A DNA stretch of 64,000 nucleotides from an uncultured Nitrospirales bacterium. Lineage in GTDB: Bacteria > Nitrospirota > Nitrospiria > Nitrospirales > NS-4. The position numbers and the translations under genes are program-made. How positions within the stretch are numbered: the stretch's first letter is position 1; each line of letters starts with the position of its first letter. Below are positions 1-64,000 of this stretch, piece by piece. The DNA is taken from assembly GCA_964384595.1 (NCBI GenBank), contig CAYLLY010000003.1, positions 198 to 64,197 on the forward strand, in the 5' to 3' direction. The notes below the pieces were generated by a model. That model did no database searches, was not told the origin of the DNA, and saw nothing but the letters and a program-made list of their open reading frames with translations.

Positions 1-120
1 ATCGACAAATACGTCGAAGATGGCACCTCGGTTGCAACTCCGGAGGGGCTGGACCCGACCTTTTTCAAGAAATTGCTGGGGAAATTAACTCAACAGAAGG
101 AGGCTGGATATGAGCAGTAA
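1..120 (+). CDS. 3' end of an upstream ORF running off the left edge (partial, product unknown)
   Basis: Frame 1 is open from base 1 to TAA at 118-120 (IDKYVEDGTSVATPEGLDPTFFKKLLGKLTQQKEAGYEQ*). It overlaps the next start by 11 nt. Too short for a family call. Confidence 0.25.
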   Translation: MDKYVEDGTSVATPEGLDPTFFKKLLGKLTQQKEAGYEQ

Positions 121-3100
121 ATCGTTCGGTTGGAGAGATTCCGGCCGACTGGCCGATGCTCTCCAAACGATCGCGATCGCCGGCGGCTTGATCTTCTCGC
201 CGGCGGCGTTTGCCGCGGATGAGCACGCGCAGCACGCGGCTGGGGCGTCGAGCTCGGCTTGGGCTGAAAAGCTCAAGGGCCAGACGATCATCGAAAACGC
301 GATGGAGGGGCGTGCTGACCGGGCCGTGAAGGTGGACCTTCAGCATCAGCGCCTCATGCGCCAGATCGAGGAGCAGGCGAAAACGCAGCGGACATCGGGG
401 GGCTTCAACACGATGTCCACGATGCATCAGTTCGCGGGTCAGGACGGGGCCAGCTTCCTGCTGGCTTCGACGCCGGGCGTCGAGCCTGTCGCAATGACCG
501 GCGGGCGGTGCCCCAGCGGCGTGCCGGTCAAGGCGTACGATATCTCGATGATCGCCATCGAGATCACCCTGAACCGGTGGCTCGATTACTACCCGGGCTA
601 CATGTACGCGCTCACCGAGGACATCGGCAAGGTCCGGGGGGAGGAGGCTAGGAACAAGGCCGCGCGCGAGAACGAGAAGGATCCGTTCGATCCCGGCGCG
701 GTGACCACGGGCCTGCAGGGCGACATGATCCAGCCGCTGGTCATCCGCGCCAACCAGGGCGATTGCGTCAAGATCACCTTGCGGAACCAGTTGGAGAGCG
801 AGTCGGGCAGCCTCCACATCGGGGGTGCCAGCATGGTCGTCAGCGCCACCGGCAAGCTGGCGGCGACGACGAATCGTGACACCATTCTGGAGCCGAAGAA
901 GACGGTGGATCTGGAGTGGTACATCCATCCGAACACCCAGGAGGGCGTGCGGCAATTCCACTCTTACAGCAACGACCGGGAGCTGACGGTGATGGGGCTC
1001 TTCGGGGCCTTCGTCGTGGAGCCGAAGGGATCCCGGTACCTGGAACCCCTCGGTGATCCCAATACCCCGGCCCCGGAAACCAAGAGCGGCTGGCAGGTGA
1101 TCATTGACAACGGCTCCGGGCCGGACTTCCGCGAGCACGTGATCTTCTACCACGAGGTCGGCGACGAGGCGTTTCGCCCGGTGAACAAGAAGGGCGACTT
1201 CCTGCCGCAGCGCGACCCGATCACGGATGCCTACCGTCCGGGCGGCCGCGCGCTGAATTACCGCAGCGAGCCGTTCGGCATTGACGAGATGCACCTGCAG
1301 CACGAGTATTTCGGCTTCGAGGACGAGTCGCTTGCTTACAGCGCTTATACGTTCGGCGACGTGCCCACGACGCTTCCGCGGGCGTACCTGGGCGATCCCG
1401 TCAAGTGGCGGATCGTGCACGGCGGGTCGGAAGTGTTCCATTCCCACCATCCGCACGGCGGCTCCATCCGCTGGCCGCGCAGCCCGCGCGCGTTGGACAA
1501 CGAGTTGTGGGCCACGGCCACGAATGGCCCGGTGAAGTATCCGGTCGTCCGGACCAAGACGGACCGGGTGGACGTCGAGGTGATTGGCCCGGCGGAAGCG
1601 CTCGACCTGGAGAACGAGTGCGGGTCGGGTCTCTGCCAGCAATTGGCCGGGGACTTCCTGTTCCACTGCCACGTGGCGCACCACTATGTGGCGGGAATGT
1701 GGGGCTACGGCCGCACGTACAACACGCTGCAAGTCGGCCAGTACCATACCGACACGATGCCCGATCTGCGTGAGCTGCCGGACCGCCTGGGCCGCATGAA
1801 GGTCGGCGTGACCTCCGACAAGCTCATCGGCACGACGGTGGACTGGTTCGGCAAGATCTTCAAGATCGTGGAAAAGGGCAAATCCAACTGGAAGAGCGAT
1901 CCGGCGGTCGTGACCATCAAGGATTGGGTCGAGATGCAAGTGCCGACCATGGGCAAGCCGGGCCACAAGGATGACGAGAAGGGCCAGATCATGGCCTACG
2001 ACGCGACCGTGTGGGACTGGAAGTGGAGCGGCAACAAGGCTCTCGGCGAGCGCGAGAGCACGGCGAAGAACCCGAAGTATCCCGCGGCGGCGAAGTGGGA
2101 TGACAGCACGAGGCCGCCGATCCTGTTCGACGCGAAGACGGGCAAGGTGTCCTTCCCGTTGATCAAGCCGCACTTCGGCAAGCGCGTCATGTTCCCGCCG
2201 AACCACAACGGCGCGCCCTGGCTGGAGCAGATCCATCAGGATGCGAACGGCGAACGGACCGCCGAGCCGGCGACGCCGGGCGAGCAGGGCCGCTGGAGCC
2301 TCTGCCCGGAGAACGCCAACCGGAAGTTCTATAACATCCACTTCATCCGGACGCCGATCACCCTTGCCAAGAAGCAGGGCAAGGAGCCTCCGATCGTGGA
2401 CAAGGACGGCTTGATCTACGTGCTTCACGAGGAAGAAACCGACACGCGGGCGAACGACGACAAGAAGTACCCGCTGGTCATCCGCGCGAATGTGTACGAC
2501 TGCGTGGATTCGATTCTGACGAGCGAGTGGGACGACGACGACTTCACGAACTTCCAGTCGTCCAAGATCAACATCCATCCCCACTTTATGCAATTCGACA
2601 ACCAAGCGTCGGACGGCGTGATCAGCGGGCTCTCGTACGAGCAATCCGTGCGGCCGTTCACGATGATGGAGAAGCCGAAGAAGGCAGGCCTGCCGGTGCC
2701 GATGAATACGGTGCTGACGGACGCGGTGAAGGCGGGCAGCAAGACCATCAAGGTCAAGAACGCGGCCCAGTACCATGTGAACACCGAGTTGCTGGTCGGG
2801 GCGGACTGCCTGATGCCGAGCAAGGATACCTCCACGGCGGTGAAGCGGGAAGCGAGCTGCTCGGAAGTGGGCCGGATCAAGACGATCAACGGCAACGAGA
2901 TCACGCTCTACCAGCCGTTGAGGCATAACCACCCGGTCAAAGACATCGTGACGGTGGAGTTCGCCCGCATGCGGTGGTGGGTGGACGTGGATCTGGGCAC
3001 GGTCTTCTGGCACGACCACGCCTTCGGCGCGACCACCTGGCCGCACGGGGGGTTCGGCGTGGTCCTCATCGAGCCGTACGGGTCCACCTATCATGACCCG

Positions 3101-5026
3101 AAGACCGGCAAGAAGCTCTGGAGCGGTCCCATCGCCGACATCCACACCACGGAACCGATCGGGTACGGCGTGAACGGCAGCTTCCGTGAGCTGATGGTCT
3201 CGATCCATGACACGGTGCCGCATACCGTGAACATGATCCAGGCGGGGAATCCGCCCGGGCAGCCGATCGAGGTCGCGCTGGAAGGCGGCAAGACGGTGTC
3301 CTTCCAGATGCCGGACAAGATCCAAATGCTGCCCAATCAATATGTGAACGGCGGCACGCATACCACCGGAAGCGGGTTCAACTTCCGGGCCGAGCCGTTC
3401 GCGCAGCGTCTGGCGAACAACCCGGATACGGCCAAGCTGTTCAGCAGCGCCGTGCACGGGGACCCTGATACGCCTCTTGTCAAGGCCTACGTGGGGGACA
3501 CCCTGGTGTTCCGTCTCTTGCACCAGTTGATGAACGAGTCGCACGTGTGGACCAGCGCGGGCCATACCTGGCTAAGCGAGCGCTATGCGGGCGACGCCAA
3601 TCGGAAGTACTCGCTCCATGTCGGGATCGCCGAACGGTATGATCTCGTGAGCAAAGCGGGCGGCTTCCAGGGAATGCCCGGCGACTACATTCACTTCAAC
3701 GGGCGCGCCTCCCATTTCATGGAAGGCGGCTGGGGCATCATCCGTGTCCTGGACAAGGAAACGCCGGATCTGAAAAAGCTGCCGCCCGGCACGGCCAAGG
3801 CGGAAATCCCGGCGGTGCCGAAGTCGGTCTGCCCGGACGACGCGCCGGTGAAGACCTTCAACGTGGTCGCGATGGATCGGACGCTCGTCTTCAACACGAA
3901 GGCGAAAGGCGCGATCGAGGTGGACTTCGAGCGCAAGATCGAGGTCGGCAACACCGAAGGCAAGATCTTCGCGCTGGAGGACGAAGCCTCGCGCGTGGCG
4001 ACGGGGGCCCAGCCGATGCCGTTGACCCTGCGCGTGAACCTGGGTGACTGCATCAAGGTCAACCTGAAGAACAAGATGGCCGCGAGCCGGGCGTCGTTCT
4101 TTGCGCCGGGCCTGGCCTTCGATCCGAGAGATTCGCACGGGATCAACGTCGGCAATAATCCGGGCGACCAGACGATCGGCCCGGGCGAAAGCCGCACGTA
4201 CACGTTCTATGCCCATCCCCTCAACAAGGAGACCTCCTCCCTGGTGTGGGACGGCGCGAATATCGTGTCCAATCCGCGGAACGGGCTGTTCGGCTCGGTC
4301 ATCGTCGGGCCCAAGGGTTCCAAGTATAGAGACCCTGTGACCGGCGAGGACATTTCACAGAAGAACAGCTGGCGGGCCGACGTGATCGTGGATGCGAGCC
4401 TGCCGGAGAACGCCGGCAAGAGCAACTACCGGGACGTGGCCCTCTTCTTCCAGGATGAGGACAACATCATCGGGACGAGCTTCATGCCGTACGTGCAGAA
4501 CGTGGCCGGCTTGACGGGCGTGAACTACCGGAACGAGCCGTACAAGCAGCGCGAGGAGCAGGGGTGCAAGCTCGGGCATATCTTCCAACCATGCTCGGTG
4601 ACGCAACCTGAAGATCCGCAAACGCCTTTGATCGAGGCGCATGCCGGCGATCCGGTGCGGATCCACGTGTTCGGCGCGTGGAGCGAGCAGAACGGCATGT
4701 TCGGTGTCGAAGGCCACGAGTGGCCGATCGAGCCGTACATGGCCGGCGCGGACATGATCAGCGTGGTCGAGTTCGCCGGTTCCGAGTTCCTGGACGTCTT
4801 CATCCGGGGCGGAGCGGGCGGACCATACCGGCAGACCGGCGACTATGTCTGGTCGAATCAGCGGCTCCCATACTCGCAGTCGGGACAGTGGGGGTACCTA
4901 CGGGTCCTGCCGGCGAACGACACGCGAATCAAGTCGCTGGGCGACGCGTCTGCGGCTGGCCAGAGGGCGGAAACACAGCCTGAGGCGCCCGTTGCGACGC
5001 CGGCGGCGTTGAAAGCCGAGAAGTAA
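110..5026 (+). CDS. Giant secreted multicopper oxidase, six cupredoxin domains (three repeats of a two-domain unit); same size class as MofA/MnxG-type large MCOs
   Basis: 1638-aa ORF with RBS aaggagg (97-103) 6 nt before ATG110. Signal-like N-terminus (IAIAGGLIFSPAAFAADEH). Three-fold internal repeat: LVIRANQGDCVKITLRN / LVIRANVYDCVDSILTS / LTLRVNLGDCIKVNLKN, and FGAFVVEPKGSRY / FGVVLIEPYGSTY / FGSVIVGPKGSKY. Cu-ligand motifs: HSHHPHGG, one H-C-H-x3-H-x4-M (HCHVAHHYVAGM, nt 1664-1699), IHPH, and WHDH (nt 3008-3019). Confidence 0.88.
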   Translation: MSSKSFGWRDSGRLADALQTIAIAGGLIFSPAAFAADEHAQHAAGASSSAWAEKLKGQTIIENAMEGRADRAVKVDLQHQRLMRQIEEQAKTQRTSGGFNTMSTMHQFAGQDGASFLLASTPGVEPVAMTGGRCPSGVPVKAYDISMIAIEITLNRWLDYYPGYMYALTEDIGKVRGEEARNKAARENEKDPFDPGAVTTGLQGDMIQPLVIRANQGDCVKITLRNQLESESGSLHIGGASMVVSATGKLAATTNRDTILEPKKTVDLEWYIHPNTQEGVRQFHSYSNDRELTVMGLFGAFVVEPKGSRYLEPLGDPNTPAPETKSGWQVIIDNGSGPDFREHVIFYHEVGDEAFRPVNKKGDFLPQRDPITDAYRPGGRALNYRSEPFGIDEMHLQHEYFGFEDESLAYSAYTFGDVPTTLPRAYLGDPVKWRIVHGGSEVFHSHHPHGGSIRWPRSPRALDNELWATATNGPVKYPVVRTKTDRVDVEVIGPAEALDLENECGSGLCQQLAGDFLFHCHVAHHYVAGMWGYGRTYNTLQVGQYHTDTMPDLRELPDRLGRMKVGVTSDKLIGTTVDWFGKIFKIVEKGKSNWKSDPAVVTIKDWVEMQVPTMGKPGHKDDEKGQIMAYDATVWDWKWSGNKALGERESTAKNPKYPAAAKWDDSTRPPILFDAKTGKVSFPLIKPHFGKRVMFPPNHNGAPWLEQIHQDANGERTAEPATPGEQGRWSLCPENANRKFYNIHFIRTPITLAKKQGKEPPIVDKDGLIYVLHEEETDTRANDDKKYPLVIRANVYDCVDSILTSEWDDDDFTNFQSSKINIHPHFMQFDNQASDGVISGLSYEQSVRPFTMMEKPKKAGLPVPMNTVLTDAVKAGSKTIKVKNAAQYHVNTELLVGADCLMPSKDTSTAVKREASCSEVGRIKTINGNEITLYQPLRHNHPVKDIVTVEFARMRWWVDVDLGTVFWHDHAFGATTWPHGGFGVVLIEPYGSTYHDPKTGKKLWSGPIADIHTTEPIGYGVNGSFRELMVSIHDTVPHTVNMIQAGNPPGQPIEVALEGGKTVSFQMPDKIQMLPNQYVNGGTHTTGSGFNFRAEPFAQRLANNPDTAKLFSSAVHGDPDTPLVKAYVGDTLVFRLLHQLMNESHVWTSAGHTWLSERYAGDANRKYSLHVGIAERYDLVSKAGGFQGMPGDYIHFNGRASHFMEGGWGIIRVLDKETPDLKKLPPGTAKAEIPAVPKSVCPDDAPVKTFNVVAMDRTLVFNTKAKGAIEVDFERKIEVGNTEGKIFALEDEASRVATGAQPMPLTLRVNLGDCIKVNLKNKMAASRASFFAPGLAFDPRDSHGINVGNNPGDQTIGPGESRTYTFYAHPLNKETSSLVWDGANIVSNPRNGLFGSVIVGPKGSKYRDPVTGEDISQKNSWRADVIVDASLPENAGKSNYRDVALFFQDEDNIIGTSFMPYVQNVAGLTGVNYRNEPYKQREEQGCKLGHIFQPCSVTQPEDPQTPLIEAHAGDPVRIHVFGAWSEQNGMFGVEGHEWPIEPYMAGADMISVVEFAGSEFLDVFIRGGAGGPYRQTGDYVWSNQRLPYSQSGQWGYLRVLPANDTRIKSLGDASAAGQRAETQPEAPVATPAALKAEK

Positions 5027-5141
5027 GCGGTATTGAATATCCTGCACACTGATCGGGGCGCCCGTTGCATTGACCCTTTGCTTCTCGAAGAGCAATGGGT
5101 TCCCCAGCAACGGGCACCCGGTTGAGTGCAAGCTCGGTGAA

Positions 5142-5180
5142 GGGGGGGCGCTGGTTCAAAGCGCCCCCCCGTTTCGTTTA
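5142..5180 (+). terminator. Rho-independent terminator after the giant MCO gene
   Basis: Perfect 11-bp GC-rich stem GGGGGGGCGCT (5142-5152) / AGCGCCCCCCC (5160-5170) with a 7-nt loop, followed by GTTTCGTTTAAAAA. Confidence 0.7.
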
Positions 5181-5222
5181 AAAAGAAGCGCGTTTCAGAT
5201 GTGTACTGCAGGGGAGGCCGGA

Positions 5223-6173
5223 ATGGATTATCAGAGCAAGGTCGGTCATCAGATGGGAGGAGGCCGTGGACTGCTGCTGTGCCTGGTTTTCTCACTGGCA
5301 TTCGGGGTGCCGGGGGTCTCAGCCTACCAGGAAGCGCCGGTCACGGATGGCGGGAAAATTTCCGGAACGGTCACGCTCAAGGGCGGCAAACCGGTTCCGC
5401 GGGGGTTCAACCTCGTCACGTTCCCGGACCCTTTGTACTGCGGGCGTATTTCGAACGGCGCCGGCTGGCGGCTGTTGAAGGAGTTCGCGATGGGTCAGGA
5501 GAACGGCGTCAAGGACGTGGTGGTGATGCTGAGCGGAATCGAGAAGGGCAAGCCGTTCGCGTTCCAGACGCCTCGCATCGAAGCGATCGACTGCCTGTTC
5601 AGACCGTTTGTCACCGTCGTTCGGGATCACGACAAGGTGGAAGTCGTCAACATGGACCCGGTCATGCACGACATCCAGGGTTACGAGACGTCGGAATTGG
5701 GACCGCGAGTCCTGTTCAACAGACCGATGCCGATGAATCCCCATCATCCTCGAACCGCCGGTCAGAGCGCCGAATACCATAAGCATATTCCCGGCGAGCC
5801 GATGGTTCAGGAAATCAACATGACCAAGGGACGCCACGTTTTCGTCATGCAGTGCGGATTCCACGCCTACATGGAAAGCTGGGGCCTGGCCGTGGATAAT
5901 CCCTACTTTGCCTTGACGGATCAGTCCGGGGGGTTCGAGATCGGCAATATCCCGCCGGGGACGTACAAGCTCGTCGTCTGGCATCCTCAGGCCCGTCAGA
6001 CCATCGAACAGGAAGTGACGATTCCGGCCAAGGGTTCTGCGATGATGAATTTTGAGATTCAGCCGCGCGAGGGCGCTCGGGCCGGCATGGATACGGTGGA
6101 GAACCCCCGGTTCGGCCTCGGCATCCTCGGAAGCGCCCAGATCAAGCCCACGCTTGAGCTGCAACAGCCGTAA
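5223..6173 (+). CDS. Secreted cupredoxin-like protein with putative type-1 Cu site and C-terminal beta-sandwich (carboxypeptidase-regulatory-like) domain
   Basis: ATG5223 preceded by ggggagg; the track ORF begins at 5070 but has no RBS there. Signal peptide LLLCLVFSLAFGVPGVSAYQ. Candidate Cu ligands: NMDPVMH and CGFHAYM (C-x2-H-x2-M). C-terminus GGFEIGNIPPGTYKLVVWHP...AKGSAMMNFEI. Clear paralog of 26984-27730. Confidence 0.8.
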   Translation: MDYQSKVGHQMGGGRGLLLCLVFSLAFGVPGVSAYQEAPVTDGGKISGTVTLKGGKPVPRGFNLVTFPDPLYCGRISNGAGWRLLKEFAMGQENGVKDVVVMLSGIEKGKPFAFQTPRIEAIDCLFRPFVTVVRDHDKVEVVNMDPVMHDIQGYETSELGPRVLFNRPMPMNPHHPRTAGQSAEYHKHIPGEPMVQEINMTKGRHVFVMQCGFHAYMESWGLAVDNPYFALTDQSGGFEIGNIPPGTYKLVVWHPQARQTIEQEVTIPAKGSAMMNFEIQPREGARAGMDTVENPRFGLGILGSAQIKPTLELQQP

Positions 6174-6193
6174 CCGGCGGGAGCCCTTGGCCG

Positions 6194-6799
6194 TCAGTAG
6201 GCCTGGATGGGCGGGGGACTTGGAGCGGGGGGGCGCCACTCGGCATATCCGAGAGGAGGCTCAAAGAAAAAGGCGGGCTGTTTCGAAAACACGACGTGTT
6301 CGTACTCGACGGACCAATCACGATCCCGGCTGACGGTCCGCAGGGGAACCCCGTGTTCGACCGACACCCATTGGTAGTACCGTTCAGCCGAAGCTCCGCT
6401 CCCCACGGTGACGTCGTACAGGCGGGACCGGTGCCCGCCGAGTTTCTCTTCGCCCACGAGGACGCGGGCGGTTTCTCCCTCCATGGTTTCCGTGAGCGGA
6501 ATGAGGTGGTCCGGTCGCAGCGGCAGGGAGAGGTACTGTCTGCGCTTCGAGAGGAGCAGCCACACCGCCTGCTTGTCCAGTCGCACGATCGACACCCCGG
6601 CATAGCCCAGGTCGGTGAGCACGCCGCCCCGGTGCTCCAACCGCCACCGGTCGTCCTTCACGTATAATTGCGCCCGCGTTGTTTTCCCGTTCGAGCGGGA
6701 CACATAGTCGGCCGAAAATTCCACGGCAAAGGAGCATTCGACGGAGGCGAAGAACCACAGTGCTCCCGAAGCCGCCGCTGTCAGGCGTGTGATGGTCAC
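6194..6799 (-). CDS. Secreted LolA-like/DUF4412-like protein (function unknown)
   Basis: 201-aa ORF with signal-like N-terminus (AAASGALWFFASVECSFAVEF). It starts 10 nt after the stop of the upstream minus-strand gene. Paralog of 48570-49160 (shared F.AE/ADY...RWR.E.R...YYQWV...R.VS..DW..EY..V.F..Q...FFEPP.GYA). Confidence 0.7.
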   Translation of the reverse strand: MTITRLTAAASGALWFFASVECSFAVEFSADYVSRSNGKTTRAQLYVKDDRWRLEHRGGVLTDLGYAGVSIVRLDKQAVWLLLSKRRQYLSLPLRPDHLIPLTETMEGETARVLVGEEKLGGHRSRLYDVTVGSGASAERYYQWVSVEHGVPLRTVSRDRDWSVEYEHVVFSKQPAFFFEPPLGYAEWRPPAPSPPPIQAY

Positions 6800-6808
6800 G
6801 GGCGCCCG

Positions 6809-7651
6809 CTACCGTGCGGGGGCGGGCGTGGCGTCCGCCGCGCAGCGGAATCCCGTCGAGTGGTTCCGATTCAAGGGGTCGCTCATGACACGGGTGACGG
6901 AACGCACGAGCGGCGTCTCGACTTCCCATCCGGAACTGCGCAGCACTTTGTGCGTGCCGTTCTCGGGGCCTTTCGGATTCCGCGCCGGGCTTTTCTCATA
7001 GTAGTGCGCGTCATACCAGTCGGCGACCCATTCCCAGACATTGCCGGCCATGTCGTAAACCCCAAACGGGCTCTTGCCGGCCTCATAGCTTCCCACCGGC
7101 ATGAGCGTTTTCTCGCCCTGCCAGCGCTGGTTGAAGTTCAAATGCTTGTGTGTCGGTTCGACGTTGCCCCAGGGGAAACGGCGGTCGTCCGTGCCCCGCG
7201 CGGCTTTCTCCCACTCCGCTTCGGTCGGGAGGCGCCGACCGGCCCACCGGCAATACGCATTCGCATCATGCCAGTCCACGTTGACGACCGGCCGGTCGGC
7301 AATGGACTCCGGCATGGCCGCGCCCTGCCACAGGTTCCGGCCCGGATCCTTGAGATGCTGCGGGGGCCGGTGGCCGCTCGCGCGGACGAACTCCCGGTAG
7401 CGGCCGTTCGTCACCTCGAATTTGTCGATGTAGTAGGGATCGAGAAAGATCTCGTGGTTGGGATACTCGTCGCGGCCCCCGTCGCGGTCGCCCTTGGGCA
7501 CGCCCATCGGGAACGGGCCGGCGGGAACGAGGACCATCGGCGCGCCGTCCTTGCCGGTGGTGGTTCCGGCCGGATCGGCGCCGACGCCGGGTTCCGGGAT
7601 GAGCCAAAGGACTACGCTGAACACCATGGCCCTGAATAGAATGACTTGCAT
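6809..7651 (-). CDS. Formylglycine-generating-enzyme (FGE/SUMF1, DUF323) family protein, secreted
   Basis: Family signatures: YCRWAGRRLPTEAEWEKAARG, GNVWEWVADWY, RSSGW, STGFRCA. N-terminal signal peptide. Confidence 0.85.
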   Translation of the reverse strand: MQVILFRAMVFSVVLWLIPEPGVGADPAGTTTGKDGAPMVLVPAGPFPMGVPKGDRDGGRDEYPNHEIFLDPYYIDKFEVTNGRYREFVRASGHRPPQHLKDPGRNLWQGAAMPESIADRPVVNVDWHDANAYCRWAGRRLPTEAEWEKAARGTDDRRFPWGNVEPTHKHLNFNQRWQGEKTLMPVGSYEAGKSPFGVYDMAGNVWEWVADWYDAHYYEKSPARNPKGPENGTHKVLRSSGWEVETPLVRSVTRVMSDPLNRNHSTGFRCAADATPAPAR

Positions 7652-7779
7652 CGGGACGCTCTCTCGACGTTGTATGTTGTGATCTAACAGTCCTGGGTTG
7701 CCGTGTCAAGGCACTGTCCTTGACCTTCTTCGGGATGGCGTGCTATGCCCGCGCTACGTTATGCGAGGGACGTAAGGAA

Positions 7780-9105
7780 ATGAGACGAGTGTTGCGGGTT
7801 GTCGGGGTTGTGGCCGGGGTGTGCTTCTTGCAAGCGGGCGCCGTGCCGGCGGCCGACACGCTCAACGAGGCGCGTGCAGCCTTCGAGAAACGCGATTACG
7901 CCAAAGCCGTGACCCTTCTGGATGCCCTGATCGGGAAAGGCCCGGGGCCTTCAGGTGCGCTTGAGCTGCGGATGCGGACCCATCTCAAACTGAACCTGCC
8001 GGAAAAAGCGGTCGGCGACTACAACCGATTGGCCGAGCATCGCGGCGCGGAGGATCGCCCGCTGCTCCGGGAGCTGGCGTTGGGCGTCATTGCCCCGGCG
8101 GTGCTCGACATGCGGGAGCAAATGCGCGGGGCGGCGGTGACGGCCTTGAAGGAGATGGCGGGCGCCGACACGCTGCCGTTGCTGGAGTCGGCGCTGGCCG
8201 ATCAGTCGGCGCTGGTTCGCGCCCTGGCGGTCGAAGGGGTTGCCCTCCTGGGCCACGCCGCCCACTCGGCCCGTCTGCGCAAGCTTCTGAAGGACCCGGC
8301 CGCACTGGTCCGGGAGCGTGTGGTGCGCGCACTCGGCGAATCGGGAGACCGGCAGTTCATCCCTGAAATCGAGACCCTCTTGAAAGACGACCAGCCGCGG
8401 GTGAAAGCCGCGGCCGCGGCGGCCCTCGTGGCGTTGGGACGAGCGGAGGCGCTGACCACGGTGCTGGATGGGTTGAAACATCCCAAGCCGGACGAACGGG
8501 CCGCGGTGCTCCGGATACTCGCGCACCTGAAGGACGCCCGGGCGATTCCGGCGATCAAGGCGGCGTTGACCGACCGCGACGGCAACGTCCGCGCAGTCGC
8601 GGCGGGGATATTGGCCGAGCGCGGCGAAGCCGGGGCGGCGCCGGCCATCGCCTTGCTGATCCGGGACCCCGCGGCCATCGCCAGGGGCAAAGCGGCCGCC
8701 GGTCTGGCCAAGCTGGAGGGAGCGAGGGCCGCCCCCGTGATCGAGCCGCTGTTGCAGGAGGAAAACCTGTTCGTGCGCGCCGAGGCCGCCGTGGCGTTGC
8801 TGCCGTACAAGCCGGCGTCGGCCGAGCCGGCCTTGCGGGCCTCCATGCAGTCCCGGGATCCCGGCGTCCGCTCGGCCGTGGGCAAGGCGCTCGCGCACAC
8901 CGGGAATCCCGTCGTCCTGCCGTACCTGCTCGAACTCATGCGGGACGACACCCCGCGCCCCCGCATCACGGCCATTCGCGCCCTCGGCCATCTTGGCTCC
9001 GAGAAATACCTGCCGACGCTGAAACCGCTCCTATCCGACGCTGATGTCGCGGTTCGGGTCACGGCGGCGGGGTCCATCGGTCGCCTGCTGCACGAGTCAA
9101 AATAA
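7780..9105 (+). CDS. HEAT-repeat (PBS-lyase-type) protein with N-terminal signal and TPR-like segment
   Basis: Start moved to ATG7780 (MRRVLRVVGVVAGVCFLQAGA). Repeated units such as DQSALVRALAVEGVALLG, DPAALVRERVVRALGESGDRQFIPEIETLLKDDQPRVKAAAAAALVALG, DRDGNVRAVAAGILAERG, DPGVRSAVGKALAHTGNPVVLPYLLELMRDD, DADVAVRVTAAGSIGRL. Confidence 0.8.
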   Translation: MRRVLRVVGVVAGVCFLQAGAVPAADTLNEARAAFEKRDYAKAVTLLDALIGKGPGPSGALELRMRTHLKLNLPEKAVGDYNRLAEHRGAEDRPLLRELALGVIAPAVLDMREQMRGAAVTALKEMAGADTLPLLESALADQSALVRALAVEGVALLGHAAHSARLRKLLKDPAALVRERVVRALGESGDRQFIPEIETLLKDDQPRVKAAAAAALVALGRAEALTTVLDGLKHPKPDERAAVLRILAHLKDARAIPAIKAALTDRDGNVRAVAAGILAERGEAGAAPAIALLIRDPAAIARGKAAAGLAKLEGARAAPVIEPLLQEENLFVRAEAAVALLPYKPASAEPALRASMQSRDPGVRSAVGKALAHTGNPVVLPYLLELMRDDTPRPRITAIRALGHLGSEKYLPTLKPLLSDADVAVRVTAAGSIGRLLHESK

Positions 9106-9112
9106 AGAGATT

Positions 9113-9982
9113 GTGCGGCCTTTCTCACTCATTTTGGCTGCGCTTCTCGTCACGCCGGCAGCCCAGGCGGCCGCAGCGGATGAGGTCGTCGACCTAGGGC
9201 GGCACCTCGCCGCCATCGCGCAGCTTGCCAGGCCGTCGCCTATGGTCCTGGTCACGGAAGGCCGGTTCCTCATGGGCACCATCCGAAAAGACGACGATCC
9301 CTATGGGATGGAGGCCCAGTTCGACGACACCGAGATACCGCAGCGCCGCATTTGGCTCGACACCTACGAGATTGACCGCGATGAGGTGAGCCTGGCCGAG
9401 TACCTTGCGTGGTTGCAGGAGCAGCGCCGCCCGCCGCCGGAGGAGTTGCAGCGTCTGATCCGGCACCTCGTCAGCGTGCACAGCCTGCCGGATTACGTCA
9501 TGGCGCGCTGGCCCGCGCTGTACGTCGTCTGGCAGGAGGCGGCGGACTTCTGCCGGAGCCGGGGCAAGCGTCTGCCGACGGAGGCCGAGTGGGAGAAGGC
9601 GGCACGGGGGCCCAATGGCAACCTCTTTCCGTGGGGCAAGGCGAAGCCGGAGTGGGGGCTGGCGGTGTTCGGACAGTACCACGTTCACGAGATCCCGCTC
9701 GTGGCGGCGGTGGACAGCGGGGAGGAAGGACGCAGTCCCTTCGGCCTCCGTCACATGGCGGGCAACGTGGCGGAGTGGGCGCAGGACTGGTTTGGGACCG
9801 ACTACTATGTCGTGATGCCGGAGCAGAACCCCCAGGGGCCTCCGACCGGCCGATACAGGAGCGTGCGCGGCGGCTCCTGGAAGAGCAAGCCGGGCATGCT
9901 GCGGACAGCGACCCGGGGCGGCGCCGTGCCGGACCAGCGCGCGGCGACCATCGGATTCAGATGCGCCCGACCGGTGCCGTGA
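9113..9982 (+). CDS. Formylglycine-generating-enzyme (FGE/SUMF1, DUF323) family protein, secreted (second copy)
   Basis: FCRSRGKRLPTEAEWEKAARG, GNVAEWAQDWF, RGGSW, TIGFRCARP. GTG9113 chosen because it gives the signal peptide VRPFSLILAALLVTPAAQAAA and avoids a long overlap with the HEAT gene. The start remains uncertain (track ORF begins at 9044). Confidence 0.82.
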   Translation: MRPFSLILAALLVTPAAQAAAADEVVDLGRHLAAIAQLARPSPMVLVTEGRFLMGTIRKDDDPYGMEAQFDDTEIPQRRIWLDTYEIDRDEVSLAEYLAWLQEQRRPPPEELQRLIRHLVSVHSLPDYVMARWPALYVVWQEAADFCRSRGKRLPTEAEWEKAARGPNGNLFPWGKAKPEWGLAVFGQYHVHEIPLVAAVDSGEEGRSPFGLRHMAGNVAEWAQDWFGTDYYVVMPEQNPQGPPTGRYRSVRGGSWKSKPGMLRTATRGGAVPDQRAATIGFRCARPVP

Positions 9983-10000
9983 AGAGGCCGTGCCCTTGCG

Positions 10001-10999
10001 TCAGTGCCCGGGCGAACTCTTCGGTTTCCCCTTTGCGCCGCCGCCCGGCTTGCTCTTAAGACGGTTGAGCTCGAGGACCTTGTCGGCCAGCACCTGTTTG
10101 GTCTCGGCGAGTTCCCGGCGGAGCCGATCGAGTTCCTCGCTTTGGTCCTGCCGGTTCCGGAACTCCCGTAATCTAGCTCGAAGCTCCTGGTTGGAGTCCG
10201 TCAATTCTTTGATCTGACGCTGGAGCGACTCAAGGATTTCTGAGCCTGGAGCCGGCGCCGCAAGAGGGGACGGCGTTGGAACAGCCTGAAGCGCGCCTGC
10301 CACTCCTGAGGCTCTCCCGGACGGAGGGGCGGGACTCTCGGCCTTGCGGCCGGCGTCCACGTCCGGCGCGGCGACGACCGGCGGCTCCTTGAATCGCCGC
10401 ACGTTGACGGCGACCTCAGTCGGGTGCCCTCCCAGCCATCGTCGCCCGGACTCCTTTTGCTGCTGGACCACCGCATCCGCCGGCTCGTAAGAGAGATCAA
10501 ACCCTTCTTCCGGCGAATCGTAACTCACCTGGCCGAGGGACCGGAATTTGGTGAGCGTCATGTAGAACAGGGGACCGCGCCAGTAGACGGCGCCGCTCGT
10601 CTCCTCCCGGCCTCCCATCCCGCCGGTCCGCGCCAACTGGAACGCCACGCGATCCCGTGGAGACGCGGCCTTGAGTCCGCTGCGGAGCGCAGTCGCGACG
10701 CGAGGCAGTTCGTCCTCGCGAAACACTGGTTCGTGCGGGGATTCGGCAAGCAACGATTGGAGAAGGCCCGTCCGCTTGTGTGCTTTGAGCCCTCTCAGGA
10801 TCACGGCGAGTTGGTCGGCAGTGACGTTCCGCGCATCCGTGTCCGTGGTTGGCGCGGCGTCGCCCGCGGGGTTGGGCTCCAGGCGCACCATCAGGAAGTC
10901 ATCCTGGTAGATCGGAGTCGAGACGGTCTGGAGCAAAGCGCATCCGCCCAGCGCGAGAACAAGCATTACCGTGGTCCATGCTCGTGTGCTCTGTCTCAT
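10001..10999 (-). CDS. Lipoprotein with C-terminal coiled coil (function unknown)
   Basis: Lipobox LALGGC near the N-terminus. C-terminal heptad-like segment LESLQRQIKELTDSNQELRARLREFRNRQDQSEELDRLRRELAETKQVLADKVLELNRLK, then a basic tail. Confidence 0.7.
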   Translation of the reverse strand: MRQSTRAWTTVMLVLALGGCALLQTVSTPIYQDDFLMVRLEPNPAGDAAPTTDTDARNVTADQLAVILRGLKAHKRTGLLQSLLAESPHEPVFREDELPRVATALRSGLKAASPRDRVAFQLARTGGMGGREETSGAVYWRGPLFYMTLTKFRSLGQVSYDSPEEGFDLSYEPADAVVQQQKESGRRWLGGHPTEVAVNVRRFKEPPVVAAPDVDAGRKAESPAPPSGRASGVAGALQAVPTPSPLAAPAPGSEILESLQRQIKELTDSNQELRARLREFRNRQDQSEELDRLRRELAETKQVLADKVLELNRLKSKPGGGAKGKPKSSPGH

Positions 11000-11306
11000 C
11001 CCTGTTCTCCTGCGTGTGAACCTGGCGCGTCATTCTAGGGAAGCCTCTTCAGAATCACAAGTTGAAGCAGCAAGCATTTCAGAATCGCCCGTCAATTTCA
11101 CGGCTCGTCGACGGGTAAGTTCGGGAAATTGTGCCTCAGCTTATGGGGCGCGCATGTCCCATATTGCGTCAGCCTCAACATCTGTATGGGGAGCCGGCAA
11201 AGCGTTTGATCCACAACATATTGAATTGAAACGCATTTTACATGATTTCAAGATGAGGCGTGATGGTATTGCTCTTGCTCCCATTTCTTAGAGGAGCTTA
11301 TCGGGT

Positions 11307-13715
11307 ATGGGCATGTTTCGCTCAAGTCTTAAGCGGACCATCATCGTGTATATCTTTTTTGTAGGTCTGATCCCTTTGGGGATCGGCGCTACGCTCGTCT
11401 ATTTCTACGGAACCCGCTCGCTGCAGGATTCGATCGGGATGGGCTTTCAGGAGCTTGCGGTCGAGACTTCGCATCAGGTGGATGCGGTTCTGGAGGCGGA
11501 AATCCAGCGCATGCGCGTCATCGCCAATGTTCCGGTCATCATCAAAGGCCTGGCCTACCGGGCCAACCGACGCTATGACGGCATGCCCGAGGAAGCCGTC
11601 AGGAAATTGCTGGCCAGGCAGGAGGAGGCGTGGGGCGGCAACCAGCTCTCCGATCATGAGGTGTTGTCCAACCGCGCGGCCCGCTTCCTCGTCGAGACCA
11701 AGGAGCTGGCCGGGGACACGATCATGGGGATCCTGGTCACGGACATCCATGGAGTCGTCATCGCCGCCACCTCTCGTCCGAAGCGGTTCACGCACGCGCA
11801 CGAGGCCTGGTGGAAAGGCGCGCTTGACCCGGCCGGGTCCGGTTTCTATATCAGCGATATCGTCGAGAAGGGGCAGGGCACCTTTGCTTCCCAGGGAGAC
11901 ACCCTCGACATCGCCATCCCGATCATGGACGCCAGCCAGGAAAAGCCGGTGGGTGTGCTCAAGGTGTGCTACCGGTTCGACAATCTGTTTGCCCTGATCA
12001 ACAAGATCCGCATCGGCCAGACGGGCCACGGGATGCTGTTCGCCTCCGACGGCACCCCGCTGATTTGCCCGATCCTTCCCCGGACGGCTCATCGGATGGA
12101 TGGCGGGCTGCTCCGGATGATCGTCTCCGAGAAGCCGGGTTGGGTCGTGGCGGAAGATGACGGGCATGGGGCCCGTCAGACCGTGGTCGGTTTCGCGCCC
12201 CTGCAGGGCCTCAAACATCTCAGGGGGGACAGCCTCGGCGGGAAGACCTGGCACGTGTTCATAAGGCAGCATCCGAGCGAGAGCTTCGCCCCGCTGCGGG
12301 ACCTGCTCGTCAAGGTCGGAGGGGTCGGAATCGTCCTCGTGGGGTTTCTGGCCTTCCTCGGCAACTTCGTGGGAACGAAGCTTGTCCGGCCGATCCAGAC
12401 TCTCCACGACGGGGTGGAGGCGATTCGGCGGGGTGACCTGTCCCATCGCGTGTCCCTCAGGACCGGCAATGAACTGGAAGCCCTGGCCGAAACGGTCAAC
12501 AACATGGCGCAGCAGTTGAACGCCTCCAAGGCCGAATTGGAAAGCTGCAACCGTTCCCTCACGGAACAGGTGACCGAGCAGACGAAGGAGCTGACCCGGC
12601 AGGTCCGGCGGATGGATGCGATCCTGAACAACATGGCCGAGGGGCTCATCATCATGAACAGCACATGCGACATCGAGTTCATGAATCCGGCCGCCAGGAC
12701 GCTCTACGGGATGAACATGGGGAAGCGTTGGTCAAATCTGCTCTATGGCCGGGTGAGCCCCTGCACGGAATCCGATCATGCCTGCCCGACCCCCGACTGC
12801 CCGGTTGGCGCCTTGCTTTCCGGGAGTCGCGACGTTTACCAGTACGAAACGAGGGACCAAAAGGGGCGGACCCTGCAGGTCAATATGGTTCCTACCGCCG
12901 GTGAGGAGGGAGAGGGGCTGATCGTTGTTCTCCTTCGGGACGTCAGCCGGGAGTCCAAGCTGAAGAGGCAACTCATGCTCTCCGAGAAACTGGCGACGAT
13001 GGGGAAGATGGCCGGCGGGATCGCCCACGAGATCAACAACCCGTTGGGCATCGTCCTCAACCGGATCGAGTGCATCGAGCGCGAAGCGCGGGGACAGGGC
13101 GTTCCCGCCGGCTTTCTGAAGGACCTCGCCGTCATCAGGAATCACGCCAGCCGGATCGTGCGGATCACCAAGAGCCTGCTGACGTGCTCCCGCGATTCTG
13201 CCATGACGCTGAAGCCGCTTGATGTCAATACGATCGTCAAGGACGCGATGGCTCTCGCCGGAGAGCGGCTGCACAAGGCGGGAGTCAGGATCACGAGCGA
13301 GCTCGCGGAGAACCTGCCCGCCGTCATGGGAGACAAGGACAAGATCGAGACGGTCATCGGGAACCTCCTGGATAACGCCATTGACGCGGTTCCCGCCTCG
13401 GGCGGAACGGTCACGGTGCAGACGCGGAATGTGACTCTCAGCAGGAGCGGCGGTGTGGAGATCGCCGTCTCGGATAACGGACCCGGGGTCTCCCCGGAAT
13501 TCTCGGAACGGGTGTTCGAGCCCTTCTACACGACGAAGCCAGCCGGCAAAGGGACGGGGCTGGGTCTGTTTCTCTGTTATGCGATCGTCAAGGAGCACAA
13601 AGGCGAAATCACCGTGGTCCCCAAGCGGGAGGGCAGAGGCAGCACCTTCCTCGTCACGCTGCCGGGGCTCGAAACTCGAGTCGGGGAGGAAGAGGAATGG
13701 ACGGCAAAATTCTGA
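11307..13715 (+). CDS. Sensor histidine kinase (two TM helices, periplasmic Cache-like domain, HAMP, Cys-containing PAS, HisKA, HATPase)
   Basis: TM1 IIVYIFFVGLIPLGIGATLVYFY and TM2 VGGVGIVLVGFLAFLGNFVG. HAMP RPIQTLHDGVEAIRRGDLSHRV. H-box HEINNPL. N/G boxes DNAIDA, DNGPGV, GTGLGL. Confidence 0.9.
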   Translation: MGMFRSSLKRTIIVYIFFVGLIPLGIGATLVYFYGTRSLQDSIGMGFQELAVETSHQVDAVLEAEIQRMRVIANVPVIIKGLAYRANRRYDGMPEEAVRKLLARQEEAWGGNQLSDHEVLSNRAARFLVETKELAGDTIMGILVTDIHGVVIAATSRPKRFTHAHEAWWKGALDPAGSGFYISDIVEKGQGTFASQGDTLDIAIPIMDASQEKPVGVLKVCYRFDNLFALINKIRIGQTGHGMLFASDGTPLICPILPRTAHRMDGGLLRMIVSEKPGWVVAEDDGHGARQTVVGFAPLQGLKHLRGDSLGGKTWHVFIRQHPSESFAPLRDLLVKVGGVGIVLVGFLAFLGNFVGTKLVRPIQTLHDGVEAIRRGDLSHRVSLRTGNELEALAETVNNMAQQLNASKAELESCNRSLTEQVTEQTKELTRQVRRMDAILNNMAEGLIIMNSTCDIEFMNPAARTLYGMNMGKRWSNLLYGRVSPCTESDHACPTPDCPVGALLSGSRDVYQYETRDQKGRTLQVNMVPTAGEEGEGLIVVLLRDVSRESKLKRQLMLSEKLATMGKMAGGIAHEINNPLGIVLNRIECIEREARGQGVPAGFLKDLAVIRNHASRIVRITKSLLTCSRDSAMTLKPLDVNTIVKDAMALAGERLHKAGVRITSELAENLPAVMGDKDKIETVIGNLLDNAIDAVPASGGTVTVQTRNVTLSRSGGVEIAVSDNGPGVSPEFSERVFEPFYTTKPAGKGTGLGLFLCYAIVKEHKGEITVVPKREGRGSTFLVTLPGLETRVGEEEEWTAKF

Positions 13716-15073
13716 TCATAGACGACGAGCCGGAGCTGCTCGAGAATTGCCGCCGCATCCTCTCAACGAGCGGCTATCGGTGTCTGACCGAAACCGATCC
13801 GGTCAAGGCCATTGGCGAGATCGAGCGGGAACACCCCGCCCTGATCCTGACGGACCTGAGGATGCCGACCATGAGCGGGATCGAAGTGGTGAAGGCGGCC
13901 AAGAAAATCGACCCGGATTCGGTGGTGATCTTGTTTACCGCCTTTGCGGCGGTGGAGACGGCCGTCGCCGCCATGAGGGAAGGGGCCTTCGACTACCTCT
14001 CGAAGCCGTTCTCGTCCGCCGATTTCGAGCTGGTCGTGCAGCGGGCCATGGAGCACTACAACATCCTCCATGAGAACAAGTATCTGCGCTCCCAGCTCCA
14101 GGAGCGTTTCTGCTTCGACAAGGTGATCGGCGTCAGCGAGGCGATGCAAGAGGTGTTCTCGCTTGTTCAGAAGGTCGCCAAAGCCCAGTCGAATGTCTTG
14201 ATTTACGGGGAAAGCGGGACGGGGAAGGAACTGATCGCGCGGACGATCCACGCGAACGGTCCCCGTGCGGCCAGGCCGTTCATCCCCGTCGACTGCGGCT
14301 CCCTGGCGGAGACGCTTCTGGAGTCCGAGCTCTTCGGGCACGAGAAAGGGGCCTTCACGGGCGCCCATGCGACCAAGCAGGGCTTGTTTGAGGTGGCCGA
14401 AGGGGGCACGATCTTTCTGGACGAAATCGGGGGGATGAGTCTGAACCTCCAGTCTCGCCTGCTCCGTGTCCTCCAGGAGCGCCAGGTCAGGCGAGTCGGC
14501 GGCACGAGATTTCTTGACGTGGATGTCCGGGTTATTTCGGCCTCGAACCGGGACCTGAAGGAAGCGATCAAGAACGGGACGTTCCGCGAAGACCTGTTTT
14601 ACCGTCTGAACGTGGTACAGATCACTCTGCCGCCCCTCCGTGGCAGAGCCGGGGATGTCCCGATCTTGGCGAACGCCTTTCTGCGACACTTTGCGGAAGC
14701 CAATAAGGAGACGGTCAAAACGCTTGACCCGCGCACGGTCCGCTGCCTTGAGGAATATCACTGGCCTGGCAACATCCGGGAACTGAGGAACGTGATCGAG
14801 CGCGCGGTCACCCTGGTGGATGGCCCGACGTTGTTGCCCGAGCACCTTCCCGAAGGCATCAGGTACGGGGCTCTCGAAGAATCCCGGGCCGAGGGGTCGA
14901 CGATGATGGCTGCGAAACAGGCCATCATCGGCGCCTTCGAGCGCAATTACTTGGTGGACCTGCTCAAGAGACACAAGGGACACATCGGGCACTCGGCCCA
15001 AGAGGCCGGGGTGGATCGGAAGACAGTCGAGCGCATGCTCAAGAAACACGGCCTCAAAGCCAACGGGAACTGA
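13697..15073 (+). CDS. Sigma-54-dependent response regulator (NtrC family enhancer-binding protein)
   Basis: Receiver ILIIDDEPELL...LILTDLRMP. AAA+ Walker A GESGTGKE. Sigma-54 contact motif GAFTGA. C-terminal HTH HSAQEAGVDRKTVERMLKKHGL. Overlaps the kinase gene by 19 nt. Confidence 0.92.
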   Translation: MDGKILIIDDEPELLENCRRILSTSGYRCLTETDPVKAIGEIEREHPALILTDLRMPTMSGIEVVKAAKKIDPDSVVILFTAFAAVETAVAAMREGAFDYLSKPFSSADFELVVQRAMEHYNILHENKYLRSQLQERFCFDKVIGVSEAMQEVFSLVQKVAKAQSNVLIYGESGTGKELIARTIHANGPRAARPFIPVDCGSLAETLLESELFGHEKGAFTGAHATKQGLFEVAEGGTIFLDEIGGMSLNLQSRLLRVLQERQVRRVGGTRFLDVDVRVISASNRDLKEAIKNGTFREDLFYRLNVVQITLPPLRGRAGDVPILANAFLRHFAEANKETVKTLDPRTVRCLEEYHWPGNIRELRNVIERAVTLVDGPTLLPEHLPEGIRYGALEESRAEGSTMMAAKQAIIGAFERNYLVDLLKRHKGHIGHSAQEAGVDRKTVERMLKKHGLKANGN

Positions 15074-15075
15074 TC

Positions 15076-18000
15076 TTACTTCTCCTTCGCGCCACGCAGG
15101 CTCTGCAACAGCTTGAGTGCCGGCTCGTGATAGGGATTGATCTGCAGCAGTCGCTCCAGCTCCGCGATGGCCAGTTCCCTCCGGTGAGCTTTCAGGTAGA
15201 CATCGGCCAGATGTAAACGGGCCTCCGTGCTGCCGGGATAGAAGGTGAGGACGTGTAGCAGCGCATCGCGCGCTTTCTCGAAGTCTCCGGCCGCGTGATA
15301 GGCCCCGGCGAGGGTCAGGTAGTATTGATAGTCCCGCTCATTCTGTGGACCCATCTCCTGCAGCAGCTCGATGGCCGGGCCTAACTCCCGGCGCTCGGCA
15401 AGAATGCCGATCAGTGCGGACCGCGCCGTCTTGTCGCTCCGGTCGCGCGTGAGGGCCTCCGCGTACATGACCCTCGCCTTCGAAAGGTCTCCCTTGAGGC
15501 CGTAGACCTGGCCCAGCACCTTGCGGGCTTCGGTCGAGTCCGGCGAATATTTCAAGGCCATGGTCGCCGAGGTCTCGGCCCCTTCGATCTGGTGCAGCTT
15601 CAAATTGATCTGCGCCAGCCGAATGTGGGCGGGACCGTTCTCCGGCGACCGCTGAATGTTGGACAGCAGGCGGTCCCGTTCCTGCCGGAGGCGGGGGCCG
15701 TCCCGTTGCAGTTTTTCATAGGCGATCCTCATCGAGTTTCGCGCGCGCTCCTGGTGGAACCGGACGTTGCCGTCCGCAGGGTCGATGACGGCGGCCTCCT
15801 CGAGTGCGGCCTCATCCCCGAAGAAGAAATACCGTTGCATGGCACGCGCGAGAACCTGCCGCTCCTCCACGAGGCGCAGATCGTCCGCGCTCGCGCCTCT
15901 CAGGTACGGTTGGATGCTCGTCTGATGCCGGTCGAAGCTCTGGGTGCTGAGGGGCGTGTTCCCGCGAACGGCATGCTTCTGACTGTAGGGCAGGTCGTCG
16001 GTGTTGGTGCGATGTTCATCACCGATGAATCGCGCGATCGCGTCCGGATCCATGACGAAAAATCCGGCCAGGCGGGCCGCGCGGTCCAATTGGTATTGTT
16101 TGAGCCGGACCGTTGCGGACGCCTGGTCGAGGCGTTTTTGAATCCGCGGCAGATCGAAGATAAAGGGGCCCGGTGTGGCGATCAGGAAGGCCTGGTCGGT
16201 CCCATAGATGTTCCAAAGCGTGGTGTTCGGGAAGACCGTGGTGAAGGTTTTGAGCAGGATGCGGAAGTTTTCGACCGAGATGTCGCTGAGCGGGATCCAT
16301 TGGGCGAAGACGCCGTCCGGCGTCAGGCGATTCCTGACCGTGCGGTAGAACTCCTCCGTATACAAGATCCAACTGTCATACGCGCGGGGATGAGTCGAGT
16401 CGGAAATGATGACGCCGTACCGTTTTGAACTCCGCAGCAGGAAATTGCGGCCGTCTTCGGCGACAAAGCGGAATCGGGGATCGTGGTAGACATCACCGTT
16501 GATCTCCCGGAAAAGCTCATTGATGGAGGCCACGTCCGGATTCAAGTCCACGCACGTCAGGGATGAGACCAGCCCGGAGCCCAAGGTCGCCCCGGAGGCG
16601 ATCCCCGCGCCGAACGCCACCATGAGGGCCTCCTGCGGAGCATCGGAGGGGTGCATGACGGCCGGCAGGAGACCAAGGAGCTTGAACAATTGCACGTGCC
16701 CGAAGCGCGTGGACGCCTCTTCGACGCCGTTCAGGAACATATCGCGAAATCCGAGCCACGGGAAATCCAGGACGATCGCCGTGGCGACGGCTCCTTCATG
16801 GTACAGGCGGACCGCCGGGTCGGGATCCTGCCCGCTGTAGGAGGCCAGCTTGCGCGTGTACAGGTCTTCCAGTACGTGCGGGCGATAGGCCAGTACGCCG
16901 ATCGCCAAGAGCGCTGCGGCCAGCGCGACTCCCAATTTCTTCATGGGAGCCTGAAGCGCCAGCAACAGGAGCAAACCGGCCCCCAGGCACGCCACGGAGA
17001 AGACGGCCAGGACGCCTTCGATTCCCAGAAGCGGGACCAGAAAGGCGTTGGTGAGGCCGGACCCGAGCATCCCGCCGACAGTATTCACCGCGTACAGAGT
17101 GCCGGCGTTGCTCACGGAGGCCGAGGGACCGAGAGGGGACCGGAGCACGCGAATGGCCAGCGGGAGGAGGCTGCCCAGGATGCATGCCGGCACCAGGAGA
17201 ACGATCACCACGAATGTGTCCGGCAAGTGTGTTACCCGGCCGAGTTCGACCTGCGAGAGGTGGAGGAGAAGAAGGGGGGGCGCCAGAACGGCCGGACCTG
17301 CCAGCATGGTGAAACCGGCCAGGGCCGGTCCGCTTCCTTGGACATGCGAGCCCAGGACCGTCGCTCCCAGCGCGCTGAGCCCCACGCCCATGAGGAAGGC
17401 GGTGACGACGAGGGTGAAGACGAGCAGCTCGTTCCCGAAATACAGGATCACGAGCCTCGTGACGAGGACTTCATATGAAAGGGCGATGAACCCGGTCACG
17501 AAGGTGCTTATGAGGACGATGTATCTCAGGGCCGGCGGGAAAACGGGGTCAGACCCCGTTTTGTCGGCGGGTTCTCCCTCTCCCCGAAGAAGGAAAACGG
17601 GGTCTGACCCCGTTTTCGCCTTCGCGAGCCCTTCGATTGCCAGCCCGCCTGAAGCCGCCAGGAGACTCAGGCCGCATGCCCATGCGAGTGTGAGGTCGGC
17701 CCCCCAGCGAGGCAGCAGGAAATAGCCCGCCACAACGGCTCCGAACGCCGCGCCCAGGGTGTTCACCCCGTAGAGATAGCCGGTGCGGGACGCGGTCAAG
17801 GGCGAGCCGACCGAGGCTGAGCCTGCCAGGATGGCTGGAAACGTCGCGCCCATCAGGAACGCCGGGACGAAGAGGCAGGCAAAGGCAAAGGCCAGCCTCA
17901 CGAGCTGCATCACGGGAAGAGACGCGGAGTCGCCGGCGACTAGGAGGTAGAGCTGTGATGCCGGATCGAACAAGTAAGGAGAAGAGACCGCATAGGCGCC

Positions 18001-18330
18001 GACACCGACCTCCAGCCAGGCGTACACCCTCAGGGACGGCCGTCTCCGGCTGAGCATGCGGCCGCTCACATAGCTTCCGAAGGCCAGACCACCCATGAAG
18101 GCGGCCAGGATCATGCTGGTCGCCGCGAGTGTGTTGCCGAGGACCAGCACGAGCATCCGCGCCCAGGTGATCTCGCAGATCAGGCTGCTCGCCCCGGACA
18201 GGAAGAAGATCGAGTAGAGCAGGATGAGTCGGGCGCGAGAAGAATTGGGGTCAGAGTCGGATTGTTGGTTTTTTGCCAGGCCCACGGTCTTCGCACTCCT
18301 CAAAAATCGACTCTGACTCCAATTCTTCAA
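15076..18330 (-). CDS. Fused polytopic membrane / spermidine-synthase-like methyltransferase-fold / TPR protein
   Basis: 1084-aa ORF. N-terminal multi-TM part (LLYSIFFLSGASSLICEITWARML...). Central SpeE-like fold (ALMVAFGAGIASG...VDLNPDV...YGVIISDSTHP). C-terminal TPR repeats. The start is a TTG at 18330 with GGGG 5 nt upstream, so the start is uncertain. Confidence 0.82.
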   Translation of the reverse strand: MKNWSQSRFLRSAKTVGLAKNQQSDSDPNSSRARLILLYSIFFLSGASSLICEITWARMLVLVLGNTLAATSMILAAFMGGLAFGSYVSGRMLSRRRPSLRVYAWLEVGVGAYAVSSPYLFDPASQLYLLVAGDSASLPVMQLVRLAFAFACLFVPAFLMGATFPAILAGSASVGSPLTASRTGYLYGVNTLGAAFGAVVAGYFLLPRWGADLTLAWACGLSLLAASGGLAIEGLAKAKTGSDPVFLLRGEGEPADKTGSDPVFPPALRYIVLISTFVTGFIALSYEVLVTRLVILYFGNELLVFTLVVTAFLMGVGLSALGATVLGSHVQGSGPALAGFTMLAGPAVLAPPLLLLHLSQVELGRVTHLPDTFVVIVLLVPACILGSLLPLAIRVLRSPLGPSASVSNAGTLYAVNTVGGMLGSGLTNAFLVPLLGIEGVLAVFSVACLGAGLLLLLALQAPMKKLGVALAAALLAIGVLAYRPHVLEDLYTRKLASYSGQDPDPAVRLYHEGAVATAIVLDFPWLGFRDMFLNGVEEASTRFGHVQLFKLLGLLPAVMHPSDAPQEALMVAFGAGIASGATLGSGLVSSLTCVDLNPDVASINELFREINGDVYHDPRFRFVAEDGRNFLLRSSKRYGVIISDSTHPRAYDSWILYTEEFYRTVRNRLTPDGVFAQWIPLSDISVENFRILLKTFTTVFPNTTLWNIYGTDQAFLIATPGPFIFDLPRIQKRLDQASATVRLKQYQLDRAARLAGFFVMDPDAIARFIGDEHRTNTDDLPYSQKHAVRGNTPLSTQSFDRHQTSIQPYLRGASADDLRLVEERQVLARAMQRYFFFGDEAALEEAAVIDPADGNVRFHQERARNSMRIAYEKLQRDGPRLRQERDRLLSNIQRSPENGPAHIRLAQINLKLHQIEGAETSATMALKYSPDSTEARKVLGQVYGLKGDLSKARVMYAEALTRDRSDKTARSALIGILAERRELGPAIELLQEMGPQNERDYQYYLTLAGAYHAAGDFEKARDALLHVLTFYPGSTEARLHLADVYLKAHRRELAIAELERLLQINPYHEPALKLLQSLRGAKEK
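17540..17562. repeat. Perfect 23-bp palindrome inside the CDS (copy 1)
   Basis: AAAACGGGGTC-A-GACCCCGTTTT, with 11-bp arms. Translated in frame as KTGSDPVF. Confidence 0.9.
17594..17616. repeat. Perfect 23-bp palindrome inside the CDS (copy 2)
   Basis: AAAACGGGGTC-T-GACCCCGTTTT, 54 bp (18 codons) from copy 1. Also translated as KTGSDPVF. Confidence 0.9.
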
Positions 18331-18352
18331 ATTGACCCCAATTCTTCAAATT
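18315..18352. repeat. 19-bp tandem direct repeat spanning the putative start codon of the 15076-18330 gene
   Basis: GACTCCAATTCTTCAAATT (18315-18333) and GACCCCAATTCTTCAAATT (18334-18352), with one mismatch. Confidence 0.85.
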
Positions 18353-18360
18353 CTTCTAGG

Positions 18361-18375
18361 GCAATTTGTATGCCT
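18361..18375 (-). promoter_or_regulatory. Candidate sigma-54 (-24/-12) promoter facing the 15076-18330 gene
   Basis: The minus strand reads AGGCAT-ACAAA-TTGCC. GG-N10-GC spacing is exact. It lies about 30 nt upstream of the TTG start. Confidence 0.4.
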
Positions 18376-18685
18376 GCTGTCTTGCATAGGCCGGTTTCGA
18401 TGGGACTCCGGCGCCCCATTCCGACATTGCCTCCCTGCATCCGCATTAATCGTTTGAAAACGCGCAATCTTAGCGCGCCTTGCCCATCCCGATCCGACAA
18501 AGTTGTCTGCCCGCTGGCGCACGATACTCTCAGCCGGCGCAGCGGTGCGCGTCGAAGAGGACTCGACAATGCTCGGTAAAACAACACGTTGAGAAGGGCA
18601 CAGTCGAATCGCTCCTCGATGCAGACAACAGGCAAGGATCATGCTCTAGGTGCAAGGGGCGCTCTGTTCATCTGGAGGTTATACC

Positions 18686-20125
18686 ATGCGAAGGTGGGCA
18701 CAAATAAGCGGAACGGTCTGCGGAGTTGCGGCAATTGCCGCTCTTGTGTGGGTGGCGCCGGCGCTGGCGCAAAGCACGCAGGAAGAGATCGATGCGATCA
18801 AGAAGCGGGTGGGGCAGTTGGAGGAAAAGCAGAAGAAGGCCGAATGGACCGAAAAGCTCAAGATCAGCGGGCAGCTGGGCCTACGGACGGAATTCATCAC
18901 CAATGAGAATTTCAACACAGGCGATGAAGAGCGCTGGCGCGAGCGGGTCCGCATCCGGTTGCAGTTCACTTACGATGTGAACCCGCAGTTCATGGCGGGA
19001 TTCCGCCTGAGCACGGGGGATCCGCGGTTCCCGAGCACCGGATGGGAGACCTTCGGGGGCGGCAGCAGTGGTTCCGGCACTAATGTTACCGCCGACGGCT
19101 TCGAGAACAGCAGCTCCAGGTTCCGCGTCGGCTTTGACCGTGCCTGGGTGACGTGGAAGCCGACCTCGGCGCTGAAGCTGAACTTCGGCAAGTTCGAGCT
19201 CCCGTTCTTCAAGCCCCAGGCGGTCTGGGGGTCTGGCATCTGGTGGGACGACGACGTGCAGCCGACGGGCGCCTCGCAGACCCTCAGCCTTCCGACCGGC
19301 GGCGCCCTCAAGTCGTTGCGGCTGACCTTCGGCGAGTTCCTCTTCCAAGAGCTTCGAGACGATTTGAACCCGGCCCGGGGCTCCGGGTGGGTCGGCGGGC
19401 AACTGAGCGGTGTGGTGGCCCCGACGCCTGACATAGATGTCTCGGCCGGGCTTGGGTTCTACTCGTTTATGAATCCCCACCGGCTGGTCCAGGGAGGCAC
19501 GGGCGGGATGATCACCCTGGACAGCGGCAACTACAACAACCGGTACACCAACCGGACGACTTTTCGTGGTTTTGCTCCAAGCGCCAACTGCGGCAACAGC
19601 TTCACTACAAGCTGTGGAGACCTTGTTTCCGAGTACCAGTTGCTGAACCTCAGTTTTCAGGGAGACATCAAAACCGGACGCTATCCGATTCTGCTCACGG
19701 CGGACTACATCAACAACGTGGGGGCCAGCGCTGACCCCCTGACGAAAACCGGCCACAAGAACAACGCGTTCCTTGTGGGAGCCGCCGTCGGGTCCACGAA
19801 GGATCCCGGAAACTGGCGCTTGGGCTACTGGTATTATTACAGCCAGGCCGACTCGGCCCTCGCGATGTTCGTCGATGATGATTATCAGTTTACGAACGTG
19901 AAGAGCCACATCATTGATTTCCAGTATCGGATTTGGAAGGGTGTGCTGCTTCAGTGGGACAACTACTTCCAGAAGTTCGAGGACTCCCAGCTCGCCAACA
20001 TGCAAGGGATCCCTGCAGGGACGGGGTGCACGGCGGCAGGTATTGGGGGAGCAGGAACGGGGTGTACGTTCTTTTCTGACCCGCTCAAGTGGCGGAGCCG
20101 AATCAGCGTGCTGGTGAATTTCTAG
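18686..20125 (+). CDS. Putative outer-membrane beta-barrel porin with N-terminal coiled coil
   Basis: ATG18686 after ggagg (18674-18678). Signal peptide ending APALAQS. Coiled coil QEEIDAIKKRVGQLEEKQKK. Alternating amphipathic strands. C-terminal ...RISVLVNF with a terminal Phe. Confidence 0.78.
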   Translation: MRRWAQISGTVCGVAAIAALVWVAPALAQSTQEEIDAIKKRVGQLEEKQKKAEWTEKLKISGQLGLRTEFITNENFNTGDEERWRERVRIRLQFTYDVNPQFMAGFRLSTGDPRFPSTGWETFGGGSSGSGTNVTADGFENSSSRFRVGFDRAWVTWKPTSALKLNFGKFELPFFKPQAVWGSGIWWDDDVQPTGASQTLSLPTGGALKSLRLTFGEFLFQELRDDLNPARGSGWVGGQLSGVVAPTPDIDVSAGLGFYSFMNPHRLVQGGTGGMITLDSGNYNNRYTNRTTFRGFAPSANCGNSFTTSCGDLVSEYQLLNLSFQGDIKTGRYPILLTADYINNVGASADPLTKTGHKNNAFLVGAAVGSTKDPGNWRLGYWYYYSQADSALAMFVDDDYQFTNVKSHIIDFQYRIWKGVLLQWDNYFQKFEDSQLANMQGIPAGTGCTAAGIGGAGTGCTFFSDPLKWRSRISVLVNF

Positions 20126-20141
20126 TAGACCCTGTTCGGTA

Positions 20142-21158
20142 ATGGACAGCGAAGCCCAGATCGCCATGCCACCGGCCGATGGCGAGATCGTGTGCGCCTG
20201 CTACAACCTGAGGCGGCAAGATCTGCAGTCCATGCTCGCGGCCGATCCGGCGCTGTCCTTCGAAGCGCTGATGAACGAGACGGGGGCCGGCAAGCTCTGT
20301 ACGGCCTGCATGCTCGATCTCGAGTACCATTTCGTGACGCTTCCGCGAACCGGCAGGACCGGAGGGCCCTGGCTTCGTGTTGATCCGGTCCAAGCGCCCA
20401 CGTTCCGGCGGCGAGTCTGGCGTCTCCTGGATCGCCTCTCACCCCTGATGCCCGTGCCGCTGACCGAGTACATGCCCGTGCTGACCGGCGACGGGATCGA
20501 GCAGTGGGTCTGGGTGGCCAACCACTCATTGCTCTATGACGACAAGGAACGCCCTCCGGACTTCGACGTGGTCATAACGGTGAGAGACTCGGAAGGGCGG
20601 GTCAGATATCGGGAAGCGCACGGGATTGCCCAGGGCGCCGCCTTGCATCTGAACGTGTCCCAATTTCTGCCCCTGCCGGAACGGCAGCCGGGACCTCCAC
20701 TGCCCGGGATCGGGTCCGTCACGATCGAGAGGCGCGCCCTCAGGCCGGGGTTCCGCGGGACAATCCGGCCGCAGATCGAGATCATCGCGCCGGCCGGCAG
20801 TTGTGCCGTACACACGCAGGCTCCCAGCGTACACCCTGCTGCGCAATGGTTCCCGAATCTCTACCGGCCGCGCGATGAACGGCTGTTCTTCAGTATCGTG
20901 AACGCCTCCCGGGGACCGCTGGAGGTCGAGTTCGCTTATCCGTTCGACGCTGCCCGAAGGGGTATTGCCCCCGTCGTCGAAACGGTGCGGGTGCCACCGG
21001 GCGGAGCGCGTCTGCATGAGATTGTCTTGCCGGAAGCCGAGGCGGTGCGGTTCGTCGATCGGCTGTACAGCATCCGATGGCGATCGTCCGGCGCAAGAAA
21101 GGTTCACGTACTGTGCGCGACTCCGGCCTTGGACCGGTTTTCAATCGATCACCTGTAG
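20142..21158 (+). CDS. Protein with N-terminal BFD-like [2Fe-2S]-binding motif and uncharacterised C-terminal domain
   Basis: VCACYNL...x...GKLCTACMLDL (C-x-C ... C-x2-C). I do not recognise the remaining ~270 aa. Confidence 0.72.
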   Translation: MDSEAQIAMPPADGEIVCACYNLRRQDLQSMLAADPALSFEALMNETGAGKLCTACMLDLEYHFVTLPRTGRTGGPWLRVDPVQAPTFRRRVWRLLDRLSPLMPVPLTEYMPVLTGDGIEQWVWVANHSLLYDDKERPPDFDVVITVRDSEGRVRYREAHGIAQGAALHLNVSQFLPLPERQPGPPLPGIGSVTIERRALRPGFRGTIRPQIEIIAPAGSCAVHTQAPSVHPAAQWFPNLYRPRDERLFFSIVNASRGPLEVEFAYPFDAARRGIAPVVETVRVPPGGARLHEIVLPEAEAVRFVDRLYSIRWRSSGARKVHVLCATPALDRFSIDHL

Positions 21159-21166
21159 GACGCCAT

Positions 21167-22003
21167 ATGTCGTACCCGTTCATCTTCCCGTGCATCGTGC
21201 ATCTGCCGGCCGGATATGACTGCACCATCCCCCTGCCGTATGAGAGTGTCGCGGATCGGCTGATCGGGGGCAATGGGACGGTCACCTACGGGGTCCAGGT
21301 TTTCTGCGCCGGCGCGAAGCGGGCCGAGTGGAGCGAGAAGCTCATCTTTGCAAACGGCGGCTTGGTCGGACCCCCGCCTGACCCATTCACCTGGCGGGAC
21401 GCGGGCGAGGACTGGGGTGGCAACTCCGGCTACCTTGAATTGAGCTTGCAGGCCGCCGATGCCCGTCCGATATTTCATGCCCGGGCGCCGATCAGCTTTT
21501 ACTCGATCTATACCAAGCCTGGGAAGAAGGCCTTCTTCTCCGACAACGCGTACAAGTATGGGGCCCCGCCGGTCATCGCCCAGATCGCGGCGTTCGGCCG
21601 ATTTGTGGAGGGCTATCCGGTCGTTCATCTCGACCGGGAACGTGACCTCGGCCAGACGCTCGCCCTGATCAATCCCTATAAGAAGGTGGTCAGTGCCCGC
21701 ATCTTCACCTGTGACGGCCGGGCGCTCGGGCCGTTGAAGGTCCAGCCGGCCAGCGTGCGCCTCATTCGGCTGACGGATTTGTTGCGGCCTGATGAGACCT
21801 CATGGGCGGGACAGCTCCAGCTCACCGCCAACAATCGGGTGGTGACCTACGTCATGATGCATTCGTTGCGGAGCCCGTGCGTCTTATCGGACCATGAGCA
21901 CTTGGATGTTTTCCGCAGCGATCCGACTCATATCCCGGCCTTTCAGCTTCTCCGGCGCCGGATCGGTCAGCTCCTTAGGTCTCGGGGGTTCGTCATAAGG
22001 TGA
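21167..22003 (+). CDS. Hypothetical protein
   Basis: ATG21167 lies 8 nt after the previous stop (track ORF starts at 21077, inside the previous gene). High-GC3 coding pattern. No recognisable motif. Confidence 0.65.
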   Translation: MSYPFIFPCIVHLPAGYDCTIPLPYESVADRLIGGNGTVTYGVQVFCAGAKRAEWSEKLIFANGGLVGPPPDPFTWRDAGEDWGGNSGYLELSLQAADARPIFHARAPISFYSIYTKPGKKAFFSDNAYKYGAPPVIAQIAAFGRFVEGYPVVHLDRERDLGQTLALINPYKKVVSARIFTCDGRALGPLKVQPASVRLIRLTDLLRPDETSWAGQLQLTANNRVVTYVMMHSLRSPCVLSDHEHLDVFRSDPTHIPAFQLLRRRIGQLLRSRGFVIR

Positions 22004-22242
22004 GATGACCGGCTGGGACCGCGACTCCGCATTGGGACATTCTTTCCCGATTCGGCGAAATGACTTGAAAACACAAAGACTTGCCCCGGTTCGGCGGCGT
22101 TCGCAGCTGCTGAAGGCGTCTCATTGTACGGGGAGAAGAAGGCGCAACAGCCCTACGCAGGCATACAGGCCATCCGCCGGAATCCATCGTTTTTTCAAGT
22201 CAATAGGCCGCGCCACCCAGGAAGCTCCTTGGGGAAAGCTGA

Positions 22243-22258
22243 TGGCATCGCCATTGCT
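22243..22258 (+). promoter_or_regulatory. Sigma-54 (-24/-12) promoter candidate for the peroxidase/Rieske/Mo-enzyme array
   Basis: TGGCAT-CGCCA-TTGCT (consensus TGGCAC-N5-TTGCW) with exact GG-N10-GC spacing. It sits in a 383-bp non-coding gap, about 130 nt upstream of the 22387 start. Confidence 0.55.
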
Positions 22259-22386
22259 GTATCCGAAGAAAAGGGAAAAGGGAAACCTGCAAGCCTTGGT
22301 TCGAGAAAGGGGGGATGGTGCAAGGAGGTCGGAGCAAGGAGCAGGTTCGAGAAAAGGCGTAAGACAGCCTGAAAGGGGGGAGTGAA

Positions 22387-23589
22387 GTGGAGAGAAAAAA
22401 GAACAAACTATGGACATTCGTCATTTTGCTGTTCGGTGTGGCGATTGTGGCGGCTATGACGATGGCGTGGACCGCCTGGGCCGGAAACAACGAGGGCAAG
22501 ACCCCTCGTCCGCTCGCGGCCCTGCCGCCGGGCCCGCACCCGGGACCGGCGGACAACCCAACCACTCCGGAGAAGGCCAAGCTGGGGGAGTTGCTCTTCT
22601 TCGAGCAGCGGTTGTCGGGTGACGGGAGCACGCCCTGCTCCAAGTGCCATGATCCGAAGCAGGGATGGGGAACGACGGACGATCTCTCGATCGGCTATCC
22701 GGGGACGCAGCACTTCCGCAACTCGCACACAGTCCTCAACACCGGTCACCTGAAGAAGTATTTCTGGGAGGGCCGGGCCACGAGTCTTGAGGCCCAGGCC
22801 GGCGGCGCGGCGGGCGGGCAATCGGCCGGCAATCTCCAGTTCGACATAGGGGAGGCCCGGATGCGCCAGGTGCCGGAGTACCGGGAGATGTTCATGAAGG
22901 TCTTCGGCGAACTGCCGACCTGGGACAACGCGGCGCGGGCGATCGCGGCCTTCCAGCGGACGTTGAACTCGGATCCAAAGGTAGTCCCGTTCGACCGTTA
23001 CATGAACGGCGACAAGAGCGCCATGACCCCGCAGCAGGTCAAGGGCATGGAGCTCTTCAAAGGCAAGGCCAACTGCATCGCCTGCCACGATGGGATGATG
23101 TTCACCGACGAGGACCATCACAATCTCGGCCTGCCGCGCAACCCGGCCTTCGACGACGATCCGCTCAGGCAGATCGAGTTGCGGTTCCGCATGAAGTCGA
23201 ACGGCATCCAGAACTACAACGAAGTGGACGAGGATTTGGGACTCTACATGGCGACCCACCGGACGCAGGACATCGGGCGGTTTCGCACCGAGAAGCTGCG
23301 TGAGTCGAAGCACACGGCGCCGTACATGCACAACGGCGTCTTTTCCACGCTGGAGGAAGTCGTCGAGTTCTACGACAAGGGCGGCGAGGAGCCGGGCAAG
23401 TTCAAGGGCGTCAAGGACCCGCTCATGAAACCGCTGGAGCTGACGGCCGACGAGAAGAAGGCATTGGTGGCGTTCCTCGAGGCGCTCAGCAGCCCTGAGA
23501 CTCCGTTCAAGGACATCAACCCGGTCCTGCCGAAGGACGGGATCGTCACGGTGGACAAAAAAGTCGTGCCGCTGCCGGCCGGCAAGTAG
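22387..23589 (+). CDS. Di-haem cytochrome c peroxidase (CCP/MauG family)
   Basis: GTG start after gggggag. N-terminal TM/signal. Two CxxCH motifs (CSKCHD, CIACHDG). Conserved APYMHNGVFSTLEEVVEFY segment. Confidence 0.9.
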   Translation: MERKKNKLWTFVILLFGVAIVAAMTMAWTAWAGNNEGKTPRPLAALPPGPHPGPADNPTTPEKAKLGELLFFEQRLSGDGSTPCSKCHDPKQGWGTTDDLSIGYPGTQHFRNSHTVLNTGHLKKYFWEGRATSLEAQAGGAAGGQSAGNLQFDIGEARMRQVPEYREMFMKVFGELPTWDNAARAIAAFQRTLNSDPKVVPFDRYMNGDKSAMTPQQVKGMELFKGKANCIACHDGMMFTDEDHHNLGLPRNPAFDDDPLRQIELRFRMKSNGIQNYNEVDEDLGLYMATHRTQDIGRFRTEKLRESKHTAPYMHNGVFSTLEEVVEFYDKGGEEPGKFKGVKDPLMKPLELTADEKKALVAFLEALSSPETPFKDINPVLPKDGIVTVDKKVVPLPAGK

Positions 23590-23607
23590 GTAGGAGGTAC
23601 AACGACG

Positions 23608-24231
23608 ATGGACGAGAAGGAAACCAAAGACAGCAAACTGAAGATGCTCAAGGAATTGGGCGAGGATGTGGGATGCATGACGCGCCGCAAGCTGCTCTTC
23701 CTGGGCGGCTTGGCCACGGCCACGACGCTGCTCCCGCCGGCCGTTGCGGACACGCTTGCCGCGGCGCCGAAGGCCAAGCCCAAGGAGGCGTCGAAGAAAC
23801 CGACGCCGGTGGCGATGCAGAGCACGCATTACCCGAGAAAGAAAGTCGGCAAATTGAGCGCGTTGAAACAGGACGAGCCGGTGAAGATCTCCTATCCGGC
23901 CGAGCATCCGAATCACAAGGCGCTGCTCATCAAACTGGGCGTGCCGGCGCTCGGCGGCGTGGGTCCGCAGAAGGACGTGGTGGCGTTCAGCGCGCTGTGC
24001 GTCCACCAGGGCGGACCGCTCGAAGACCGGTACAACGCGAAGGAAAAGATCATGGGGCCGTGCGAATTCCATCTCTCAATGTACGATCTCACGAAGCACG
24101 GGATAATCACGAGCGCGTCGGCGACCCAGAACCTCCCGCAAGTTGTGCTGGAGGTGGAAGGGGACGACATTTACGCGGTAGGGATGCAGGGGCTCATCTA
24201 CGGGTTCCCGGACAACCTGCTGCCCGTCTAG
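23608..24231 (+). CDS. TAT-exported Rieske [2Fe-2S] small subunit, AioB/IdrB-like
   Basis: RBS aggagg (23591-23596). Twin-arginine TRRKLLFLGGLATA. Rieske boxes CVHQGG and CEFH (C-x-H ... C-x2-H). 18-nt gaps to both neighbouring genes. Confidence 0.88.
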   Translation: MDEKETKDSKLKMLKELGEDVGCMTRRKLLFLGGLATATTLLPPAVADTLAAAPKAKPKEASKKPTPVAMQSTHYPRKKVGKLSALKQDEPVKISYPAEHPNHKALLIKLGVPALGGVGPQKDVVAFSALCVHQGGPLEDRYNAKEKIMGPCEFHLSMYDLTKHGIITSASATQNLPQVVLEVEGDDIYAVGMQGLIYGFPDNLLPV

Positions 24232-24249
24232 ACGTAAGGGGGTGAAGAC

Positions 24250-26919
24250 ATGAGTAAGGCAGGAATCAACGTATCATTCGCCACCGTCGTTCCGGAGGAC
24301 AAGGTCCCGCTGCCTCCGCCCGACGCGAAGATCTATCCCACGGCCTGTGACTATTGCGTCGTGGGGTGCGCGTACCGGGCGATCGTCTGGCCGGTCGGCA
24401 AGGAGGGCGGCCCGAAAGCCAATCAGAACGCCTACGGCGTGGATTTCCCGATCACCGAGGCGCAGGCCGGGAACTGGGCCACGCCGGAGCAGCACACGAT
24501 CGTGCTGAAAGACGGGGAGCCGCACCACTGCATCGTAATTCCGGCGATCAGCGAGCGGGTGAACCGCTCGGGCAACCACAGCATCCGGGGCGGGAACATC
24601 GCCCAGAAGTGTTACAGCCCGGTGAAGCCGACGTCGGACCGGCTCCAGACGCCGCTGATGCGGGTCCGGAATGTGCTGGTACCCATCTCCTGGGAGGACG
24701 CGACCACCATCACGGCCGAGGTGGGGAAGTATGTGCTCGACAAGTACGACGAGCTGGCCTACGGGGCCCAGACCTTCTCGTACCAGTTCTGGGAGAACAC
24801 CTACGCGATTACCAAGCTCCTGCTGCAATCCATCGAGACGCCATGCTGGGCGCACCACGACAAGCCGTCGGCCCAGGGCGACGCGGTCGGAATGGAGGAT
24901 GCGGGGATCGACACGTTCGGCTCGGCCTATGAGGACTTCAAGCTGGCCGAGGTGATCTATATCTCAGGGGCCGACCCCTACGAGAACCAGACCATCATGT
25001 TTACCGAGTGGATCATGGACGGGGGCGCCAAGTTGATCAATGCGCTGCCCCGCAAGTCCACGGGGGCCGCGTACGGCGAGAAGAACGGCGGCCTGTTCCT
25101 CCAGGTCATTCCGGGCACGGACCCTGTGCTGAACAACGCGATGTGCCGGGTCATCATCGAGAACGGCTGGGAGGACAAGGAGTTCATCGCCAAGTGGTGC
25201 GCCGACGACGAGGAGATTGACTGGGGCATGGGTCGCGGCGTCCGCAACACGCCCTGGCAGTGGCGGACGACGCGGTGGGGCGTGTCCTTCGCGAAGTGGA
25301 AGGACTGGCTCCTGAAGGACGAGTTCACGACGCTGGAATATGCGGAGAAGACGACGGGGGTTCCGCGCGCCAAGATCGTGAAGGCGGCGGAGATGCTGAC
25401 CGGCGGCGGGAAGGGCCCGCGCCCGAAGGCGTCCTTCCTCCATGAGAAAGGCAACTACTGGTCCAATAACTACCTGAGCTCGACCTCGTTCTGCAACCTG
25501 GGGCTCATCTGCGGCGCCGGAACGAAACCCGGGCAGCGGATCAGCCGGTGCGGCGGTCACCAGCGCGGTGGGATGGGCGCGGCGCCGTATCCCATCACGA
25601 AGACGCCGCAGCGGTTCGGGCGGATCGGCCGGCTGGCGATGGATGTGGACCGGTGGATCTTGAGCAACAACCTTCGGTTCCTGTGGGTGATCGGGGCCCA
25701 GAAGCTCGAGAACTCCTGCGCGAATGGCGCGCTGCACGACTATTTCCGGCAGCATGTGACCCTGTCGCCTCATCAGATTGACAGTACGGATCCGAAGCGG
25801 GCGATCGAAGTGCTCAAAGCGCGGGTGGACAACCAGGATATCGTGTGCGTCAACTCGGAAATCTATCTGCGGACGTTCGGCAACCAGTACGCGGACATCG
25901 TGATGCCGGCGGCGACCTGGGGCGAAGAGGACTTCACTCGCGCGCAAGGCGAGCGGGTGATGCGGATCTATTCCAAGTTCTACGACCCGCCGGGCGACGC
26001 GAAGCCCGATTGGTGGATCATCTCCCAGGTGGCGAAGAAAATGGGGTTCGAGGGGTACAACTGGAAGTCCTCCCAAGATGTCTTCAAGGAGGCGGCGCGC
26101 TTCTCGCGCGGCGGGATTCTGGAGTACGCGCCGTTGTTGCCCTACGCCAAGCTCAAAGGGAAGGAGCCCTATGAGTTGCTGCGGGAGCGGGGCGCCATGG
26201 GGTACCAGACGCCGCTGCGGCTGCACGACGGCGAGCTGATCGAGACCAAGCGGACCAACGACGAAACGGCGGCGCCCATGATCGAGACCCCGCAGGGGAT
26301 CTCGACCATGCAGAAGCGGCTCTCGGGATTTACCCGGCCGTCCGGCAAGGCGCTCCTGCACAAGGTGGACTGGAAGCTCTACAAGGACTTCCACGAGGCC
26401 ATCAGCCCCAAGAAGGAGAAGGGCGAGCTGTGGGTTACCAACGGGCGGGTCAACGAGATCTGGCAGTCGGTCTTCGACGACATGCGGAAACCGTACATCA
26501 TGCAGCGGTATCCGATGAACTTCGTCGAGATCCACCCGGAGGACGCGAAGGCGCGGGGGATCGAGAACGGCGACATCGTGTCCATGGAGAATGACGAGGT
26601 CTTTGTCCAGACCGGCGGCTTCTACTTCCTGCGGGATTCGGACGCGCTGTTCACGAGCCTGATGAAGAACGGCCACATCAAGACGACCAAGGGGTCGGCG
26701 ACGGCCATGGCGATCGTGACGGATGCCGTGCAGCCGGGGCTGGCATACCAGTACTTCCTGTGGCCGGGCGCGAGCGGCAACGCGCTGGCGCACAATGTGC
26801 CGGATCCGATCACCAATGCCCCGCGCTACAAGACGGGGAAGGCGGTGATCAAGAAGATCGGCACGCTGCCGGATCGCCTGAAGGCGCGCATCACGTGGGC
26901 GAACAAGAACGCGGTATAG
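24250..26919 (+). CDS. Molybdopterin (bis-MGD) oxidoreductase large subunit of the arsenite-oxidase (AioA) / iodate-reductase (IdrA) family
   Basis: 889 aa. N-terminal C-x2-C-x3-C (CDYCVVGCAY), as in the AioA 3Fe-4S site. No signal peptide, consistent with TAT hitch-hiking on the Rieske partner. MGD-binding-type segments (YISGADPYENQ, CGGHQRGG). Adjacent to the Rieske subunit. Confidence 0.9.
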   Translation: MSKAGINVSFATVVPEDKVPLPPPDAKIYPTACDYCVVGCAYRAIVWPVGKEGGPKANQNAYGVDFPITEAQAGNWATPEQHTIVLKDGEPHHCIVIPAISERVNRSGNHSIRGGNIAQKCYSPVKPTSDRLQTPLMRVRNVLVPISWEDATTITAEVGKYVLDKYDELAYGAQTFSYQFWENTYAITKLLLQSIETPCWAHHDKPSAQGDAVGMEDAGIDTFGSAYEDFKLAEVIYISGADPYENQTIMFTEWIMDGGAKLINALPRKSTGAAYGEKNGGLFLQVIPGTDPVLNNAMCRVIIENGWEDKEFIAKWCADDEEIDWGMGRGVRNTPWQWRTTRWGVSFAKWKDWLLKDEFTTLEYAEKTTGVPRAKIVKAAEMLTGGGKGPRPKASFLHEKGNYWSNNYLSSTSFCNLGLICGAGTKPGQRISRCGGHQRGGMGAAPYPITKTPQRFGRIGRLAMDVDRWILSNNLRFLWVIGAQKLENSCANGALHDYFRQHVTLSPHQIDSTDPKRAIEVLKARVDNQDIVCVNSEIYLRTFGNQYADIVMPAATWGEEDFTRAQGERVMRIYSKFYDPPGDAKPDWWIISQVAKKMGFEGYNWKSSQDVFKEAARFSRGGILEYAPLLPYAKLKGKEPYELLRERGAMGYQTPLRLHDGELIETKRTNDETAAPMIETPQGISTMQKRLSGFTRPSGKALLHKVDWKLYKDFHEAISPKKEKGELWVTNGRVNEIWQSVFDDMRKPYIMQRYPMNFVEIHPEDAKARGIENGDIVSMENDEVFVQTGGFYFLRDSDALFTSLMKNGHIKTTKGSATAMAIVTDAVQPGLAYQYFLWPGASGNALAHNVPDPITNAPRYKTGKAVIKKIGTLPDRLKARITWANKNAV

Positions 26920-26931
26920 GGGGAACGAATC

Positions 26932-26960
26932 TGGGGGACAGATTTGAAATCTGTCCCCCA
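26932..26960 (+). other. Perfect intergenic stem-loop (14-bp arms)
   Basis: TGGGGGACAGATTT-G-AAATCTGTCCCCCA, 13 nt after the Mo-subunit stop. No following T-tract. Confidence 0.8.
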
Positions 26961-26983
26961 TCAAATCAGGGAGGATTAGAGCG

Positions 26984-27730
26984 ATGGGCAAGTATAGGTT
27001 TGTAATGGCGGCCGTGGCGGCGATGGGGCTCGTGGCGGCGCCGGCGGCATTCGGATATGAGGAAGCGGCTGTGAGCGACGGGGGCGCCGTCACCGGCAAG
27101 ATCAGCTTCAAGGGGAAGGTCCCTGAGCCACAGCATTTCCTGGTGCAGAAGAACCCTGACGTCTGCGGGAAGGAGCGCGATTTTCCGTTCGTGCGGGTGA
27201 AAGACGGAGCGCTCCAGAACGTGGTGGTGGTCATCGAAGGCATTGAAAAGGGGAAACCCTTCACGCACGCGCCGACCGAGTTTATCGGGAAGGAATGCGC
27301 GTTTCTTCCGTATGTGTCGTTCGTGACCAAGAAGGGCGTGGACGGGTGGCCGGTGTTCAAGATCGAGAACACGGACACCGTCATTCACAATCCCCACACC
27401 TATGCGATCGCGGGGGCGACGCGGGTGACGTTATTTAACGTCGCATTGCCGGAGAAAGGCTCCAAGCTGGAGAAGGAGCTGAAGAACAGGAAAGGCAACG
27501 TCATCAAGCTGGAGTGCGACCAGCACGACTTCATGCACAGTTGGACGCGGGTGGTGGAGCATCCCTACTTCGCGGTGGTGGACGACGGGGGCGCCTTCAA
27601 GATCGACGGCGTGCCGGCAGGCAAGTACAAGCTCGTGGCGTGGCATCCGATCCTGGGCGAGCAGACGGCGGAAGTAACCGTCGCGGCCAAGGGATCGGCG
27701 AAGGCGGATTTCACGTTCGCGGGAAAGTAA
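26984..27730 (+). CDS. Secreted cupredoxin-like protein with putative type-1 Cu site and C-terminal beta-sandwich domain (paralog of 5223-6173)
   Basis: Signal peptide MAAVAAMGLVAAPAAFG. Candidate Cu ligands NTDTVIH and CDQHDFM (C-x2-H-x2-M). C-terminus GGAFKIDGVPAGKYKLVAWHP...AKGSAKADFTF. Confidence 0.85.
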   Translation: MGKYRFVMAAVAAMGLVAAPAAFGYEEAAVSDGGAVTGKISFKGKVPEPQHFLVQKNPDVCGKERDFPFVRVKDGALQNVVVVIEGIEKGKPFTHAPTEFIGKECAFLPYVSFVTKKGVDGWPVFKIENTDTVIHNPHTYAIAGATRVTLFNVALPEKGSKLEKELKNRKGNVIKLECDQHDFMHSWTRVVEHPYFAVVDDGGAFKIDGVPAGKYKLVAWHPILGEQTAEVTVAAKGSAKADFTFAGK

Positions 27731-27748
27731 AGAAAGGGGTGAAAGACA

Positions 27749-28918
27749 ATGAGTAGGCGAGGGAAAAATCTGATGGGGTTGGCGGCCTTCGTGGTCGTGT
27801 CGGGGCTTGCCTTGGTCGTGGCGCCGAGCGTCAATGCGGCCGAGACGGATCTGGGCCCTCTGCCGGCCTTGAAGGTGGATGAGAAGAAGGCGGAGCTGGG
27901 CAAGCTGCTGTTCTTCGACAAGCGAATGTCGGGCGATGCGGCGAGGTCTTGCAATGAGTGCCACAATCCCAAGAAAGGGTACGGAGACGATAGGGCGCTC
28001 TCGGAAGGGTATCCGGGGACCCTGCATTGGCGGAATGCCCAGACGCTGCTGAACGCGGCGCACCAGAAGGACCTCCACTGGCCGGGCTCGCAGGGCGACC
28101 TGGATACGTCCATCCGGACCCATGTGACCGGATGGATCCTCCTGAACGACGACGGGCGCGCCCTGGAAGAGCGCATGATCCTGGTTCCGGAGTATCGGAA
28201 CCGGTTCACGGAAGTGTACAAGATCAAACGGCATCCGATGTTCGGGCAGATCATGGGGGCGCTCTCGGAGTTCGTGAAGACGCTGGTGTCGGACCCGAAG
28301 AAAGTGCCGTTCGACCGGTACCTGGGCGGGGACCAATCGGCCTTGACGCCTCAACAAGTGAAAGGCCTGGAGCTGTTCAAGGGCAAGGCCAATTGCGCCG
28401 CCTGTCACAACGGCCCGCTGCTGAGCGACAAGGGCTACCACAACACGGGCGTTCCGACGAGCCCGGAGTTGTTGACGAATCCGCAGGTGCAGATCGCCGC
28501 TCGGCTCGAGAACATGACGATCGGCGTGTCGGGCTACGACACGATGATCGAGGACCTCGGCCGGTACATGTACACGAAGAACAAGAAGGACATCCGTAAG
28601 TTCCGGACACCGTCCTTGCGGGAGGCGAAGTACACGGCCCCGTACATGCATAACGGGACGCTCGCGACTCTGGCGGACGTGGTCGAGTTCTACAATGCGG
28701 GCGGCGGAAATGATGCGAATAAGGATGCGGCTCTCAAGCCGCTGGGGCTGACCGCGGAAGAGAAGGCGGCCCTGGTTGCCTTCCTGCAGAGCCTCAGCAG
28801 CGACACGTCGCCGTACGCGGATGCCCAGCCGGCGAAGTACGGCGAAGAGGGGTATCCGTATCAGGCGTTGAAGATCAATGAAGGCAAGCCCTGGACGAAG
28901 AAGGACCCGCGGGACTAA
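27749..28918 (+). CDS. Di-haem cytochrome c peroxidase (CCP/MauG family), second copy
   Basis: Signal peptide. CNECHNP and CAACHNG. APYMHNGTLATLADVVEFY. Confidence 0.9.
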   Translation: MSRRGKNLMGLAAFVVVSGLALVVAPSVNAAETDLGPLPALKVDEKKAELGKLLFFDKRMSGDAARSCNECHNPKKGYGDDRALSEGYPGTLHWRNAQTLLNAAHQKDLHWPGSQGDLDTSIRTHVTGWILLNDDGRALEERMILVPEYRNRFTEVYKIKRHPMFGQIMGALSEFVKTLVSDPKKVPFDRYLGGDQSALTPQQVKGLELFKGKANCAACHNGPLLSDKGYHNTGVPTSPELLTNPQVQIAARLENMTIGVSGYDTMIEDLGRYMYTKNKKDIRKFRTPSLREAKYTAPYMHNGTLATLADVVEFYNAGGGNDANKDAALKPLGLTAEEKAALVAFLQSLSSDTSPYADAQPAKYGEEGYPYQALKINEGKPWTKKDPRD

Positions 28919-28951
28919 GGGGTGGTTTGATTCGAACCGAGAGGGAGAGCG

Positions 28952-29419
28952 ATGAGGCGACGGGCGGTCTGTGCGAGCGTAGCGATGGTAGGGCTGGTTC
29001 TGGGTGCGGCGATCGCTTACGGGGATGAGCCCCTCCCTCCGGTGCCGCCGGAATACAACAACCATAGCATGCCGAAAGGCTGGTGGACGGACCCGAAAGT
29101 GATCGCGGCCGGCAAGAAGATCTACACGGAAGGAATGCCCGACGAGGAGGGGAAGATCCAGAAGTGCGCCAAGTGCCATGGAGAAGATGGGAACCCCAAG
29201 CTGCGCGGCGCCAGGGACTTCCGGGCCGAGACGAAGATCAACCGGTATTCGGACAGTTACTTCTTCTGGCGGGTGTCCGAAGGCGTTCCCAAGACCAAGA
29301 TGAAGGGGTGGAAAGAGCGGCTGACGGATGAACAACGCTGGCAGGTGATCGCGTATGTCCATACCTTTTCGCACGGCGGAAAGCCGGAAGAGCACAAACA
29401 CAAGGAGGTCGGGAAGTGA
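28952..29419 (+). CDS. Mono-haem c-type cytochrome, periplasmic
   Basis: Signal peptide. Single CxxCH (CAKCHGEDG). Downstream YFFWRVSEG...MKGW with a Met candidate ligand. Confidence 0.85.
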   Translation: MRRRAVCASVAMVGLVLGAAIAYGDEPLPPVPPEYNNHSMPKGWWTDPKVIAAGKKIYTEGMPDEEGKIQKCAKCHGEDGNPKLRGARDFRAETKINRYSDSYFFWRVSEGVPKTKMKGWKERLTDEQRWQVIAYVHTFSHGGKPEEHKHKEVGK

Positions 29420-29493
29420 GGATGACCGGGAGGCGGGCCCCGGCGGGCTGAGCGAGTTGGCCGCTGCCGGCTCCGGAATACTGTGGACAGCGT

Positions 29494-29871
29494 ATGCCGA
29501 ACGGCGGTCGTTTGGCGAGGGTGGCATTCATGCTCGTGAGTCTCATGATTACGATCCTGACCGGGGTGGCCGTTCCGGCTGAAATCCATGAGGTGACCTT
29601 GCTGGACCGGGCGCCGTTCTACAGTTCCGGTCAGACGGTCAAGGTGACCGTCGGCGACACGGTCAGGTGGAAGAACCCGATGACGAAGGACGGCGCGACG
29701 CATACGGTGACGCAGATGGGATGCCTGACGGGCGATGCGTGCGAGTTCGATTCAGGGGTGTTGGCGCCGGGCCAGACATTCACCCACACGTTCACTGTGG
29801 CGGGCACGTTCACGTACCGCTGTCGCCTGCATGCGCTGATGGAGGGGGTCATCGTCGTCAATGGTCAATGA
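29494..29871 (+). CDS. Small blue-copper protein (plastocyanin/amicyanin-like cupredoxin)
   Basis: GDTVRWKNP...GATHTV and YRCRLHALMEG (C-x2-H-x2-M). Alternative start at ATG29530, which has a gaggg RBS. Confidence 0.82.
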   Translation: MPNGGRLARVAFMLVSLMITILTGVAVPAEIHEVTLLDRAPFYSSGQTVKVTVGDTVRWKNPMTKDGATHTVTQMGCLTGDACEFDSGVLAPGQTFTHTFTVAGTFTYRCRLHALMEGVIVVNGQ

Positions 29872-29905
29872 GAGGGAGTTGCCCGAGGAAAGGGGAGAGT
29901 TCGAG

Positions 29906-30451
29906 ATGAAGCGTACGTGGCTCAAGCGACCGAGGAAAGCGCTGGTGCTCGGACTGGCGGCGGCTCTTCTGGGCGGTCTGGTTGTGACGGCCGCCGCCCA
30001 GGTCTCAAGCATGACAGGGCAGGTGATGGATTTCGACAAGTCGGCGGGAACGCTGGAGGTCGAGCTCCAACGGGGGGACTTCGCCACGCTTTACCTGGAG
30101 AAGAATTCGCACTGGATCTTCCAGAAGGTGGATATCGGGGATCGGGTCCATGCGACGGTGGAGAAGCAGAACAACCGGTTGCTGGTCAAGGAGATCACCT
30201 TGCAGATCGGTCCCGGCGTGCAGATCGACTCGGTCCAGGGGGTCGTGACCAAAGTGAACCGCCGGGCCCATTCGCTCGAGGTCAAGACGGCGGCGGACAA
30301 GGAAGAGGTGCTCTACCTCGACCTGGACGCGCTGTCGGTGCTCGGGAAAGTGGCCGTGGGCGATCGGATCGAGGCCCGCGTGGAGACCGTGATCGAGGCG
30401 GGTGGTCCCAAAAAAGTGATTCGGGTCATCGTTGTGGGGAGCGGACCGTGA
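29906..30451 (+). CDS. Secreted hypothetical protein with two GDR(V/I)-type beta-rich repeats
   Basis: ATG29906 after aggggag. Signal LVLGLAAALLGGLVVTAAAQ. Repeats IGDRVHATVEKQNNRLLVKEITL and VGDRIEARVETVIEAGGPKKVIRVIVV. Confidence 0.68.
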   Translation: MKRTWLKRPRKALVLGLAAALLGGLVVTAAAQVSSMTGQVMDFDKSAGTLEVELQRGDFATLYLEKNSHWIFQKVDIGDRVHATVEKQNNRLLVKEITLQIGPGVQIDSVQGVVTKVNRRAHSLEVKTAADKEEVLYLDLDALSVLGKVAVGDRIEARVETVIEAGGPKKVIRVIVVGSGP

Positions 30452-30465
30452 CGGGAGGTGGCGCG

Positions 30466-30882
30466 ATGAAAGAGTTGACCCATCCGTCGCAGAGCGTGGT
30501 GGTGGCGGTCGTCGAGGATCTGCAACGGATCGCGCGGAGACTGATGACGATCTCCGAGGACGGGGTGGCCAGGGGAATGACCCATACCAACGGCGTCGAC
30601 TGCCTGATCGGGTTGGTTGATCGGATGGATTTTGCCTGCGCGTTGGCCGAGACCAAGAGCGGCGGTCAAACCGAGCCCGCAGAGACGGCCGGCGACCCCA
30701 CGGTGGGTGACCTGCCCGGACTCTGCCAAGACGTGCGCTGCAAGGCCGCCGACCTCGACCGGTTGAATCGGGACGGCGTGGGCGTGGCCTCTGAGATCGG
30801 AGAACTTGCGGCCGAGTTGATGCGCATCGAAGGTGAGCTTCGACGGGGGCTGGCTTCCGCAAGCGAGCCGCCGGCCGCCTGA
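30466..30882 (+). CDS. Hypothetical protein (no signal peptide)
   Basis: ATG30466 after gggagg (30453-30458). 138 aa. This is the in-frame tail of the longer track ORF 29917-30882, whose upstream part overlaps the better-supported 29906-30451 gene. Confidence 0.5.
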   Translation: MKELTHPSQSVVVAVVEDLQRIARRLMTISEDGVARGMTHTNGVDCLIGLVDRMDFACALAETKSGGQTEPAETAGDPTVGDLPGLCQDVRCKAADLDRLNRDGVGVASEIGELAAELMRIEGELRRGLASASEPPAA

Positions 30883-31076
30883 TCGTGAGAATCGGCGGGT
30901 GTCTGTTGAACTTGGGTCCGCGGGAACCACACGGACTGGCCTCCGGTTGCCCTGCGGATCTGCTGGTAGGGCCGGGCTTCACCCTCGCTGAAGGAGCGAG
31001 TACGCCCGGCTCCTACCGGCCATATTCTGAACGGCAGGCGATGCCGTCGGAGAGGAGCCAGAAGGGGAGAAGGGGA

Positions 31077-32918
31077 ATGGATGATCGCGTGAGAGCCGGA
31101 ACGAGGAACTTCCTCCCAATCGTGTGGATGTCGGCGCTCTTGCTCGGCGCCGTGATCGCGCTGTGGCCGCCGGGGGCGGCGCTGGCCCAGGAGACTCCGG
31201 CGGGACCAGGCGTGGAGTATCGGGACATCCCGTTCATGGGGAGCCGGAACCTCATCTGGATCGTCGCGCAGCTCCATCTCCTGTTGGCAGGGTTCGTGCT
31301 GGGCGTGCCGATCTTCGCGTGGGTGTGCGAGATCGTGGGGGTCAGAACGAAGGACCCGCGCTACGACAAGCTGGCCAAGGAGTTCACCAAGCTGCTCACC
31401 TCGTCCTACGCCACGACCGCGCTGTTCGGCGGCATCTTGTTGTTCCTGCTGATCGGCTCCTACCCGAAGCTGATGTCCTATCTCGCGGACGTCTTCTATC
31501 CGTCGTTCCTCGTCTATTGCGCGCTGTTCCTGCTGGAGACCGCGACCCTCTACCTCTACTGGTACGGCTGGGATTCGATGCAGGGGAGCAAGAAAGGCAT
31601 GCATCTGTTCCTCGGGTTCCTCCTCAACGTCTTCGCGTTCTTCATCATGATCGTGCCGAACTCCTGGGCGACCTTCCAGGCCAGCCCTGTCGTGATCGCG
31701 GAAGGCGATATGTGGGCGAAGGCCTGGGCGGCGACGTGGAACCCGACCTGGTGGCCGGTGAACATCCACCGCCTGATCGCGAACGTGGTGCTGGGCGGCT
31801 TCATCTGCGGGGCCTACGCCGGGCTCAAATACCTGATGGCTCAGAGCCCGGAAGAACGGGTGCACTACGACTGGATGGGGTACGTCGGGAATTTCATCGG
31901 CGTGTTCGGGATGCTGCCCCTCCCGTTCGCGGGCTACTGGCTGATGCGGGAGATCTACCAGTACAACCAGCAGATGGGCATCACCCTCATGGGCGGCTTC
32001 CTCTCCTGGCTGTTCATCCTGCAGGCCATGTTGATCGGCATCCTGTTCCTGGGGGCGAACTATTATTTCTGGCTCGGCATCATGTATCGCATTCCGGGTT
32101 CCGAAGCCAAGTACCGCAAGCCGATCCTGACGATGCTGGTCATCCTGCTCGTGTGCCTGGGGGTCTGGATGACCCCGCACTCCCTGGTCGCCAGCCTGGA
32201 AGAGGCCCGCAAGATGGGCGGGACTCATCACCCCTTGCTGGGCGTCTTGGGCGTGATGTCCGCGAAGATGACCGTGGCGAATCTCATGATCCTGGTGACG
32301 TTCATGAGCTTCGTCATGTACTGGCGGGCCGGCAAACAGGAGACCGCGCGTTGGGCAAAGGCCGCCAAGGTGGGCCAGTGGGCCATCCTGGGGATCGCGG
32401 TGATCGTGGTGCTGGTGCTGGGGGTGTGGGGCTACTTCGTGCCGGCCATCACGCGGATCAACTACTTTTCCACGACGCAGGTGCTGGTGGTGCTGTTTGT
32501 CTTGTTGACGATCACGCCCCTGACCGGGCTCTTACTCAAGAGCGCGAAGACGACCACGGAGATGATCTGGGGCGTCATGCCGGCGCGGGCGGGCTACGCG
32601 CTCGTCTTGAACGCCATCATGGTCATCCTCCTCATGACTCTGATGGGATACGCGCGCTCGTCGTCCAGGGTTCACTGGCATGTCTATGGGGTCATACAGG
32701 ATACGTCCCAGTACGCCTATTCCCCGGCGCTGGGCTACGCGGCCGCGTTGATGTCGCTATGCACGTTCCTCTTTTGCCTGCTGGTGGCGTTCATCTTCTG
32801 GGTGGCCTCGCTGGGTGGGGAGAAGAAAGGCCCTGTGACGGTGATGGCGGCTGAGAGAGAGAAGGAAGTGGTGACGCCGCCGGCCGGCGCGGCGCCGGTT
32901 ACAGCGGTTCGGGAATAG
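31077..32918 (+). CDS. Cytochrome bd-like oxidase, CydA-related subunit with extra C-terminal TM helices (no CydB partner in the locus)
   Basis: ATG31077 after gaaggggagaagggg. CydA-like N-terminus (NLIWIVAQLHLLLAGFVLGVPIFAW) and NPTWWPVNIHRLIANVVLGG. About 13-14 hydrophobic segments by eye, versus 9 in canonical CydA. The canonical GRQPW string is absent; SRVHWHVYG sits near the corresponding C-terminal region. Confidence 0.8.
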   Translation: MDDRVRAGTRNFLPIVWMSALLLGAVIALWPPGAALAQETPAGPGVEYRDIPFMGSRNLIWIVAQLHLLLAGFVLGVPIFAWVCEIVGVRTKDPRYDKLAKEFTKLLTSSYATTALFGGILLFLLIGSYPKLMSYLADVFYPSFLVYCALFLLETATLYLYWYGWDSMQGSKKGMHLFLGFLLNVFAFFIMIVPNSWATFQASPVVIAEGDMWAKAWAATWNPTWWPVNIHRLIANVVLGGFICGAYAGLKYLMAQSPEERVHYDWMGYVGNFIGVFGMLPLPFAGYWLMREIYQYNQQMGITLMGGFLSWLFILQAMLIGILFLGANYYFWLGIMYRIPGSEAKYRKPILTMLVILLVCLGVWMTPHSLVASLEEARKMGGTHHPLLGVLGVMSAKMTVANLMILVTFMSFVMYWRAGKQETARWAKAAKVGQWAILGIAVIVVLVLGVWGYFVPAITRINYFSTTQVLVVLFVLLTITPLTGLLLKSAKTTTEMIWGVMPARAGYALVLNAIMVILLMTLMGYARSSSRVHWHVYGVIQDTSQYAYSPALGYAAALMSLCTFLFCLLVAFIFWVASLGGEKKGPVTVMAAEREKEVVTPPAGAAPVTAVRE

Positions 32919-32935
32919 AAACGGAGATTCTTGTT

Positions 32936-33532
32936 ATGACGGAGACTCAGATCCTGCAAGCCCTCGGGTTGAGCATCATAGGATTGGGGGGCGCCGTGTT
33001 CCTGTTCGTGAATGCCCGTTTTCTCCGCGTGACGGCGTTCGTCGCCATCGTGCTGGGCACGTTTTCCCTCGTGGCGCTGGGCGTGCCGCAGATGGCCTCC
33101 ATGCCCCCCGTCGTGGAGAAGTTCGACCTGGCCGCGATCAAGGACAAGAGAGAGTTGGCGGGGATCGGGCAGAAAATCTTCTTCGGCGCGGGGCAGTGCG
33201 CGCTGTGCCACACCATCGGGAGCAGTGAGGGCCGATGTCCGGACTTGAAAGGCGTCGGCGCCAAGCTCACGCGCGAGTTCATTTTTGAGAGCCTCACACA
33301 ACCGCAAGCGTTCACCTACATGGATTACGAGCATGTGGGACCAGCCAAGGGGTTTCCGGCTAAGATGCCCTACATTAATAAAAAACCGATCGGCCTGAAC
33401 AAGAACGAGATACTGGCCGTGATCGCGTTTCTCCAGAACATGTCCGGTGAGGAGGTCACGGTGGATCTGGCCGAGCTCGAGGCCCCGAAGGATGTGGCGG
33501 CGGGACCAGGTGATAAGGCGAAGCCCTTGTGA
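32936..33532 (+). CDS. Membrane-anchored mono-haem cytochrome c
   Basis: Two N-terminal hydrophobic helices, then CALCHTIG (CxxCH). Confidence 0.82.
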   Translation: MTETQILQALGLSIIGLGGAVFLFVNARFLRVTAFVAIVLGTFSLVALGVPQMASMPPVVEKFDLAAIKDKRELAGIGQKIFFGAGQCALCHTIGSSEGRCPDLKGVGAKLTREFIFESLTQPQAFTYMDYEHVGPAKGFPAKMPYINKKPIGLNKNEILAVIAFLQNMSGEEVTVDLAELEAPKDVAAGPGDKAKPL

Positions 33533-33554
33533 TGGGAAACCGAGGAGAGACGGT

Positions 33555-34277
33555 ATGAAGCGTTCAGCATTGGCGTTAAAAGGCCTCATCCTGCTGGCGG
33601 CCGTTTTTGCGTTCCTGCAATACGGCCTGCCGTTCTTCACCGCGCCCCTGCCCATGAGCCTGATCTGGCTCTATTTGTTCACGACCGCCGTGGGGGTCAT
33701 CGTGTTTGGGACGCTCAGCGGGGAATCCACGGAAGCCTTCTTAGGGCCGATCTTTCGATTTTTGAGCGGAGAGGGCATGAACGGAGTGGCCAAGCATGCG
33801 CGGCTCTTGATCCTCGTGCTCCTGCCCCTTTTGGTGGGCTGGCAGACGTACAGCGGGCTGGTCCCGAGCACGGAGCCGCCCGCCGAGAACCGCACGATCC
33901 ATCCGGCGCCGCCCGGGGAGTTCGTCGGATTGGCCAATCCCGTGCCGAATACGCCGGAGAACGTGATGATGGGGAAGGGCTTGTACGCCGCCTTTTGTGC
34001 GCCGTGCCATGGGGCCAAATTCAACGGCAACGGCCCCGCCGCCGACGGCTTCAACCCGCCACCGGCCAATTTCGCCGATCCCGGCACCATCGCCATGCTC
34101 CAGGAGTCGTACCTCTTCTGGCGTATCAAGAAGGGTGGGGTGGGGCTGTCGGTCGAGGGCCATCCGTGGAAATCGGCCATGCCGCGCTGGGAAGTGGAGC
34201 TGCCGGACGATTGGATATGGAAGATCATCATGGCGGAATACGAAGGGGCCGGGCAAAAGCCCCGGACGTGGGAGTAA
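33555..34277 (+). CDS. Membrane-anchored mono-haem cytochrome c
   Basis: ATG33555 after gaggagag. Three hydrophobic helices, then CAPCHGAKFNG. YLFWRIKKGG...MPRW resembles the 28952 cytochrome. Confidence 0.82.
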   Translation: MKRSALALKGLILLAAVFAFLQYGLPFFTAPLPMSLIWLYLFTTAVGVIVFGTLSGESTEAFLGPIFRFLSGEGMNGVAKHARLLILVLLPLLVGWQTYSGLVPSTEPPAENRTIHPAPPGEFVGLANPVPNTPENVMMGKGLYAAFCAPCHGAKFNGNGPAADGFNPPPANFADPGTIAMLQESYLFWRIKKGGVGLSVEGHPWKSAMPRWEVELPDDWIWKIIMAEYEGAGQKPRTWE

Positions 34278-34280
34278 GCG

Positions 34281-35228
34281 ATGGCTGTGTGGTTCCGATA
34301 TCTGGTTGCCGGATGTACGATTGCGGCGGTGGGGTTTCTGAGCGCGCCGCCGGCGCACTCCCAGGAGAGCGTGGTGGTCCGCGTGAAGCTGGTCCAGGGA
34401 GAGGTGCCGACCGACCCCCTGGCGCTGGTCTGGGGCACGGTTCCGGCGGCGGAGTTTCCGCTGTCTCCGCAGGTCCACTGGCAGAAACGCATCGGGTCGG
34501 TGACGGCCAAGTCCGTCAAGGTCCGGGGGGTTCACAACAACAAGCAGATTGCGTTCATGGTGGAGTACGCCGATCCGGCCCAGGACCCCGCCGACGCCGC
34601 CGCGCTGGAGTTCATGGTGGGGGACAAGAAGGCTCATTTCGCGCACGGGCAGCCCATGGTTCAGGTGGAAGGCGGGCCGGTCAACATCTGGTACTGGCGG
34701 AACGACGTCCCGGGAGCCGCGGACATGTCCGCGCAGGGCTTCGGGACGCTGGCAAAGCAGGCCCAGCAGGACGTCCGGGCGAAGGGCGTCTGGAAGGACG
34801 AGAAGACCAAGATCACGTTCAAGGAGCGCAAGCAGAGCCTGCGGAAAGACCCCCAGGGGGAATTGGTGAAAGACCCCAAAACCGGGGACCCCGTGGTCGA
34901 TGAAGAGACAAAGGTGGTCGAGCAGGACGTGAGCGGCGTGTGGCGCGTCGTTTTCACCCGCGCGCTGACCACGACCGACAAGGAGGACGTCCAGATCCAG
35001 ACGGGGACGTTCCCCAACGTCGCCTTCGCAGTGTGGGACGGCAAGAAGCTGGAGAGCGGCGATCTGAAGGAGTCCGGCTCGCAAAAGGCCATCAGTTCCT
35101 GGTGGTTCTTCAACGCGGAGCCGCCGCCCGACTATTCGATCTATCTGTACGGCTTGGTGGCGGTGGTGCTCGCGGGTGGTGTCGAATTCATCATCATCCG
35201 CAAGACCAGAAAGGGGCAGCAGACATGA
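34281..35228 (+). CDS. EB_dh/DOMON-like (ethylbenzene-dehydrogenase gamma / NxrC-like) putative haem-b protein with C-terminal TM anchor
   Basis: Signal peptide. Pattern VKVRGVHNNKQIAFMVEYADPAQD...ALEFMVGD...VNIWYWRND, typical of the EB_dh fold as I remember it. C-terminal helix IYLYGLVAVVLAGGVEFIII. The family call is by pattern only. Confidence 0.6.
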   Translation: MAVWFRYLVAGCTIAAVGFLSAPPAHSQESVVVRVKLVQGEVPTDPLALVWGTVPAAEFPLSPQVHWQKRIGSVTAKSVKVRGVHNNKQIAFMVEYADPAQDPADAAALEFMVGDKKAHFAHGQPMVQVEGGPVNIWYWRNDVPGAADMSAQGFGTLAKQAQQDVRAKGVWKDEKTKITFKERKQSLRKDPQGELVKDPKTGDPVVDEETKVVEQDVSGVWRVVFTRALTTTDKEDVQIQTGTFPNVAFAVWDGKKLESGDLKESGSQKAISSWWFFNAEPPPDYSIYLYGLVAVVLAGGVEFIIIRKTRKGQQT

Positions 35229-36049
35229 GGGCACAGCACGTTGTGGGAATCGCCGCCGCCGCGGCCGTGGCGGCCACAGTCGGACTCGCGGGCTGCGCGC
35301 TGTTCGAGAGCGAGCAGGTCGCCACGGGGCGCAAGCTCTTCGAGTACTATTGCCTGCACTGTCACGGCGAAAAAGGAATGGGGAACGGGTTCAACGCGAA
35401 GCATCTCGACCCCAAACCGCGGGATCTCACGGACAAAGATGAAGAGTTCATGGTGAAGATGTCCAACGAGGAGATCTATGAGGTGATTTCCCGCGATATG
35501 ATGTCCCAGGAGGAGTTCGACGAGAAATACGGCGAAGACACGGACAAGCTGTTCACGCCGCCGAACATGCCCTCGTTCAAGCACACCCTCTCCGATGCGG
35601 AGCGCTGGTCGCTGGTCGCGTTCGTGCGGACGTTGCACAAGAACGCCGCGCCCAGGGTGGAGATTCCGGCCCAGGCCGCCAAGGAGCGGCCCAAGTTCCC
35701 GCCCGCGCCCAAGCCGACGCTTGCCTCCGCGCCCGCGGACCTGGAGAAGCTGGCCGCGAAGGGAAAGACCCTCTATGAGGATAAATACGGGTGCCATGCC
35801 TGCCACGCGATCGGCGCGAAGGGGGGGATCGTCGGCCCCGAACTCGACCGGGCGGGGTTCCGCTTGAACGCCGCGTGGGTGTACCGGTGGATCAAGTATC
35901 CGCAGGCCATGAAGCCGCACACCAAGATGCCGAACCTGGGCGTGTCGGACGACGACGCGCTGGCGATCACGGCCCATCTCGGGACCCTGAAGGCGGAGCC
36001 TCCGGCCGAGCCGTCCGCCGCGCCCACGAAACAGGCCTCGGCGCAGTGA
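35225..36049 (+). CDS. Di-haem c-type cytochrome lipoprotein
   Basis: ATG35225 overlaps the previous stop (ATGA). Lipobox GLAGC. Two CxxCH motifs (CLHCHGEKG, CHACHAIG). Confidence 0.85.
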   Translation: MRAQHVVGIAAAAAVAATVGLAGCALFESEQVATGRKLFEYYCLHCHGEKGMGNGFNAKHLDPKPRDLTDKDEEFMVKMSNEEIYEVISRDMMSQEEFDEKYGEDTDKLFTPPNMPSFKHTLSDAERWSLVAFVRTLHKNAAPRVEIPAQAAKERPKFPPAPKPTLASAPADLEKLAAKGKTLYEDKYGCHACHAIGAKGGIVGPELDRAGFRLNAAWVYRWIKYPQAMKPHTKMPNLGVSDDDALAITAHLGTLKAEPPAEPSAAPTKQASAQ

Positions 36050-36066
36050 CCGGAGAGGAGCGCGGC

Positions 36067-36576
36067 ATGAAAAGGAGAGTCCTGGTCATTTCTAGGAACG
36101 AGGAGGTCGGGGAGTGGTTCAGGGGAGTTCTCGGCGGCCGTAAATCGGGGCAGACGGTCACCGTGGTGGGCGATCTGCAACCGGCTATCCGGATGCTGAA
36201 GCGAACTTCCCCCCACGTGGTGATTTTCGTCGAAGAGGGGCCTGAGAGGGACGACGACAGGCTGATGTTGCTGCGGGCGCTGCTCCTTATCGAGGAGCAG
36301 TGCCACCGGAACACGCTGGCGATCCTGTACGACCTCGCCGAAAACCGTATGACGATGTACCACAACGTTCACTTCCCGCAGGTGAATCGGCTGGACGTGG
36401 CGATGGCGGCACAGGAGGGCGCGCGTTGCCCGCTCTTCGGCGATGCGGAGGAGGCGGATGTGGCAGCTCAGGCGTATCCTGCAGATTGCCCCTACCTCCC
36501 CATCGGGACCGCCGGGATGGGCGCCGGCTGCGGGACGGCGGTGAGAGAGAATGAGTCGGTCGAACGGAAAGAATAA
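36067..36576 (+). CDS. Hypothetical cytoplasmic protein, receiver-like flavodoxin fold?
   Basis: ATG36067 after ggagaggag. RVLVISRNEE...PHVVIFVEEG resembles a CheY-like beta-alpha pattern, but I cannot identify the phospho-acceptor Asp. Cys-containing C-terminus. Confidence 0.5.
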   Translation: MKRRVLVISRNEEVGEWFRGVLGGRKSGQTVTVVGDLQPAIRMLKRTSPHVVIFVEEGPERDDDRLMLLRALLLIEEQCHRNTLAILYDLAENRMTMYHNVHFPQVNRLDVAMAAQEGARCPLFGDAEEADVAAQAYPADCPYLPIGTAGMGAGCGTAVRENESVERKE

Positions 36577-36617
36577 CCATCGGCCGATATCCGGCTGATG
36601 TTGATAAGGGGGACGTC

Positions 36618-37751
36618 ATGGGCATACAGAGCATGGTGATCAGGATGAGATCTGCGCCGATCTTCGCGGTGGTCGGCCTCGCGACCCTGCTGGCCGGAGC
36701 AGCGGAGGCCCAATCCCCGGAGGTGGACGCTCCGAAGCAGCCGATCCCGGTGTTCAAGAACGTGCAGGTCAACCCCTATTCCATGCCGGACCTCACGAGC
36801 CAGCAGAATCTCTCCGTGAAGGCGACGGGCAAGGTGGTGGAGTATACCCTCACGATCGAGGCGATCCGGTGGAAGATCACGGGGAATGTCTACATGAATC
36901 AGTGGGCCTTCAACGGGCAAGTGCCGGGTCCGCTCATGGAGGCCACAGAGGGGGACTTGGTCCGGGTTTCGGTGAAGAACAATACCACGGTCAACCATAC
37001 CATTCACCACCACGGGATATGGACCCCGACCGTGATGGACGGTGTGCCGGACATGACGCAGAAACCCATCGAGCCCGGCGAGACCTTCGTGTACGAATTC
37101 ATCGCCAAGCCGGCGGGTTTTCACTGGTATCACTGTCATGTCAACGCGGCGGAGCATCTGGAGATGGGATTGTACGGCGGGTTCATCGTCCATCCGGCGC
37201 CCGAGACCGGACTGGGCACGACCAAGGAGCAGGTGGCCGATCCCGCGCTCAAGATTGATCGGGAGTACATCTTCGTCGTGGACGAGATGGACACGCGAAT
37301 CGAGGAGGGCAAGGCGGGCGGCCTCGGCCTCGGCCACCCACGGATGATCAGCAACTTCAATTACTTCACGATCAACGGGAAGGCGTTCCCCGAGACCCCG
37401 ATGATTTACGTGCGCGAGGGGGAGACGGTTCGGATCCGGCTGCTGAACGTGGGCTCCGTGGTGCACTCGTTCCACCTGCACGGACACACCTTCGCCACGA
37501 GCAGCGCCGAATGTGATCGGTGTCCGCGGACCTGGGAATACCGCGACGTCATCAACATCAGCCCGGCGCAGCGGCTGGACGTCGTCTTCAAAGCGAACAA
37601 TCCCGGGCGCTGGATGTTCCACTGTCACATCCCTCCCCACGTGACGAACGATGGCGTGTACCCGGGCGGCATGATGTCCATGGTGGAGTACGAGAACAAT
37701 CCCTATCTCAAGTTCCTGCCGCCGATGGACGGGCACGGGAAGCACAAATGA
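36618..37751 (+). CDS. Two-domain multicopper oxidase with type-1-Cu-type motifs in both domains
   Basis: 377 aa with a signal peptide. HTIHHHG (HxH), WYHCHVNAAEHLEMG (H-C-H-x3-H-x4-M), HSFHLHGH (HxH), FHCHIPPHVTNDG...M. Confidence 0.88.
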   Translation: MGIQSMVIRMRSAPIFAVVGLATLLAGAAEAQSPEVDAPKQPIPVFKNVQVNPYSMPDLTSQQNLSVKATGKVVEYTLTIEAIRWKITGNVYMNQWAFNGQVPGPLMEATEGDLVRVSVKNNTTVNHTIHHHGIWTPTVMDGVPDMTQKPIEPGETFVYEFIAKPAGFHWYHCHVNAAEHLEMGLYGGFIVHPAPETGLGTTKEQVADPALKIDREYIFVVDEMDTRIEEGKAGGLGLGHPRMISNFNYFTINGKAFPETPMIYVREGETVRIRLLNVGSVVHSFHLHGHTFATSSAECDRCPRTWEYRDVINISPAQRLDVVFKANNPGRWMFHCHIPPHVTNDGVYPGGMMSMVEYENNPYLKFLPPMDGHGKHK

Positions 37752-38812
37752 CCCGCCATGCCCGGGAGGGAGGAGATCAAGCGGACGAGACGCGGCCCCA
37801 GGACCGTTCGGAACAACAGCTTGATGAGTTGATCCGGCACGAGACGGAGGCCTTTTTTCGGCAACGGCCCGGCTGGAGCCTGACGACCGGCCCCAAGGAC
37901 ATCGAGCTGGTGGCCCATGCCCTGCGCGTGGTCCTGCATCTGGGGCCGGAGGCGGTGGCCTCCCACGCCGATGACTTCATGGCGCTGGTGGATATCCAGC
38001 GGCCCGACGGCGGCTGGGGGAATACGGAGGACGCGGGCGGCCGGGTGTGGGCGTCCGCGTTCGCCGCTCTCATGGTGGTGAGGGGCAATGAACTTCTGGG
38101 CGATGCGCGTTTGACCCGCGCGGTCACGCGCGCCACGGACTACTTCCTGGACAGCCAGCTAAGCGACGGGCGATGGGTTGACCCACCGACCTGGACCGAC
38201 CTCGACGCCACCAGCCACCCGGTGAGCTTCTTCAACGTGGTCCGCGCCTTCGGCGAGACCTATCGGTTCGAGGAAGTCAACCGGGCGTGGGAGAAGGGGC
38301 TGAAGTTTCTGCTCGACCGCCAGGGCGAGGACGGTGGGTGGTACGCCCTCGACTTCAAGTCCCCCAGCGAGGTGGTCGCCTCCGGCAGCCCCATCGAGAT
38401 GACCGCGCACCTCGTGCAGGATGCGCTCGTGGCGGATCTTCTGCTGGAGAACCGCTTGGATGTCCGCGAGGCGTGCGCCCGCGCGGTCGCGCGGCTGGCG
38501 GCCTGGCAGGGAACGGATGGGTCCTGGGACAGGGGCAATACCGATCATACGATGGACAGCGCGCGGTCCTTGATGCTGGTCTCCAAGGTCCTGGACGATC
38601 AATCCGTGTTTTCAGTGATTCACCGGGCAGTGGCATGGATCGTGGCGGTGAAGAACGAGGTGGGCTGGGGGAACTTCCCGGGAGATGCCACCAACCTGGA
38701 GCGGCTGTGCGACGGCCTGGACACGTTGCTCAAGTACCGGGCGTTTCTCAAACAGGACACCACGGAACTCATCAGGCTCTGGGGCTATCTCCCGAGCCGC
38801 GTGAGCTTGTAA
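37748..38812 (+). CDS. Prenyltransferase / squalene-cyclase-like alpha-alpha-toroid repeat protein
   Basis: ATG37748 overlaps the previous stop (ATGA). Repeated QxxDGGW-type units: IQRPDGGWGN, SQLSDGRWVD, RQGEDGGWYA, WQGTDGSWDR, KNEVGWGNF. Confidence 0.68.
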   Translation: MTRHAREGGDQADETRPQDRSEQQLDELIRHETEAFFRQRPGWSLTTGPKDIELVAHALRVVLHLGPEAVASHADDFMALVDIQRPDGGWGNTEDAGGRVWASAFAALMVVRGNELLGDARLTRAVTRATDYFLDSQLSDGRWVDPPTWTDLDATSHPVSFFNVVRAFGETYRFEEVNRAWEKGLKFLLDRQGEDGGWYALDFKSPSEVVASGSPIEMTAHLVQDALVADLLLENRLDVREACARAVARLAAWQGTDGSWDRGNTDHTMDSARSLMLVSKVLDDQSVFSVIHRAVAWIVAVKNEVGWGNFPGDATNLERLCDGLDTLLKYRAFLKQDTTELIRLWGYLPSRVSL

Positions 38813-38868
38813 GACTTGAGAAGGAGGGATACACGACGGGGAATGGAAATGCAGCCTAGCGGCGAATC

Positions 38869-39699
38869 ATGATGGCCGGAAGAGAACTGAACGTTCCGAC
38901 CCTCGTGTTGTTCGTGGCCGTGAGCCTCACGGCCGTCGTCGGGGTGCCCGTTTTCGGGTATGTCTATGGCTATACCTGGCTGGACTGGACGGTATTCGGT
39001 GTTCTCTATGTGGTCACTGCATTGGGCATCACGGTCGGGTACCACCGGCTGATCTCCCATCGCAGCTTCCAATGCCCCGACTGGGTGAAGGCCGCGCTCC
39101 TGGTCGCGGGCGGGTGGGCGTTTGAAAACTCGGCGCTGAAATGGGGCGCCGATCATGGGCGGCACCATGCGCGCGTGGACGAGGAGGAGGACCCGTACGA
39201 TGCGACAAAAGGGTTCTGGTACAGCCACTGCGGCTGGGTCCTTCTGAAAGATCCCCACTACACCGAGAAATTCACGCCCTGGTTGCGGGAGGATCGCGTG
39301 GTGATGTGGCAACACCGCTGGTACGTTCCCATCGTCCTGTCCGGCCTCGCGCTGCCGTTCGCCGTGGGCTATGCCTACGGCGGATGGATGAGCGGCATAG
39401 GCTGCTTCATGCTGGCCGGCGTCGGACGGATGTTTTTGGTGCTGAACTCCACGTTCTGCATCAATTCCGTGTGTCACCTGTGGGGAAGCCAGCCGTACAG
39501 TCAGTCCAACACCAGCCGGGACAGTTGGCTGGTGTCGCTGATCACCATGGGCGAGGGCTACCACAATTACCACCATGCGTTCCAACGGGACTACCGAAAT
39601 GGTCCCCTGTGGTACAACTTCGACCCGTCCAAATGGCTCATCTACAATTTGTCGGTTCTTGGGTTGGCCGGCGACCTCGTCCGTTCAGGTCCGAGATGA
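38869..39699 (+). CDS. Membrane acyl-CoA/acyl-lipid delta-9-type fatty-acid desaturase
   Basis: Three His boxes: HRLISH, HGRHHA and HNYHHAF. Four hydrophobic helices. Typical length. Confidence 0.88.
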   Translation: MMAGRELNVPTLVLFVAVSLTAVVGVPVFGYVYGYTWLDWTVFGVLYVVTALGITVGYHRLISHRSFQCPDWVKAALLVAGGWAFENSALKWGADHGRHHARVDEEEDPYDATKGFWYSHCGWVLLKDPHYTEKFTPWLREDRVVMWQHRWYVPIVLSGLALPFAVGYAYGGWMSGIGCFMLAGVGRMFLVLNSTFCINSVCHLWGSQPYSQSNTSRDSWLVSLITMGEGYHNYHHAFQRDYRNGPLWYNFDPSKWLIYNLSVLGLAGDLVRSGPR

Positions 39700-39788
39700 G
39701 CGCGTCGTCCCAATAACACGTCCTGTGGACGGAGCGGCCTTACGAGTTTCGCGGGGGTGGGCACCGCGGAATACAGGGAGGAGGGCCT

Positions 39789-41105
39789 ATGGAAGCGAAA
39801 TTTTGCGCCGTCTGTGCCTGGAGGGGAAACTGCCAGATCAAATTTGCGCGGCTTGACGGCATCGCCAGCCAGTGCCTCCACTTTACCCGCGATGTCGAGC
39901 TGGAGCGCCGCGCGGCGGTGCGCGAGAGCGCCGACGTCGTGATCGCCGGGGCCGGCATCGGCGGGTTGTCGTTGGGTTTGTTCCTCGCCGAAAAAGGCCA
40001 CCGCATCATCATCCTGGAGCGCGGGGAAGAGCTCGTGCCGGTCCAGAAGCCGGAAGTGCTGCAGCCAGAAGCGCTGGAGATCCTGGAGCGACTCGGCGCC
40101 CTGGACGGGCTTCTCGCCATGGGGCCTGCCCGGTGCGAGTGTTATCATTTCTATCAACCGGGCGGGCGGCCCCTCGTCAACGTGCGTTGCTGTCCTCCGG
40201 CGTGGCGTCCTGTTCACGGTCTGATCACGCTGCCCCATTGGACCAGGCAGGCCCTTCTTGGCAGGCTGCAGGCCTATCCCCGCGCGCGCCTCTTCTGGGG
40301 CGCCGACCTGACGGACCTGACGCGCGCGGGCGGCGCCGTCACCGGCGTGCGGGCGAGGGTCAAGGGAAGAGATTGGAGCTTCTCCGCTCCGGTGGTGGTG
40401 GGCGCGGACGGCGCGGCCTCGCGTGTGCGCGCCGCCTTGAAGGTCGCCGGCGAGGTCCACCGGTATCCGGACGCCTTTGTCTCGGTGCTCGTGGATCGTT
40501 CCGCCGGCATCGGAAGCGATGTCCACTACTATGTGGGTCGCCGTTCGTTTCTCGGCGTCTTCCCGATCTCCTCGGACGCGCTGTGCCTGCTGCTCTCGGT
40601 TGACGCCGAACAGGCGCATCCCTTCACGTCCCTGTTGGGTCCTTCGCTGGCGGAACGGGTGGCTGCCATGGCGCCCGCCGTGGCGGAGGCTGTGCGGACG
40701 AGCGCCGACTGGGAGCATGCGACCCTGTTGCCCTGCGTGTGTGCCTGCGTTGCCCGGTGGGTCGCCGACGGAGCGGCGCTCATGGGCGACAGCGCCCATG
40801 CGTGCCATCCCTACATGGGGCTCGGCAGCGCGCTGGCGATGGAGGATGCGCGGGTTCTGGCCCAGGTGCTGGAGGGATGTTTTCAGCGAGGGGATTTCTC
40901 CGCCGAGGCCCTCACGGCCTATGAGGCGGCTCGCCGGCCGGTGGTGGAAAGGCTGCAGCGTCTCGCCGAACAGCGGGTCATGTTGTGGAACACGGCCAAT
41001 CCCTTCCTGGCCTGGGCCCGGAGCGGGATGTTCCGGGCTGTGGCGAGGCATCCCCGGCTCCTCTCGAAGGAGTTCATCGCGAATGCGGTAGGGGTGGCGC
41101 AATAA
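39789..41105 (+). CDS. FAD-dependent monooxygenase (UbiH/aromatic-ring hydroxylase-like) with Cys-containing N-terminal extension
   Basis: VVIAGAGIGGLSLGLFLAEKGHRIIILER (GxGxxG). GDSAHACHPYMGLG. About 50-aa extension MEAKFCAVCAWRGNCQIKF...QCLHF. Paralog of 55176-56420. Start uncertain. Confidence 0.82.
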   Translation: MEAKFCAVCAWRGNCQIKFARLDGIASQCLHFTRDVELERRAAVRESADVVIAGAGIGGLSLGLFLAEKGHRIIILERGEELVPVQKPEVLQPEALEILERLGALDGLLAMGPARCECYHFYQPGGRPLVNVRCCPPAWRPVHGLITLPHWTRQALLGRLQAYPRARLFWGADLTDLTRAGGAVTGVRARVKGRDWSFSAPVVVGADGAASRVRAALKVAGEVHRYPDAFVSVLVDRSAGIGSDVHYYVGRRSFLGVFPISSDALCLLLSVDAEQAHPFTSLLGPSLAERVAAMAPAVAEAVRTSADWEHATLLPCVCACVARWVADGAALMGDSAHACHPYMGLGSALAMEDARVLAQVLEGCFQRGDFSAEALTAYEAARRPVVERLQRLAEQRVMLWNTANPFLAWARSGMFRAVARHPRLLSKEFIANAVGVAQ

Positions 41106-41115
41106 GAGGGTCCTC

Positions 41116-42327
41116 ATGAGTGAGCGCGACTTTCTGACTGAGGGAGGCGTGACCAGACGGGCCGTCCTTGCGAAGGCGGGAGGAATCGGCGCCATGCTTG
41201 CCTTGGGCGGCGTGACCGCCCCCCTTCGCCGGATTGCCGGTGAGGCGTATGCCGCAGACCAGCCGGTCATTCAGGGAAAGGACCGGTTGATCGTCAGATC
41301 GGGTCGGCCGCTCAATCTCGAGATGCCGATCGGGCTCGTGGATTCCTGGATCACGCCGACGCCCCTTCACTTTGTGCGCAACCATTACGAAGTCCCGGTC
41401 GTGGACCCGAACGAATTGCGCCTGCGCGTTGAAGGAGCGGTGGAGCGCCCGCTTGCGCTCGCGCTCGACGACCTGAAGCGTCTGCCGGTGATCGAGGAAG
41501 TCGTCACACTGGAATGCGCCGGGAACGGGCGTTCGTTTTTCGATCCGAAGGTGCCGGGCGCCCAGTGGCAGCGCGGGGCCGTCGGCACGGCTCGTTACAA
41601 GGGGGCTCGGCTGGCCGATGTGCTCCAGCGTGCCGGGATCAGCCCGGCGGGCAGGCACGTCTTGCTCGATGGCGCCGACCAGCCACCGGTCCCGACGGCG
41701 CCCGATTTCGTCCGGAGCATTCCGGTCGAGAAGGCGATGGCCCCGGAGACCCTGCTGGCCTACGAGATGAACGGGGAGCCGTTGCCTGCCGTGCACGGGT
41801 TCCCGCTCCGGGCGATCGTGCCCGGCTGGATCGGCTCGGCGAACGTCAAGTGGCTCGTCCGGGTTGCGGTGCTGGAGCAGCCGCATGACGGGCATTTTAT
41901 GGTCAAGGGGTATCGGTTTCCGCGCTCGCCTGTGGCCCCCGGCGAGAAGGTGGACCCCAAAGACATGGAGGTGGTCACCGAACTGGACGTGAAATCCGTG
42001 ATCGCGCAGCCGGGTGACGGGGCTCGGATCGCGACGGGCTCCGTGAAGGTCACCGGGGCGGCCTGGGCCGGTGAGGCGGAGATCGCCCGCGTGGACGTGT
42101 CCACCGATTTCGGCCGGACATGGCAGCCGGCGCGTCTCGGGGCCGATCGCGCCCGGTACGCGTGGCGGCTCTGGGAGCTCGACTGGATGGTCCGGGAGCG
42201 GGGAGCCTACCTTCTGATGTCGCGCGCCACGGACTCGCGTGGGCGGACTCAGCCGATCGCGCCGTTCTGGAACCCGAACGGCTATCTGTGGAACGTCGTT
42301 GATCAGGTCCAGGTCCGCGTGAGCTGA
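41116..42327 (+). CDS. Sulfite-oxidase-family molybdoenzyme (SorA-like), TAT-exported
   Basis: Twin-arginine VTRRAVLAKAGGIGAML. Mo-ligand Cys context VVTLECAGNGRS. GFPLRAIVPGWIGSANVKW. C-terminal dimerisation-type Ig domain. Confidence 0.86.
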   Translation: MSERDFLTEGGVTRRAVLAKAGGIGAMLALGGVTAPLRRIAGEAYAADQPVIQGKDRLIVRSGRPLNLEMPIGLVDSWITPTPLHFVRNHYEVPVVDPNELRLRVEGAVERPLALALDDLKRLPVIEEVVTLECAGNGRSFFDPKVPGAQWQRGAVGTARYKGARLADVLQRAGISPAGRHVLLDGADQPPVPTAPDFVRSIPVEKAMAPETLLAYEMNGEPLPAVHGFPLRAIVPGWIGSANVKWLVRVAVLEQPHDGHFMVKGYRFPRSPVAPGEKVDPKDMEVVTELDVKSVIAQPGDGARIATGSVKVTGAAWAGEAEIARVDVSTDFGRTWQPARLGADRARYAWRLWELDWMVRERGAYLLMSRATDSRGRTQPIAPFWNPNGYLWNVVDQVQVRVS

Positions 42328-42359
42328 TTATACATAACGACATAAGTCCTGTCCTCTTC

Positions 42360-42421
42360 GTCATTCCGGGCTTGACCCGGAATCCAGGTTTTTCCTGGAT
42401 TCCCGCTTTCGCGGGAATGAC
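42360..42421. repeat. REP/MITE-like composite palindromic element (three hairpins)
   Basis: GTCATTCCGGG-cttga-CCCGGAAT, ATCCAGG-ttttt-CCTGGAT, ATTCCCGC-tttc-GCGGGAATGAC. Outer arms GTCATTCC/GGAATGAC. Spurious translation gives the familiar ...WIPAFAGMT string. Confidence 0.85.
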
Positions 42422-42567
42422 AGATTGTGCGGTGATTAATGTCTCTGTGTATAGAGAGAAGATCGCTGGTGAAGGGCGGGTATGTTTTGGTCCAGACCTC
42501 CAAACAAACCCGGCTCAGCTAAAGGAGACCCTTCACCAGCCCTTTTCTTTCGCTCGTTCCGGGAGGG

Positions 42568-44460
42568 ATGCGGATGTCGGAGGTCAAACAGTTCCTTGAC
42601 GTGCTGTCCGCGCCCGGCGCCGTCGTTTTTGATGGGAACCGGTCGAGCCTCCGTCTGCTGTCCGACCGGGCGACGGATCTGATCGGGACGGAGCGGACGG
42701 AGGATTCGGGGACGACGACGGTCTGGCACTTTCCTGACGCGTCCCCGGAGGCGGGGGCTTGTATCCGGGTGCTCCCGTCCGGTCACATGGTCGCATACGG
42801 GCGCCAGGGGCGCCGCATCCTGTGCGCCGATCCGGGCGGCACACCGCTCCATGAATGCGAATGGACCCGCGCGGGGTCCGGCGTGGCCAGGATGACGCGT
42901 GCGCGCATCCAACTGGACTGCGGGCAGTGGGTAGGAATCCGGCCGGAAGCGACGGAACAGGTCACCACGCTGCCGATCCCGCCGCATGGGGGGCCGTGCG
43001 TCCCGACGTTCGACGACCTGCGCCGGATGGCTGCGCAGTCGTGGAACGTGCCGCTGGACGACGTGCGTTACTTTTACCCCGACGGGAGCTTTGCGCGTGA
43101 TGCAAGTGGACACATCACCATCCGTCTGAAGAAAGACGGCCTCTATTTCCTGGAAGACGGGAGCTTCGCGCATCCGCGATTCGTCAGCTACATGGGCGCG
43201 ATTCCCTGGGCTCGGATTGATGTGCTCAACGTGGTGGAGCTGTACCAGTCCACGCTTGCCGGCACCGGCGGAGCGGCCTTTGACCTGATCTGGGGCCTTT
43301 GCGACGATCAGCTTCGGGAGGAAGGCGCGATCCCGTTGCGGTACCGGGGCCTGCCGACCTTCCCGTCCGACCAGGCCTACGGGCTGTTCTGCGCCTTTTT
43401 CCGGCCCGAGACCCCGGCCGGAGAGGATCCCTACAAGCTCTTCATGGACACCCGACGGAGCTATGAGATCGCGTGGCGGCTCCGCCCGGATCCTCCGTGG
43501 CGGTACTTCGACCAGCGGCGGCGGCTCTGCATTACGGCGCAGAACGGCGTGGTTCAGAAGGTCACGCCCATCCATGATGCCGCCGCGGTCCCCTACGTCA
43601 ATATCGGGATGCGCGGTTTTGCCTCCTGCGGCCGGACGGTGAGCGCCGCCGGGACCGTCTTGCAGTTGCGCGATGGCCATCGGGTGACCGACATCCCGCT
43701 CGACCCCGTCTGGAACGTCGCCCCTCCGAAGGAGCCCCCGGGGCCGCCGCCGAGCTATCCATTCGAATGGCGCTCCATGTTCGGCGGAGGGCTGCCGACG
43801 CTCGATCCGGCCAGGGTCTGGACCACGGCGCACTTTTTTCCCGCGGACGGCTCGCAGGTGGGCGAAGAGGCGACTCAGCTCTTCGTGTTGGAGCAGATCT
43901 TTAATTGCCTCAACACGATCCCGGACCTGCCGTCCAGGCTTAAGAAGACCCACCGGGTCCTTATCCACAATTTTGATCCGGTCTGCGCCGGTTTCGTTGA
44001 CCCGGACTATGCGCAGCGCCGCTACACGGTGCTCTACAACCGTCCTGAGTGGGCGATCAGGAATGCCCAGTCGGTCTGGGATCGCGCGGCACGGGAGGGT
44101 CGTCTTGAGGCAGTGCAAAAGGTGGACTTCCTGCCGGAGCGGGAGTTGCGGGCCTGGACCTACGGAGGCCGGTACGAGTTGATCTACGAGTGGATCCCGT
44201 TCGCGGACTACGGCGATCCACGGGAGTGCGAGGCGGTCGTCAAGGATGTCGCGCGCGCGCTCACACCGCGCGGCCTGGTGTTCGTCGTGGGGCCCCCGTG
44301 CGTCGCATCCATGATTCCCGCGCACGGGCTTCGTCTGCTGTGCAAGGAAGGGCCTGAGGATATGCGCGGGTTGCCCGTCATGATCGAGCATTTGCGGATT
44401 CATCCTGACACGCGGGTGAACCCCGACTTGACCGTTGTGATGGGCGAGAAAGGCGATTAG
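42568..44460 (+). CDS. Large hypothetical protein (630 aa), possible degenerate methyltransferase-like C-terminus
   Basis: Long high-GC3 ORF. RBS gggaggg. A second ATG at 42574 is an alternative start. C-terminal YELIYEWIPF...ARALTPRGLVFVVGPP loosely resembles the end of a class-I MTase fold. No firm motif. Confidence 0.65.
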   Translation: MRMSEVKQFLDVLSAPGAVVFDGNRSSLRLLSDRATDLIGTERTEDSGTTTVWHFPDASPEAGACIRVLPSGHMVAYGRQGRRILCADPGGTPLHECEWTRAGSGVARMTRARIQLDCGQWVGIRPEATEQVTTLPIPPHGGPCVPTFDDLRRMAAQSWNVPLDDVRYFYPDGSFARDASGHITIRLKKDGLYFLEDGSFAHPRFVSYMGAIPWARIDVLNVVELYQSTLAGTGGAAFDLIWGLCDDQLREEGAIPLRYRGLPTFPSDQAYGLFCAFFRPETPAGEDPYKLFMDTRRSYEIAWRLRPDPPWRYFDQRRRLCITAQNGVVQKVTPIHDAAAVPYVNIGMRGFASCGRTVSAAGTVLQLRDGHRVTDIPLDPVWNVAPPKEPPGPPPSYPFEWRSMFGGGLPTLDPARVWTTAHFFPADGSQVGEEATQLFVLEQIFNCLNTIPDLPSRLKKTHRVLIHNFDPVCAGFVDPDYAQRRYTVLYNRPEWAIRNAQSVWDRAAREGRLEAVQKVDFLPERELRAWTYGGRYELIYEWIPFADYGDPRECEAVVKDVARALTPRGLVFVVGPPCVASMIPAHGLRLLCKEGPEDMRGLPVMIEHLRIHPDTRVNPDLTVVMGEKGD

Positions 44461-44489
44461 ACCGGTCGAACACGTGCAGAGGGGGCGTT

Positions 44490-44813
44490 GTGCTGTCCGG
44501 AGCCGCATGGCGTGTCGTGGCTGTTCTGTTGAGCGCGGTCGGTTTGGCGGGCGCGGAGGTCCGCTCGCCCGTCGATGGCGGGTATTCCCCGACGCCGGCG
44601 CTTCCGGAAGGCAGGGGAGTCGAGAAGGTGAGTCAGCGCTGCGGGACCTGTCATGGGATTGAGATCGTGGCCCAGCAGCGGTTGGGTCGGACCGAATGGA
44701 GCCGTGTGGTGGACCAGATGATCGAGTTCGGAGCGGCGTTGACGCCTGACGACCGGCGCGACATCGTGGACTATCTGTCGTCGTATCTCGGCCCGGATAA
44801 ACGCGGCGGCTGA
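44490..44813 (+). CDS. Small periplasmic mono-haem cytochrome c
   Basis: GTG start. Signal VVAVLLSAVGLAGAEV. CGTCHGIE. ...RTEWSRVVDQMIEFGAALTPDDRRDIVDYLSSYLG. Confidence 0.78.
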   Translation: MLSGAAWRVVAVLLSAVGLAGAEVRSPVDGGYSPTPALPEGRGVEKVSQRCGTCHGIEIVAQQRLGRTEWSRVVDQMIEFGAALTPDDRRDIVDYLSSYLGPDKRGG

Positions 44814-44826
44814 GCGAGAGGATACC

Positions 44827-46461
44827 GTGGCGAACGGCTGGAACAGTCTTCCCGGCGACCGGTATGTCGGGCTGGCGCCGTGGGCGTGGGTGGAGTTCGA
44901 GTGCGCGGACCCGCCGGGCCCTTTTCCTTTCCTCGGCGGCGTCGATCCGCAGGTCGTGGCAGGCCTCCATGAGGTGCACCGGCATCTGTCGGGCGCGATC
45001 GACATCGCGATCAGCGATGTGTTCGCCGGCCGCGCCTCCATCCACGATCCGGCGTTCCGGAAGCGCTTGGAGAACGCGTATGCCGAGGTGGTCAACTCGC
45101 GGCCCCGCCTGCGCGAGCGCATCCGATGCGGGCGGCTGCCGGACGGAACGTTCCAATGGGAGTTCCCTCTCGATCCGGACAAATCCGCCGTACTCCGGTA
45201 CTTGGGACTGCGGGTGTGCAACACCGTGGCGCGGCAGGCCATCCCGCTCGGCATGGAACCGCAGATGGCCCCGGCGGTGGGTCGTTTCCTCGGTTGTCTG
45301 GATGGGACGCAGCGTGTCGTGGATATTCGGGAGGAGGTCCGGAGAATGGGGGCGGCCTTCAGTTACACCTTCGCCAAATACCTGTGCGAATTGCTGGATC
45401 TGCTCTGCGAGCACGACTGTCTGGCCGTGACCGATCGCTCGGCCGTTCGCGAGCATTGGCTCGGCGCGACCCGCGATCGCGACGTGGTGCATCTCGGGCA
45501 CGCCGCCCTGATGTATCGGCGGGGCACGGACTTCCTGTTCTTCGATCCCTGGCTGATCCCCTGGTTCGCCGAGGCGCCGGTGCCCTCACTCTGGACCTCG
45601 CTGCTCCCGAAACCGGCCGCGATCTTTCTCACCCACGACCATGACGACCATGTGGACCCCCGGACGCTGTTGGCATTTCCGAAGGAGACCCCGGTGATCG
45701 TCCCCAGCCGAGCCAACCGGCGGGCGCTGTATTACGATTACAAGGCGCTGCTGGGCGGGCTGGGATTCACACGGGTGATTGAGTTGGCCCACGGCGAGAG
45801 CTGGACGTTCGACGGCGGCGGTGTGGTCTCGGTGCCGTTCTACGGCGAATGCTCGTGCGAGCTGGGCCTGCCCCGCAACTGCTATCTGATCGCGGACCGC
45901 GGCCGGAACATCTTCATCCCGGTGGACAGCGGCCCGACCAACAACGGGGATAACGCGGTTAAGGACGGCGTGATCGACGAACTGGTCCGGAATTACGGAC
46001 CCATTGACACGGTGTTTGCCCAGCCGGGTCAGCTCCTGGAGCTGCGCACGTTCGCGGCCTACGCGTGCCTCTCGCACCCCGGACGGTGGCTGGAGGTCGG
46101 TGAGAACTGCTGCGTGACGAGCGATTACCTGGCCCGGCTCGCGGCGGCGGCCAAGGCACGCCTGTTCGTCGCGTACGCGAACGGCGGAGCGGACTGGTTG
46201 CCGGACCATCCGGTCTTTACGTTCAGCGGTCGGAACCAGGCGCTCCGCGAGATGATCACCGCGCACTGGTGGCCGCTGGAGGAACTGCGGGAGAAGCTGG
46301 CGGCCATGGGGTGCCGGAGCCACAGCAGCCGGGCCATGGACATCTTTCGCGAGAGCGCCGGCGGCGGCACGGAACCGATGCCGGCCGCAGCGCCGACACC
46401 GCTCACGCTCTACCGGCTGGATCACGGCGAGCCGCCCTTTATGCAGAAGCAAGGCGCGTGA
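44827..46461 (+). CDS. Two-domain protein: unknown N-terminal domain plus metallo-beta-lactamase-fold hydrolase domain
   Basis: AAIFLTHDHDDHVD (HxHxDH) in the C-terminal half. GTG start 13 nt after the cytochrome stop. Confidence 0.72.
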   Translation: MANGWNSLPGDRYVGLAPWAWVEFECADPPGPFPFLGGVDPQVVAGLHEVHRHLSGAIDIAISDVFAGRASIHDPAFRKRLENAYAEVVNSRPRLRERIRCGRLPDGTFQWEFPLDPDKSAVLRYLGLRVCNTVARQAIPLGMEPQMAPAVGRFLGCLDGTQRVVDIREEVRRMGAAFSYTFAKYLCELLDLLCEHDCLAVTDRSAVREHWLGATRDRDVVHLGHAALMYRRGTDFLFFDPWLIPWFAEAPVPSLWTSLLPKPAAIFLTHDHDDHVDPRTLLAFPKETPVIVPSRANRRALYYDYKALLGGLGFTRVIELAHGESWTFDGGGVVSVPFYGECSCELGLPRNCYLIADRGRNIFIPVDSGPTNNGDNAVKDGVIDELVRNYGPIDTVFAQPGQLLELRTFAAYACLSHPGRWLEVGENCCVTSDYLARLAAAAKARLFVAYANGGADWLPDHPVFTFSGRNQALREMITAHWWPLEELREKLAAMGCRSHSSRAMDIFRESAGGGTEPMPAAAPTPLTLYRLDHGEPPFMQKQGA

Positions 46462-46499
46462 CGCACGACTGTGGATAGGAATACAGGGAGGAGCAGACG

Positions 46500-47198
46500 A
46501 TGGTGAGAAGGCCCACTGTGTGCCTGTTGGTCTTGTTGGGGGCGGCGTTCGTATGGACTCTCGCGACGGCTCAAGCCGGTGCGGCGTCCGGAGGCCCTCT
46601 CGCCGAGCAACTCTATGAGGGTTCGGCCGAGCAGAAAGCCTACTCGGAGTTCAACCACCGCCTCAGTGGAGCGGTGCTGTTGATGATCGGCGGATTATTC
46701 GTGCTGAAAGAACGGGGGTCCGTGACGCGTCGGTGGCTGGCGCTGTGGCCGTTCGGCCTACTGTATCTGGCCGGCTATCTGGTGGTCTGGAGCGATCATG
46801 ATGCGTGGCCGGTCGGATCGCAGAGTTTTGCCCAAACTTTCTTCAGCGGCGATCTCGAAACCGTACAGCACAAGCTCTATGCCGTGGTGCTCTTCGCGTT
46901 GGGCGCTCTGGAGTGGGCGCGTCTGGAGGGTCGGGCGCCACAGTGGGGCGACCTCCTGTTTTTCGGGATCGTCGCGTTTGCCGGCCTGTTGATGTTGCAC
47001 CATAGCCATCTTATGGCGCACAATCATCACTCCCCGGCGCTGCTGTCCGACCATGTGCTGCTGGGGGCCTTGACGATCGGGTCGGCCGGCGTCAAGTTGG
47101 CGTGGGAGCGGCGTTGGATGACATGGCGCCACGGCGGTCTGCTGTGGCCGGGAAGCGTCTTGCTGATAGGAGCGCTGCTTGTCTTCTATACGGAATGA
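46500..47198 (+). CDS. Integral membrane protein with His-rich helix (function unknown)
   Basis: Signal peptide plus about 5 further hydrophobic helices. MLHHSHLMAHNHHSP, WSDHDAW, NHRLSG. Confidence 0.68.
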   Translation: MVRRPTVCLLVLLGAAFVWTLATAQAGAASGGPLAEQLYEGSAEQKAYSEFNHRLSGAVLLMIGGLFVLKERGSVTRRWLALWPFGLLYLAGYLVVWSDHDAWPVGSQSFAQTFFSGDLETVQHKLYAVVLFALGALEWARLEGRAPQWGDLLFFGIVAFAGLLMLHHSHLMAHNHHSPALLSDHVLLGALTIGSAGVKLAWERRWMTWRHGGLLWPGSVLLIGALLVFYTE

Positions 47199-47216
47199 TC
47201 CAGGAGCGGCTGAGGC

Positions 47217-47879
47217 ATGAAGGACCTGGTGACCTCACTGACGGCAGCCGCCGATGGCGCCATGATTGTGGATCGGGACGGGGCGGTCGTGTTCTGGAAT
47301 CGCGCCGCCGAACGTCTGCTGGGCTACCGGGCTGAAGAAGTGAAGGGGCGTAAGTGTCACGAAATCTTTCGCGGAGAGACGCTGGGGGGGCATGCGCTGT
47401 GCTCGCCCTCCTGCCCGATTGCCAGCCGAATCGCGTGTGGGCGCGGCGTGCGCAATTTCGACATGCTGACCACGACAAAGGCCGGCCGGGCGATCTGGTT
47501 GAACGTGAGCTCGTTCCCGGTCTCCTTCGGGAAGAAACGAGACTTTGTGGCGGCGCACCTCTTCCGGGACATCACCAAGCAGTTCAAGGTCCGTCGGATG
47601 GTGGAGGACTTGCACGCCGAGCTGTGTGGTGGTGCCGTCAAGTCCGATGATCCGCCCAGAGGTCACGATCCGCCGGAGACGCCGGCCACACTCCCGCTGA
47701 CCGAGCGGGAGCGCGAGATTCTCTCGTGGACTGCAGCCGGCAGGAGCAACAAGGAGATCGCAGAGCGGTTGTCCGTCTCCGTGGACACGGTGAAATCCCA
47801 CCTGCATCACATCTATCGCAAGCTCGGCGTCAGCGGTCGGGTCGAGGCGATCCTCCTCTTCTATGTGAGCGCAAAATAA
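47217..47879 (+). CDS. PAS-domain / LuxR-type HTH transcriptional regulator
   Basis: PAS core MIVDRDGAVVFWNRAAERLLGY. Cys cluster CSPSCPIASRIAC. LuxR HTH LTEREREILSWTAAGRSNKEIAERLSVSVDTVKSHLHHIYRKLGV. Confidence 0.87.
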   Translation: MKDLVTSLTAAADGAMIVDRDGAVVFWNRAAERLLGYRAEEVKGRKCHEIFRGETLGGHALCSPSCPIASRIACGRGVRNFDMLTTTKAGRAIWLNVSSFPVSFGKKRDFVAAHLFRDITKQFKVRRMVEDLHAELCGGAVKSDDPPRGHDPPETPATLPLTEREREILSWTAAGRSNKEIAERLSVSVDTVKSHLHHIYRKLGVSGRVEAILLFYVSAK

Positions 47880-48031
47880 GCAAAAACGCTGGTTGCTGCC
47901 TCCGAGCCTCACCCCAAAGGCGGAGGCGAAAAATCCACCATTCGAGTAGTTGTTTGGCTCTGTGCTGTGGCACATCCTGGTGTCATGCGCACGACGGAGG
48001 CAGTGCGCTTCTCACGAGAGGAGGATGAGCG

Positions 48032-48466
48032 ATGAAACAGAGAGTGAACCATAGGTTTCTGCCGGCATTCTTTGCGGGAGGATTGACGTTGATCCTGATG
48101 TTGCCCACCGTGGCGGTCAGCGCTCAGCTTTCCAATCCGGAAGGATGGATTGATAAGCTGACCGCCTTCGTGCTGTTCCAGAAGGCGAATGAAAAGGAAG
48201 GGGCCTTTGATCCCTATCTCGAGCAGATCAAGGCGATGCAGACAGCCTTGAGAGAGGAATGGACACAGGGTGAGCTGCAGCGTACATACGCGGCGATGAA
48301 TCGCCTGATGGACATGCTGCTGGCTCGCGAGGGCGGCATTCGACCGGAGGCAGCCAAAGCGATCTGGGAATTCTGCTACCAGGTGACGCCGGTCGCATTG
48401 CATGATGGCCATCGGTATCCCAGGACGCTGGACATAGGAGATCTGGCAAACCCGAAGCGGATGTAG
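48032..48466 (+). CDS. Secreted hypothetical protein
   Basis: Signal FFAGGLTLILMLPTVAVSAQ. Helical-looking 144-aa ORF. RBS gaggaggatgagcgATG. Confidence 0.6.
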   Translation: MKQRVNHRFLPAFFAGGLTLILMLPTVAVSAQLSNPEGWIDKLTAFVLFQKANEKEGAFDPYLEQIKAMQTALREEWTQGELQRTYAAMNRLMDMLLAREGGIRPEAAKAIWEFCYQVTPVALHDGHRYPRTLDIGDLANPKRM

Positions 48467-48569
48467 CCGGGATCACCGTTGCGCTTGCTTGCCCTGTCCC
48501 GTGGTGGCACGAAGTATGCTTGTGTAGTATGAGAACATCGGAGGCCGCCTATGACGGGGAGGACACACG

Positions 48570-49160
48570 ATGTCACGATGTAAAGGCGCGGTCGTCGTTC
48601 TCGGAGTGCTGCTGGCGACGCCGGTTTCAGCCTTTGAATTTTCCGCCGAGCGGATGGTGAAGCAAGGAGGCAAGCTGACGGCGTCGAGCGTGAAGGCCGA
48701 TGGACAACGCTGGCGGTTCGAATACAGGGAGCCTCAGGCCGGTGCGCAAGTGTGCATCGTCCGTCAGGATCGTCGTTTCGCGTGGCTGATTCTCTCGTCG
48801 CTGTGGGCCTTCGTTGAAATCCCGATTGCGGGAGACCACATGCTTCTCGTGGACGAAAGGATGGGCGGGGAGGTCGCGCGGGAACAGTTCGGAACCGAGG
48901 TGGTCAACGGCTATCGGACGGAGGTGTTCCAGGTTACCGTGGACAGAGAGGGCGAGCGGCTCCTGTTCTATCAGTGGGTGACCGTTGCGGAACGGTTTGC
49001 GATCAGAACCGTGAGCAAGAACGGAGACTGGCTGCTCGAGTACTCGAAGGTCAAGTTCGCGCCTCAGTATTGGCGGTACTTCGAGCCGCCCCGAGGGTAT
49101 GCCCCCAAAGCCTTCAACCCGCATTCCTCAGGGTACGGTCCGGAACGCAAGCGCAGTTGA
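48570..49160 (+). CDS. Secreted LolA-like/DUF4412-like protein (paralog of 6194-6799)
   Basis: Signal VVVLGVLLATPVSAFEF. Shared blocks with 6194-6799: QRWRFEYRE, LFYQWVTV, RTVSKNGDWLLEYSKVKF, YFEPPRGYA. Confidence 0.7.
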   Translation: MSRCKGAVVVLGVLLATPVSAFEFSAERMVKQGGKLTASSVKADGQRWRFEYREPQAGAQVCIVRQDRRFAWLILSSLWAFVEIPIAGDHMLLVDERMGGEVAREQFGTEVVNGYRTEVFQVTVDREGERLLFYQWVTVAERFAIRTVSKNGDWLLEYSKVKFAPQYWRYFEPPRGYAPKAFNPHSSGYGPERKRS

Positions 49161-49327
49161 CCGTTCCGCCGTCTCGGCGCCGGTGGACGGCGAGCCCAGA
49201 GGCCCGCGTCGTTCCGGTTGAGGCATGCGTGTCCCAACCTGGACCCTGAAGTCCCATCCCGAAAATGGCTTTCTTTTCTTTTGAGACAGTTGGAAGGGCT
49301 TTTCCCTCCAGTTTACCTTCCAACGGC

Positions 49328-49342
49328 GGGCACGGCCTTTGC
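49328..49342 (+). promoter_or_regulatory. Weaker sigma-54 promoter candidate
   Basis: GGGCAC-GGCCT-TTGCG with exact GG-N10-GC spacing, about 115 nt upstream of ATG49458. Confidence 0.35.
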
Positions 49343-49457
49343 GTGAACAATTTGGTCGGAAGCAGGGGACGAGTATGCTCGCCATCCGACGTGATGGCGT
49401 TCGTGCTGGAGTGATCGAGAACCCGGATGTCACCGAATAAAAAAGGAGGTTGTGCCG

Positions 49458-49853
49458 ATGAGCATAATAAGGGTGCCGGTTATCGCGATGGCGCTGTTTT
49501 TCGGACTCTGTGGAGTGAGCTTTGGAGCCGACGATCCGAGCATCAAGGGGAAAACGCGGGAAGGGATTCAGTCGGCCATGAAACGCCACATTGACGGGAA
49601 CATCGTAGACGGCAAGTACGTGATTTACGATGCCGTTGACGGCAAACTGAGGAAGTTGAAGTTCGACAAGGTGCACGAGGGTATTGTGAAGAAAGCCGAT
49701 TTCTACATCAGTTGCGCCGACTTTGTTGATGGCGGCGGGAACAAGTACGACCTCGACCTGTTGGTGGTCGAACGGAACGGTGATTTTCGCGTGCTTGAAA
49801 CGGTGGTGCACTCAATCAACGGCGAGAAGCGCAAATACCATCTCGAGGACTAG
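49458..49853 (+). CDS. Small secreted hypothetical protein
   Basis: ATG49458, 9 nt after aaaaggagg. Signal IIRVPVIAMALFFGLCGVSFGA. Confidence 0.6.
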   Translation: MSIIRVPVIAMALFFGLCGVSFGADDPSIKGKTREGIQSAMKRHIDGNIVDGKYVIYDAVDGKLRKLKFDKVHEGIVKKADFYISCADFVDGGGNKYDLDLLVVERNGDFRVLETVVHSINGEKRKYHLED

Positions 49854-49928
49854 TCAGAGCGGGGAGCGCAAGCGACGTCGGTTGCATGGCTGGCCGAGCA
49901 GGGAATTCATGCGCTTGTCGGTGGTGAC

Positions 49929-51191
49929 ATGACCGCTCAAGAGGCCCGCGCCTACCTGCATCATCTGATGACGCTGTACCTCCGCAAGGAGGAGGCCTTC
50001 GCGCCCCTGGCGCTGAAGTTCGTGAAGGAGCACGACCTGGCTCGCCTCGACCTGCAACCGGAAGAGCAGGTGAACCTGCTGCTCGCCATGGCTGAAGCCT
50101 ACGGGGATGAGCCGAAGCGGTACCCCCAAAAGCTCGAATGCCTGCAGAAGGCGGTGACCCTCATGTCGAACGGACGATGGCCGGAGCCCGGGATCGCCGG
50201 GGAGATCCGGCATGAGATCGCGAAACTGGAAACCGAGCGGGAGATTTACAATGACGCGTGCCGGGCTCAGCGCGACTTTACGGGCGGAAAGCAGCGGCTC
50301 GTCATCGAGACGGATCTGCCGGACTACTTCCTCACAATCGCCCAGAAGCGGGCCGCGAGTTACTATCAGCGGAAGTTCAAGCTTACCGAGGACACCGAGC
50401 GGGCACAGCAGTTCACTCAGCCGTCCGCGCACCGGAAATTCGAGCCCGAGAATCCGACGGTGCACAAGGGGTTCCCGGGCTCATGCCCGCCGTTCAAGAA
50501 CGCCAGGGCCGGCGCATTCCACGTGATGCTGCCGTTCGATCTGAAAATCAGCCGGAAGCCGGATGATCCGTTGTCGGCGGGCGCCAGGATCTGGTACATG
50601 AAGCACGGGTATTCGTTCCCGCTGCGCGCCGAATGGGGCAAGCTCTGCAGTTGGTACGATAACCAGGCGCTTGACCTGGCAACGGACGATCCGCATCTCG
50701 TGTACATCTCGGTCTCCGAGATTAAGGAAAAAGAACTCGGCAGGGTCGAAAGAGACGTTCCTCCCGATGCCACGCCGGAAACGGGACTGCCGCTGACCTT
50801 CCTGTACGCGACGGCCGCAGTCGGCACGTTCATCCAGATCCCCTGCAACATCAAAGTGTGGTTTGACGCGAGCCAGGTTGCGCTGCTGCTGCAAGGCGCT
50901 CCCGATCTGCCCGATTACGGCCTTCACGGAGCGTCGGGTCTCATCACCCGCACGTACGGCATGGAGAAGGTGGGTGCCTACGTCGAATCGTTCAGCAAGC
51001 CGTGGCAGGAGGGGTTGAGCTTCAATTTCATCAACATCCACGTGCAGTTGCTGCCGGGCGTCGAGACGGCGTTCGTGCCGTACAACACACCGATCTTCTC
51101 CGTATTCCCCGTGCTCAGCCGCCAGAGCTACGAGATTGTTGATCGGCAGAATGTCGACGCGGCCTCGCGGGCCGCGTCGCCGTCGCGCTGA
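49929..51191 (+). CDS. Hypothetical protein (420 aa)
   Basis: Long ORF with coding-type GC3. No signal peptide and no motif recognised. Confidence 0.62.
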   Translation: MTAQEARAYLHHLMTLYLRKEEAFAPLALKFVKEHDLARLDLQPEEQVNLLLAMAEAYGDEPKRYPQKLECLQKAVTLMSNGRWPEPGIAGEIRHEIAKLETEREIYNDACRAQRDFTGGKQRLVIETDLPDYFLTIAQKRAASYYQRKFKLTEDTERAQQFTQPSAHRKFEPENPTVHKGFPGSCPPFKNARAGAFHVMLPFDLKISRKPDDPLSAGARIWYMKHGYSFPLRAEWGKLCSWYDNQALDLATDDPHLVYISVSEIKEKELGRVERDVPPDATPETGLPLTFLYATAAVGTFIQIPCNIKVWFDASQVALLLQGAPDLPDYGLHGASGLITRTYGMEKVGAYVESFSKPWQEGLSFNFINIHVQLLPGVETAFVPYNTPIFSVFPVLSRQSYEIVDRQNVDAASRAASPSR

Positions 51192-51202
51192 TAGTCTCGC
51201 CT

Positions 51203-52060
51203 GTGAACACCACCGATGCCTCACACGTCGGCGATCGGCTGGAGTTCCTTTCGCAAACCGCGAACACGGCCGTCCTCATCGTCGGTCTGCTGGTGCTGGC
51301 CGGCTGGATCTTCGACATTCCCGCGTTGCAGGCGGTGGTTCCCGGTCTGGCCACGATGAAACCCAACACGGCGGTGGCGTTCTTCCTCTCCGGCATGGCG
51401 CTGTGGCTGTTCCAGGACGAGCAGATCAGGCGATGGAAGCGCCGCATGGCGTTGGGATGCGCGCTCTCCGTCGCCCTGATCGGCTTTCTCACACTCATGG
51501 AGTATCTCTGGAGGTGGGATTCCGGGATTGACCAGCTCCTGTTCAGGGATGTTTCCCGGGACGCGGATGCCGCCGCTCCAGGGCGGATGTCTTTCACGAC
51601 CGCTCTGAGTTTTTACATGGTCGGTTTGGCCTTGATGCTTGTGAAGGCGGGCAACGGCCGGAACCGTTTGTTTGTGCAGTTCCTCATACTGGCAACCTTC
51701 GCGGTCTCTCTACTGGCTCTGGTCGGCTATGCTTACGGCGTCGAGTCTTTGTACCGGGTCGCGCCGTACGGGTCCATGGCGTTGCATACGGTGGTCACGT
51801 TTCTCGTGCTTTGCCTCGGCATTCTCTGTGCCTGCCCCCGTTGCTGGCTCACGGCTACACTTTTCCGGTCGGATGCCGGAGGTGTGAGGGCGTGGCTATG
51901 GATGGTGACTTCGATCGGGATTCCATTCTTGATCGGGTGGTTGGGCTTGGCGGGTCTGAGGGCGGGTTTCTACGATTCGGTGTTCGGGGTAGCCCTTGTG
52001 ACCGTCGGAACTATGGTCGCTCTCGCCGTCACGCTGTTATGGTCGAACAGCTCCCGATAG
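51203..52060 (+). CDS. Polytopic integral membrane protein (function unknown)
   Basis: GTG start 11 nt after the previous stop. About 8 hydrophobic helices by eye. Confidence 0.62.
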   Translation: MNTTDASHVGDRLEFLSQTANTAVLIVGLLVLAGWIFDIPALQAVVPGLATMKPNTAVAFFLSGMALWLFQDEQIRRWKRRMALGCALSVALIGFLTLMEYLWRWDSGIDQLLFRDVSRDADAAAPGRMSFTTALSFYMVGLALMLVKAGNGRNRLFVQFLILATFAVSLLALVGYAYGVESLYRVAPYGSMALHTVVTFLVLCLGILCACPRCWLTATLFRSDAGGVRAWLWMVTSIGIPFLIGWLGLAGLRAGFYDSVFGVALVTVGTMVALAVTLLWSNSSR

Positions 52061-52162
52061 GTATGGTTTTTGCTTAGATTTTATTGCAGCTGAGGCGACG
52101 AAGGCTGAGCACTGCCTACGCAAGCCAGGGAAAAGAGCCAGCAAGCAGGAAGGAGGATCCTT

Positions 52163-52606
52163 ATGAGGCGAACCGAATACATGGCCAAAGCCTGCGATCC
52201 AAAGACGTTGACCGTGCGGCACATCATGGAAGACGCGGTGATCACCTGCACCCCGGTGACATTGGGAGTCGCTGTGGCGCAGTTGCTGACCGACAGGAAC
52301 TTCGGGAGCGTACCCGTGGTGGACGAGAATAAGACACTTCGTGGCCTGATCAGCGAATTCGATCTGCTCAAGGCCATGACCAACGGGAAGGACTTGCGGA
52401 GGGTCATGGCCGGGGAAATCATGACTCTCGAAGAAGATCTTGTGACTGTGGCGGAAGACATGCCGATCATGGACCTCGCGAAGATCCTCGAGGAGAGCCA
52501 TTTGATCCGAGTGCCGGTTGTGACGGGCAAGACACTCATCGGGATCGTGGCGAGACGGGATGTTGTCTACGGGTATCTCAGGGCCGTCGCCCATTACTGG
52601 CCGTGA
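52163..52606 (+). CDS. CBS-domain pair protein
   Basis: RBS aggaaggagg. Two CBS-type units (VRHIMEDAVITCTP...SVPVVDENKTLRGLISEFDLLKAM; GEIMTLEEDLVTV...IRVPVVTGKTLIGIVARRDV). Confidence 0.84.
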   Translation: MRRTEYMAKACDPKTLTVRHIMEDAVITCTPVTLGVAVAQLLTDRNFGSVPVVDENKTLRGLISEFDLLKAMTNGKDLRRVMAGEIMTLEEDLVTVAEDMPIMDLAKILEESHLIRVPVVTGKTLIGIVARRDVVYGYLRAVAHYWP

Positions 52607-52914
52607 CAGTCGAAACAGTCTGGTGCGCTGTAGCGAAACGCCCCCTGAGTTCATCAGCAGTGTTGACGTCTGGCGGAGATAGGTCGGAAGGCATGGGACA
52701 ACATCGTCCCAAGAGGGTGCTGCTGTCCAAATTCTGAAAAGCGTTTATCCTTCAATGAGTTGCGCACTTTTGATGTCCTGAGTCCTTCGATATTTCCCGT
52801 GGTTCGAGACAGATCAATTCTCAAAACTTCGGCTTGAATCACTTTATGCGGTGAATTCCCGCTGTTTCCCTGGCGAATTTGGGATTCCGGTGCCAGTCAG
52901 GCCAAAAATTCCCA

Positions 52915-52930
52915 TGGCATAGGGCTTGCT
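52915..52930 (+). promoter_or_regulatory. Sigma-54 (-24/-12) promoter candidate upstream of the radical-SAM block
   Basis: TGGCAT-AGGGC-TTGCT with exact GG-N10-GC spacing. Same half-sites as the 22243 site. About 70 nt upstream of ATG53001, within a ~390-bp lower-GC gap. Confidence 0.5.
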
Positions 52931-53000
52931 CACTCTCCTTGGTTCTAAAGCGGTTGCGCATGGTTTCTGAGGAGTCCGGCGCAGAACCAGGGAGGGAGAG

Positions 53001-54131
53001 ATGCCTACTACCGAGCGCTCGCGGGCCAAACGGACGTACCTGCCTCATCTCATTGCCTGGGAGGTGACCCGGAGTTGCAACCTGAACTGCAAACATTGCC
53101 GGGCCGCCGCGCGATTCGGTCCCTACCCCGGCGAGCTCAGCACGGAGGAGTGCCGCCGGTTCCTGGATGATGTGGCCTCGTTCAGCAGCCCCATCATGAT
53201 CCTCACGGGGGGCGAACCCATGCTGCGTGACGATATCTATGACATCGCCGCGTACGGGACCTCGCTGGGTCTGCGAATGGTCATGTCGCCCTGCGGACTC
53301 CTGATGACGGAGGAAAATACCCGCCGCATGTTGGAGGTCGGGATCAAGCGGATCAGCCTCAGCGTTGATGGAGCCGACGCCGCCACGCACGACGGGTTTC
53401 GTGGGATGCCGGGTGCGTTCGACGGTGTCATGCATGCGGTAGAGCTGGCCAGGCGCGTCGGGATGGAGTTCCAGATCAACACCACCATCTCTCGGCACAA
53501 CCTGCATCAGCTTCCGGAGATCCTGGATCTGTCGCTCCAGCTCGGCGCCGTGACATGGTACCCGTTCCTCCTGGTCCCGACCGGAAGAGGGTCCGCCCTG
53601 GTCGAATGGGAGCTGTCGCCCGTGGAATACGAAAAGACGATCGGCTGGATCTATGAGCAGCAGGAACGCCTGGCCATCGGCATCAAGCCGACGTGCGCTG
53701 CTCACTATCAGCGGGTGTTCCGGCAGAAGGCGTGGGAGAGCGGCCACAAGGCGACCTGCTTCACTCACGGCCAGGCCGCATCGGGCGGGATGCATGCGAT
53801 GACCAAGGGGTGCATGGGAGGGTCCTCGTTTGCGTTCGTGTCGCATGTGGGGAAGGTCCAGATCTGCGGGTTTCTCGAGGTCGAGTGCGGGGACATCCGC
53901 CGGGAGCCGTTCAGCCGGATATGGGAGACGTCGCCGGTCTTCCTCGAAATGCGCAACGAAGACGGCTACGGGGGCCGATGCGGGGTGTGCGAGTTTCGGA
54001 AAGTCTGCGGCGGCTGCCGGGCGAGGGCCTTTGCGATGACGGGCGATTATCTCGCGGAAGAGCCCTATTGCACCTACGAGCCCAAGCTGGCCAGGGCTTC
54101 CGCGGGAGGCCGTCTGCAGGCGGGGGAATAG
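53001..54131 (+). CDS. Radical SAM / SPASM-domain protein of the NirJ / AhbC / AhbD (haem-modifying) type
   Basis: HLIAWEVTRSCNLNCKHCRAAA (CxxxCxxC). C-terminal Cys cluster CGFLEVECGD...GRCGVCEFRKVCGGCRARA. Confidence 0.86.
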   Translation: MPTTERSRAKRTYLPHLIAWEVTRSCNLNCKHCRAAARFGPYPGELSTEECRRFLDDVASFSSPIMILTGGEPMLRDDIYDIAAYGTSLGLRMVMSPCGLLMTEENTRRMLEVGIKRISLSVDGADAATHDGFRGMPGAFDGVMHAVELARRVGMEFQINTTISRHNLHQLPEILDLSLQLGAVTWYPFLLVPTGRGSALVEWELSPVEYEKTIGWIYEQQERLAIGIKPTCAAHYQRVFRQKAWESGHKATCFTHGQAASGGMHAMTKGCMGGSSFAFVSHVGKVQICGFLEVECGDIRREPFSRIWETSPVFLEMRNEDGYGGRCGVCEFRKVCGGCRARAFAMTGDYLAEEPYCTYEPKLARASAGGRLQAGE

Positions 54132-54172
54132 AGAAATGATGAGCGGCGAGGCCCAACCAAGGAGGTGCTGCG

Positions 54173-54517
54173 ATGGTCGGTGAGAGCTTCGTGCTGGGAG
54201 TGGTGACATTGGTGGGGGTGGTGGCGTTCGTGTACGGGATTCTGTCCGTTTCTTCGCAGGGACAGATTCTTCATGGGGTCCGCAAGCGGTTCTTCTGCGA
54301 TGGAAAGCAGCAAGTGGTGGATGTGGATTTTGTGGAGGTGAACCGCAACAAGTATGACGTGGCGTCCTGCACGGCGTTCGTGGAGGACCAAAACATCTCC
54401 TGCGACAAGCACTGTGTGAAAATCCTGGAGGAAGACGTGTCGCAGGCCGACGGGAAGGGAAAAGTGCTGAATCAGGTTCGGGCGCCGCAGCCGGCCTTTC
54501 CGGGCGACGGACGATAA
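54173..54517 (+). CDS. Small membrane-anchored Cys-containing protein
   Basis: Strong RBS aaggagg. N-terminal TM helix FVLGVVTLVGVVAFVYGILSV. Four Cys (FFCDG, VASCTAF, ISCDKHC). Confidence 0.6.
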   Translation: MVGESFVLGVVTLVGVVAFVYGILSVSSQGQILHGVRKRFFCDGKQQVVDVDFVEVNRNKYDVASCTAFVEDQNISCDKHCVKILEEDVSQADGKGKVLNQVRAPQPAFPGDGR

Positions 54518-54554
54518 GACCACGCCGATCGCGGCGAGGTGAGGAGGTACGACC

Positions 54555-55151
54555 ATGGATTGGATTTTGGGTCTGGGGACGACGGTGGCGCTTCTTCTGG
54601 CGATCGGCTATGGGATCAACTCGCTTCTGCAAAGCAGGAAGGTGACGGTGTTTCCTCTCCTGCGCGTCAAAGAAGGCGGGGTCTCCCGGGATGTGCTTCA
54701 TATGACGCAGGGGCAGGGGTCAAACACAGGAGAAAAGAGAGGTGAGGACATGATCTCGGTAGAGCAAGTCATCTCAAAGAAGGGAGTGCTGAAGATCAGC
54801 CTCCGGGACTCCGCTCAAAAAGCGGCGGCCGTCATGGCGGAGCATAGTGTGGGCAGCCTGTTTGTGGAGGAAGACGGCAGGGTCCAGGGTATCGTCACCG
54901 AAACGGATATCGTGCGGAAAGTGGTCGCCGCCAACCGTCCATTGTCCGTCACGGCGGTGGGTGAGATCATGAGCGCTCCGTTGATCACGATCGACCGCGC
55001 GCGGTCTGTGGCGGAGGCGGACGAGCTGATGAGCCGTCACCATATCCGGCACTTGGCCGTGACCGACGAGGGGCGTGTCGTCGGAGTCCTGTCGGTTCGC
55101 GATCTCCTGCGTCCGATCGAGACGGCCGAGCCTGCGGCGCAGGGTGCCTGA
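54555..55151 (+). CDS. TM-anchored CBS-domain pair protein
   Basis: RBS gaggtgaggagg. N-terminal helix ILGLGTTVALLLAIGYGI, then two CBS units. An in-frame alternative start at ATG54750 also has a strong RBS (gagaggtgagg). Confidence 0.78.
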   Translation: MDWILGLGTTVALLLAIGYGINSLLQSRKVTVFPLLRVKEGGVSRDVLHMTQGQGSNTGEKRGEDMISVEQVISKKGVLKISLRDSAQKAAAVMAEHSVGSLFVEEDGRVQGIVTETDIVRKVVAANRPLSVTAVGEIMSAPLITIDRARSVAEADELMSRHHIRHLAVTDEGRVVGVLSVRDLLRPIETAEPAAQGA

Positions 55152-55175
55152 ACAACGCGCCGATTCGCCTGTTTG

Positions 55176-56420
55176 ATGGGAGTGCGGAACGGTGAGAGGC
55201 CGGATGTCCTGATCGTCGGGGCGGGGATTGGCGGGCTCACCCTGGGTCTCTTGCTGGGGGAGCGGGGCCATCGCGTCACGGTTCTGGATGATCGGGAGTA
55301 CGTTGAACCGCTTTACCGGCCGGAGTTGCTCCAGCCGGCCGGCCTTGAGGTGCTGGACGCGCTGGGTGTCCTGGACAAGCTCGCGTCCCGTGGAGCGGTC
55401 CGATGCGAGATCTTCGACTTCCTGTCCACGGCCGGCCGGCGCCTCTGCCGGGTGGATTATCGCAGGTTGGATCACCGGTTTCCCCATACCCTGATCGCCT
55501 TTCCCCACCTGACCCAGGCCGCCCTGCTCGAGAGGTTGTCGAGGTACCCGACGGTCCGGGTCCGGCGTGGATGCTCGCTCTACTGGCTTGTTCGATCCCG
55601 TGACGGCCTTTCCCATGTGACGCTTTGGGAGCACGGCGAACTCAAACGCCTCTCGGCCGGGGTCGTCATCGGGGCGGACGGCAGACATTCCCGGGTCCGC
55701 AGGGCTGCCGGCATCCGGACGGTCCGGACTTCCTACCGTGACGCGTTTCTCACCTTGATGGTGAAACGCCCCCCGGGCTTTGGAGACGCGATCCGGTACT
55801 ACGTGGGTCGGCGGCAGATTCTCGGCATGTTCCCGGCCTCGCCCGACGGCCTGTGTCTCCTCTACATGGTTCCGGCTGAGGGGTTCAGCGCGGTGAAGGC
55901 CCGCGGACTCCCTGCGCTGAAGGACGAGATCGCGGCCATGGATGGAGACGCGGCGGGCGTGCTCTCGGAGGTGGTCGCATGGGACCGGATCTCCTACCTG
56001 GACTGCCAGACCACGCAGGCCGGCTCATGGGTGGCGGATGGGGTGGCGCTCCTGGGTGATGCCGCGCATACGTGTCATCCCCACGTCGCTCAGGGCGGCA
56101 CTCAAGCCATGCTGGACGCGACGGCCTTGGCTCCGGTGTTGACTCGATGCCTGGAAGACGGAGACTGCTCGGCGGAACGGCTTTCGGCTTATGAAGAAGC
56201 CCGCCGTCCGGTCGTGGAGAAGCTCCAGCGGATTGCCCACGAATACGCCTGGCTCTGGAACACCGGCAATCCTTTTCTCGCATGGCTGCGTGATCGCATG
56301 TTCAGCGAAATCGGACGGCGGCCCCGGCTCCTTTCGAAAGTGATGGAGACCGAGGCCGGGCTGCGCGTGGCGCCGCTCACTGTCGCTGAACGGCTCCAAG
56401 CGCTGGGGGTGTTTTCATGA
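55176..56420 (+). CDS. FAD-dependent monooxygenase (paralog of 39789-41105)
   Basis: VLIVGAGIGGLTLGLLLGERGHRVTVLDD. GDAAHTCHPHVAQGG. C-terminal block LWNTGNPFLAWLRDRMF...RPRLLSK shared with the paralog. Confidence 0.84.
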   Translation: MGVRNGERPDVLIVGAGIGGLTLGLLLGERGHRVTVLDDREYVEPLYRPELLQPAGLEVLDALGVLDKLASRGAVRCEIFDFLSTAGRRLCRVDYRRLDHRFPHTLIAFPHLTQAALLERLSRYPTVRVRRGCSLYWLVRSRDGLSHVTLWEHGELKRLSAGVVIGADGRHSRVRRAAGIRTVRTSYRDAFLTLMVKRPPGFGDAIRYYVGRRQILGMFPASPDGLCLLYMVPAEGFSAVKARGLPALKDEIAAMDGDAAGVLSEVVAWDRISYLDCQTTQAGSWVADGVALLGDAAHTCHPHVAQGGTQAMLDATALAPVLTRCLEDGDCSAERLSAYEEARRPVVEKLQRIAHEYAWLWNTGNPFLAWLRDRMFSEIGRRPRLLSKVMETEAGLRVAPLTVAERLQALGVFS

Positions 56421-57502
56421 GATCCGGCTGCGCGCGACACACGAATACATCCTGCCTTCGCGCACAGGCCATCCTTGCCAAGTGCGAGACAGGCGACCCT
56501 CTCGATCTTGAGGATGTTGCGCATCTCTTAAAACAGGAGAATCACTACGTTCGGGAAAGGGTTGCTCTCGCTGCCGGGCATCTGAAGGAGCGCCATTTCG
56601 GGAGGCGCATCGTTCTCTTTGCTCCGCTGTACCTTTCCAATGAGTGTGTGAACAACTGTCTCTACTGCGGCTTTCGTCGCGACAATGCGACTGTTCCCAG
56701 AAGGACGCTGACCGTGCCTGAGGCGGTGCGGGAAGCCGAGGTCCTGGCCGACCGGGGTTTTCGCCGTGTCTTGCTGGTCACGGCCGAACACCCCGGCCAC
56801 GCGTCCATCGGATATTTGTGCCGTGTCGTGGAGGCGATTCTCCGTGAGACCCGCATCAGGGAGATCGGCGTCAATGCCGCGCCGATGCCGACCGAGGACT
56901 TCCGCGCCTTGAGGGAATCCGGGGCGACGGCCTATCAGTGTTTTCAGGAAACCTACCAGCCGCGAGTCTACGGTCTGGTCCACCCGTCGGGGAAGAAACG
57001 GGACTACATGTGGCGCGTTGACGCGCTGGACCGCGCTTTGACGGCCGGCTTCAGGCAGGTCGGCTTGGGTGTGCTGCTGGGGCTGTGGGACTTTCGCGGC
57101 GATGTGCTGGCGATGGTCGCCCATGCCCGGCAACTCCTGTATCGATTCGGGAGCCTCCGAGTGATTGTGTCGTTGCCGCGATTCAGGACGGCGGCGGGCG
57201 CTGCGCTGGCGCATCCCCCGTTTCCGGTCACTGATTCGCAGTTTCTGCAGTCCGTCGCCGTCTGCCGCCTGGCCTTGCCGACGGCTGAGATCGCGATCTC
57301 GACCCGCGAGCGACAAGGGTTCCGCGAGGTTCTGATGAAGTGCGGCGCCTCGATGATGAGCGCGGGGTCGGTGACGTGGCCGGGCGGGTACTCGGGAGTC
57401 TCGGGATCAGGTGCGACCGGGCAGTTCACCATTGAGGATTGCAGGTCGGTTGGACAGGTGTGTGCCGCACTCAGCTCGCGGGGACTGAGCCCGGCTTTTT
57501 AA
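56417..57502 (+). CDS. Radical SAM enzyme of the ThiH / HydG (tyrosine-lyase) family
   Basis: ATGA overlap with the previous gene. APLYLSNECVNNCLYCGFRRDN closely follows the ThiH pattern PLYLSN.C.N.C.YCGF. 361 aa. Confidence 0.84.
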   Translation: MRSGCARHTNTSCLRAQAILAKCETGDPLDLEDVAHLLKQENHYVRERVALAAGHLKERHFGRRIVLFAPLYLSNECVNNCLYCGFRRDNATVPRRTLTVPEAVREAEVLADRGFRRVLLVTAEHPGHASIGYLCRVVEAILRETRIREIGVNAAPMPTEDFRALRESGATAYQCFQETYQPRVYGLVHPSGKKRDYMWRVDALDRALTAGFRQVGLGVLLGLWDFRGDVLAMVAHARQLLYRFGSLRVIVSLPRFRTAAGAALAHPPFPVTDSQFLQSVAVCRLALPTAEIAISTRERQGFREVLMKCGASMMSAGSVTWPGGYSGVSGSGATGQFTIEDCRSVGQVCAALSSRGLSPAF

Positions 57503-57532
57503 CAGGGCGAGGGGGGGGTAAGGAGTCAAGGC

Positions 57533-59080
57533 GTGTACAAGACCATCTACGTGCCGGTGGACAACTCGGACTGCTCCAACTGCGCCGTTGATCTGGCTGT
57601 GATGCTGGGCAAGCGCCTTGGCGCTCGGGTCATCGGGAGCCACGTCTATGCGGCGCGCATGCATGAGCGACGGTTCAAGCAGATGGAGGCCGGGCTCCCG
57701 GAGGAATACCACGAGGAGACCGTCCTGGAGCGGCAACGGAAAATCCATGACTCGTTGATTTTCCGGGGCTTGCAAATCATCACGGATTCCTATCTCGACC
57801 GTGTCGAGCGCACGTGCTCCGACGCGAACCTCCCGTTCGAACGGCGCACATTGGAAGGCAAGAACTATAAGGCTCTTGTCGAGGATATCGACACGCACCG
57901 GTACGATCTCGTCGTGATGGGCGCATTCGGGCTCGGAGCCGTGAGCGAGAGCGATATCGGAAGCGTCTGCGAGCGCGTCGTCCGGCGGGTCAGGTCGTCG
58001 GACATCCTCGTGACCAAGGATACGCGGCCGATGAACGGCGGCAACATCATGGTCGCGCTCGACGGCAGTCCCCACGCCTTCGGCGGGCTCAGGACGGCCG
58101 TGGCCTTGGGTCAGGCCCTCGGCGTCCCGGTGGACGTGGTCGCGGCCTTCGACCCATATTTTCACTATGCGGCCTTTCACAGCATCGGAGCGGTCCTGTC
58201 AGAGGAAGCCGGGCGGGTCTTCCGGTTCCGGGAGCAGGAGAAGCTTCACGAAGAAATCATCGACAGCGGTCTGGCGAAGATCTACCACTCCCAGCTCGAC
58301 ATCGCGCGGGACATCGCGCGGAGCATGGGCTCCGACATCACCACGTCACTGTTGGACGGCAAACCCCTGCAGAAGCTGCTGCAACGCGTCAAGCAGAGTC
58401 GGCCTTGGCTTCTGATCATGGGCCGCGTCGGCATTCATAGTGACCAAGATCTGGATATCGGGAGCATCACGGAACGACTCCTGCGGGAGGCGTCTTGCCA
58501 TGTGCTGATCTCAAACCAAACGTCTACGCCTCCCCTCCAGACCGCGGCGCAGCACACCGTCGTCTGGTCCGAAGAGGCGGCCCGGCGGATGGCGCGGATG
58601 GGGATGCCGGCATGCGCGCGGGTCGGCATCATGCAGTACGCGATCGAGCAAGGACATTCCGTCATCACGACCTCCGTGATGGACACGGCCATCGCTCGTC
58701 TGATGCCGGGAAGCCACGGCGTTGCGACCGAGAGGCCGGCGGCGGCGACGCGACTCATCTATCGGTGTGGGAATTGCGGACATGTGGCGAAAGACGAGCA
58801 GCCTCATGCCTGTCCCGTCTGCGGCGCGGTTCGCGCGCGGTTCACCACGGAAAACGTGGCGGCGCTCCAGTCGGGACGGTCGACCGAAGGGCCGTTGACA
58901 TGCGAGGCGGCTTTTGACGGGACGAGCCTTGAGTGGACCCGGGAAGCGCGCGAGCTGTTGCAAGGAGCGGCGACCGAGATTGAACGCCGCAGACTCCGGG
59001 CGGAAGTCGAAAAGAGCGCGCGTCGGCTGGGGCTGACCACGATCACGAAAGCGCTCTGCCTGCCCTTCGTCGAGCCATGA
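57533..59080 (+). CDS. Tandem universal-stress-protein domains fused to PCP_red-like helical domains and a rubredoxin-like Zn-ribbon
   Basis: GTG after aaggag. Two USP units (IYVPVDNSDCS..., IMVALDGSPHA...). CGNCGHV...CPVCGA. C-terminal LEWTREARELLQ...RRLRAEVEKSARRLGLTTIT. Confidence 0.8.
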   Translation: MYKTIYVPVDNSDCSNCAVDLAVMLGKRLGARVIGSHVYAARMHERRFKQMEAGLPEEYHEETVLERQRKIHDSLIFRGLQIITDSYLDRVERTCSDANLPFERRTLEGKNYKALVEDIDTHRYDLVVMGAFGLGAVSESDIGSVCERVVRRVRSSDILVTKDTRPMNGGNIMVALDGSPHAFGGLRTAVALGQALGVPVDVVAAFDPYFHYAAFHSIGAVLSEEAGRVFRFREQEKLHEEIIDSGLAKIYHSQLDIARDIARSMGSDITTSLLDGKPLQKLLQRVKQSRPWLLIMGRVGIHSDQDLDIGSITERLLREASCHVLISNQTSTPPLQTAAQHTVVWSEEAARRMARMGMPACARVGIMQYAIEQGHSVITTSVMDTAIARLMPGSHGVATERPAAATRLIYRCGNCGHVAKDEQPHACPVCGAVRARFTTENVAALQSGRSTEGPLTCEAAFDGTSLEWTREARELLQGAATEIERRRLRAEVEKSARRLGLTTITKALCLPFVEP

Positions 59081-59096
59081 GCCGGTGAGGAACTGA

Positions 59097-60050
59097 ATGC
59101 AGTACGTCTATGGACCCGTGCTTTCGCGAAGGCTGGGCCAGTCGCTGGGGGTCGATCCGGTTCCGCTCAAGACCTGCAACCTGAACTGCGTCTACTGTCA
59201 ACTCGGTCCGACACCCGTCGGCAGTTGGACGGAAGCGGTTTATCCGCCGCTCTCGGTGATCCTCATGGAAGTCGGTGAGGCCTTGGCATCGGCACAGGAC
59301 CTCGACTACGTGACCATCTCCGGATCCGGTGAACCGATGCTGTATGGAGACATCGCGGCGTTAATCAGAGCTATCAAGGACATGACAGAGGTGCCGGTGG
59401 CTGTCGTCACCAATGGGACGCTGCTTACTTTCCAGACCGTGCGGGAAGCGCTGTATCAGGCCGATGTCGTGCTCCCCTCCCTGGATGCGGCCGATAACCG
59501 GACCTACAACCGTATCGTTCGCCCTCCGGGCGGGTTGAGTGTCGAGCAGGTCATTGCCGGGCTCGCCACGTTCCGTCGGCATTTTGCCGGGCAGATCTGG
59601 CTGGAGATCATGCTGGTCCGCGGGCTGAACGACACCCCGGAGCAACTTGAACGGCTGAAGATCATGATGGACTTCATCCTGCCGGACCGCATCCATCTCA
59701 ACACCGTGGTCAGGCCGCCGGCGGTGAAATCGGCGCTGCCGGTCGCTCCGGAGCGCATGGCCGCGATCGCCGCGTACTTTGGGCCCGCTTGTGAAGTGAT
59801 CGCCGAGCATCCGGACGCCGCGCCACTACCGCCCGTCGAGGCGCTGGCTGAGCGGCTCGTCGAGATCGTCACGCGCCACCCCGCGACGCTCAGCGAGCTC
59901 GCCGAGACGCTGGGGACATTACCGTCCCTGGTGGCTGGGCGCTTGGTGGAACTCGCAGCGGAAGGCGTGATCGAGACGCGGTTCCATCACGGCCGTCTGT
60001 ATTACGTCGCAAATCGCGCGAATGACGGATTGGTCGGGCTCAAGCCATGA
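59097..60050 (+). CDS. Radical SAM protein (uncharacterised subfamily) with C-terminal winged-helix-like tail
   Basis: YGPVLSRRLGQSLGVDPVPLKTCNLNCVYCQLG (CxxxCxxC). GSGEPMLY. Confidence 0.84.
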   Translation: MQYVYGPVLSRRLGQSLGVDPVPLKTCNLNCVYCQLGPTPVGSWTEAVYPPLSVILMEVGEALASAQDLDYVTISGSGEPMLYGDIAALIRAIKDMTEVPVAVVTNGTLLTFQTVREALYQADVVLPSLDAADNRTYNRIVRPPGGLSVEQVIAGLATFRRHFAGQIWLEIMLVRGLNDTPEQLERLKIMMDFILPDRIHLNTVVRPPAVKSALPVAPERMAAIAAYFGPACEVIAEHPDAAPLPPVEALAERLVEIVTRHPATLSELAETLGTLPSLVAGRLVELAAEGVIETRFHHGRLYYVANRANDGLVGLKP

Positions 60051-61483
60051 TGGCCGGGATGTTTTCGGCGGTGGTTTCGAGCGAGGTGGTGCCTCGATGG
60101 GGATCCGTGTGGGTTCGAGTGCGTGACGGCCTGGCATCACTCCGGCTTGCCATTATTCTGTTCATCACGATCGCGATCGTGGCCACGATCGGCACCGTCA
60201 TCCCGCAAGGCGAGCCGGGCGAACGATACGTCGGCGCATACGGGGAGGTCGTCGCGCGGTGGCTCCGGACGCTGGGCCTCACCGACCTCTATCATGCCTG
60301 GTGGTTTGCCGGGCTACTCGTCCTGCTCTGCGTCAATTCTCTCACCTGTTTTTTCAAGCGCTTTCCGGCGATCTGGCGCTCGGTCCGCCAGGACAGGACC
60401 GGCGTCACGCCGCAGTTCATTTCGAGCCTCGATCACAACCTCCGTCTGGACGCGGCGGCTGAGAAAGAATCGCTGGCCTGCGAGATCGCCGCGACGCTGG
60501 CCGGGAAAGGGTATCGCGTCCTCGTCGAGCGGGGCGCGGGAGAATTGACGTTGTTCGCGTCCAAGGGCGTCATGGGTCGAGTCGGGGCCCACGTCGCCCA
60601 CCTGAGCGTTCCCGTGATCCTCCTTGGGGGGCTCATCGGAGTCCTGTTCGGGTTCAAGGATTTCGGGGCCGGTGTGGAAGGCGAGACATACTACATTGCT
60701 CAGGGCGGCTTTCATCTCAGGGTGGATCGGTTCTGGATGGATTACTACGACACGGGGGCGGTGAAATCCTACAACAGCACCCTCACGGTGGTCGACCAAG
60801 GCAAGGACATCCTTACGAAAACGATCCGAGTCAACGACCCCTTGGAGTACAAGGGCATCAGGTTCTACCAATCGAGCTATGGGGACGTGTGGGATCGTGT
60901 CGAGAAGGTACGGGTCCTTGTCTCGGACCGGGAGACAGGCCGGATGCTGCAGGACGTATTGTTGGAGTGGCGGAAAGAGACCGTGCTGGAGGACCTCGGG
61001 CTCACCTTGGCCGCGACCGAGTTCGTGGCGGACTTCGGATTCGATCCGCACAAGAAGGCGGTGTTTTCCAAGTCGATCGAGCACCGCAACCCCGCCGTGA
61101 AAATCACGGTCGCCGAAGGGGACCGCCTCAGAGCCTCTCCGTGGCTGCTGTACGAGTTCCCCGATCTTGTCCAGGTGCAGGGCTCGAAGTATGACTTTGA
61201 GCTTGTCGGCTATATGCCCCGAAAATTCACGGGGCTCCAGATCGCCAAGGACCCCGGCGCGTGGCTGGTCTGGGTCGGCTCCACGGCGCTGGTGGTGGGA
61301 TTGACGCTCTCGGCCTTCATCTATCACCGACGACTGTGGGTGAAGGTTCACCGCGGCAATCAGGGAAGCGTTGTGTATGTAGGAGGTTCCACCCACAAGA
61401 GCGAGATGGACTTCAGCCGCGAGTTTGCCAGCCTCGCCGAAGAGATTCGACGGTTAGGGAGCGGAGTGCAAAGCCGCCAATAG
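60047..61483 (+). CDS. resB: Cytochrome c biogenesis protein ResB/Ccs1 (system II)
   Basis: ATGA overlap with the previous gene. SLRLAIILFITIAIVATIGTVIPQG is the typical ResB N-terminus. Large periplasmic domain and a C-terminal TM helix. Confidence 0.85.
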   Translation: MMAGMFSAVVSSEVVPRWGSVWVRVRDGLASLRLAIILFITIAIVATIGTVIPQGEPGERYVGAYGEVVARWLRTLGLTDLYHAWWFAGLLVLLCVNSLTCFFKRFPAIWRSVRQDRTGVTPQFISSLDHNLRLDAAAEKESLACEIAATLAGKGYRVLVERGAGELTLFASKGVMGRVGAHVAHLSVPVILLGGLIGVLFGFKDFGAGVEGETYYIAQGGFHLRVDRFWMDYYDTGAVKSYNSTLTVVDQGKDILTKTIRVNDPLEYKGIRFYQSSYGDVWDRVEKVRVLVSDRETGRMLQDVLLEWRKETVLEDLGLTLAATEFVADFGFDPHKKAVFSKSIEHRNPAVKITVAEGDRLRASPWLLYEFPDLVQVQGSKYDFELVGYMPRKFTGLQIAKDPGAWLVWVGSTALVVGLTLSAFIYHRRLWVKVHRGNQGSVVYVGGSTHKSEMDFSREFASLAEEIRRLGSGVQSRQ

Positions 61484-61499
61484 CAGGGAGTTGGCGGGT

Positions 61500-61576
61500 G
61501 TCCCCATCGTCTAGTCGGCCAAGGACGCGGGCCTTTCGGGCCGGAAACACGGGTTCAAATCCCGTTGGGGACTCCA
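61500..61576 (+). tRNA. tRNA-Glu (anticodon UUC), CCA encoded
   Basis: Acceptor stem GTCCCCA/TGGGGAC. D stem GTCT/GGAC. Anticodon loop CTTTCGG. T arm ACGGG-TTCAAAT-CCCGT. Strong resemblance to bacterial tRNA-Glu. One G-G mismatch in the anticodon stem as I fold it. Confidence 0.85.
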
Positions 61577-61595
61577 CATAAGAGAGCACAACCAC

Positions 61596-63599
61596 ATGGT
61601 ACGACGTCTGGTGCCCATCGTCCTCGCGGCAGTCGTCCTGCTCCTCCAGCCGTGGCTGCTTGGGGTGTCCCCGGCTGCCGGACAGACGACCGCCGAAGGG
61701 GTCGAGGCGCTTAAGCAACTGAAGGAACGGATGGAACAGATGGAGCGCCGGCATCAGGCGGAGCGCGAGGAGATGCTGCGCCGCTTTGAGCAATTGGAGC
61801 GGGCTCTGCAAGGCGCCGGGAAGGACGCGGCCCAGGCGCCTCAAGGGCTCGGGGACAAGGCAGAAACGGGGAACCGGACGCCGACAGAGCCGCTGGAGCA
61901 AGGAGAGCGGGCGGACACCCAACGGCGGCTCGAGCAGTTGGAGCGAGCGGTCGCCGCGTCGCCTCCGCCTCCCGACCCCGAGACTTCGCTCCGCGTGAAT
62001 ATCCGCAAACCGAGCCGGTACACGGCCTGTCCCGGCTTCATCGGCTGCGCTCCCGAGCCGCACCTCGAACTGGAGATGCCGGCTCCGGCGAAGGGGCCGG
62101 GCTGGGAACTGGATCTCCTGGGCTACACCCGCTGGCGGTTCAATGCCCGGCATGCGTTCGGGGATACGGTGAATACCGTGGCCGGGGACGCTGGCCATAT
62201 CGCCGGCGTGACCACGAAGAACAGCTCCGGCGCCTCGTTCGGCGGAAACGTGCTGGGGACCGACACCAACAGGCAGCTCAGTTTTCTCCGCTATACGGAT
62301 ATCCGCGGCTATGTGACCACGGCCCTGAAAAAGGCCCCCTTCATGCTGGTGTACGGGCTCGACTTCGCCGGGGACGAATTCAACGACGGCGTCCTCCTGG
62401 GAAATGACTTGGGTCCCCTCGCGGCGGCGGGGCAACGCCAGTTCCAGGTCAACACCCAGCTTTTCTACCTTCAGTACGACGGCTGGGCCACCGTGCGGGC
62501 CGGGCGGATGCCGGGCCACCTCGGCAATGGCATCATAGGCCATATCGTGCGGGACTCCGTCACCGCCATCAAGCCCTGGACGCCGGAGTTGAGCACGCAA
62601 CTGACCTGGGTCCATGGCTCGACTGGCCGTTCGATCGACAACCAGGCCGGCGTGAGCTTCCTTCCGTTCACGGGCAATGCCGTCAGCCAGAACAGCGAGA
62701 CCGCGCAGCAGAAGGTAGGGGACGTGACCGGCAAGGAGGAGAACCTGGAGGGCATCTTGCTCCTGGCCAATTACAAGATCACGCCGAGCCATCGGACCCA
62801 GGGATTCCTCTGGCGGATGTGGGATACGACCGCCGTCGGGCGCAACAAACAGAACCAGTACGTCGACCTCAACGGGTCCGGCCTCTTCGAGTCCCGCCTG
62901 TCGGGGTCGCTGAACTATTGGTGGGAACTGGCTCACTTGCGCGGCACCTCGCCGGTGAACTCGGGTGCCGCCGGCGGCGTTGCCGGAAGGAGGGAAAGGC
63001 ATCGGGCGTACCTAGCCTACTTGGACATGCAGTACACGCCTCCAGAGGCGTTCCAGCCGGTCTGGCAACGGTTCCTGTCGCCGGGGATCACGTTCGGATA
63101 CGGCAGTGGAGACAACAGGCCCAACGACGAGACCAACACGAACTTCGACCAGTTGTTCGTTGACGAGGCGAGTTTCAAGTACAACTTCATTTTCTCGGAC
63201 GACGTGCATGGGTACAACGGTCGGGGGTTCGACACGCGGCGGGGCGGGGGGTTCTCGAACGTCACGTTCGCCCAGCCGTATCTCATCGTCAGGCCGACGC
63301 CCAAGCTCGAAACGCGACTGTCGTGGACCTACCTCACGGCCACCGTGTCTCAGCCGGCGGGGACGGGCGTGCTGGGGCCGCGTCCCGTGCTGAGTTCGTC
63401 GCTGGCTTACAGCACGACATCCGTTCCCGGCGATGCGACGAGGGACATCGGGCAGGAGGTGAATGTGCTCACGGATTATTACGTGACGCCTACCGCGCGT
63501 CTGTTCGCCTACTGGGGCGAGTTTTTCCCGGGCCGCCTCTACGCCCCGCATCGCGAGAATGCCATCAAGTTCGAGAGCGGTCTGGAATGGCGCTTCTGA
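61596..63599 (+). CDS. Putative outer-membrane beta-barrel protein with N-terminal coiled coil
   Basis: Signal IVLAAVVLLLQPWLLGVSPAAGQ. Coiled coil EGVEALKQLKERMEQMERRHQAEREEMLRRFEQLERALQ. Long strand-rich region. C-terminal ...ESGLEWRF with a terminal Phe. Confidence 0.72.
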   Translation: MVRRLVPIVLAAVVLLLQPWLLGVSPAAGQTTAEGVEALKQLKERMEQMERRHQAEREEMLRRFEQLERALQGAGKDAAQAPQGLGDKAETGNRTPTEPLEQGERADTQRRLEQLERAVAASPPPPDPETSLRVNIRKPSRYTACPGFIGCAPEPHLELEMPAPAKGPGWELDLLGYTRWRFNARHAFGDTVNTVAGDAGHIAGVTTKNSSGASFGGNVLGTDTNRQLSFLRYTDIRGYVTTALKKAPFMLVYGLDFAGDEFNDGVLLGNDLGPLAAAGQRQFQVNTQLFYLQYDGWATVRAGRMPGHLGNGIIGHIVRDSVTAIKPWTPELSTQLTWVHGSTGRSIDNQAGVSFLPFTGNAVSQNSETAQQKVGDVTGKEENLEGILLLANYKITPSHRTQGFLWRMWDTTAVGRNKQNQYVDLNGSGLFESRLSGSLNYWWELAHLRGTSPVNSGAAGGVAGRRERHRAYLAYLDMQYTPPEAFQPVWQRFLSPGITFGYGSGDNRPNDETNTNFDQLFVDEASFKYNFIFSDDVHGYNGRGFDTRRGGGFSNVTFAQPYLIVRPTPKLETRLSWTYLTATVSQPAGTGVLGPRPVLSSSLAYSTTSVPGDATRDIGQEVNVLTDYYVTPTARLFAYWGEFFPGRLYAPHRENAIKFESGLEWRF

Positions 63600-64000
63600 T
63601 GACCTGCTTCGCCGAAGCGCACGACAATCCGGCCGCTCTCACGTGGCCGCCGCTCTTTCGCGATCGGCACGTGCATGTGGGGTGTCTGGTGAACATGATC
63701 GGAGAAGTGACGCGGGAAACGGAGACGCAATTGAAGGAGGCGGGGATCGAGGTGTCGCTGAGCGCCGGACCTTGGGGCGGCTTTAATTTTCTGGTCGGGC
63801 CTGACGGCTACACGAGGATGCCGATCGGTCGGTTGACGGTCGTGATCGGGGCCTCCGCCGAGACGCCGCTGGAGGAGGACGGCGGGCCCGTGTTTCAGGC
63901 CTTTCTGCCTCGATACATCCGGCGGCTTAGGGAGGCCGGATGGCAGGCGCCGGACGAATGGGTGTTCCGGTATCCCAAGCGGACCCTCGCCGGGAGGCTG
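63599..64000 (+). CDS. 5' part of a hypothetical gene running off the right edge (partial)
   Basis: ATG63599 overlaps the previous TGA. The frame stays open for 134 codons to the window end (MTCFAEAHDNPAALTWPPLF...), with GC3-rich codons. Absent from the ORF track because it has no stop. Confidence 0.5.
   Translation, partial: MTCFAEAHDNPAALTWPPLFRDRHVHVGCLVNMIGEVTRETETQLKEAGIEVSLSAGPWGGFNFLVGPDGYTRMPIGRLTVVIGASAETPLEEDGGPVFQAFLPRYIRRLREAGWQAPDEWVFRYPKRTLAGRL

What the first reader, a model, noticed from the sequence alone, without database searches (positions are those of the whole stretch)
22243..36049. One promoter-to-end array couples a periplasmic Mo enzyme directly to a terminal oxidase with no quinone-reactive module
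Seen: fifteen consecutive + strand genes from 22387 to 36049. The largest internal gap is 194 nt (30883-31076) and several gaps are 18-33 nt or overlaps. A 383-bp non-coding region carrying a sigma-54-type promoter precedes the array. I saw no convincing T-tract terminator inside it. Every predicted redox carrier is periplasmic or periplasm-facing (Rieske, 5 CxxCH proteins with 8 haem sites, 2 cupredoxin-type proteins). I see no bc1/ACIII-like or NuoH-like quinone module.

Inference: the locus could encode a self-contained chain, substrate to Mo/Rieske to c/Cu carriers to bd-like oxidase, with the peroxidases handling peroxide. A dedicated chemolithotrophic 'substrate oxidase' of this composition has not, to my knowledge, been described.
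Basis: inference. Interest (0 to 1): 0.85.

Follow-up and report, generated by a model that had tools for sequence, protein, structure and literature searches.

The report
Iodate-reductase-like genes beside Nitrospira oxidase
The array is two known respiratory modules placed side by side, an iodate-reductase-type molybdenum enzyme with its peroxidases and the cytochrome "bd-like" putative oxidase of Nitrospira; it is probably a pair of electron outlets rather than a new substrate-to-oxygen chain, but the pairing is unreported and hints that nitrite-oxidiser relatives may respire iodate.

Summary
The gene array is real, with small corrections. There are 14 called genes, not 15. There are 6 haem-c proteins with 9 CxxCH sites, not 5 with 8. 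The array does not end at 36049.

The Mo enzyme is not a novel substrate oxidase. By phylogeny, signature residues and peroxidase synteny it belongs with the IdrABP1P2 iodate reductases: about 50% identity to Idr-type proteins and about 30% to true arsenite oxidase. It sits in a small Nitrospirota/Nitrospinota sister clade.

The bd-like part is the highly conserved Nitrospira "bd-like_2" module (OR-N2 type plus alt_NxrC_1), at 77-91% identity. In six other Nitrospiraceae contigs it lies directly downstream of a cytochrome bc complex.

Each module occurs without the other in most relatives. The exact junction recurs in one other species (L099). Idr plus bd-like adjacency also arose independently in a Rokubacteria MAG and a Phycisphaerae MAG.

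The 194-nt gap holds a conserved, terminator-like hairpin. The sigma-54 promoter is well supported.

Best reading: two cytochrome-c-fed terminal sinks, an iodate-type oxyanion reductase and an O2 reductase, sharing periplasmic carriers. I class it as a new variant of known kinds, of moderate interest.

The parts
11307..15073 (+). dCache/HAMP histidine kinase (11307-13715) and sigma-54-dependent response regulator (13697-15073); likely regulators of the Idr-like module
   Evidence: Pfam. The same pair lies directly upstream of the Idr-like cluster in L096 and of idr in Azonexus NCP973.
18650..20125 (+). Porin_5 outer-membrane porin; belongs to the conserved Idr-like island
   Evidence: Pfam. 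A porin lies immediately upstream of ccp-Rieske-Mo in L096.
22243..22257 (+). sigma-54-type promoter motif TGGCATcgccaTTGC, 130 nt before the first gene
22387..23589 (+). g01, di-haem cytochrome c peroxidase (IdrP-like)
   Evidence: PF03150, E = 7e-41, 2 CxxCH. A ccp lies upstream of Rieske-Mo in 78 of 80 related loci.
23608..24231 (+). g02, TAT-exported Rieske subunit (IdrB/AioB-like)
   Evidence: PF00355; TIGR02694 at 122 bits, above the cut-off of 95.65. The RRKLLF twin-arginine motif and the CxH...CxxH motifs are visible in the sequence.
24250..26919 (+). g03, Mo-bisPGD catalytic subunit with an N-terminal 3Fe-4S domain (IdrA-like)
   Evidence: PF18465, PF00384 and PF01568. Identity is 27-30% to AioA and 48-52% to IdrA of Azonexus and M. 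iodofontis. Tree; signature residues.
26932..26960 (+). perfect 13-bp hairpin just after the Mo gene stop, with no U tract
   Evidence: dG = -24.8 kcal/mol, z = -3.2. L099 has a different hairpin at the same position.
26984..27730 (+). g04, secreted type-1-copper (cupredoxin-like) protein fused to a CarboxypepD_reg-like domain; candidate redox partner of the Mo enzyme
   Evidence: H135, N136, C178-x2-H181-x2-M184 are invariant in 37 homologues next to Idr-type genes. Pfam gives weak hits. No PDB or NCBIfam match.
27749..28918 (+). g05, second di-haem cytochrome c peroxidase (IdrP-like)
   Evidence: PF03150, E = 2e-35.
28952..29419 (+). g06, mono-haem cytochrome c
   Evidence: PF13442 and PF00034. 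It is conserved after the second ccp in L003, L008, L015 and L099. It is 45-51% identical to the cytochrome c that precedes bd-like_1 in canonical Nitrospira clusters.
29494..29871 (+). g07, small cupredoxin (amicyanin/plastocyanin-like)
   Evidence: PF00127; amicyanin model in NCBIfam.
29861..30451 (+). g08, secreted protein of unknown function (weak CusF-like hit)
   Evidence: Found only in the window and in L099 (82% identity).
30466..30882 (+). g09, 138-aa protein with no signal peptide and unknown function; always precedes this version of the bd-like gene
   Evidence: Homologues lie directly upstream of bd-like in L086, L098 and L099.
30883..31076 (+). conserved intergenic element with invariant boxes GACTGGCCTCCGGT and GGTAGGGCCGGG...CCTACCG; strong hairpin at 30962-31020; terminator/attenuator-like
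   Evidence: It is 95.7% identical to L098, while the flanking coding sequences are 74-78% identical. In L099 the hairpin is followed by U6 and lies 23 nt before the ATG.
31077..32918 (+). g10, cytochrome bd-like protein (OR-N2 / NIDE0901 / bd-like_2 type), putative cytochrome c:O2 oxidoreductase
   Evidence: PF01654 covers only profile positions 3-241. Similarity to CydA structures stops after about TM5, and the equivalents of the two haem-ligand histidines aligned there are kept. It is 77-91% identical to Nitrospira proteins. Literature.
32936..33532 (+). g11, membrane-anchored mono-haem cytochrome c
33555..34277 (+). g12, membrane-anchored mono-haem cytochrome c
34281..35228 (+). g13, EB_dh / DMSO-reductase type II gamma-like haem b protein with a C-terminal anchor (alt_NxrC_1 type)
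   Evidence: PF09459 and TIGR03477. Literature.
35225..36049 (+). g14, di-haem cytochrome c
   Evidence: The same genes follow the module in L086.

Best explanation
The region is a composite respiratory island of a Nitrospiraceae bacterium, made of two modules that are each conserved on their own.

Module 1 runs from the sigma-54 promoter at 22243 to about 30451. It is an Idr-type periplasmic molybdoenzyme cluster. It encodes a peroxidase, a TAT-exported Rieske protein, the Mo/3Fe-4S subunit, a type-1-copper protein, a second peroxidase and a small cytochrome c. A cupredoxin and g08 follow.

Module 2 consists of g09, a conserved leader hairpin and genes 31077-36049. It is a copy of the Nitrospira 'bd-like_2' putative terminal oxidase (OR-N2 type). 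It comes with two anchored cytochromes c, the alt_NxrC_1-type haem b subunit and a di-haem cytochrome c.

Most likely mechanism (inferred):
- Periplasmic cytochrome c and cupredoxins are reduced by enzymes encoded elsewhere, namely nitrite oxidoreductase or a bc complex.
- These carriers feed two alternative sinks. One is the Mo enzyme, which reduces iodate or a closely related oxyanion. The other is the bd-like complex, which reduces O2.
- The two peroxidases remove the H2O2-type by-product of the Mo enzyme.
- The O2 may be ambient micro-oxic O2, or O2 released from the iodine intermediate as in the Pseudomonas SCT model.
- Expression of the oxidase part from the upstream promoter would depend on read-through of the conserved hairpin.

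Shown here: gene content, family placement, synteny patterns, promoter motif and hairpin. Inferred: the substrate, the direction of electron flow and O2 reduction by the bd-like complex.
For: Idr rather than Aio:
- In an NJ tree of 87 sequences the window falls in the non-Aio clade (bootstrap 100). That clade contains IdrA of the iodate-respiring isolate Azonexus hydrophilus NCP973 and of Ca. M. iodofontis.
- At 13 columns that separate AioA from core Idr, the window has the Idr state at 9. These include D204, D211 and R439, which lie next to the Aio substrate-site residues.
- The ccp-Rieske-Mo order is found in 78 of 80 related loci. It is absent from four arsenic-context aio loci. This synteny is the literature's own criterion for Idr.

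Direction of electron flow in the family:
- Published models put quinol, then bc1, then cytochrome c upstream of IdrAB.
- Nine Idr-type loci carry Rieske and cytochrome b genes just downstream of idrA.

The oxidase module:
- It is 77-91% identical to Nitrospira proteins whose genes lie in the CIII_1 / bd-like_1 / bd-like_2 / alt_NxrC_1 cluster.
- The OR-N family lacks the quinol site.

Evidence for a functional link:
- The identical gene order across the junction is kept in L099, at 76-87% nucleotide identity.
- Idr-type genes are immediately followed by bd-like, cytochrome c and EB_dh genes in a Rokubacteria MAG and a Phycisphaerae MAG (L016, L014).
- The SCT model includes a terminal O2 reductase.
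- Aerobes carrying idr reduce iodate under O2 limitation.

Promoter.
Against: - The window's Mo subunit lies in a sister clade (bootstrap 76-99), not in the core clade that holds the tested and predicted IdrA proteins. Its substrate is therefore untested.
- I could not place it relative to the 'unknown' Halorubrum clade of Reyes-Umana et al., some of whose hosts oxidise arsenite.
- The gene order is P-B-A-x-P, not P2-P1-B-A.
- No OR-N enzyme has been shown biochemically to reduce O2.
- Most sister-clade loci with enough flank lack the bd-like module (L003, L008, L015, L100, L101).
- L098 has g09 and bd-like behind an acyl-CoA dehydrogenase gene instead.
- The junction hairpin looks like a terminator.
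- No NXR, bc complex or chlorite dismutase is in the window, so the electron source is unknown.
Confidence: 0.5

Rival explanations
1. The Mo/Rieske enzyme oxidises a periplasmic substrate (arsenite or an unknown compound). It passes electrons through cytochrome c and copper carriers straight to the bd-like oxidase. This would be a quinone-independent lithotrophic chain.
For: - AioAB is the only structurally characterised relative.
- Three of the four Aio substrate-site residues are kept (H203, R433, H437).
- The protein passes the NCBIfam arsenite-oxidase model.
- OR-N enzymes are said to sit in operons with alternative electron donors.
- An arsenite oxidase has been annotated in Ca. N. defluvii.
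- The window's clade is outside the core Idr clade.
Against: - Identity to AioA is only 27-30%, and the protein falls outside the Aio clade (bootstrap 100).
- The NCBIfam model also accepts a true IdrA, so it does not discriminate.
- Two peroxidases are retained in synteny, and these are absent from aio loci.
- No ars or aio accessory genes are in the window.
- The signature residues are of the Idr type.
- The modules are separate in most relatives.
Confidence: 0.15
2. The bd-like module is not acting as an oxidase here. Instead it is a membrane electron-entry or docking complex that supplies the periplasmic Mo reductase. It would play the part that Rieske/cytochrome b complexes play next to idr in other genomes.
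For: - Nine Idr-type loci have a bc-type complex at the position where the window, L014 and L016 have the bd-like module.
- The literature proposes quinone-pool interaction and NXR anchoring for bd-like plus alt_NxrC modules.
- O2 reduction by OR-N enzymes has never been demonstrated.
Against: - No recognisable quinol-binding Q-loop is present. Similarity to CydA ends after the haem-binding helices.
- The orthologous module in Nitrospira lies next to a bc complex that already does the quinol step, and it is the only candidate complex IV in many genomes.
Confidence: 0.15
3. The adjacency has no functional meaning. A mobile Idr-like island landed upstream of a second copy of the oxidase module, and the two are transcribed and regulated independently.
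For: - The two modules differ sharply in conservation. The best Mo relatives, apart from the partial Mo gene on L099 (92.5% over 577 aa) and near-identical cluster members, are 64-67% identical. The bd-like relatives are 77-91% identical.
- Each module occurs alone in relatives.
- The junction carries a conserved terminator-like hairpin.
- The intergenic region is more conserved than the flanking genes, which suggests its own regulatory function.
Against: - The order is kept in a second species (L099).
- Idr plus bd-like adjacency arose independently in two other phyla.
- In L099 only 23 nt separate the hairpin tail from the start codon. That leaves no room for a separate promoter after it.
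Confidence: 0.2

Closest known systems
IdrABP1P2 dissimilatory iodate reductase (Pseudomonas sp. SCT, Denitromonas iodatirespirans IR-12, Azonexus hydrophilus NCP973)
   Same: - AioA-like Mo/3Fe-4S subunit and TAT-exported Rieske subunit.
- Two di-haem peroxidases in the same cluster, and a small cytochrome c next to it.
- Sigma-54 activator and histidine kinase upstream, with a sigma-54 motif before the first gene.
- 48-52% identity, and shared signature residues.
   Different: - It belongs to a sister clade found only in Nitrospirota and Nitrospinota.
- The gene order is P-B-A-cupredoxin-P rather than P2-P1-B-A.
- It has an extra type-1-copper protein, a cupredoxin and a porin.
- It is followed by an oxidase module.
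- Its activity is untested.
AioAB arsenite oxidase (Alcaligenes faecalis 1G8K, Rhizobium NT-26 4AAY)
   Same: - Same fold family and cofactors.
- Periplasmic, with cytochrome c or azurin as redox partner.
- Sigma-54-dependent two-component control.
- A quinone-independent route to a terminal oxidase.
   Different: - Identity is only 27-30%, and it forms a separate clade.
- E203 is replaced by Asp, and neighbouring residues are of the Idr type.
- Peroxidases are present.
- There is no arsenic gene context.
Nitrospira CIII_1 / bd-like_1 / bd-like_2 / alt_NxrC_1 cluster (putative complex III-IV supercomplex; OR-N1/OR-N2 CydAA')
   Same: The five genes 31077-36049 match the bd-like_2, two cytochrome c, alt_NxrC_1 and di-haem c part. 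Identity is 82-89% for bd-like and 42-87% for the partners.
   Different: - There is no bc complex and no OR-N1 (bd-like_1) partner upstream.
- It is preceded instead by g09, a conserved hairpin and the Idr-like cluster.
- It is followed by a multicopper oxidase instead of UbiA.
(Per)chlorate reduction islands (PcrABCD/ClrABC with chlorite dismutase), where O2 released in the periplasm is respired by a high-affinity oxidase. This comparison is from my own knowledge and is echoed.
   Same: A periplasmic Mo oxyanion reductase produces a reactive halogen or oxygen by-product. Dedicated detoxifying and O2-consuming partners are needed.
   Different: It belongs to a different DMSO-reductase subfamily. 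No chlorite dismutase is encoded in the window. Here the oxidase is encoded in the same array.

Membership tests
Idr iodate reductase (IdrABP1P2) | The catalytic subunit groups with IdrA rather than AioA in a phylogeny | tested here: inconclusive
   The window is inside the non-Aio clade (bootstrap 100). It lies in a sister clade (76-99) to the core clade (98) that holds Azonexus NCP973 and M. iodofontis IdrA. This was an NJ tree.
Idr iodate reductase (IdrABP1P2) | Two di-haem cytochrome c peroxidase genes clustered with idrBA | tested here: met
   g01 and g05 are both PF03150. The order is P-B-A-x-P instead of P2-P1-B-A. The ccp-Rieske-Mo order is present in 78 of 80 related loci and absent from four aio loci.
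Idr iodate reductase (IdrABP1P2) | TAT-exported Rieske small subunit and a Mo subunit with an N-terminal 3Fe-4S domain | tested here: met
   RRKLLF motif and Rieske motifs in g02. C33-x2-C36-x3-C40 and PF18465 in g03.
Idr iodate reductase (IdrABP1P2) | Residues that distinguish core Idr from AioA | tested here: met
   9 of 13 discriminating columns carry the Idr state, 2 carry the Aio state and 2 carry neither. D204, D211 and R439 are of the Idr type. Only four AioA sequences were used.
Idr iodate reductase (IdrABP1P2) | Iodate-dependent activity or growth | not testable with these tools
   This needs enzyme assays or cultures.
Aio arsenite oxidase | Membership of the AioA clade and close sequence similarity | tested here: not met
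   27-30% identity and outside the Aio clade. The protein passes TIGR02693 (415 bits against a cut-off of 359). So does the Azonexus IdrA (426 bits), so that model does not discriminate.
Aio arsenite oxidase | Substrate-site residues H195, E203, R419 and H423 (A. faecalis numbering; residue list from my own knowledge of Ellis et al. 2001) | tested here: not met
   H203, R433 and H437 are kept. The Glu is Asp211, which is invariant in the whole Idr-type set.
Aio arsenite oxidase | Arsenic gene context (ars genes, aioXSR) and no peroxidases | tested here: not met
   No ars genes were found in the window. Peroxidases are present. A histidine kinase and sigma-54 regulator are present, but these are shared with idr loci.
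OR-N2-type cytochrome bd-like putative oxidase (NIDE0901 / bd-like_2) | CydA-like N-terminal haem-binding helices | tested here: met
   PF01654 covers profile positions 3-241 only. The alignments to 5doq_A and 9r2g_A keep the equivalents of the two haem-ligand histidines.
OR-N2-type cytochrome bd-like putative oxidase (NIDE0901 / bd-like_2) | No quinol-binding Q-loop (E. coli K252 and E257) | tested here: inconclusive
   No alignable Q-loop exists beyond about residue 250, which is consistent with the family description. Absence of similarity does not prove absence of quinol reactivity.
OR-N2-type cytochrome bd-like putative oxidase (NIDE0901 / bd-like_2) | Synteny with two cytochromes c and an EB_dh (alt_NxrC) subunit, and orthology to the Nitrospira proteins | tested here: met
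   77-91% identity to Nitrospira proteins, with the same four partner genes. A crude hydropathy count gives 12 membrane segments, against the 14 reported.
OR-N2-type cytochrome bd-like putative oxidase (NIDE0901 / bd-like_2) | O2 reduction with cytochrome c as donor | not testable with these tools
   This has never been shown biochemically for any OR-N enzyme.
Single transcription unit (one promoter to end) | No internal terminator or promoter, and a defined end | tested here: not met
   A conserved terminator-like hairpin lies in the 194-nt gap, with a U6 tail in L099. There is no defined end at 36049. Read-through is not excluded.

The most novel reading that the evidence does not exclude
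Nitrite-oxidiser lineages (Nitrospirota and Nitrospinota) carry their own clade of Idr-like enzymes. These would let them use iodate instead of O2 as acceptor for cytochrome c reduced by nitrite oxidoreductase. That amounts to nitrite oxidation coupled to iodate reduction without the quinone pool. The co-encoded bd-like oxidase would consume any O2 or oxidant released.

A still bolder version is that the enzyme runs backwards. It would oxidise hypoiodous acid or iodide to iodate and pass the electrons to the oxidase.
Probability: 0.15. Interest if true: 0.85.

Novelty: new variant of a known kind. Interest (0 to 1): 0.5.

Why it matters
- Iodate has been proposed as the missing oxidant for nitrite oxidation seen in oxygen-depleted ocean layers.
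- I found no paper in the searchable library that links idr genes to Nitrospira- or Nitrospina-type organisms. Two recent comparative genomics papers on these groups do not mention iodate or arsenite oxidase.
- A distinct Idr-like clade confined to these phyla, wired into the cytochrome c level of the chain, gives a concrete gene set to test. In one lineage it is physically joined to the putative complex IV.
- The recurrent Idr plus bd-like adjacency also bears on two open points. One is whether iodate reduction releases O2 or peroxide that must be respired. The other is what OR-N 'bd-like' complexes actually do.
- Annotation pipelines currently name all these proteins 'arsenate reductase (azurin)/arsenite oxidase'. 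This hides the distinction between Idr and Aio.

Tried and rejected
- An Rfam search of 21500-38000 at E <= 1 found nothing.
- The junction hairpin is not a dispersed repeat.
- No sigma-54 motif (at most 2 mismatches with intact GG/GC) lies in the 194-nt gap or upstream of the porin gene. The box TGGCCTCCGGTTGC has the wrong spacing.
- The consensus terminator scan finds nothing significant in the window array.
- The metagenome scan with g09 returned only one short contig.
- PDB and NCBIfam have no match for g04.
- An AlphaFold model of g04 from a two-sequence alignment was too poor to use (pLDDT 41.8), so no fold search was run. The cupredoxin call rests on invariant ligand residues only.
- NCBIfam has no Idr-specific model.
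- I considered that the window's bd-like gene might be the sole, relocated copy rather than a paralogue. The tree nests it among genes in the canonical context, so this stays open.
- I rejected a true arsenite oxidase assignment (see membership tests).
- I rejected 'promoter-to-end operon ending at 36049'.

Full report
**Observation**

The window is identical to a JGI metagenome contig (sample 3300009444). On the + strand between 22387 and 36049 the gene caller and my own reading agree on 14 genes. In order they are:
- a di-haem peroxidase, a TAT-exported Rieske protein, and an AioA-like Mo subunit with the 3Fe-4S 'Rieske_3' domain;
- a 248-aa secreted protein (g04), a second di-haem peroxidase, a mono-haem cytochrome c and a cupredoxin;
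- two proteins of unknown function (g08 and g09);
- a Cyt_bd_oxida_I-like membrane protein, two anchored cytochromes c, an EB_dh haem b protein and a di-haem cytochrome c (Pfam).

The 194-nt gap holds if the bd-like gene starts at 31077, which homology in L098 and L099 supports. The counts need small corrections: 14 genes rather than 15, and 6 CxxCH proteins with 9 sites rather than 5 with 8. The run does not stop at 36049. The next gene overlaps by 4 nt, a multicopper oxidase follows, and genes stay on the + strand to about 63.6 kb. No bc1, ACIII or Nuo-like module is in the window.

**Promoter**

The motif TGGCATcgccaTTGC at 22243-22257 differs from the sigma-54 consensus at one base. Window-wide counts at 2 mismatches are not enriched. 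However, of the six + strand hits with at most one mismatch, five lie 51-130 nt upstream of a + strand start codon (p about 5e-5). The same motif occurs at the homologous position in three other loci: the 66%-identical relative L096, the idr locus of Azonexus hydrophilus NCP973, and an Ensifer aioBA locus. Each of those follows a sigma-54 activator gene. The window has a dCache histidine kinase and a sigma-54 response regulator at 11307-15073. I regard the promoter as well supported.

**What the Mo enzyme is**

- The closest solved structures are arsenite oxidases, but only at about 30% identity.
- Genomes and metagenomes hold a large family at 50-67% identity.
- Against plasmids the hits split cleanly. 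The Idr type scores 42-50% and includes the plasmid of the iodate-respiring isolate Azonexus NCP973. The Aio type scores 26-30%.
- In an NJ tree of 87 sequences with 100 bootstraps, all non-Aio sequences form one clade (100). A core clade of 78 includes Azonexus IdrA and the Ca. Methylomirabilis iodofontis IdrA (98).
- The window groups with Nitrospirota and Nitrospinota sequences in a sister clade. Support is 99, or 76 after adding four more loci.
- At 13 alignment columns that separate AioA from core Idr, the window has the Idr state at 9. These include three positions next to the Aio substrate residues.
- The peroxidase-Rieske-Mo order, which the literature uses to tell Idr from Aio, is present in 78 of 80 related loci. 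It is absent from four aio loci that sit among arsenic genes.
- NCBI's arsenite-oxidase model accepts both the window protein and a true IdrA, so automatic names are uninformative.

I conclude that the enzyme is Idr-like. It is a new sub-clade, its gene order is P-B-A-x-P, and its substrate is untested.

**g04**

In 37 homologues found beside Idr-type genes, the residues H135, N136, C178, H181 and M184 are invariant. This is the His...Cys-x2-His-x2-Met pattern of type-1 copper sites; that interpretation is from my own knowledge. A paralogue at 5253-6173 follows a 1638-aa multicopper-oxidase-like gene. A structure prediction from two sequences failed.

**What the bd-like part is**

The protein has very many relatives at 77-91% identity in Nitrospira and Nitrospiraceae. 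In six contigs with enough flank (L082, L083/L084, L085, L087/L088, L089) the orthologous five-gene block follows the same upstream set. That set is a CarboxypepD_reg protein (in some), cytochrome c, bd-like_1, cytochrome c, Rieske, cytochrome b and a 282-aa protein. [quoted passage not shown] It is also described as an OR-N1/OR-N2 CydAA' oxidase.

The OR-N family lacks the quinol site and is thought to oxidise cytochrome c. [quoted passage not shown] In the window, similarity to solved CydA structures ends after the haem-binding helices. The same module, however, normally sits next to a quinone-reactive bc complex, and the idea of a cytochrome-c-fed bd-like oxidase is not new.

**Are the two modules a unit?**

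Against a unit:
- The nearest Idr-like loci with enough flank keep genes g01-g06 but have no bd-like gene within reach. These are L003 (Nitrospinota), L008 and L015 (Nitrospiraceae), and L100/L101.
- L098 has g09, the intergenic region and the bd-like gene directly behind an acyl-CoA-dehydrogenase-like gene.

For a unit:
- L099 comes from another metagenome and represents a different species. Nucleotide identity is 87% in the Idr part, 76% across g07-g09 and 82% in the oxidase part.
- L099 has exactly the same order: Mo, g04, peroxidase, cytochrome c, cupredoxin, g08, g09, bd-like, cytochrome c.
- L086 shares g09 through the downstream multicopper oxidase and beyond, but ends inside g09.
- In two other phyla, Idr-type genes of the core clade are followed within about 220 nt by bd-like, cytochrome c and EB_dh genes. 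These are L016 (Rokubacteria) and L014 (Phycisphaerae).
- Nine further Idr-type loci carry Rieske and cytochrome b genes in that position.

Idr-type clusters are thus repeatedly joined to a membrane complex that works at the cytochrome c level. That complex is usually a bc complex and sometimes an OR-N complex.

**The junction**

The 194-nt gap contains a hairpin at 30962-31020 (-42.5 kcal/mol, z = -5.4). The gap is 95.7% identical to L098, while the flanking coding sequences are 74% and 78% identical. Two sequence boxes are invariant across the window, L098, L099 and L086. In L099 the hairpin is followed by CAUUUUUUAU, is picked up by the terminator scan, and ends 23 nt before the start codon. 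In the window the tail is CAUAUUCU. This looks like a conserved terminator or attenuator through which transcription must read to express the oxidase. It is neither an Rfam family nor a dispersed repeat.

**Mechanism**

Published models have IdrAB taking electrons from cytochrome c, which is reduced through bc1. IdrAB reduces iodate to HIO, and the peroxidases remove H2O2. In the Pseudomonas SCT model, O2 released from HIO is respired by a terminal oxidase. Aerobic bacteria carrying idr reduce iodate when O2 is limiting.

I therefore read the array as two cytochrome-c-fed sinks that share small carriers (g04, g06, g07), with the reductant coming from enzymes encoded elsewhere. The direction of flow, the substrate and O2 reduction by the bd-like complex are all inferred. 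All remain possible and are scored separately.

**Novelty**

Both modules belong to described kinds. New here are:
- the Nitrospirota/Nitrospinota-specific Idr-like clade, with its copper protein and altered gene order;
- its fusion to a copy of the putative complex IV;
- the recurrence of Idr plus bd-like adjacency;
- the conserved junction element.

I found no paper in the searchable library that links idr to these nitrite-oxidiser phyla. Iodate has been proposed as an oxidant for anaerobic nitrite oxidation. An 'arsenite oxidase' has been annotated in Ca. N. defluvii. I could not check which type that enzyme is.

Noticed in passing
window 21-6173: A perfect sigma-54 motif (TGGCACctcggTTGC, 21-35) lies 75 nt before a 1638-aa multicopper-oxidase-like gene (110-5026). 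That gene is followed by a g04 paralogue (5253-6173; 32% identity, with C-x2-H-x2-M kept). A 1635-aa homologue lies just upstream of the Idr-like cluster in L100.
   Followed up: partly
window 48505-48519, 49328-49342, 52915-52929: Three more sigma-54-type motifs (1 mismatch each) lie 51-110 nt upstream of + strand genes starting at 48570, 49452 and 53001 (the last is a radical SAM/SPASM gene). This suggests a sizeable sigma-54 regulon in this stretch.
   Followed up: partly
window 36618-37751: A two-domain multicopper oxidase (377 aa) scores below the nitrite-reductase model cut-off. It is 90% identical and in the same position after the bd-like module in L086.
   Followed up: partly
window 41116-42327: A sulfite-oxidase-family Mo enzyme (Oxidored_molyb plus Mo-co_dimer) lies in the same + strand run. 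A homologue also lies downstream in L086 and a few genes after the Idr-like cluster in L100/L101.
   Followed up: no
window 26932-26960; L099 about 1750-1785: A perfect 13-bp hairpin lies right after the Mo gene stop. L099 has a different hairpin at the same place. The position is conserved but not the sequence, so it may be an mRNA stabiliser or a partial terminator.
   Followed up: partly
L098 713-901 versus window 30883-31076: The intergenic region is 95.7% identical between the two organisms, while the genes on either side are 74-78% identical. Upstream of g09 there is no homology at all.
   Followed up: yes
L019 12689-17946 (also L021, L025, L029, L031, L032, L067, L070): Idr-type clusters are followed on the same strand by cytochrome c, a 701-aa FAD/4Fe-4S oxidoreductase, Rieske, cytochrome b and cytochrome c. 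This looks like a dedicated bc-type complex attached to idr.
   Followed up: partly
36 of the related loci (for example L016 6547-7191, L073 6382, L003 12831-13481): The g04-type copper protein is a frequent, conserved neighbour of Idr-type genes. It is not part of the idrABP1P2 nomenclature and has no Pfam, NCBIfam or PDB assignment of its own.
   Followed up: partly
window 24250-26919; L090 8986-11664: NCBIfam TIGR02693 (an 'equivalog' model for arsenite oxidase large subunit) passes its cut-off for both the window protein and the IdrA of a proven iodate respirer. Public annotations therefore conflate the two functions.
   Followed up: yes
window 20142-22003: A BFD-like [2Fe-2S] domain protein (338 aa) and a 278-aa protein of unknown function lie between the porin and the sigma-54 promoter. 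In L096 the porin abuts the peroxidase gene directly, so these two genes look like an insertion.
   Followed up: no

Follow-up and report, generated by a model that had tools for sequence, protein, structure and literature searches.

A predicted sigma-54 promoter and purine-rich leader in front of an iodate-reductase-like operon of an uncultured Nitrospirota bacterium

A stretch of 64,000 nucleotides from an uncultured Nitrospirota bacterium (the whole stretch is called the window here) contains a long operon for a molybdenum-dependent enzyme, and the gap in front of this operon holds a sigma-54-like motif followed by an unusually purine-rich segment with an 11-nt direct repeat. The question raised by this locus is how transcription of the operon is controlled, and whether the leader and its repeat take part in this control. 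The genes that define the operon are as follows.

22387–23589, + strand: di-haem cytochrome c peroxidase (CCP/MauG family, IdrP-like; PF03150, E 6.7e-41), first gene of the operon
23608–24231, + strand: Rieske small subunit (PF00355)
24250–26919, + strand: molybdopterin large subunit of an AioBA/IdrBA-like enzyme (PF18465, PF00384 and PF01568)
27749–28918, + strand: second di-haem cytochrome c peroxidase (PF03150, E 2e-35)

The AioBA/IdrBA-like subunits score 122 bits with TIGR02694 (cut-off 96) and 415 bits with TIGR02693 (cut-off 359). The closest solved structures of the molybdenum subunit are those of AioA (248 bits), and this subunit is 44–67% identical to relatives in loci flanked by cytochrome c peroxidase (CCP) genes. 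A protein identical to the first CCP is on record (P0001); an exact look-up with an M start gave no match, and the cluster representative was matched. The gene order is P-B-A-(fn3-like gene)-P (P, peroxidase; B, Rieske subunit; A, molybdenum subunit), followed by a cytochrome c, a cupredoxin and a bd-like oxidase. The same CCP-Rieske-Mo-(x)-CCP order was found in Nitrospinaceae and Nitrospira loci, and nearly all of the 80 nearest genomic relatives showed either this arrangement or CCP-CCP-Rieske-Mo, the exceptions being mostly short or truncated loci; most relatives are ordered P-P-B-A. According to a published synteny criterion, cytochrome c peroxidase neighbors separate Idr from aioBA (PMC8692401). 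The first-pass annotation had drawn on aioBA as precedent. Because two di-haem peroxidases flank the enzyme genes, gene neighborhood and synteny place the operon with iodate-reductase-like (Idr) operons and not with classical aioBA.

The motif proposed to drive this operon is located in the 383-nt intergenic gap 5' of the first peroxidase gene.

22243–22258, + strand: sigma-54 (-24/-12) promoter TGGCATCGCCATTGCT, an exact consensus match (16.1 bits)

Inspection of the sequence confirmed both the motif (TGGCAT-CGCCA-TTGCT) and its coordinates, with GG at 22244–45, GC at 22256–57 and a spacing of 10 nt. It is on the same strand as the GTG start codon at 22387 and 128 nt from it, which would place transcription initiation of the CCP operon near 22268–22270. 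Exact matches to TGGCAY-N5-TTGCW number three in the window, where 0.10 would be expected; they are located at 21, 22243 and 52915 on the + strand, and none of 100 shuffles of the window contained at least three. A comparison with background by weight matrix, which the first-pass annotation had named as a check, likewise came out in favor of the motif: with a matrix that approximates the published consensus, six sites of at least 13 bits were found and 1.7 were expected. Each of the six is on the + strand and falls within the non-coding part of the window (~5% of its length), a short distance 5' of a + strand gene.

We compared the promoter region with that of related loci using 3- and 5-sequence alignments and a pairwise view (a 4-sequence MAFFT alignment misplaced the promoter of L082). 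The 16-mer TGGCATCGCCATTGCT is unchanged in L167, L169, L170, L171 and L172. A 22-nt block around it is 82–100% identical between pairs, versus 25–57% for the flanking spacers; between the window and L167, L169 or L171 it is 95% identical, compared with 73% for third codon positions in the CCP gene. Over five related metagenomic loci the promoter has 95–100% identity. L082, an 87%-identical relative, keeps the promoter as GGGCATGATGGTTGCT, and a sigma-54 promoter was also found in L166 and L163, whereas no site was recognizable in L164. By these alignments, the -24/-12 element appears as a conserved island within an otherwise diverged intergenic region, and it is very likely that the flagged motif is a genuine sigma-54 promoter.

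A sigma-54 promoter depends on an activator, and genes for a suitable pair of regulators are located 7 kb upstream of the promoter.

11307–13715, + strand: dCache-HAMP-PAS histidine kinase (Pfam matches)
13697–15073, + strand: NtrC/AtoC-type sigma-54 activator response regulator (PF00158, Sigma54_activat, E 2e-71; receiver domain)

The activator has the GAFTGA motif and a Fis-type helix-turn-helix (HTH_8, 22.1 bits against a cut-off of 22). The order kinase-regulator-TPR-porin-...-CCP is kept in L167 and L169; in L168 only kinase-regulator-TPR is seen and the contig ends there, and in L163 a similar pair of a kinase and a sigma-54 regulator is located directly 5' of the operon. No periplasmic binding protein of the AioX type was detected among the scanned open reading frames of the window. 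No rpoN gene was found within the 64-kb window either; since the activator is intact, we infer that rpoN is present in the genome.

Further sigma-54 sites were found in the vicinity, and two of them belong to the kinase and TPR/porin region.

11264–11279, + strand: sigma-54 site TGGTATTGCTCTTGCT, 5' of the kinase gene (15.0 bits)
18360–18375, - strand: weak sigma-54 site AGGCATACAAATTGCC, 5' of a TPR/spermine-synthase-like gene (15076–18330, - strand; 11.9 bits)

The former suggests autoregulation of the kinase gene, and its equivalent in L167 and L168 is TGGCACGGCTATTGCC (15.6 bits). Equivalents of the latter score 11.9 bits in L167 and 15.2 bits in L169. The first-pass annotation had listed three recurrences of the half-sites. 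That at 52915 is an exact consensus match (17.2 bits). As for the two weaker ones, both are at background level by score (10.5 bits at 49328); the minus-strand site at 18360–18375 is supported, however, by its position and by the upstream element that it shares.

This upstream element is a candidate activator site (UAS), which recurs near the kinase gene and in the TPR/porin region. An A/T-rich block is located between it and the promoter of the CCP operon.

22033–22048, + strand: candidate UAS TGGGACATTCTTTCCC, of the form TGGGRC-N7-CCC(C), centered ~228 nt 5' of the predicted transcription start
11146–11161, - strand: copy of the UAS, TGGGACATGCGCGCCC, ~103 nt 5' of the 11264 site
18401–18416, + strand: copy of the UAS, TGGGACTCCGGCGCCC, in the divergent TPR/porin intergenic region
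22187–22207, strand not applicable: T-tract block TCGTTTTTTCAAGTCAATAG, between the UAS and the promoter

The core of the UAS (TGGGAC-N7-CCC) is invariant or nearly so in L082, L167, L169, L171 and L172, while the rest of the spacer is 51–57% identical, and its distance to the -24 element is 207–211 nt in six genomes. TGGGRC-N7-CCC has four matches in the window versus 1.24 expected, and three of these four are in regions 5' of sigma-54 sites. At the kinase promoter the element is placed at 102–103 nt in three genomes (at 102 nt in L167 and L168), and L167 and L169 conserve it in the TPR/porin region in the form TGGGACAT-N5-CCCCA-N3-GGACAT. Sharing of such an element between promoters, foreseen in the first-pass annotation, was thus seen for the 11264 and 18360 promoters but not for the one at 52915. 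Neither the 8-mer TGGGACAT nor the 13-mer CATTGGGACATTC (mismatches allowed) was enriched in the window on its own; only the longer dyad pattern together with its placement is informative. At ~-228, the candidate UAS is more distal than usual. Upstream repeats of CCCGRTTCGGCG (22046 and 22085) and of AAWGACTTG were also considered and discarded, as relatives do not conserve them.

In the T-tract block, TTCGATTTTTCAAG-CCATAG is kept in L167 and L169 with 70–74% identity, versus 36–57% in neighboring spacers; in L171 the block is 56% identical, which equals the spacer level. It is possible that this block is a bend or an IHF-type site; comparison with the E. coli IHF consensus by eye gave no good match. 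Together, the promoters with this element outline a small enhancer-dependent regulon that the linked NtrC/AtoC-type activator (13697–15073) probably controls, and it is from linkage and the shared motif that we propose this particular protein to act at the candidate UAS. The suggestion that the molybdoenzyme operon is enhancer-dependent is therefore supported by the conserved -24/-12 element, the GAFTGA activator and kinase 7 kb upstream, and the shared upstream element.

The transcript would begin with a leader that has the following features.

22269–22386, + strand: predicted 5' untranslated leader of ~118 nt (75% purine, 13% C)
22284–22347, + strand: predicted leader hairpin, with a basal helix of AACCUGC (22284–22290) and GCAGGUU (22341–22347)
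22298–22308, + strand: direct repeat copy 1, GGTTCGAGAAA, overlapping the inner 5' arm of the hairpin
22344–22354, + strand: direct repeat copy 2, GGTTCGAGAAA, starting in the 3' strand of the basal helix
22375–22382, + strand: Shine-Dalgarno sequence GGGGGGAG, 4 nt 5' of the GTG start codon

The purine-rich leader of ~130 nt described in the first-pass annotation is indeed exceptional: no other 128-nt stretch of the 64 kb is as rich in purines as 22259–22386 (75%, or 4.2 standard deviations above the mean). The remaining sigma-54 leaders of the window are 44–63% purine. Orthologous leaders of L167, L169, L082, L164, L166 and L163 are 67–75% purine (z 2.4–4.3), and purine richness was common to 7 of 7 relatives. 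At the Shine-Dalgarno sequence, the five close relatives all have CCTGAAAGGGGGGAG, unchanged or almost unchanged, and L082 retains AGGGGGGAG. Two candidates for a function of the leader were rejected. A conserved leader peptide was not supported, as the ATG...TAA frame of the window (15 codons, after GGGGGG) has no counterpart in L167 and the frame in L169 is unrelated; for a canonical G-quadruplex, the G-tracts are too far apart.

Could the leader be a specific cis-regulatory RNA, in which the hairpin, together with the recurring motifs GGTTCGAGAAA and GCAAGGAG, would bind a regulatory protein (for example of the CsrA type, with GGA in the loop and at the ribosome-binding site), a small ligand or another RNA, and so control translation or stability? 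Several observations speak for this. The predicted fold has a minimum free energy of -23.6 kcal/mol (z -2.8), with inner helices that pair 22294–22298 with 22335–22339 and 22300–22304 with 22329–22333. In the five closest leaders most of the basal helix is preserved (90% of its cells are paired, with an A-U to G-C compensatory pair), the hairpin as a whole has 87% of cells paired versus 40–60% in slid controls, and its covariation score was matched by 2 of 500 shuffles. An AAGGAGG (22322–22328) is located in the hairpin ~60 nt 5' of the ribosome-binding site, the leaders of the window and its close relatives each have 7–10 GGA motifs and 5–12 SD-like 4-mers, with lower counts in L166 and L163, purine richness is conserved, and the leaders of the window and L171 are 85–91% identical (91% in the hairpin) against 25–56% in the spacers.

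However, GGA and SD-like motifs in such numbers are expected from purine-rich composition alone. The hairpin is weak in the close relatives (z -0.4 to -1.9), and no significant structure was found in the leaders of L082, L164, L166 and L163 (z -0.9 to +0.8). In L167 and L169 the hairpin interior (58% identity) evolves faster than the spacers (71–81%). When 44 related sources were searched with a covariance model of the five close leaders, it recovered its training sequences and no further instance. Rfam 15 gave no match for 21900–22500 with E up to 10 except a spurious one of 8 bits, and none at gathering score in the window, L167, L169 and L082; no csrA gene was seen in the window. The high identity to L171 was at first read as purifying selection; this reading was dropped after L172 showed that L171 is a mosaic, and the similarity may come from recombination rather than selection. 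What the leaders of relatives have in common is purine richness and, in the closest ones, also one basal helix. A specific regulatory RNA of this kind thus seems unlikely to us, and the repeats on which it would draw are absent from four relatives, as described below. We propose instead that the leader would act through its composition and structure.

A more far-reaching idea sees in the leader a new cis-acting RNA element, specific to one clade and belonging to Idr-like operons of Nitrospirota. Such an element would have a conserved basal helix around an exchangeable, purine-rich interior with SD-like motifs; by binding ribosomes or a regulatory protein it would set the stability or translation of the mRNA, and strains would exchange it as a cassette through recombination between the promoter and the ribosome-binding site, both of which are invariant. 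We offer this as a speculation, with the odds clearly against it.

The 11-nt repeat was confirmed at both reported positions and can be extended to 14 nt with one mismatch. In dinucleotide-preserving shuffles of the leader, 79 of 5000 (1.6%) contained an exact repeat of at least 11 nt, so the repeat is only mildly unusual. Copy 1 is kept in L171 and reads TGTCAAGAAAGG or GGTCAAGATAAGG in L167, L169 and L172; copy 2 is GGTTCGAG--AAGG in L171 and GGTTTGGAATAAGG, GGCTTGGAATAAGG or GGCTTGAGCAAAG in L167, L169 and L172. Of the two leader variants, only that of the window, L170 and L171 has the repeat; L167, L169, L172 and L082 lack it. The proposal in the first-pass annotation that the repeated motif might be a regulatory RNA or protein-binding feature finds neither conservation nor a known RNA family behind it, and from these comparisons GGTTCGAGAAA appears to be a dispensable feature of one leader variant or lineage. 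The same distribution bears on the notion that a second transcription factor, acting as repressor or co-activator, recognizes the two copies of GGTTCGAGAAA as direct-repeat DNA sites 46 bp apart and downstream of the promoter, much as AioF serves as second regulator at some aioBA promoters. The rarity of the repeat in shuffles and its retention in L171 fit this notion, and second regulators are documented at aioB promoters (AioF; PMC7533571). On the other hand, the four relatives without the repeat share the promoter, the UAS and the same regulator genes, no copy of the repeat is located near any other promoter of the regulon, and the operon contains no candidate gene for such a regulator; we therefore find the notion very improbable.

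The wider family was surveyed for sigma-54 sites as well. A site of at least 10 bits was found 5' of the first peroxidase gene in 30 of 67 Idr-like loci (45%), versus 7.6% of controls, mostly 60–200 nt and typically ~100 nt from the start codon. This suggests that sigma-54 control ~100 nt 5' of the first peroxidase gene is common to Idr-like clusters of several phyla, although the closest Nitrospinaceae and Nitrospira loci had low scores in this 67-locus survey. A metagenome scan with a single protein as query found no relative, and a scan with an alignment found relatives of at most 59% identity, too distant for footprinting. The idr literature that was searched makes no mention of a sigma-54 promoter or an activator site for idr.

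The last alternative, to which we give hardly any credence, is that the -24/-12 match arose by chance or was conserved for another reason (as an operator with the 5-3-5 palindrome ATGGC-ATC-GCCAT) and that transcription comes from an unrecognized sigma-70-type promoter or from upstream genes: five genomes have the same N5 spacer CGCCA, which is palindromic with the -24 element, and sigma-54 recognition alone needs neither feature, and no terminator was found after the gene 5' of the operon, so that read-through is possible, but the exact consensus is 30-fold over-represented in the window with correct placement every time, distant Idr-like loci have sites at the same relative position with different spacers, L082 retains GGCAT-N5-TTGCT with the palindrome lost, no sigma-70-like promoter was found in 21800–22500, and both the linked activator and the shared UAS are present.

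Taken together, we consider it likely that a functional sigma-54 promoter and a linked activator, acting through a UAS ~210 nt upstream, control the operon, with a leader that may act through composition and structure. RNA polymerase with sigma-54 would wait on the promoter as a closed complex. The dCache histidine kinase, sensing the periplasm, would phosphorylate the NtrC/AtoC-type regulator, which in this form would open the closed complex; it would bind the dyad-like element at its fixed distance upstream, and DNA looping across the T-tract block would bring it to the polymerase. Copies of the element at the kinase/regulator operon (autoregulation) and in the TPR/porin region would make up a small local regulon. 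The promoter would drive a long operon that runs from the peroxidase through the Rieske subunit, the AioA/IdrA-like molybdoenzyme and the second peroxidase to cytochrome c and further redox genes. In the leader, with its single hairpin near the 5' end, the SD-like purine tracts and the stem might favor ribosome loading and mRNA stability, and the few C residues would leave little for Rho to bind. What the sequences show directly is the promoter motif with its conservation, the upstream element at its constant spacing, the neighboring activator and kinase genes and the enrichment across the family; which activator binds, whether the DNA loops, where transcription starts and what the leader does are put forward here as proposals. 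If correct, they provide a testable circuit for an AioA/IdrA-like respiratory enzyme in uncultured Nitrospirota, consisting of a sensor kinase, an activator, an upstream element and four candidate target promoters. Such a circuit could help to find out which signal induces the genes, be it iodate, arsenite or a different oxyanion, and to predict expression in the environment.

Elements that stabilize mRNA or hold ribosomes on standby in the 5' untranslated region include the ompA 5' stem-loop and the STAB-SD of Bacillus thuringiensis cryIIIA. The leader described here resembles these in its length, its 5'-proximal hairpin and a perfect SD-like AAGGAGG far 5' of the true ribosome-binding site, and it is likewise purine-rich and C-poor. 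It differs in being confined to a narrow clade and in having an exchangeable interior, and the likeness is anatomical only.

With classical NtrC-type promoters (glnAp2, nifH and atoDAEB), the promoter shares the GG-N10-GC core with TGGCAY/TTGCW, a dyad-like UAS at a fixed distance, an A/T-rich block in between and autoregulation of the kinase and regulator. In contrast to NtrC and AtoC sites, the UAS of the window has the sequence TGGGRC-N7-CCCC, and whereas classical sites are usually located at -80 to -150, that of the window is at ~-228, with only one clear site at the CCP promoter.

As a type of control, an enhancer-dependent promoter served by a linked two-component system is textbook knowledge, and aioBA is a known case. 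The precedent cited in the first-pass annotation is correct, as aioBA transcription requires RpoN and AioR (PMC7533571). Similar to the AioXSR/RpoN-aioBA systems of Agrobacterium tumefaciens 5A, Herminiimonas arsenicoxydans and Thiomonas, the window has a sigma-54 promoter before an operon with Rieske and AioA-type genes, a histidine kinase and NtrC-family response regulator nearby and a putative activator site upstream (PMC7533571). No AioX-type periplasmic binding protein was found among its scanned open reading frames, however, and its kinase has its own dCache sensor. Moreover, aio neighborhoods have no di-haem peroxidases (PMC8692401), whereas the operon of the window opens with one and contains another, and the aioBA hosts named are proteobacteria, whereas the host of the window belongs to Nitrospirota.

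In the idrABP1P2 clusters of Azoarcus sp. DN11, Pseudomonas sp. SCT and Denitromonas sp. IR-12, the order is A-B-P1-P2 and differs from the P-B-A-x-P of the window. These clusters nevertheless share with it an AioA-like molybdenum subunit, a Rieske subunit and two di-haem cytochrome c peroxidases (PMC10149662; PMC8692401), and in both cases an AtoS/AtoC-like kinase and sigma-54 regulator adjoin the cluster. In Azoarcus sp. DN11, atoS and the sigma-54 regulator gene are located upstream of the idr cluster, and idrA was induced 104-fold in iodate-grown cells (PMC10149662).

The motif TGGCATCGCCATTGCT at 22243-22258, which the first-pass annotation had read as a sigma-54 promoter, is indeed present there, and an enhancer-dependent sigma-54 promoter is the best explanation for it. 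The features on which the analysis is based are as follows:

11307-13715, histidine kinase with dCache, HAMP and PAS domains, seven kilobases upstream
13697-15073, NtrC/AtoC-type response regulator with a sigma-54 interaction domain, GAFTGA and a Fis-type HTH
22243-22258, plus strand, probable sigma-54 promoter TGGCATCGCCATTGCT (GG at 22244-45, GC at 22256-57)
22298-22308 and 22344-22354, direct repeat GGTTCGAGAAA, 14 nt long if one mismatch is allowed
22387, plus strand, GTG start of a di-haem cytochrome c peroxidase (CCP), the first gene behind the promoter
21, 11264, 22243, 48505, 52059 and 52915, plus strand, sigma-54 weight-matrix sites of at least 13 bits

The first CCP gene is followed by genes for a Rieske subunit, a molybdopterin subunit with an AioA-type 3Fe-4S domain, an fn3-like protein and a second peroxidase, and then by cytochrome c, cupredoxin, bd-like oxidase and further redox genes, all on the plus strand. 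The operon spans 22387-35228, where the cytochromes c, the cupredoxin and the subunit of a bd-like oxidase are joined by an EB_dh-like haem protein. Both the Rieske and Mo subunits pass NCBI arsenite-oxidase models, and the closest solved structure is AioA. Among the Mo subunit's 80 nearest genomic relatives, nearly all have two peroxidases adjoining the Rieske-Mo pair, most exceptions being short or truncated loci. According to Reyes-Umana et al., this two-peroxidase neighbourhood separates iodate reductase (Idr, idrABP1P2) from aioBA (PMC8692401); thus, the operon is Idr-like, with a differing gene order (P-B-A-x-P, for peroxidase, Rieske, Mo, fn3-like, peroxidase). Its oxidase linkage raises the question of whether iodate is reduced, or some substrate oxidised, by the enzyme. 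The named homologues of the response regulator are from Nitrospiraceae and Nitrospira, and the window sequence occurs unchanged within a 118-kb JGI metagenome contig. An unknown 278-aa gene (21167-22003) without a Pfam or NCBIfam match adjoins the promoter region upstream; a gene matched by size (262-278 aa) and position occurs in the related loci L167, L169, L172 and L164, and not in L171.

The window has three exact matches to TGGCAY-N5-TTGCW (at 21, 22243 and 52915, all plus strand), against a mean of 0.10 in shuffled sequence, where none of 100 shuffles reached three. With a weight matrix approximated from the published consensus, so that scores are rough, six sites of at least 13 bits were found versus 1.7 expected. 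All six lie on the plus strand, in non-coding sequence (~5% of the window) and 28-129 nt ahead of a plus-strand start codon. The weaker sites proposed earlier, at 49328 (10.5 bits) and on the minus strand at 18360-18375 (11.9 bits), are at background by score alone; the latter is nevertheless backed by an upstream element and by counterparts in L167 and L169 (see below). No sigma-70-like promoter was detectable in 21800-22500. The -24 element and N5 spacer form a 5-3-5 palindrome, ATGGC-ATC-GCCAT (22241-22255), and the spacer, CGCCA, is the same in five genomes, a constancy that sigma-54 recognition does not demand; the palindrome could indicate an overlapping operator.

We gathered orthologous upstream regions from relatives, one of which (L170) is identical to the window. 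The CCP genes of L171, L172, L167 and L169 are ~81-91% identical to that of the window at the nucleotide level; for L082 the CCP protein is 87% identical, and for L164, L166 and L163 60-66%. Between the window and L167, L169 and L171, identity is only 25-57% in the spacers 5' of the promoter and 73% at CCP codon position 3, whereas it reaches 95% in a 22-nt promoter block, with the 16-mer unchanged in all five close relatives. L082 retains GGGCATGATGGTTGCT at the same position in an otherwise diverged region, and L166 has AGGCATAGTGCTTGCT 87 nt ahead of the CCP gene. In L163, TGGCATACCGTTTGCT (17.3 bits) precedes a regulator-porin-CCP-Rieske-Mo operon located directly after a dCache kinase and a sigma-54 regulator. 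The L164 upstream region has no recognisable sigma-54 site. Sites of at least 10 bits within 350 nt ahead of the first peroxidase gene were found in 30 of 67 Idr-like loci, compared with 7.6% of control regions, mostly 60-200 nt and typically ~100 nt from the start codon (Alpha- and Gammaproteobacteria, Nitrospinota). Gammaproteobacterial Idr-like loci (L048, L055-L057, L060-L067, L072-L078) have a common TGGC(C/G)TG-N4-(A/G)TGCA sigma-54-like site ~100 nt before the first CCP gene, and in the leaders of several of them an inverted-repeat motif, TCGGAAYACCGATAAA, is conserved just 5' of the ribosome-binding site.

Alignment revealed a second conserved island, CATTGGGACATTC-N-TCCC (22030-22048), a candidate upstream activator sequence (UAS). 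In the window, L082, L167, L169, L171 and L172 it lies 207-211 nt from the -24 element, despite ~50% identity in between; L166 has a similar ATGGGGCATTCATGTCC ~225 nt upstream. An inverted copy, TGGGACAT-N5-CCCCA, precedes the kinase promoter by 102-103 nt in the window (11146-11161), L167 and L168. Another copy is in the divergent TPR/porin intergenic region of the window (18401-18416), L167 and L169, and supports the minus-strand 18360-18375 site, which has positional counterparts in the latter two. TGGGAC-N7-CCC has four matches in the window versus 1.24 expected, three of them in these promoter-upstream regions. The shared upstream site that the first-pass annotation had suggested looking for is present at the 22243, kinase and 18360 sites; the 52915 promoter, also named in that suggestion, lacks the element and is presumably under a different activator. 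Binding of this element by the linked regulator is probable, and the regulator would then control its own operon, the TPR gene, the peroxidase-molybdoenzyme operon and perhaps the porin gene.

Several further sites were observed. The 18401 copy points to a weak sigma-54 site, AGGCAAGGATCATGCT (18630-18645, 10.6 bits), 229 nt downstream of it and ~40 nt before the JGI-called porin start (18686); this site aligns with AGGCATAGATAGTGCT in L169 and is absent from L167. Just downstream of the UAS is a direct repeat, CCCGATTCGGCG / CCCGGTTCGGCG (22046-22057 / 22085-22096, 39 nt apart), each copy containing a CCGAWTCGG-like palindrome; neither L167 nor L169 conserves the repeat. Four more strong sigma-54 sites (14.0-17.2 bits; 21-36, 48505-48520, 52059-52074 and 52915-52930, plus strand) lie 50-92 nt ahead of plus-strand genes for, respectively, a 1638-aa multicopper-oxidase-like protein, an unknown 196-aa protein, a CBS protein and a radical SAM/SPASM enzyme. 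TGGGAC-N7-CCC is absent from all four, which implies other activators.

Purines make up 75% of the leader (22259-22386; 44 A, 52 G, 17 C, 15 T), and no other 128-nt stretch of the window is as rich in them (4.2 sd over the mean). For the remaining sigma-54 leaders in the window the purine share is 44-63%. It is 67-75% (z 2.4-4.3) in the orthologous leaders of L167, L169, L082, L164, L166 and L163, whose sequences have diverged, and thus composition is a conserved property. Folding gave a hairpin at 22284-22347 (z -2.8), whose basal helix AAsyCUGC / GCwGGyUU is largely kept in the five closest leaders (90% of cells paired) and shows a compensatory change from A-U to G-C. In total, 87% of cells were paired versus 40-60% with partners slid, and the covariation score was matched by only 2 of 500 shuffles; this support is suggestive rather than proof, as the structure was derived from the same five related sequences. 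No equivalent hairpin was detectable in more distant leaders. The leader has no Rfam match; the only one in the window at gathering score is a tRNA gene (61500-61573, plus strand). A second direct repeat, GCAAGGAG (22320-22327 and 22334-22341, 14 nt apart), permits two alternative pairings of CCUUG (22294-22298) with CAAGG. Between L167 and L169 the hairpin interior is 58% identical, diverging faster than spacers (71-81%), and the last 40 nt ahead of the start codon are 97% identical.

The 11-nt repeat was found at the coordinates first reported; exact repeats this long or longer occur in 1.6% of dinucleotide-preserving leader shuffles. The window, L170 and L171 contain GGTTCGAG twice, while L167, L169 and L172 have TGTCAAGAAAGG and GGyTTGGAATAAGG, mutually dissimilar, at the repeat positions, and L082 differs from both variants. 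On this comparison the repeat is a feature of one leader variant, and relatives with the same promoter, UAS and regulators do without it. The upstream spacer of L171 shares 84% identity with L172 and 51% with the window, and for the L171 leader the figures are 45% with L172 and 85% with the window; coding regions of the window, L171, L172 and L167 are about equally distant from each other. By these identities the L171 regulatory region (L171:427-830) is a mosaic. The leader seems to have been exchanged between lineages as a cassette, between an invariant promoter and an invariant ribosome-binding site, or else the mosaic is an assembly chimera. Because of this mosaicism, the high window-L171 identity is not readable as purifying selection.

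The leader probably acts via its composition and 5'-proximal stem. Its purine and SD-like tracts, among them a perfect AAGGAGG (22322-22328), might favour ribosome loading or mRNA stability, and the low C content may leave Rho little to bind. It is possible that the leader is instead a specific regulatory RNA or protein-binding leader, as the helix would suggest, but its interior and repeats are not conserved. The same lack of repeat conservation makes a second regulator binding the repeats at the DNA level unlikely. A chance or non-sigma-54 origin of the -24/-12 motif is very unlikely in view of over-representation, placement, conservation, the linked activator and family-wide recurrence, which also back the initial proposal of an enhancer-dependent Mo-enzyme operon.

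Known systems fit this picture of a sigma-54 promoter: aioBA requires RpoN and AioR (PMC7533571), and in Azoarcus sp. DN11 atoS and a sigma-54 regulator gene are located upstream of the idr cluster, whose idrA is induced 104-fold in iodate-grown versus nitrate-grown cells (PMC10149662). The family-wide sigma-54 signal ahead of Idr-like operons and a defined upstream element are modest new details, and of the system's parts only the leader might hold something new. The circuit in the window works like AioSR/RpoN-aioBA and Azoarcus atoSC-idr; however, it differs from them in host phylum and gene order, in a dCache kinase without an AioX partner, in the sequence of its upstream element and how far away that lies, and in its unusual leader.

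Follow-up and report, generated by a model that had tools for sequence, protein, structure and literature searches.

Gene content of the cluster

The window analysed here is a stretch of 64,000 nucleotides from a Nitrospirales-related bacterium, kin of the nitrite oxidiser Nitrospira. It contains a cluster of five genes, all on the plus strand and separated by gaps of 18, 18, 64 and 18 nt, which is listed below together with the neighbouring features.

11307..15073, plus strand: sensor histidine kinase and sigma-54-dependent response regulator, a possible regulator pair
22243..22258, plus strand: candidate sigma-54 (-24/-12) promoter TGGCATcgccaTTGCT, 129 nt upstream of the first gene
22387..23589, plus strand: idrP1-type di-haem MauG/BthA-like peroxidase, 400 aa, signal peptide, two CxxCH motifs (CCP_MauG, E 7e-41)
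23608..24231, plus strand: idrB, Tat-exported Rieske [2Fe-2S] small subunit (Rieske, TIGR02694)
24250..26919, plus strand: idrA-type catalytic subunit, 889 aa (Rieske_3 for the 3Fe-4S cluster, Molybdopterin, Molydop_binding, TIGR02693)
26984..27730, plus strand: X, predicted secreted two-domain blue-copper protein (AlphaFold model, ligand motif)
27749..28918, plus strand: idrP2-type di-haem MauG/BthA-like peroxidase, 389 aa, signal peptide (CCP_MauG, E 2e-35)
28952..29419, plus strand: monohaem cytochrome c, 155 aa, kept after idrP2 in the sub-clade described below
29494..36049, plus strand: bd-like oxidase module of the 'TO_1' type, adjoining the cluster on the same strand

The five genes, their coordinates and their spacing are exactly those given in an earlier note made from the DNA sequence, and its domain calls, the cupredoxin included, agree with the family matches and with an AlphaFold model of the fourth protein. 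In the JGI gene calls the fourth and fifth genes have later starts (241 and 381 aa), so that the 64-nt gap and the last 18-nt gap vary with the choice of the start codon. No terminator-like sites were found on the plus strand within the cluster.

The IdrAB-type subunits

The 889-aa subunit carries the [3Fe-4S] motif C33-x2-C36-x3-C40 in addition to the Mo-bisPGD domains, and scores 415 bits against TIGR02693 (cut-off 359). It is 48% identical to IdrA of Azonexus hydrophilus NCP973, an isolated iodate respirer (PMC13455634), and 52% identical to a protein of Ca. Methylomirabilis bin48 (Ca. M. iodofontis, L062) which has been published as IdrA (PMC10989891), whereas its identity to true AioA proteins (Thermus, NT-26, Nitrobacter, Ralstonia) is only 26-30%. 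Immediately upstream, after an 18-nt gap, lies the gene for the Rieske subunit, which has TRRKLLF as its Tat motif and CVH...CEFH as cluster ligands. This protein is 44% identical to Azonexus IdrB and scores 122 bits against TIGR02694 (cut-off 96).

In a tree built by neighbour joining only, and leaving out the Halorubrum-type 'unknown clade' placed beside IdrA by Reyes-Umana et al., the Idr-like proteins were separated from AioA with 100% bootstrap support. The 889-aa subunit clustered with four proteins from Nitrospirota/Nitrospinota metagenome-assembled genomes (MAGs; 100%), and this five-member group formed the sister of all the remaining 79 Idr-like proteins in the sample (100%) rather than being nested among them. 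The suggestion that the large subunit represents a distinct branch is supported. Its description as uncharacterised holds only for the five-member sub-clade, since the broad Idr-like clade outside Proteobacteria is already published, with idrABP1P2 in Rokubacteria, NC10 and Planctomycetes (PMC8692401, PMC10989891).

At the active site, His195, Arg419 and His423 of AioAB (Alcaligenes faecalis 1G8K; NT-26 4AAY) are kept as H203, R433 and H437, while D211 is an Asp in place of AioA Glu203. Asp occupies this position in the clade of the window protein and in 73 of the 79 other Idr-like proteins, and Glu in all five AioA proteins. The possibility that the large subunit falls inside bona fide AioA, which would have spoken against the assignment, is contradicted both by its place outside the AioA clade and by this substitution. 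The subunit shares with AioAB the fold family, the [3Fe-4S] motif and the Rieske partner, but it is about 45-65 residues longer. Among the Idr-specific signature positions, 38 of 57 are present and 19 differ.

The di-haem proteins and the small cytochrome c

The presence of two CCP-family genes in the cluster was used by Reyes-Umana et al. to part Idr from Aio, and the window cluster contains two such di-haem genes. The idrP1-type protein is 53% identical to the CCP adjoining idrB in Azonexus, and its best match was the idrB-proximal CCP in every locus surveyed; for the idrP2-type protein, identity to the distal Azonexus CCP is 46%. In every surveyed locus with both genes, the two CCPs best matched their positional equivalents and thus form two position-specific orthogroups. 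This upheld the view of the earlier note that the gene content is of the Idr rather than the Aio type, and it argues against the two CCPs being independent housekeeping genes.

In 141 of 143 IdrP-type proteins, both window proteins included, a Tyr stands at the axial Met haem-ligand position of bacterial cytochrome c peroxidases (bCCPs; Met258 of the Nitrosomonas europaea CCP). The His/Met-ligated electron-transfer haem of canonical bCCPs is therefore absent, and the proteins are MauG/BthA-like. With MauG, BthA and MbnH they share the two c-type haems and this Tyr. Their top NCBIfam matches are the MbnH and MauG families, but the scores of the two window proteins are far below the equivalog cut-offs (212 and 183 bits for MbnH, cut-off 363; 202 and 163 bits for MauG, cut-off 444). 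In overall sequence, canonical bCCPs (E 1e-34) are a closer match than MauG (E 1e-12). Among the papers searched, none names both 'idrP1' and 'MauG'. The Tyr-ligated nature of the Idr 'peroxidases' bears on the question of which oxidant the IdrP proteins handle.

The 155-aa cytochrome c following idrP2 is fused to the P2 orthologue in the Nitrospinota MAG NP1026 (L006).

Protein X, a predicted blue-copper protein

By sequence, X gave a weak C-terminal CarboxypepD_reg/fn3_3 match alone, and it had no match to the NCBIfam models, a library in which the presence of an MbnP model is unconfirmed. The AlphaFold model (pLDDT 91.4) is closest to amicyanin, plastocyanin and the type-1 copper domain of NirK. 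The ligand motif is C178-x2-H181-x2-M184, and H135, C178, H181 and M184 are invariant in 36 X sequences with 39-70% identity to the window protein. The predicted fold and the ligand set mark X as a putative type-1 (blue) copper cupredoxin. It resembles amicyanin and plastocyanin in fold (Foldseek probability 1.0) and amicyanin in the C-x2-H-x2-M spacing of the ligand loop. It differs from them in its length of 248 aa, an N-terminal extension, two extra invariant Cys residues, with a probable C61-C105 disulphide, and its fusion to a C-terminal CarboxypepD_reg-like beta-sandwich; it is missed by Pfam Copper-bind. The family is unnamed and comprises about 1,300 clusters at 50% identity (E<=1e-30), a count which includes some long multi-repeat proteins matching the C-terminal domain only.

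Gene order among related clusters

For comparison, the IdrABP1P2 systems of Pseudomonas sp. SCT, Denitromonas iodatirespirans IR-12, Azoarcus DN11 and Azonexus hydrophilus NCP973 were considered. In the latter, the cluster is located on a plasmid in the order sigma54-CCP-CCP-small-large-cyt c-moaA. Like these systems, the window combines a Tat-Rieske small subunit and an AioA-like Mo-bisPGD/[3Fe-4S] large subunit with P1 and P2 orthologues, a small cytochrome c in the cluster and a sigma-54-type regulator nearby. It differs in the separate position of its large subunit, in its Nitrospirales-related host and in the gene order, which is P1-B-A-X-P2-cyt c instead of P2-P1-B-A-cyt c. For clusters from outside Beta- and Gammaproteobacteria, iodate reduction was confirmed by heterologous expression of those from Alphaproteobacteria and SAR324 (PMC13455634).

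The conserved order idrP2-idrP1-idrB-idrA, preceded in part of the loci by X, is not found in the window. Its P1-B-A-X-P2 arrangement, which had been noted as unusual, was common only to the window and L005, L006, L011 and L018, the members of the sub-clade, although the contig of L005 ends after X. The cupredoxin gene had been regarded as an extra insertion, but of 56 canonical loci from many phyla that could be evaluated, 27 carry a homologue immediately 5' of idrP2, so that it is not an insertion here. X was directly 5' of a P2-type gene wherever both were seen (the 27 canonical loci, L006, L011, L018 and L048). The Azonexus and Vibrio clusters have no X, and about half of the Idr clusters lack it and still keep P2. 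X is a regular and previously unremarked partner of idrP2, and the comparison of gene orders indicates that in the sub-clade the X-idrP2(-cyt c) unit has been relocated from the 5' side of the cluster to a position 3' of idrA. The four-gene definition 'idrABP1P2' thus omits a fifth conserved gene of about half of the Idr-like clusters. Homologues of X also adjoin CCP_MauG genes away from Idr (L092).

The downstream module and candidate regulators

As the earlier note had it, the cluster runs into a terminal-oxidase module. This consists of an amicyanin-like cupredoxin, one or more unknown ORFs, a cytochrome bd-like subunit (30885-32918), two cytochromes c, an EB_dh haem-b protein and a di-haem cytochrome c; the TO_1 complex is described in PMC9040806. 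The same module is located directly 3' of idrA in L017 (Phycisphaerae) and L019 (Rokubacteria). In the closest relatives, L006, L011 and L018, no bd-like module was found within 10 kb of the clusters, so that the adjacency is not a trait of the clade. The module may be functionally linked to Idr.

The sigma-54 promoter candidate upstream of the first gene is suggestive only: the expected number of such sites is about 0.016 per 350 nt of the window, and the strict motif, found in front of just 1 of 62 related clusters, is not general to the family. The candidate sits in a 383-nt stretch without a JGI gene call; the 126-aa ORF at 22005-22385 is unlikely to be a gene. With regulators adjoining the idr clusters of Azonexus and Thiothrix, the response regulator of the window shares 40-41% identity; with AioR the figure is 35%. 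Together with the kinase it possibly forms the regulator pair for the cluster, which would then be under sigma-54 control.

Proposed function and alternative readings

The cluster most likely represents an Idr-type periplasmic molybdoenzyme operon for an oxyanion reductase, with iodate as the most likely substrate (probability about 0.6), in a new lineage and a new gene arrangement. By homology with published Idr models, electrons of the quinol pool would be passed to periplasmic carriers and from there to IdrB with its Rieske [2Fe-2S] cluster, on to the [3Fe-4S] cluster of IdrA and finally to the Mo-bisPGD site, where iodate or a closely similar oxyanion would be converted to hypoiodous acid. 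The two Tyr-ligated MauG/BthA-like di-haem enzymes would clear H2O2 or another oxidising by-product. For X and the 155-aa cytochrome c, invariant adjacency and the one gene fusion suggest that they may act as dedicated electron donors to IdrP2.

For the sub-clade enzyme, we infer substrate and direction of catalysis from sequence comparison, and several observations were counted against iodate: the sub-clade is sister to all other Idr-like proteins with about a third of the signature positions missing, the conserved W..G insertion near residue 341 is absent as in AioA, a scan of window ORFs revealed no Cld-like gene, and the adjoining bd-like module also fits an oxidative enzyme. With the same architecture, the enzyme might act on another substrate or in the oxidative direction, for example on iodide/HOI, arsenite or another oxyanion precursor, which is considered unlikely. 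Electrons would then leave by way of the Rieske subunit, with cytochrome c and cupredoxins relaying them to the neighbouring bd-like TO_1 oxidase. The deep position of the clade, the 19 divergent signature positions, the same-strand continuation into cytochrome c, cupredoxin and the bd-like/EB_dh module, and the same module after idrA in Phycisphaerae and Rokubacteria are consistent with such a path. So is the homologous AioAB, whose natural electron acceptors are azurin or cytochrome c; the NCBIfam name for the Aio-type match is 'arsenate reductase (azurin)', and with azurin as redox partner of some AioAB enzymes, the window cluster likewise encodes a cupredoxin. However, the module was not found within 10 kb in the closest relatives L006, L011 and L018, and the complete accessory set (P1, P2, X and cytochrome c) and the Idr-type Asp211 are kept. 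Moreover, in the Yamazaki model as summarised in the literature consulted, a terminal oxidase is of use beside a reductase as well, because HIO releases O2.

An ordinary arsenite oxidase AioBA beside unrelated housekeeping peroxidases is highly improbable. Both subunits score above the TIGR02693 and TIGR02694 cut-offs and database homologues are named 'arsenite oxidase', but these models do not discriminate, since Azonexus IdrAB bears the same names. The low identity to AioA, its fully supported separate clade, Asp in place of Glu203 and the cluster-specific CCP orthologues all oppose this assignment, and, unlike in true Aio loci, a scan of window ORFs showed neither ars nor aioX genes, nor other aio accessory genes. 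It is also rather doubtful that X and IdrP2 constitute a MauG/MbnH-like maturation pair, in which the di-haem enzyme would oxidise a residue of X or IdrAB post-translationally. The axial Tyr shared with MauG, the best NCBIfam matches, the gene order of copper protein and di-haem enzyme, as in mbnP-mbnH, and the X homologues beside CCP_MauG genes outside Idr fit such a pair. Against it stand the scores of at most 212 (MbnH) and 202 bits (MauG), the missing NCBIfam match of X, with the reservation on the MbnP model given above, and the fact that about half of the Idr clusters lack X but retain P2. In addition, X already has a complete classical type-1 ligand set and so needs no modified residue, and Tyr-ligated di-haem enzymes can be peroxidases, as is the case for BthA.

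Wider context

Assignment of the window cluster to Idr extends the family to a Nitrospirales-related lineage; in oceans and aquifers, microbial iodate reduction is traced with Idr clusters as marker genes. In the comparative-genomics papers checked on Nitrospirales, Nitrospinota and Nitrospirota/Nitrospinota, no mention of arsenite oxidase, iodate or idrA was found. It is a speculative proposal, and improbable at present, that the sub-clade provides Nitrospirota/Nitrospinota lithotrophs with an iodine-linked respiratory enzyme, either for iodate respiration or, in reverse, for iodide/HOI oxidation. If so, iodate respiration could support the oxidation of nitrite or metals without O2, and iodide/HOI oxidation feeding the bd-like oxidase would be a candidate biological route to iodate. 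For anaerobic nitrite oxidation in oxygen-deficient zones, iodate has been proposed as the oxidant, and this debated link would become testable if members of the sub-clade sit in nitrite oxidisers of such waters. The sub-clade includes MAGs labelled NP1026 and NP85.

Gene content of the cluster

The five + strand reading frames, with gaps of 18, 18, 64 and 18 nt, are present as described in the earlier note, and no + strand terminator-like sites were identified within the cluster. Their coordinates and family matches are as follows.

22387-23589, + strand: di-haem CCP_MauG protein (P1; E 7e-41) with two CxxCH motifs and a signal peptide
23608-24231, + strand: Rieske protein (IdrB), scoring above the NCBIfam 'arsenite_ox_S' cut-off, with the Tat motif TRRKLLF
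24250-26919, + strand: large subunit (IdrA) with Rieske_3 (3Fe-4S), Molybdopterin and Molydop_binding matches and the motif C33-x2-C36-x3-C40
26984-27730, + strand: fourth protein (X), by sequence with just a weak C-terminal CarboxypepD_reg/fn3_3 match
27749-28918, + strand: di-haem CCP_MauG protein (P2; E 2e-35) with two CxxCH motifs and a signal peptide

Relation of the large subunit to Idr and Aio

When the large subunit was compared with plasmids by tblastn, the identities were bimodal. The upper group (42-50%) consisted of three proteobacterial proteins, from Azonexus hydrophilus, Thiothrix subterranea and Vibrio sp. THAF190c, and the lower group (26-30%) contained bona fide AioA from Thermus, NT-26, Nitrobacter, Ralstonia and others. 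The Azonexus locus has the order kinase, sigma-54 regulator, CCP, CCP, small subunit, large subunit, cytochrome c and moaA, and the Vibrio locus the order CCP, CCP, B, A, whereas true Aio loci are without CCPs and are surrounded by ars/aio genes. The gene content of the window cluster is of the Idr and not the Aio type, as proposed before. A. hydrophilus NCP973 is an isolate that respires iodate, and clusters from MAGs of Alphaproteobacteria and SAR324 were validated by expression in E. coli (PMC13455634).

Among GTDB species representatives, relatives of the large subunit were identified at no fewer than 597 loci. The best 80 of these at least 597 loci encode proteins 49-67% identical to the window protein and include Dehalococcoidia, Planctomycetota, Methylomirabilota/Rokubacteria, Nitrospinota, Nitrospirota, KSB1, Bacillota and Proteobacteria. 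Among them is Ca. Methylomirabilis bin48, for which the cluster has already been published as idrP2P1BA (PMC10989891). Proteins from Rokubacteria, NC10 and Planctomycetaceae were also assigned to the IdrA clade by Reyes-Umana et al., with linked CCP genes as the criterion (PMC8692401). A record labelled as a Methanobacteriota archaeon carries an Idr-like P1-B-A cluster (55% identity to the window protein); the binning of this contig as archaeal could reflect mis-binning or lateral transfer. In four Dehalococcoidia MAGs (loci L041, L042, L049 and L077), a single CCP gene lies directly 5' of the idrA-like gene and no Rieske gene was found by tblastn; this arrangement may be a reduced variant.

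A neighbour-joining tree was calculated from 89 sequences over 881 columns with 300 bootstraps. Three groupings were obtained with 100% bootstrap: the split of five AioA from all Idr-like sequences, a clade of the window protein with those of L005 (Nitrospirota), L006 (Nitrospinota MAG NP1026) and L011 and L018 (both Nitrospiraceae), and a single group of the other 79 Idr-like sequences. Therefore, the window clade is sister to every other sampled Idr-like protein, in a sample that did not extend to Pseudomonas SCT IdrA, Denitromonas IR-12 IdrA or the Halorubrum 'unknown clade'. The 889-aa protein, for which the earlier note had envisaged a separate branch, lies outside AioA in this tree, in the five-member clade beside the 79. 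Consistent with this placement is a rare character, a conserved W..G insertion near residue 341, which the 79 have and which the window clade lacks, as does AioA. Signature positions were defined as those conserved to 95% or more among the 79 but not found in AioA; of these 57, the window protein has 38, and 28 are common to all five clade members.

For the active-site comparison with AioA, the residues His195, Glu203, Arg419 and His423 were used, which are reported to surround the Mo site of the A. faecalis enzyme (Ellis et al. 2001). The corresponding window residues are H203, D211, R433 and H437, so that three of the four are the same and Glu203 is replaced by Asp. The rest of the window clade and 73 of the 79 have Asp here too, and all AioA keep Glu.

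Gene order and the cupredoxin X

Synteny was surveyed by tblastn of all window proteins against the loci of relatives. The commonest order was [X]-CCPb-CCPa-IdrB-IdrA, in which the idrB-adjacent CCP always matched the first CCP of the window best (idrP1 type) and the distal CCP always the second (idrP2 type). Of the 56 loci with enough upstream sequence, 27 have an X homologue no more than 1.5 kb 5' of the P2-type gene, and these 27 include Betaproteobacteria, Rokubacteria, Planctomycetota, KSB1 and Calditrichaceae. X and P2 adjoin in every case showing both, also in the independent rearrangement B-A...X-P2-P1 of locus L048. Thus X, which had been regarded as an extra, inserted gene, is a conserved accessory of idrP2, and the four-gene nomenclature leaves it out. 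The unusual order noted before was found just in the window and its four clade-mates, as P1-B-A-X-P2 plus a downstream gene for a 155-aa cytochrome c (in the window at 28952-29419), the L005 sequence ending after X. What is new at the window locus is the relocated X-P2-cytochrome c unit. In NP1026, a single 559-aa tri-haem reading frame (13550-15229 of L006) with CCP_MauG and Cytochrom_C domains encodes the P2 orthologue fused to the cytochrome c, and this fusion is a Rosetta-stone link between the two.

The designation of X as cupredoxin-like was right, since the best PDB matches of its AlphaFold model (pLDDT 91.4) were amicyanin, plastocyanin, the type-1 copper domain of NirK and other cupredoxins, and since C61, C105, H135, H138, C178, D179, H181 and M184 are invariant among 36 homologues (39-70% identical). 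An MbnP-like identity was rejected, with no NCBIfam match and a predicted classical type-1 copper site.

Searching 1.84 billion representatives with a profile gave about 1,300 proteins at E<=1e-30, a count inflated by some giant multi-repeat proteins matching the C-terminal domain alone. Members also occur outside Idr clusters. A paralogue in the window (5070-6173; 367 aa, 33% identical, E 6e-40, loop CGFHAYM) directly follows a 1,638-aa multicopper oxidase (110-5026; weak MnxG-like match), and at locus L092 an X homologue is followed by genes for a 1,622-aa multicopper oxidase and two CCP_MauG proteins. At L090 and L091, X homologues adjoin HEAT-repeat, Usp/PCP_red and radical-SAM genes, in L090 after a canonical idr cluster and in L091 with bd-like/EB_dh modules. 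X seems to be a copper redox partner of general use in the periplasm, often near MauG-like haem enzymes. HEAT-repeat, Usp+PCP_red and radical-SAM genes are all present in the window, dispersed at 7720-9105, 57533-59080 and 59097-60050.

The haem proteins

When the second CCP of the window is aligned by HMMER to that of Nitrosomonas europaea (1IQC), the Tyr of its VVEFY motif falls on Met258, the axial ligand of the electron-transfer haem. Tyr occupies this column in 141 of 143 IdrP-type proteins, among them those of Azonexus, Vibrio and M. iodofontis. MauG and BthA are characterised by such a haem with His/Tyr ligation. Among the papers searched, none contained both 'idrP1' and 'MauG'. The Tyr-ligated 'peroxidases' and the conserved cupredoxin partner are two family-wide points of specialist interest.

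Proposed function

The cluster is predicted to encode an Idr-type periplasmic oxyanion reductase, with iodate as the most likely substrate (probability roughly 0.6). Following published Idr models, electrons would flow from the Rieske cluster via the 3Fe-4S cluster to Mo, where IO3- would be reduced to HIO; the IdrP enzymes would clear H2O2 or another oxidant, and X and the cytochrome c would serve as dedicated donors of IdrP2.

The main rival, considered unlikely, is another substrate or an oxidative direction, with electrons passing into a bd-like oxidase. The genes that follow the cluster on the same strand encode an amicyanin-like cupredoxin, a bd-like subunit, cytochromes c and an EB_dh haem-b protein, which fits the Nitrospirota 'TO_1' bd-like complex (PMC9040806, PMC12342949); next to them is a gene for a NirK-like oxidase. 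The bd-like module lies directly 3' of idrA on the same strand in L017 (Phycisphaerae; 12794-21595) and L019 (Rokubacteria; 12826-17932). In the window it occupies 30885-36049, separated from idrP2 by the cytochrome c gene, a cupredoxin gene and one or two ORFs of unknown function. The closest relatives lack it in their flanks. A functional link between module and cluster is therefore a possibility. Slightly less probable is that P2 is a MauG-like maturation enzyme with X as its target, to which the conserved Tyr would be suited; MbnH and MauG are the top NCBIfam matches of the IdrP-type window proteins, but the scores are far under the cut-offs of these models. A plain arsenite oxidase is very improbable: the large subunit does pass the 'arsenite_ox_L' model (415 bits; cut-off 359), but its identity to solved AioA structures is about 30%.

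A coupling of iodine and nitrogen metabolism in Nitrospirota/Nitrospinota is speculative; no NXR or other lithotrophy genes were identified within the 10 kb flanks of L006 and L018.

Flanking regions

Upstream of the cluster, a histidine kinase and a sigma-54 response regulator were identified, together with a candidate site, TGGCAT-N5-TTGCT, 129 nt before idrP1 in a stretch uncalled in the JGI record of this contig, Ga0114945_10000005. Sigma-54 control as a family trait was rejected, as the strict -24/-12 motif was found upstream of just 1 of 62 related clusters; the window site therefore remains a local candidate. The 126-aa ORF at 22005-22385, likewise uncalled by JGI, gave no family match, and since this stretch is purine-rich and holds the sigma-54-like site, it is probably a non-coding leader. 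The genes for a porin, a BFD-like 2Fe-2S protein and a 278-aa ORF further upstream are not conserved in the sister loci and were excluded from the system. All named homologues of ResB belong to Nitrospirales/Nitrospira (55-59% identical), which makes the host a relative of the Nitrospirales.

A protein with an FGE-sulfatase domain is encoded near the cluster in the window (9044-9982), in L006 (19402-20331) and in L018 (16401-17300). Downstream are genes for a NirK-like two-domain multicopper oxidase (36618-37751) and a sulfite-oxidase-family molybdoenzyme (41116-42327; Oxidored_molyb and Mo-co_dimer). With these two and three genes of the cupredoxin type, the region is very rich in copper and periplasmic redox proteins.
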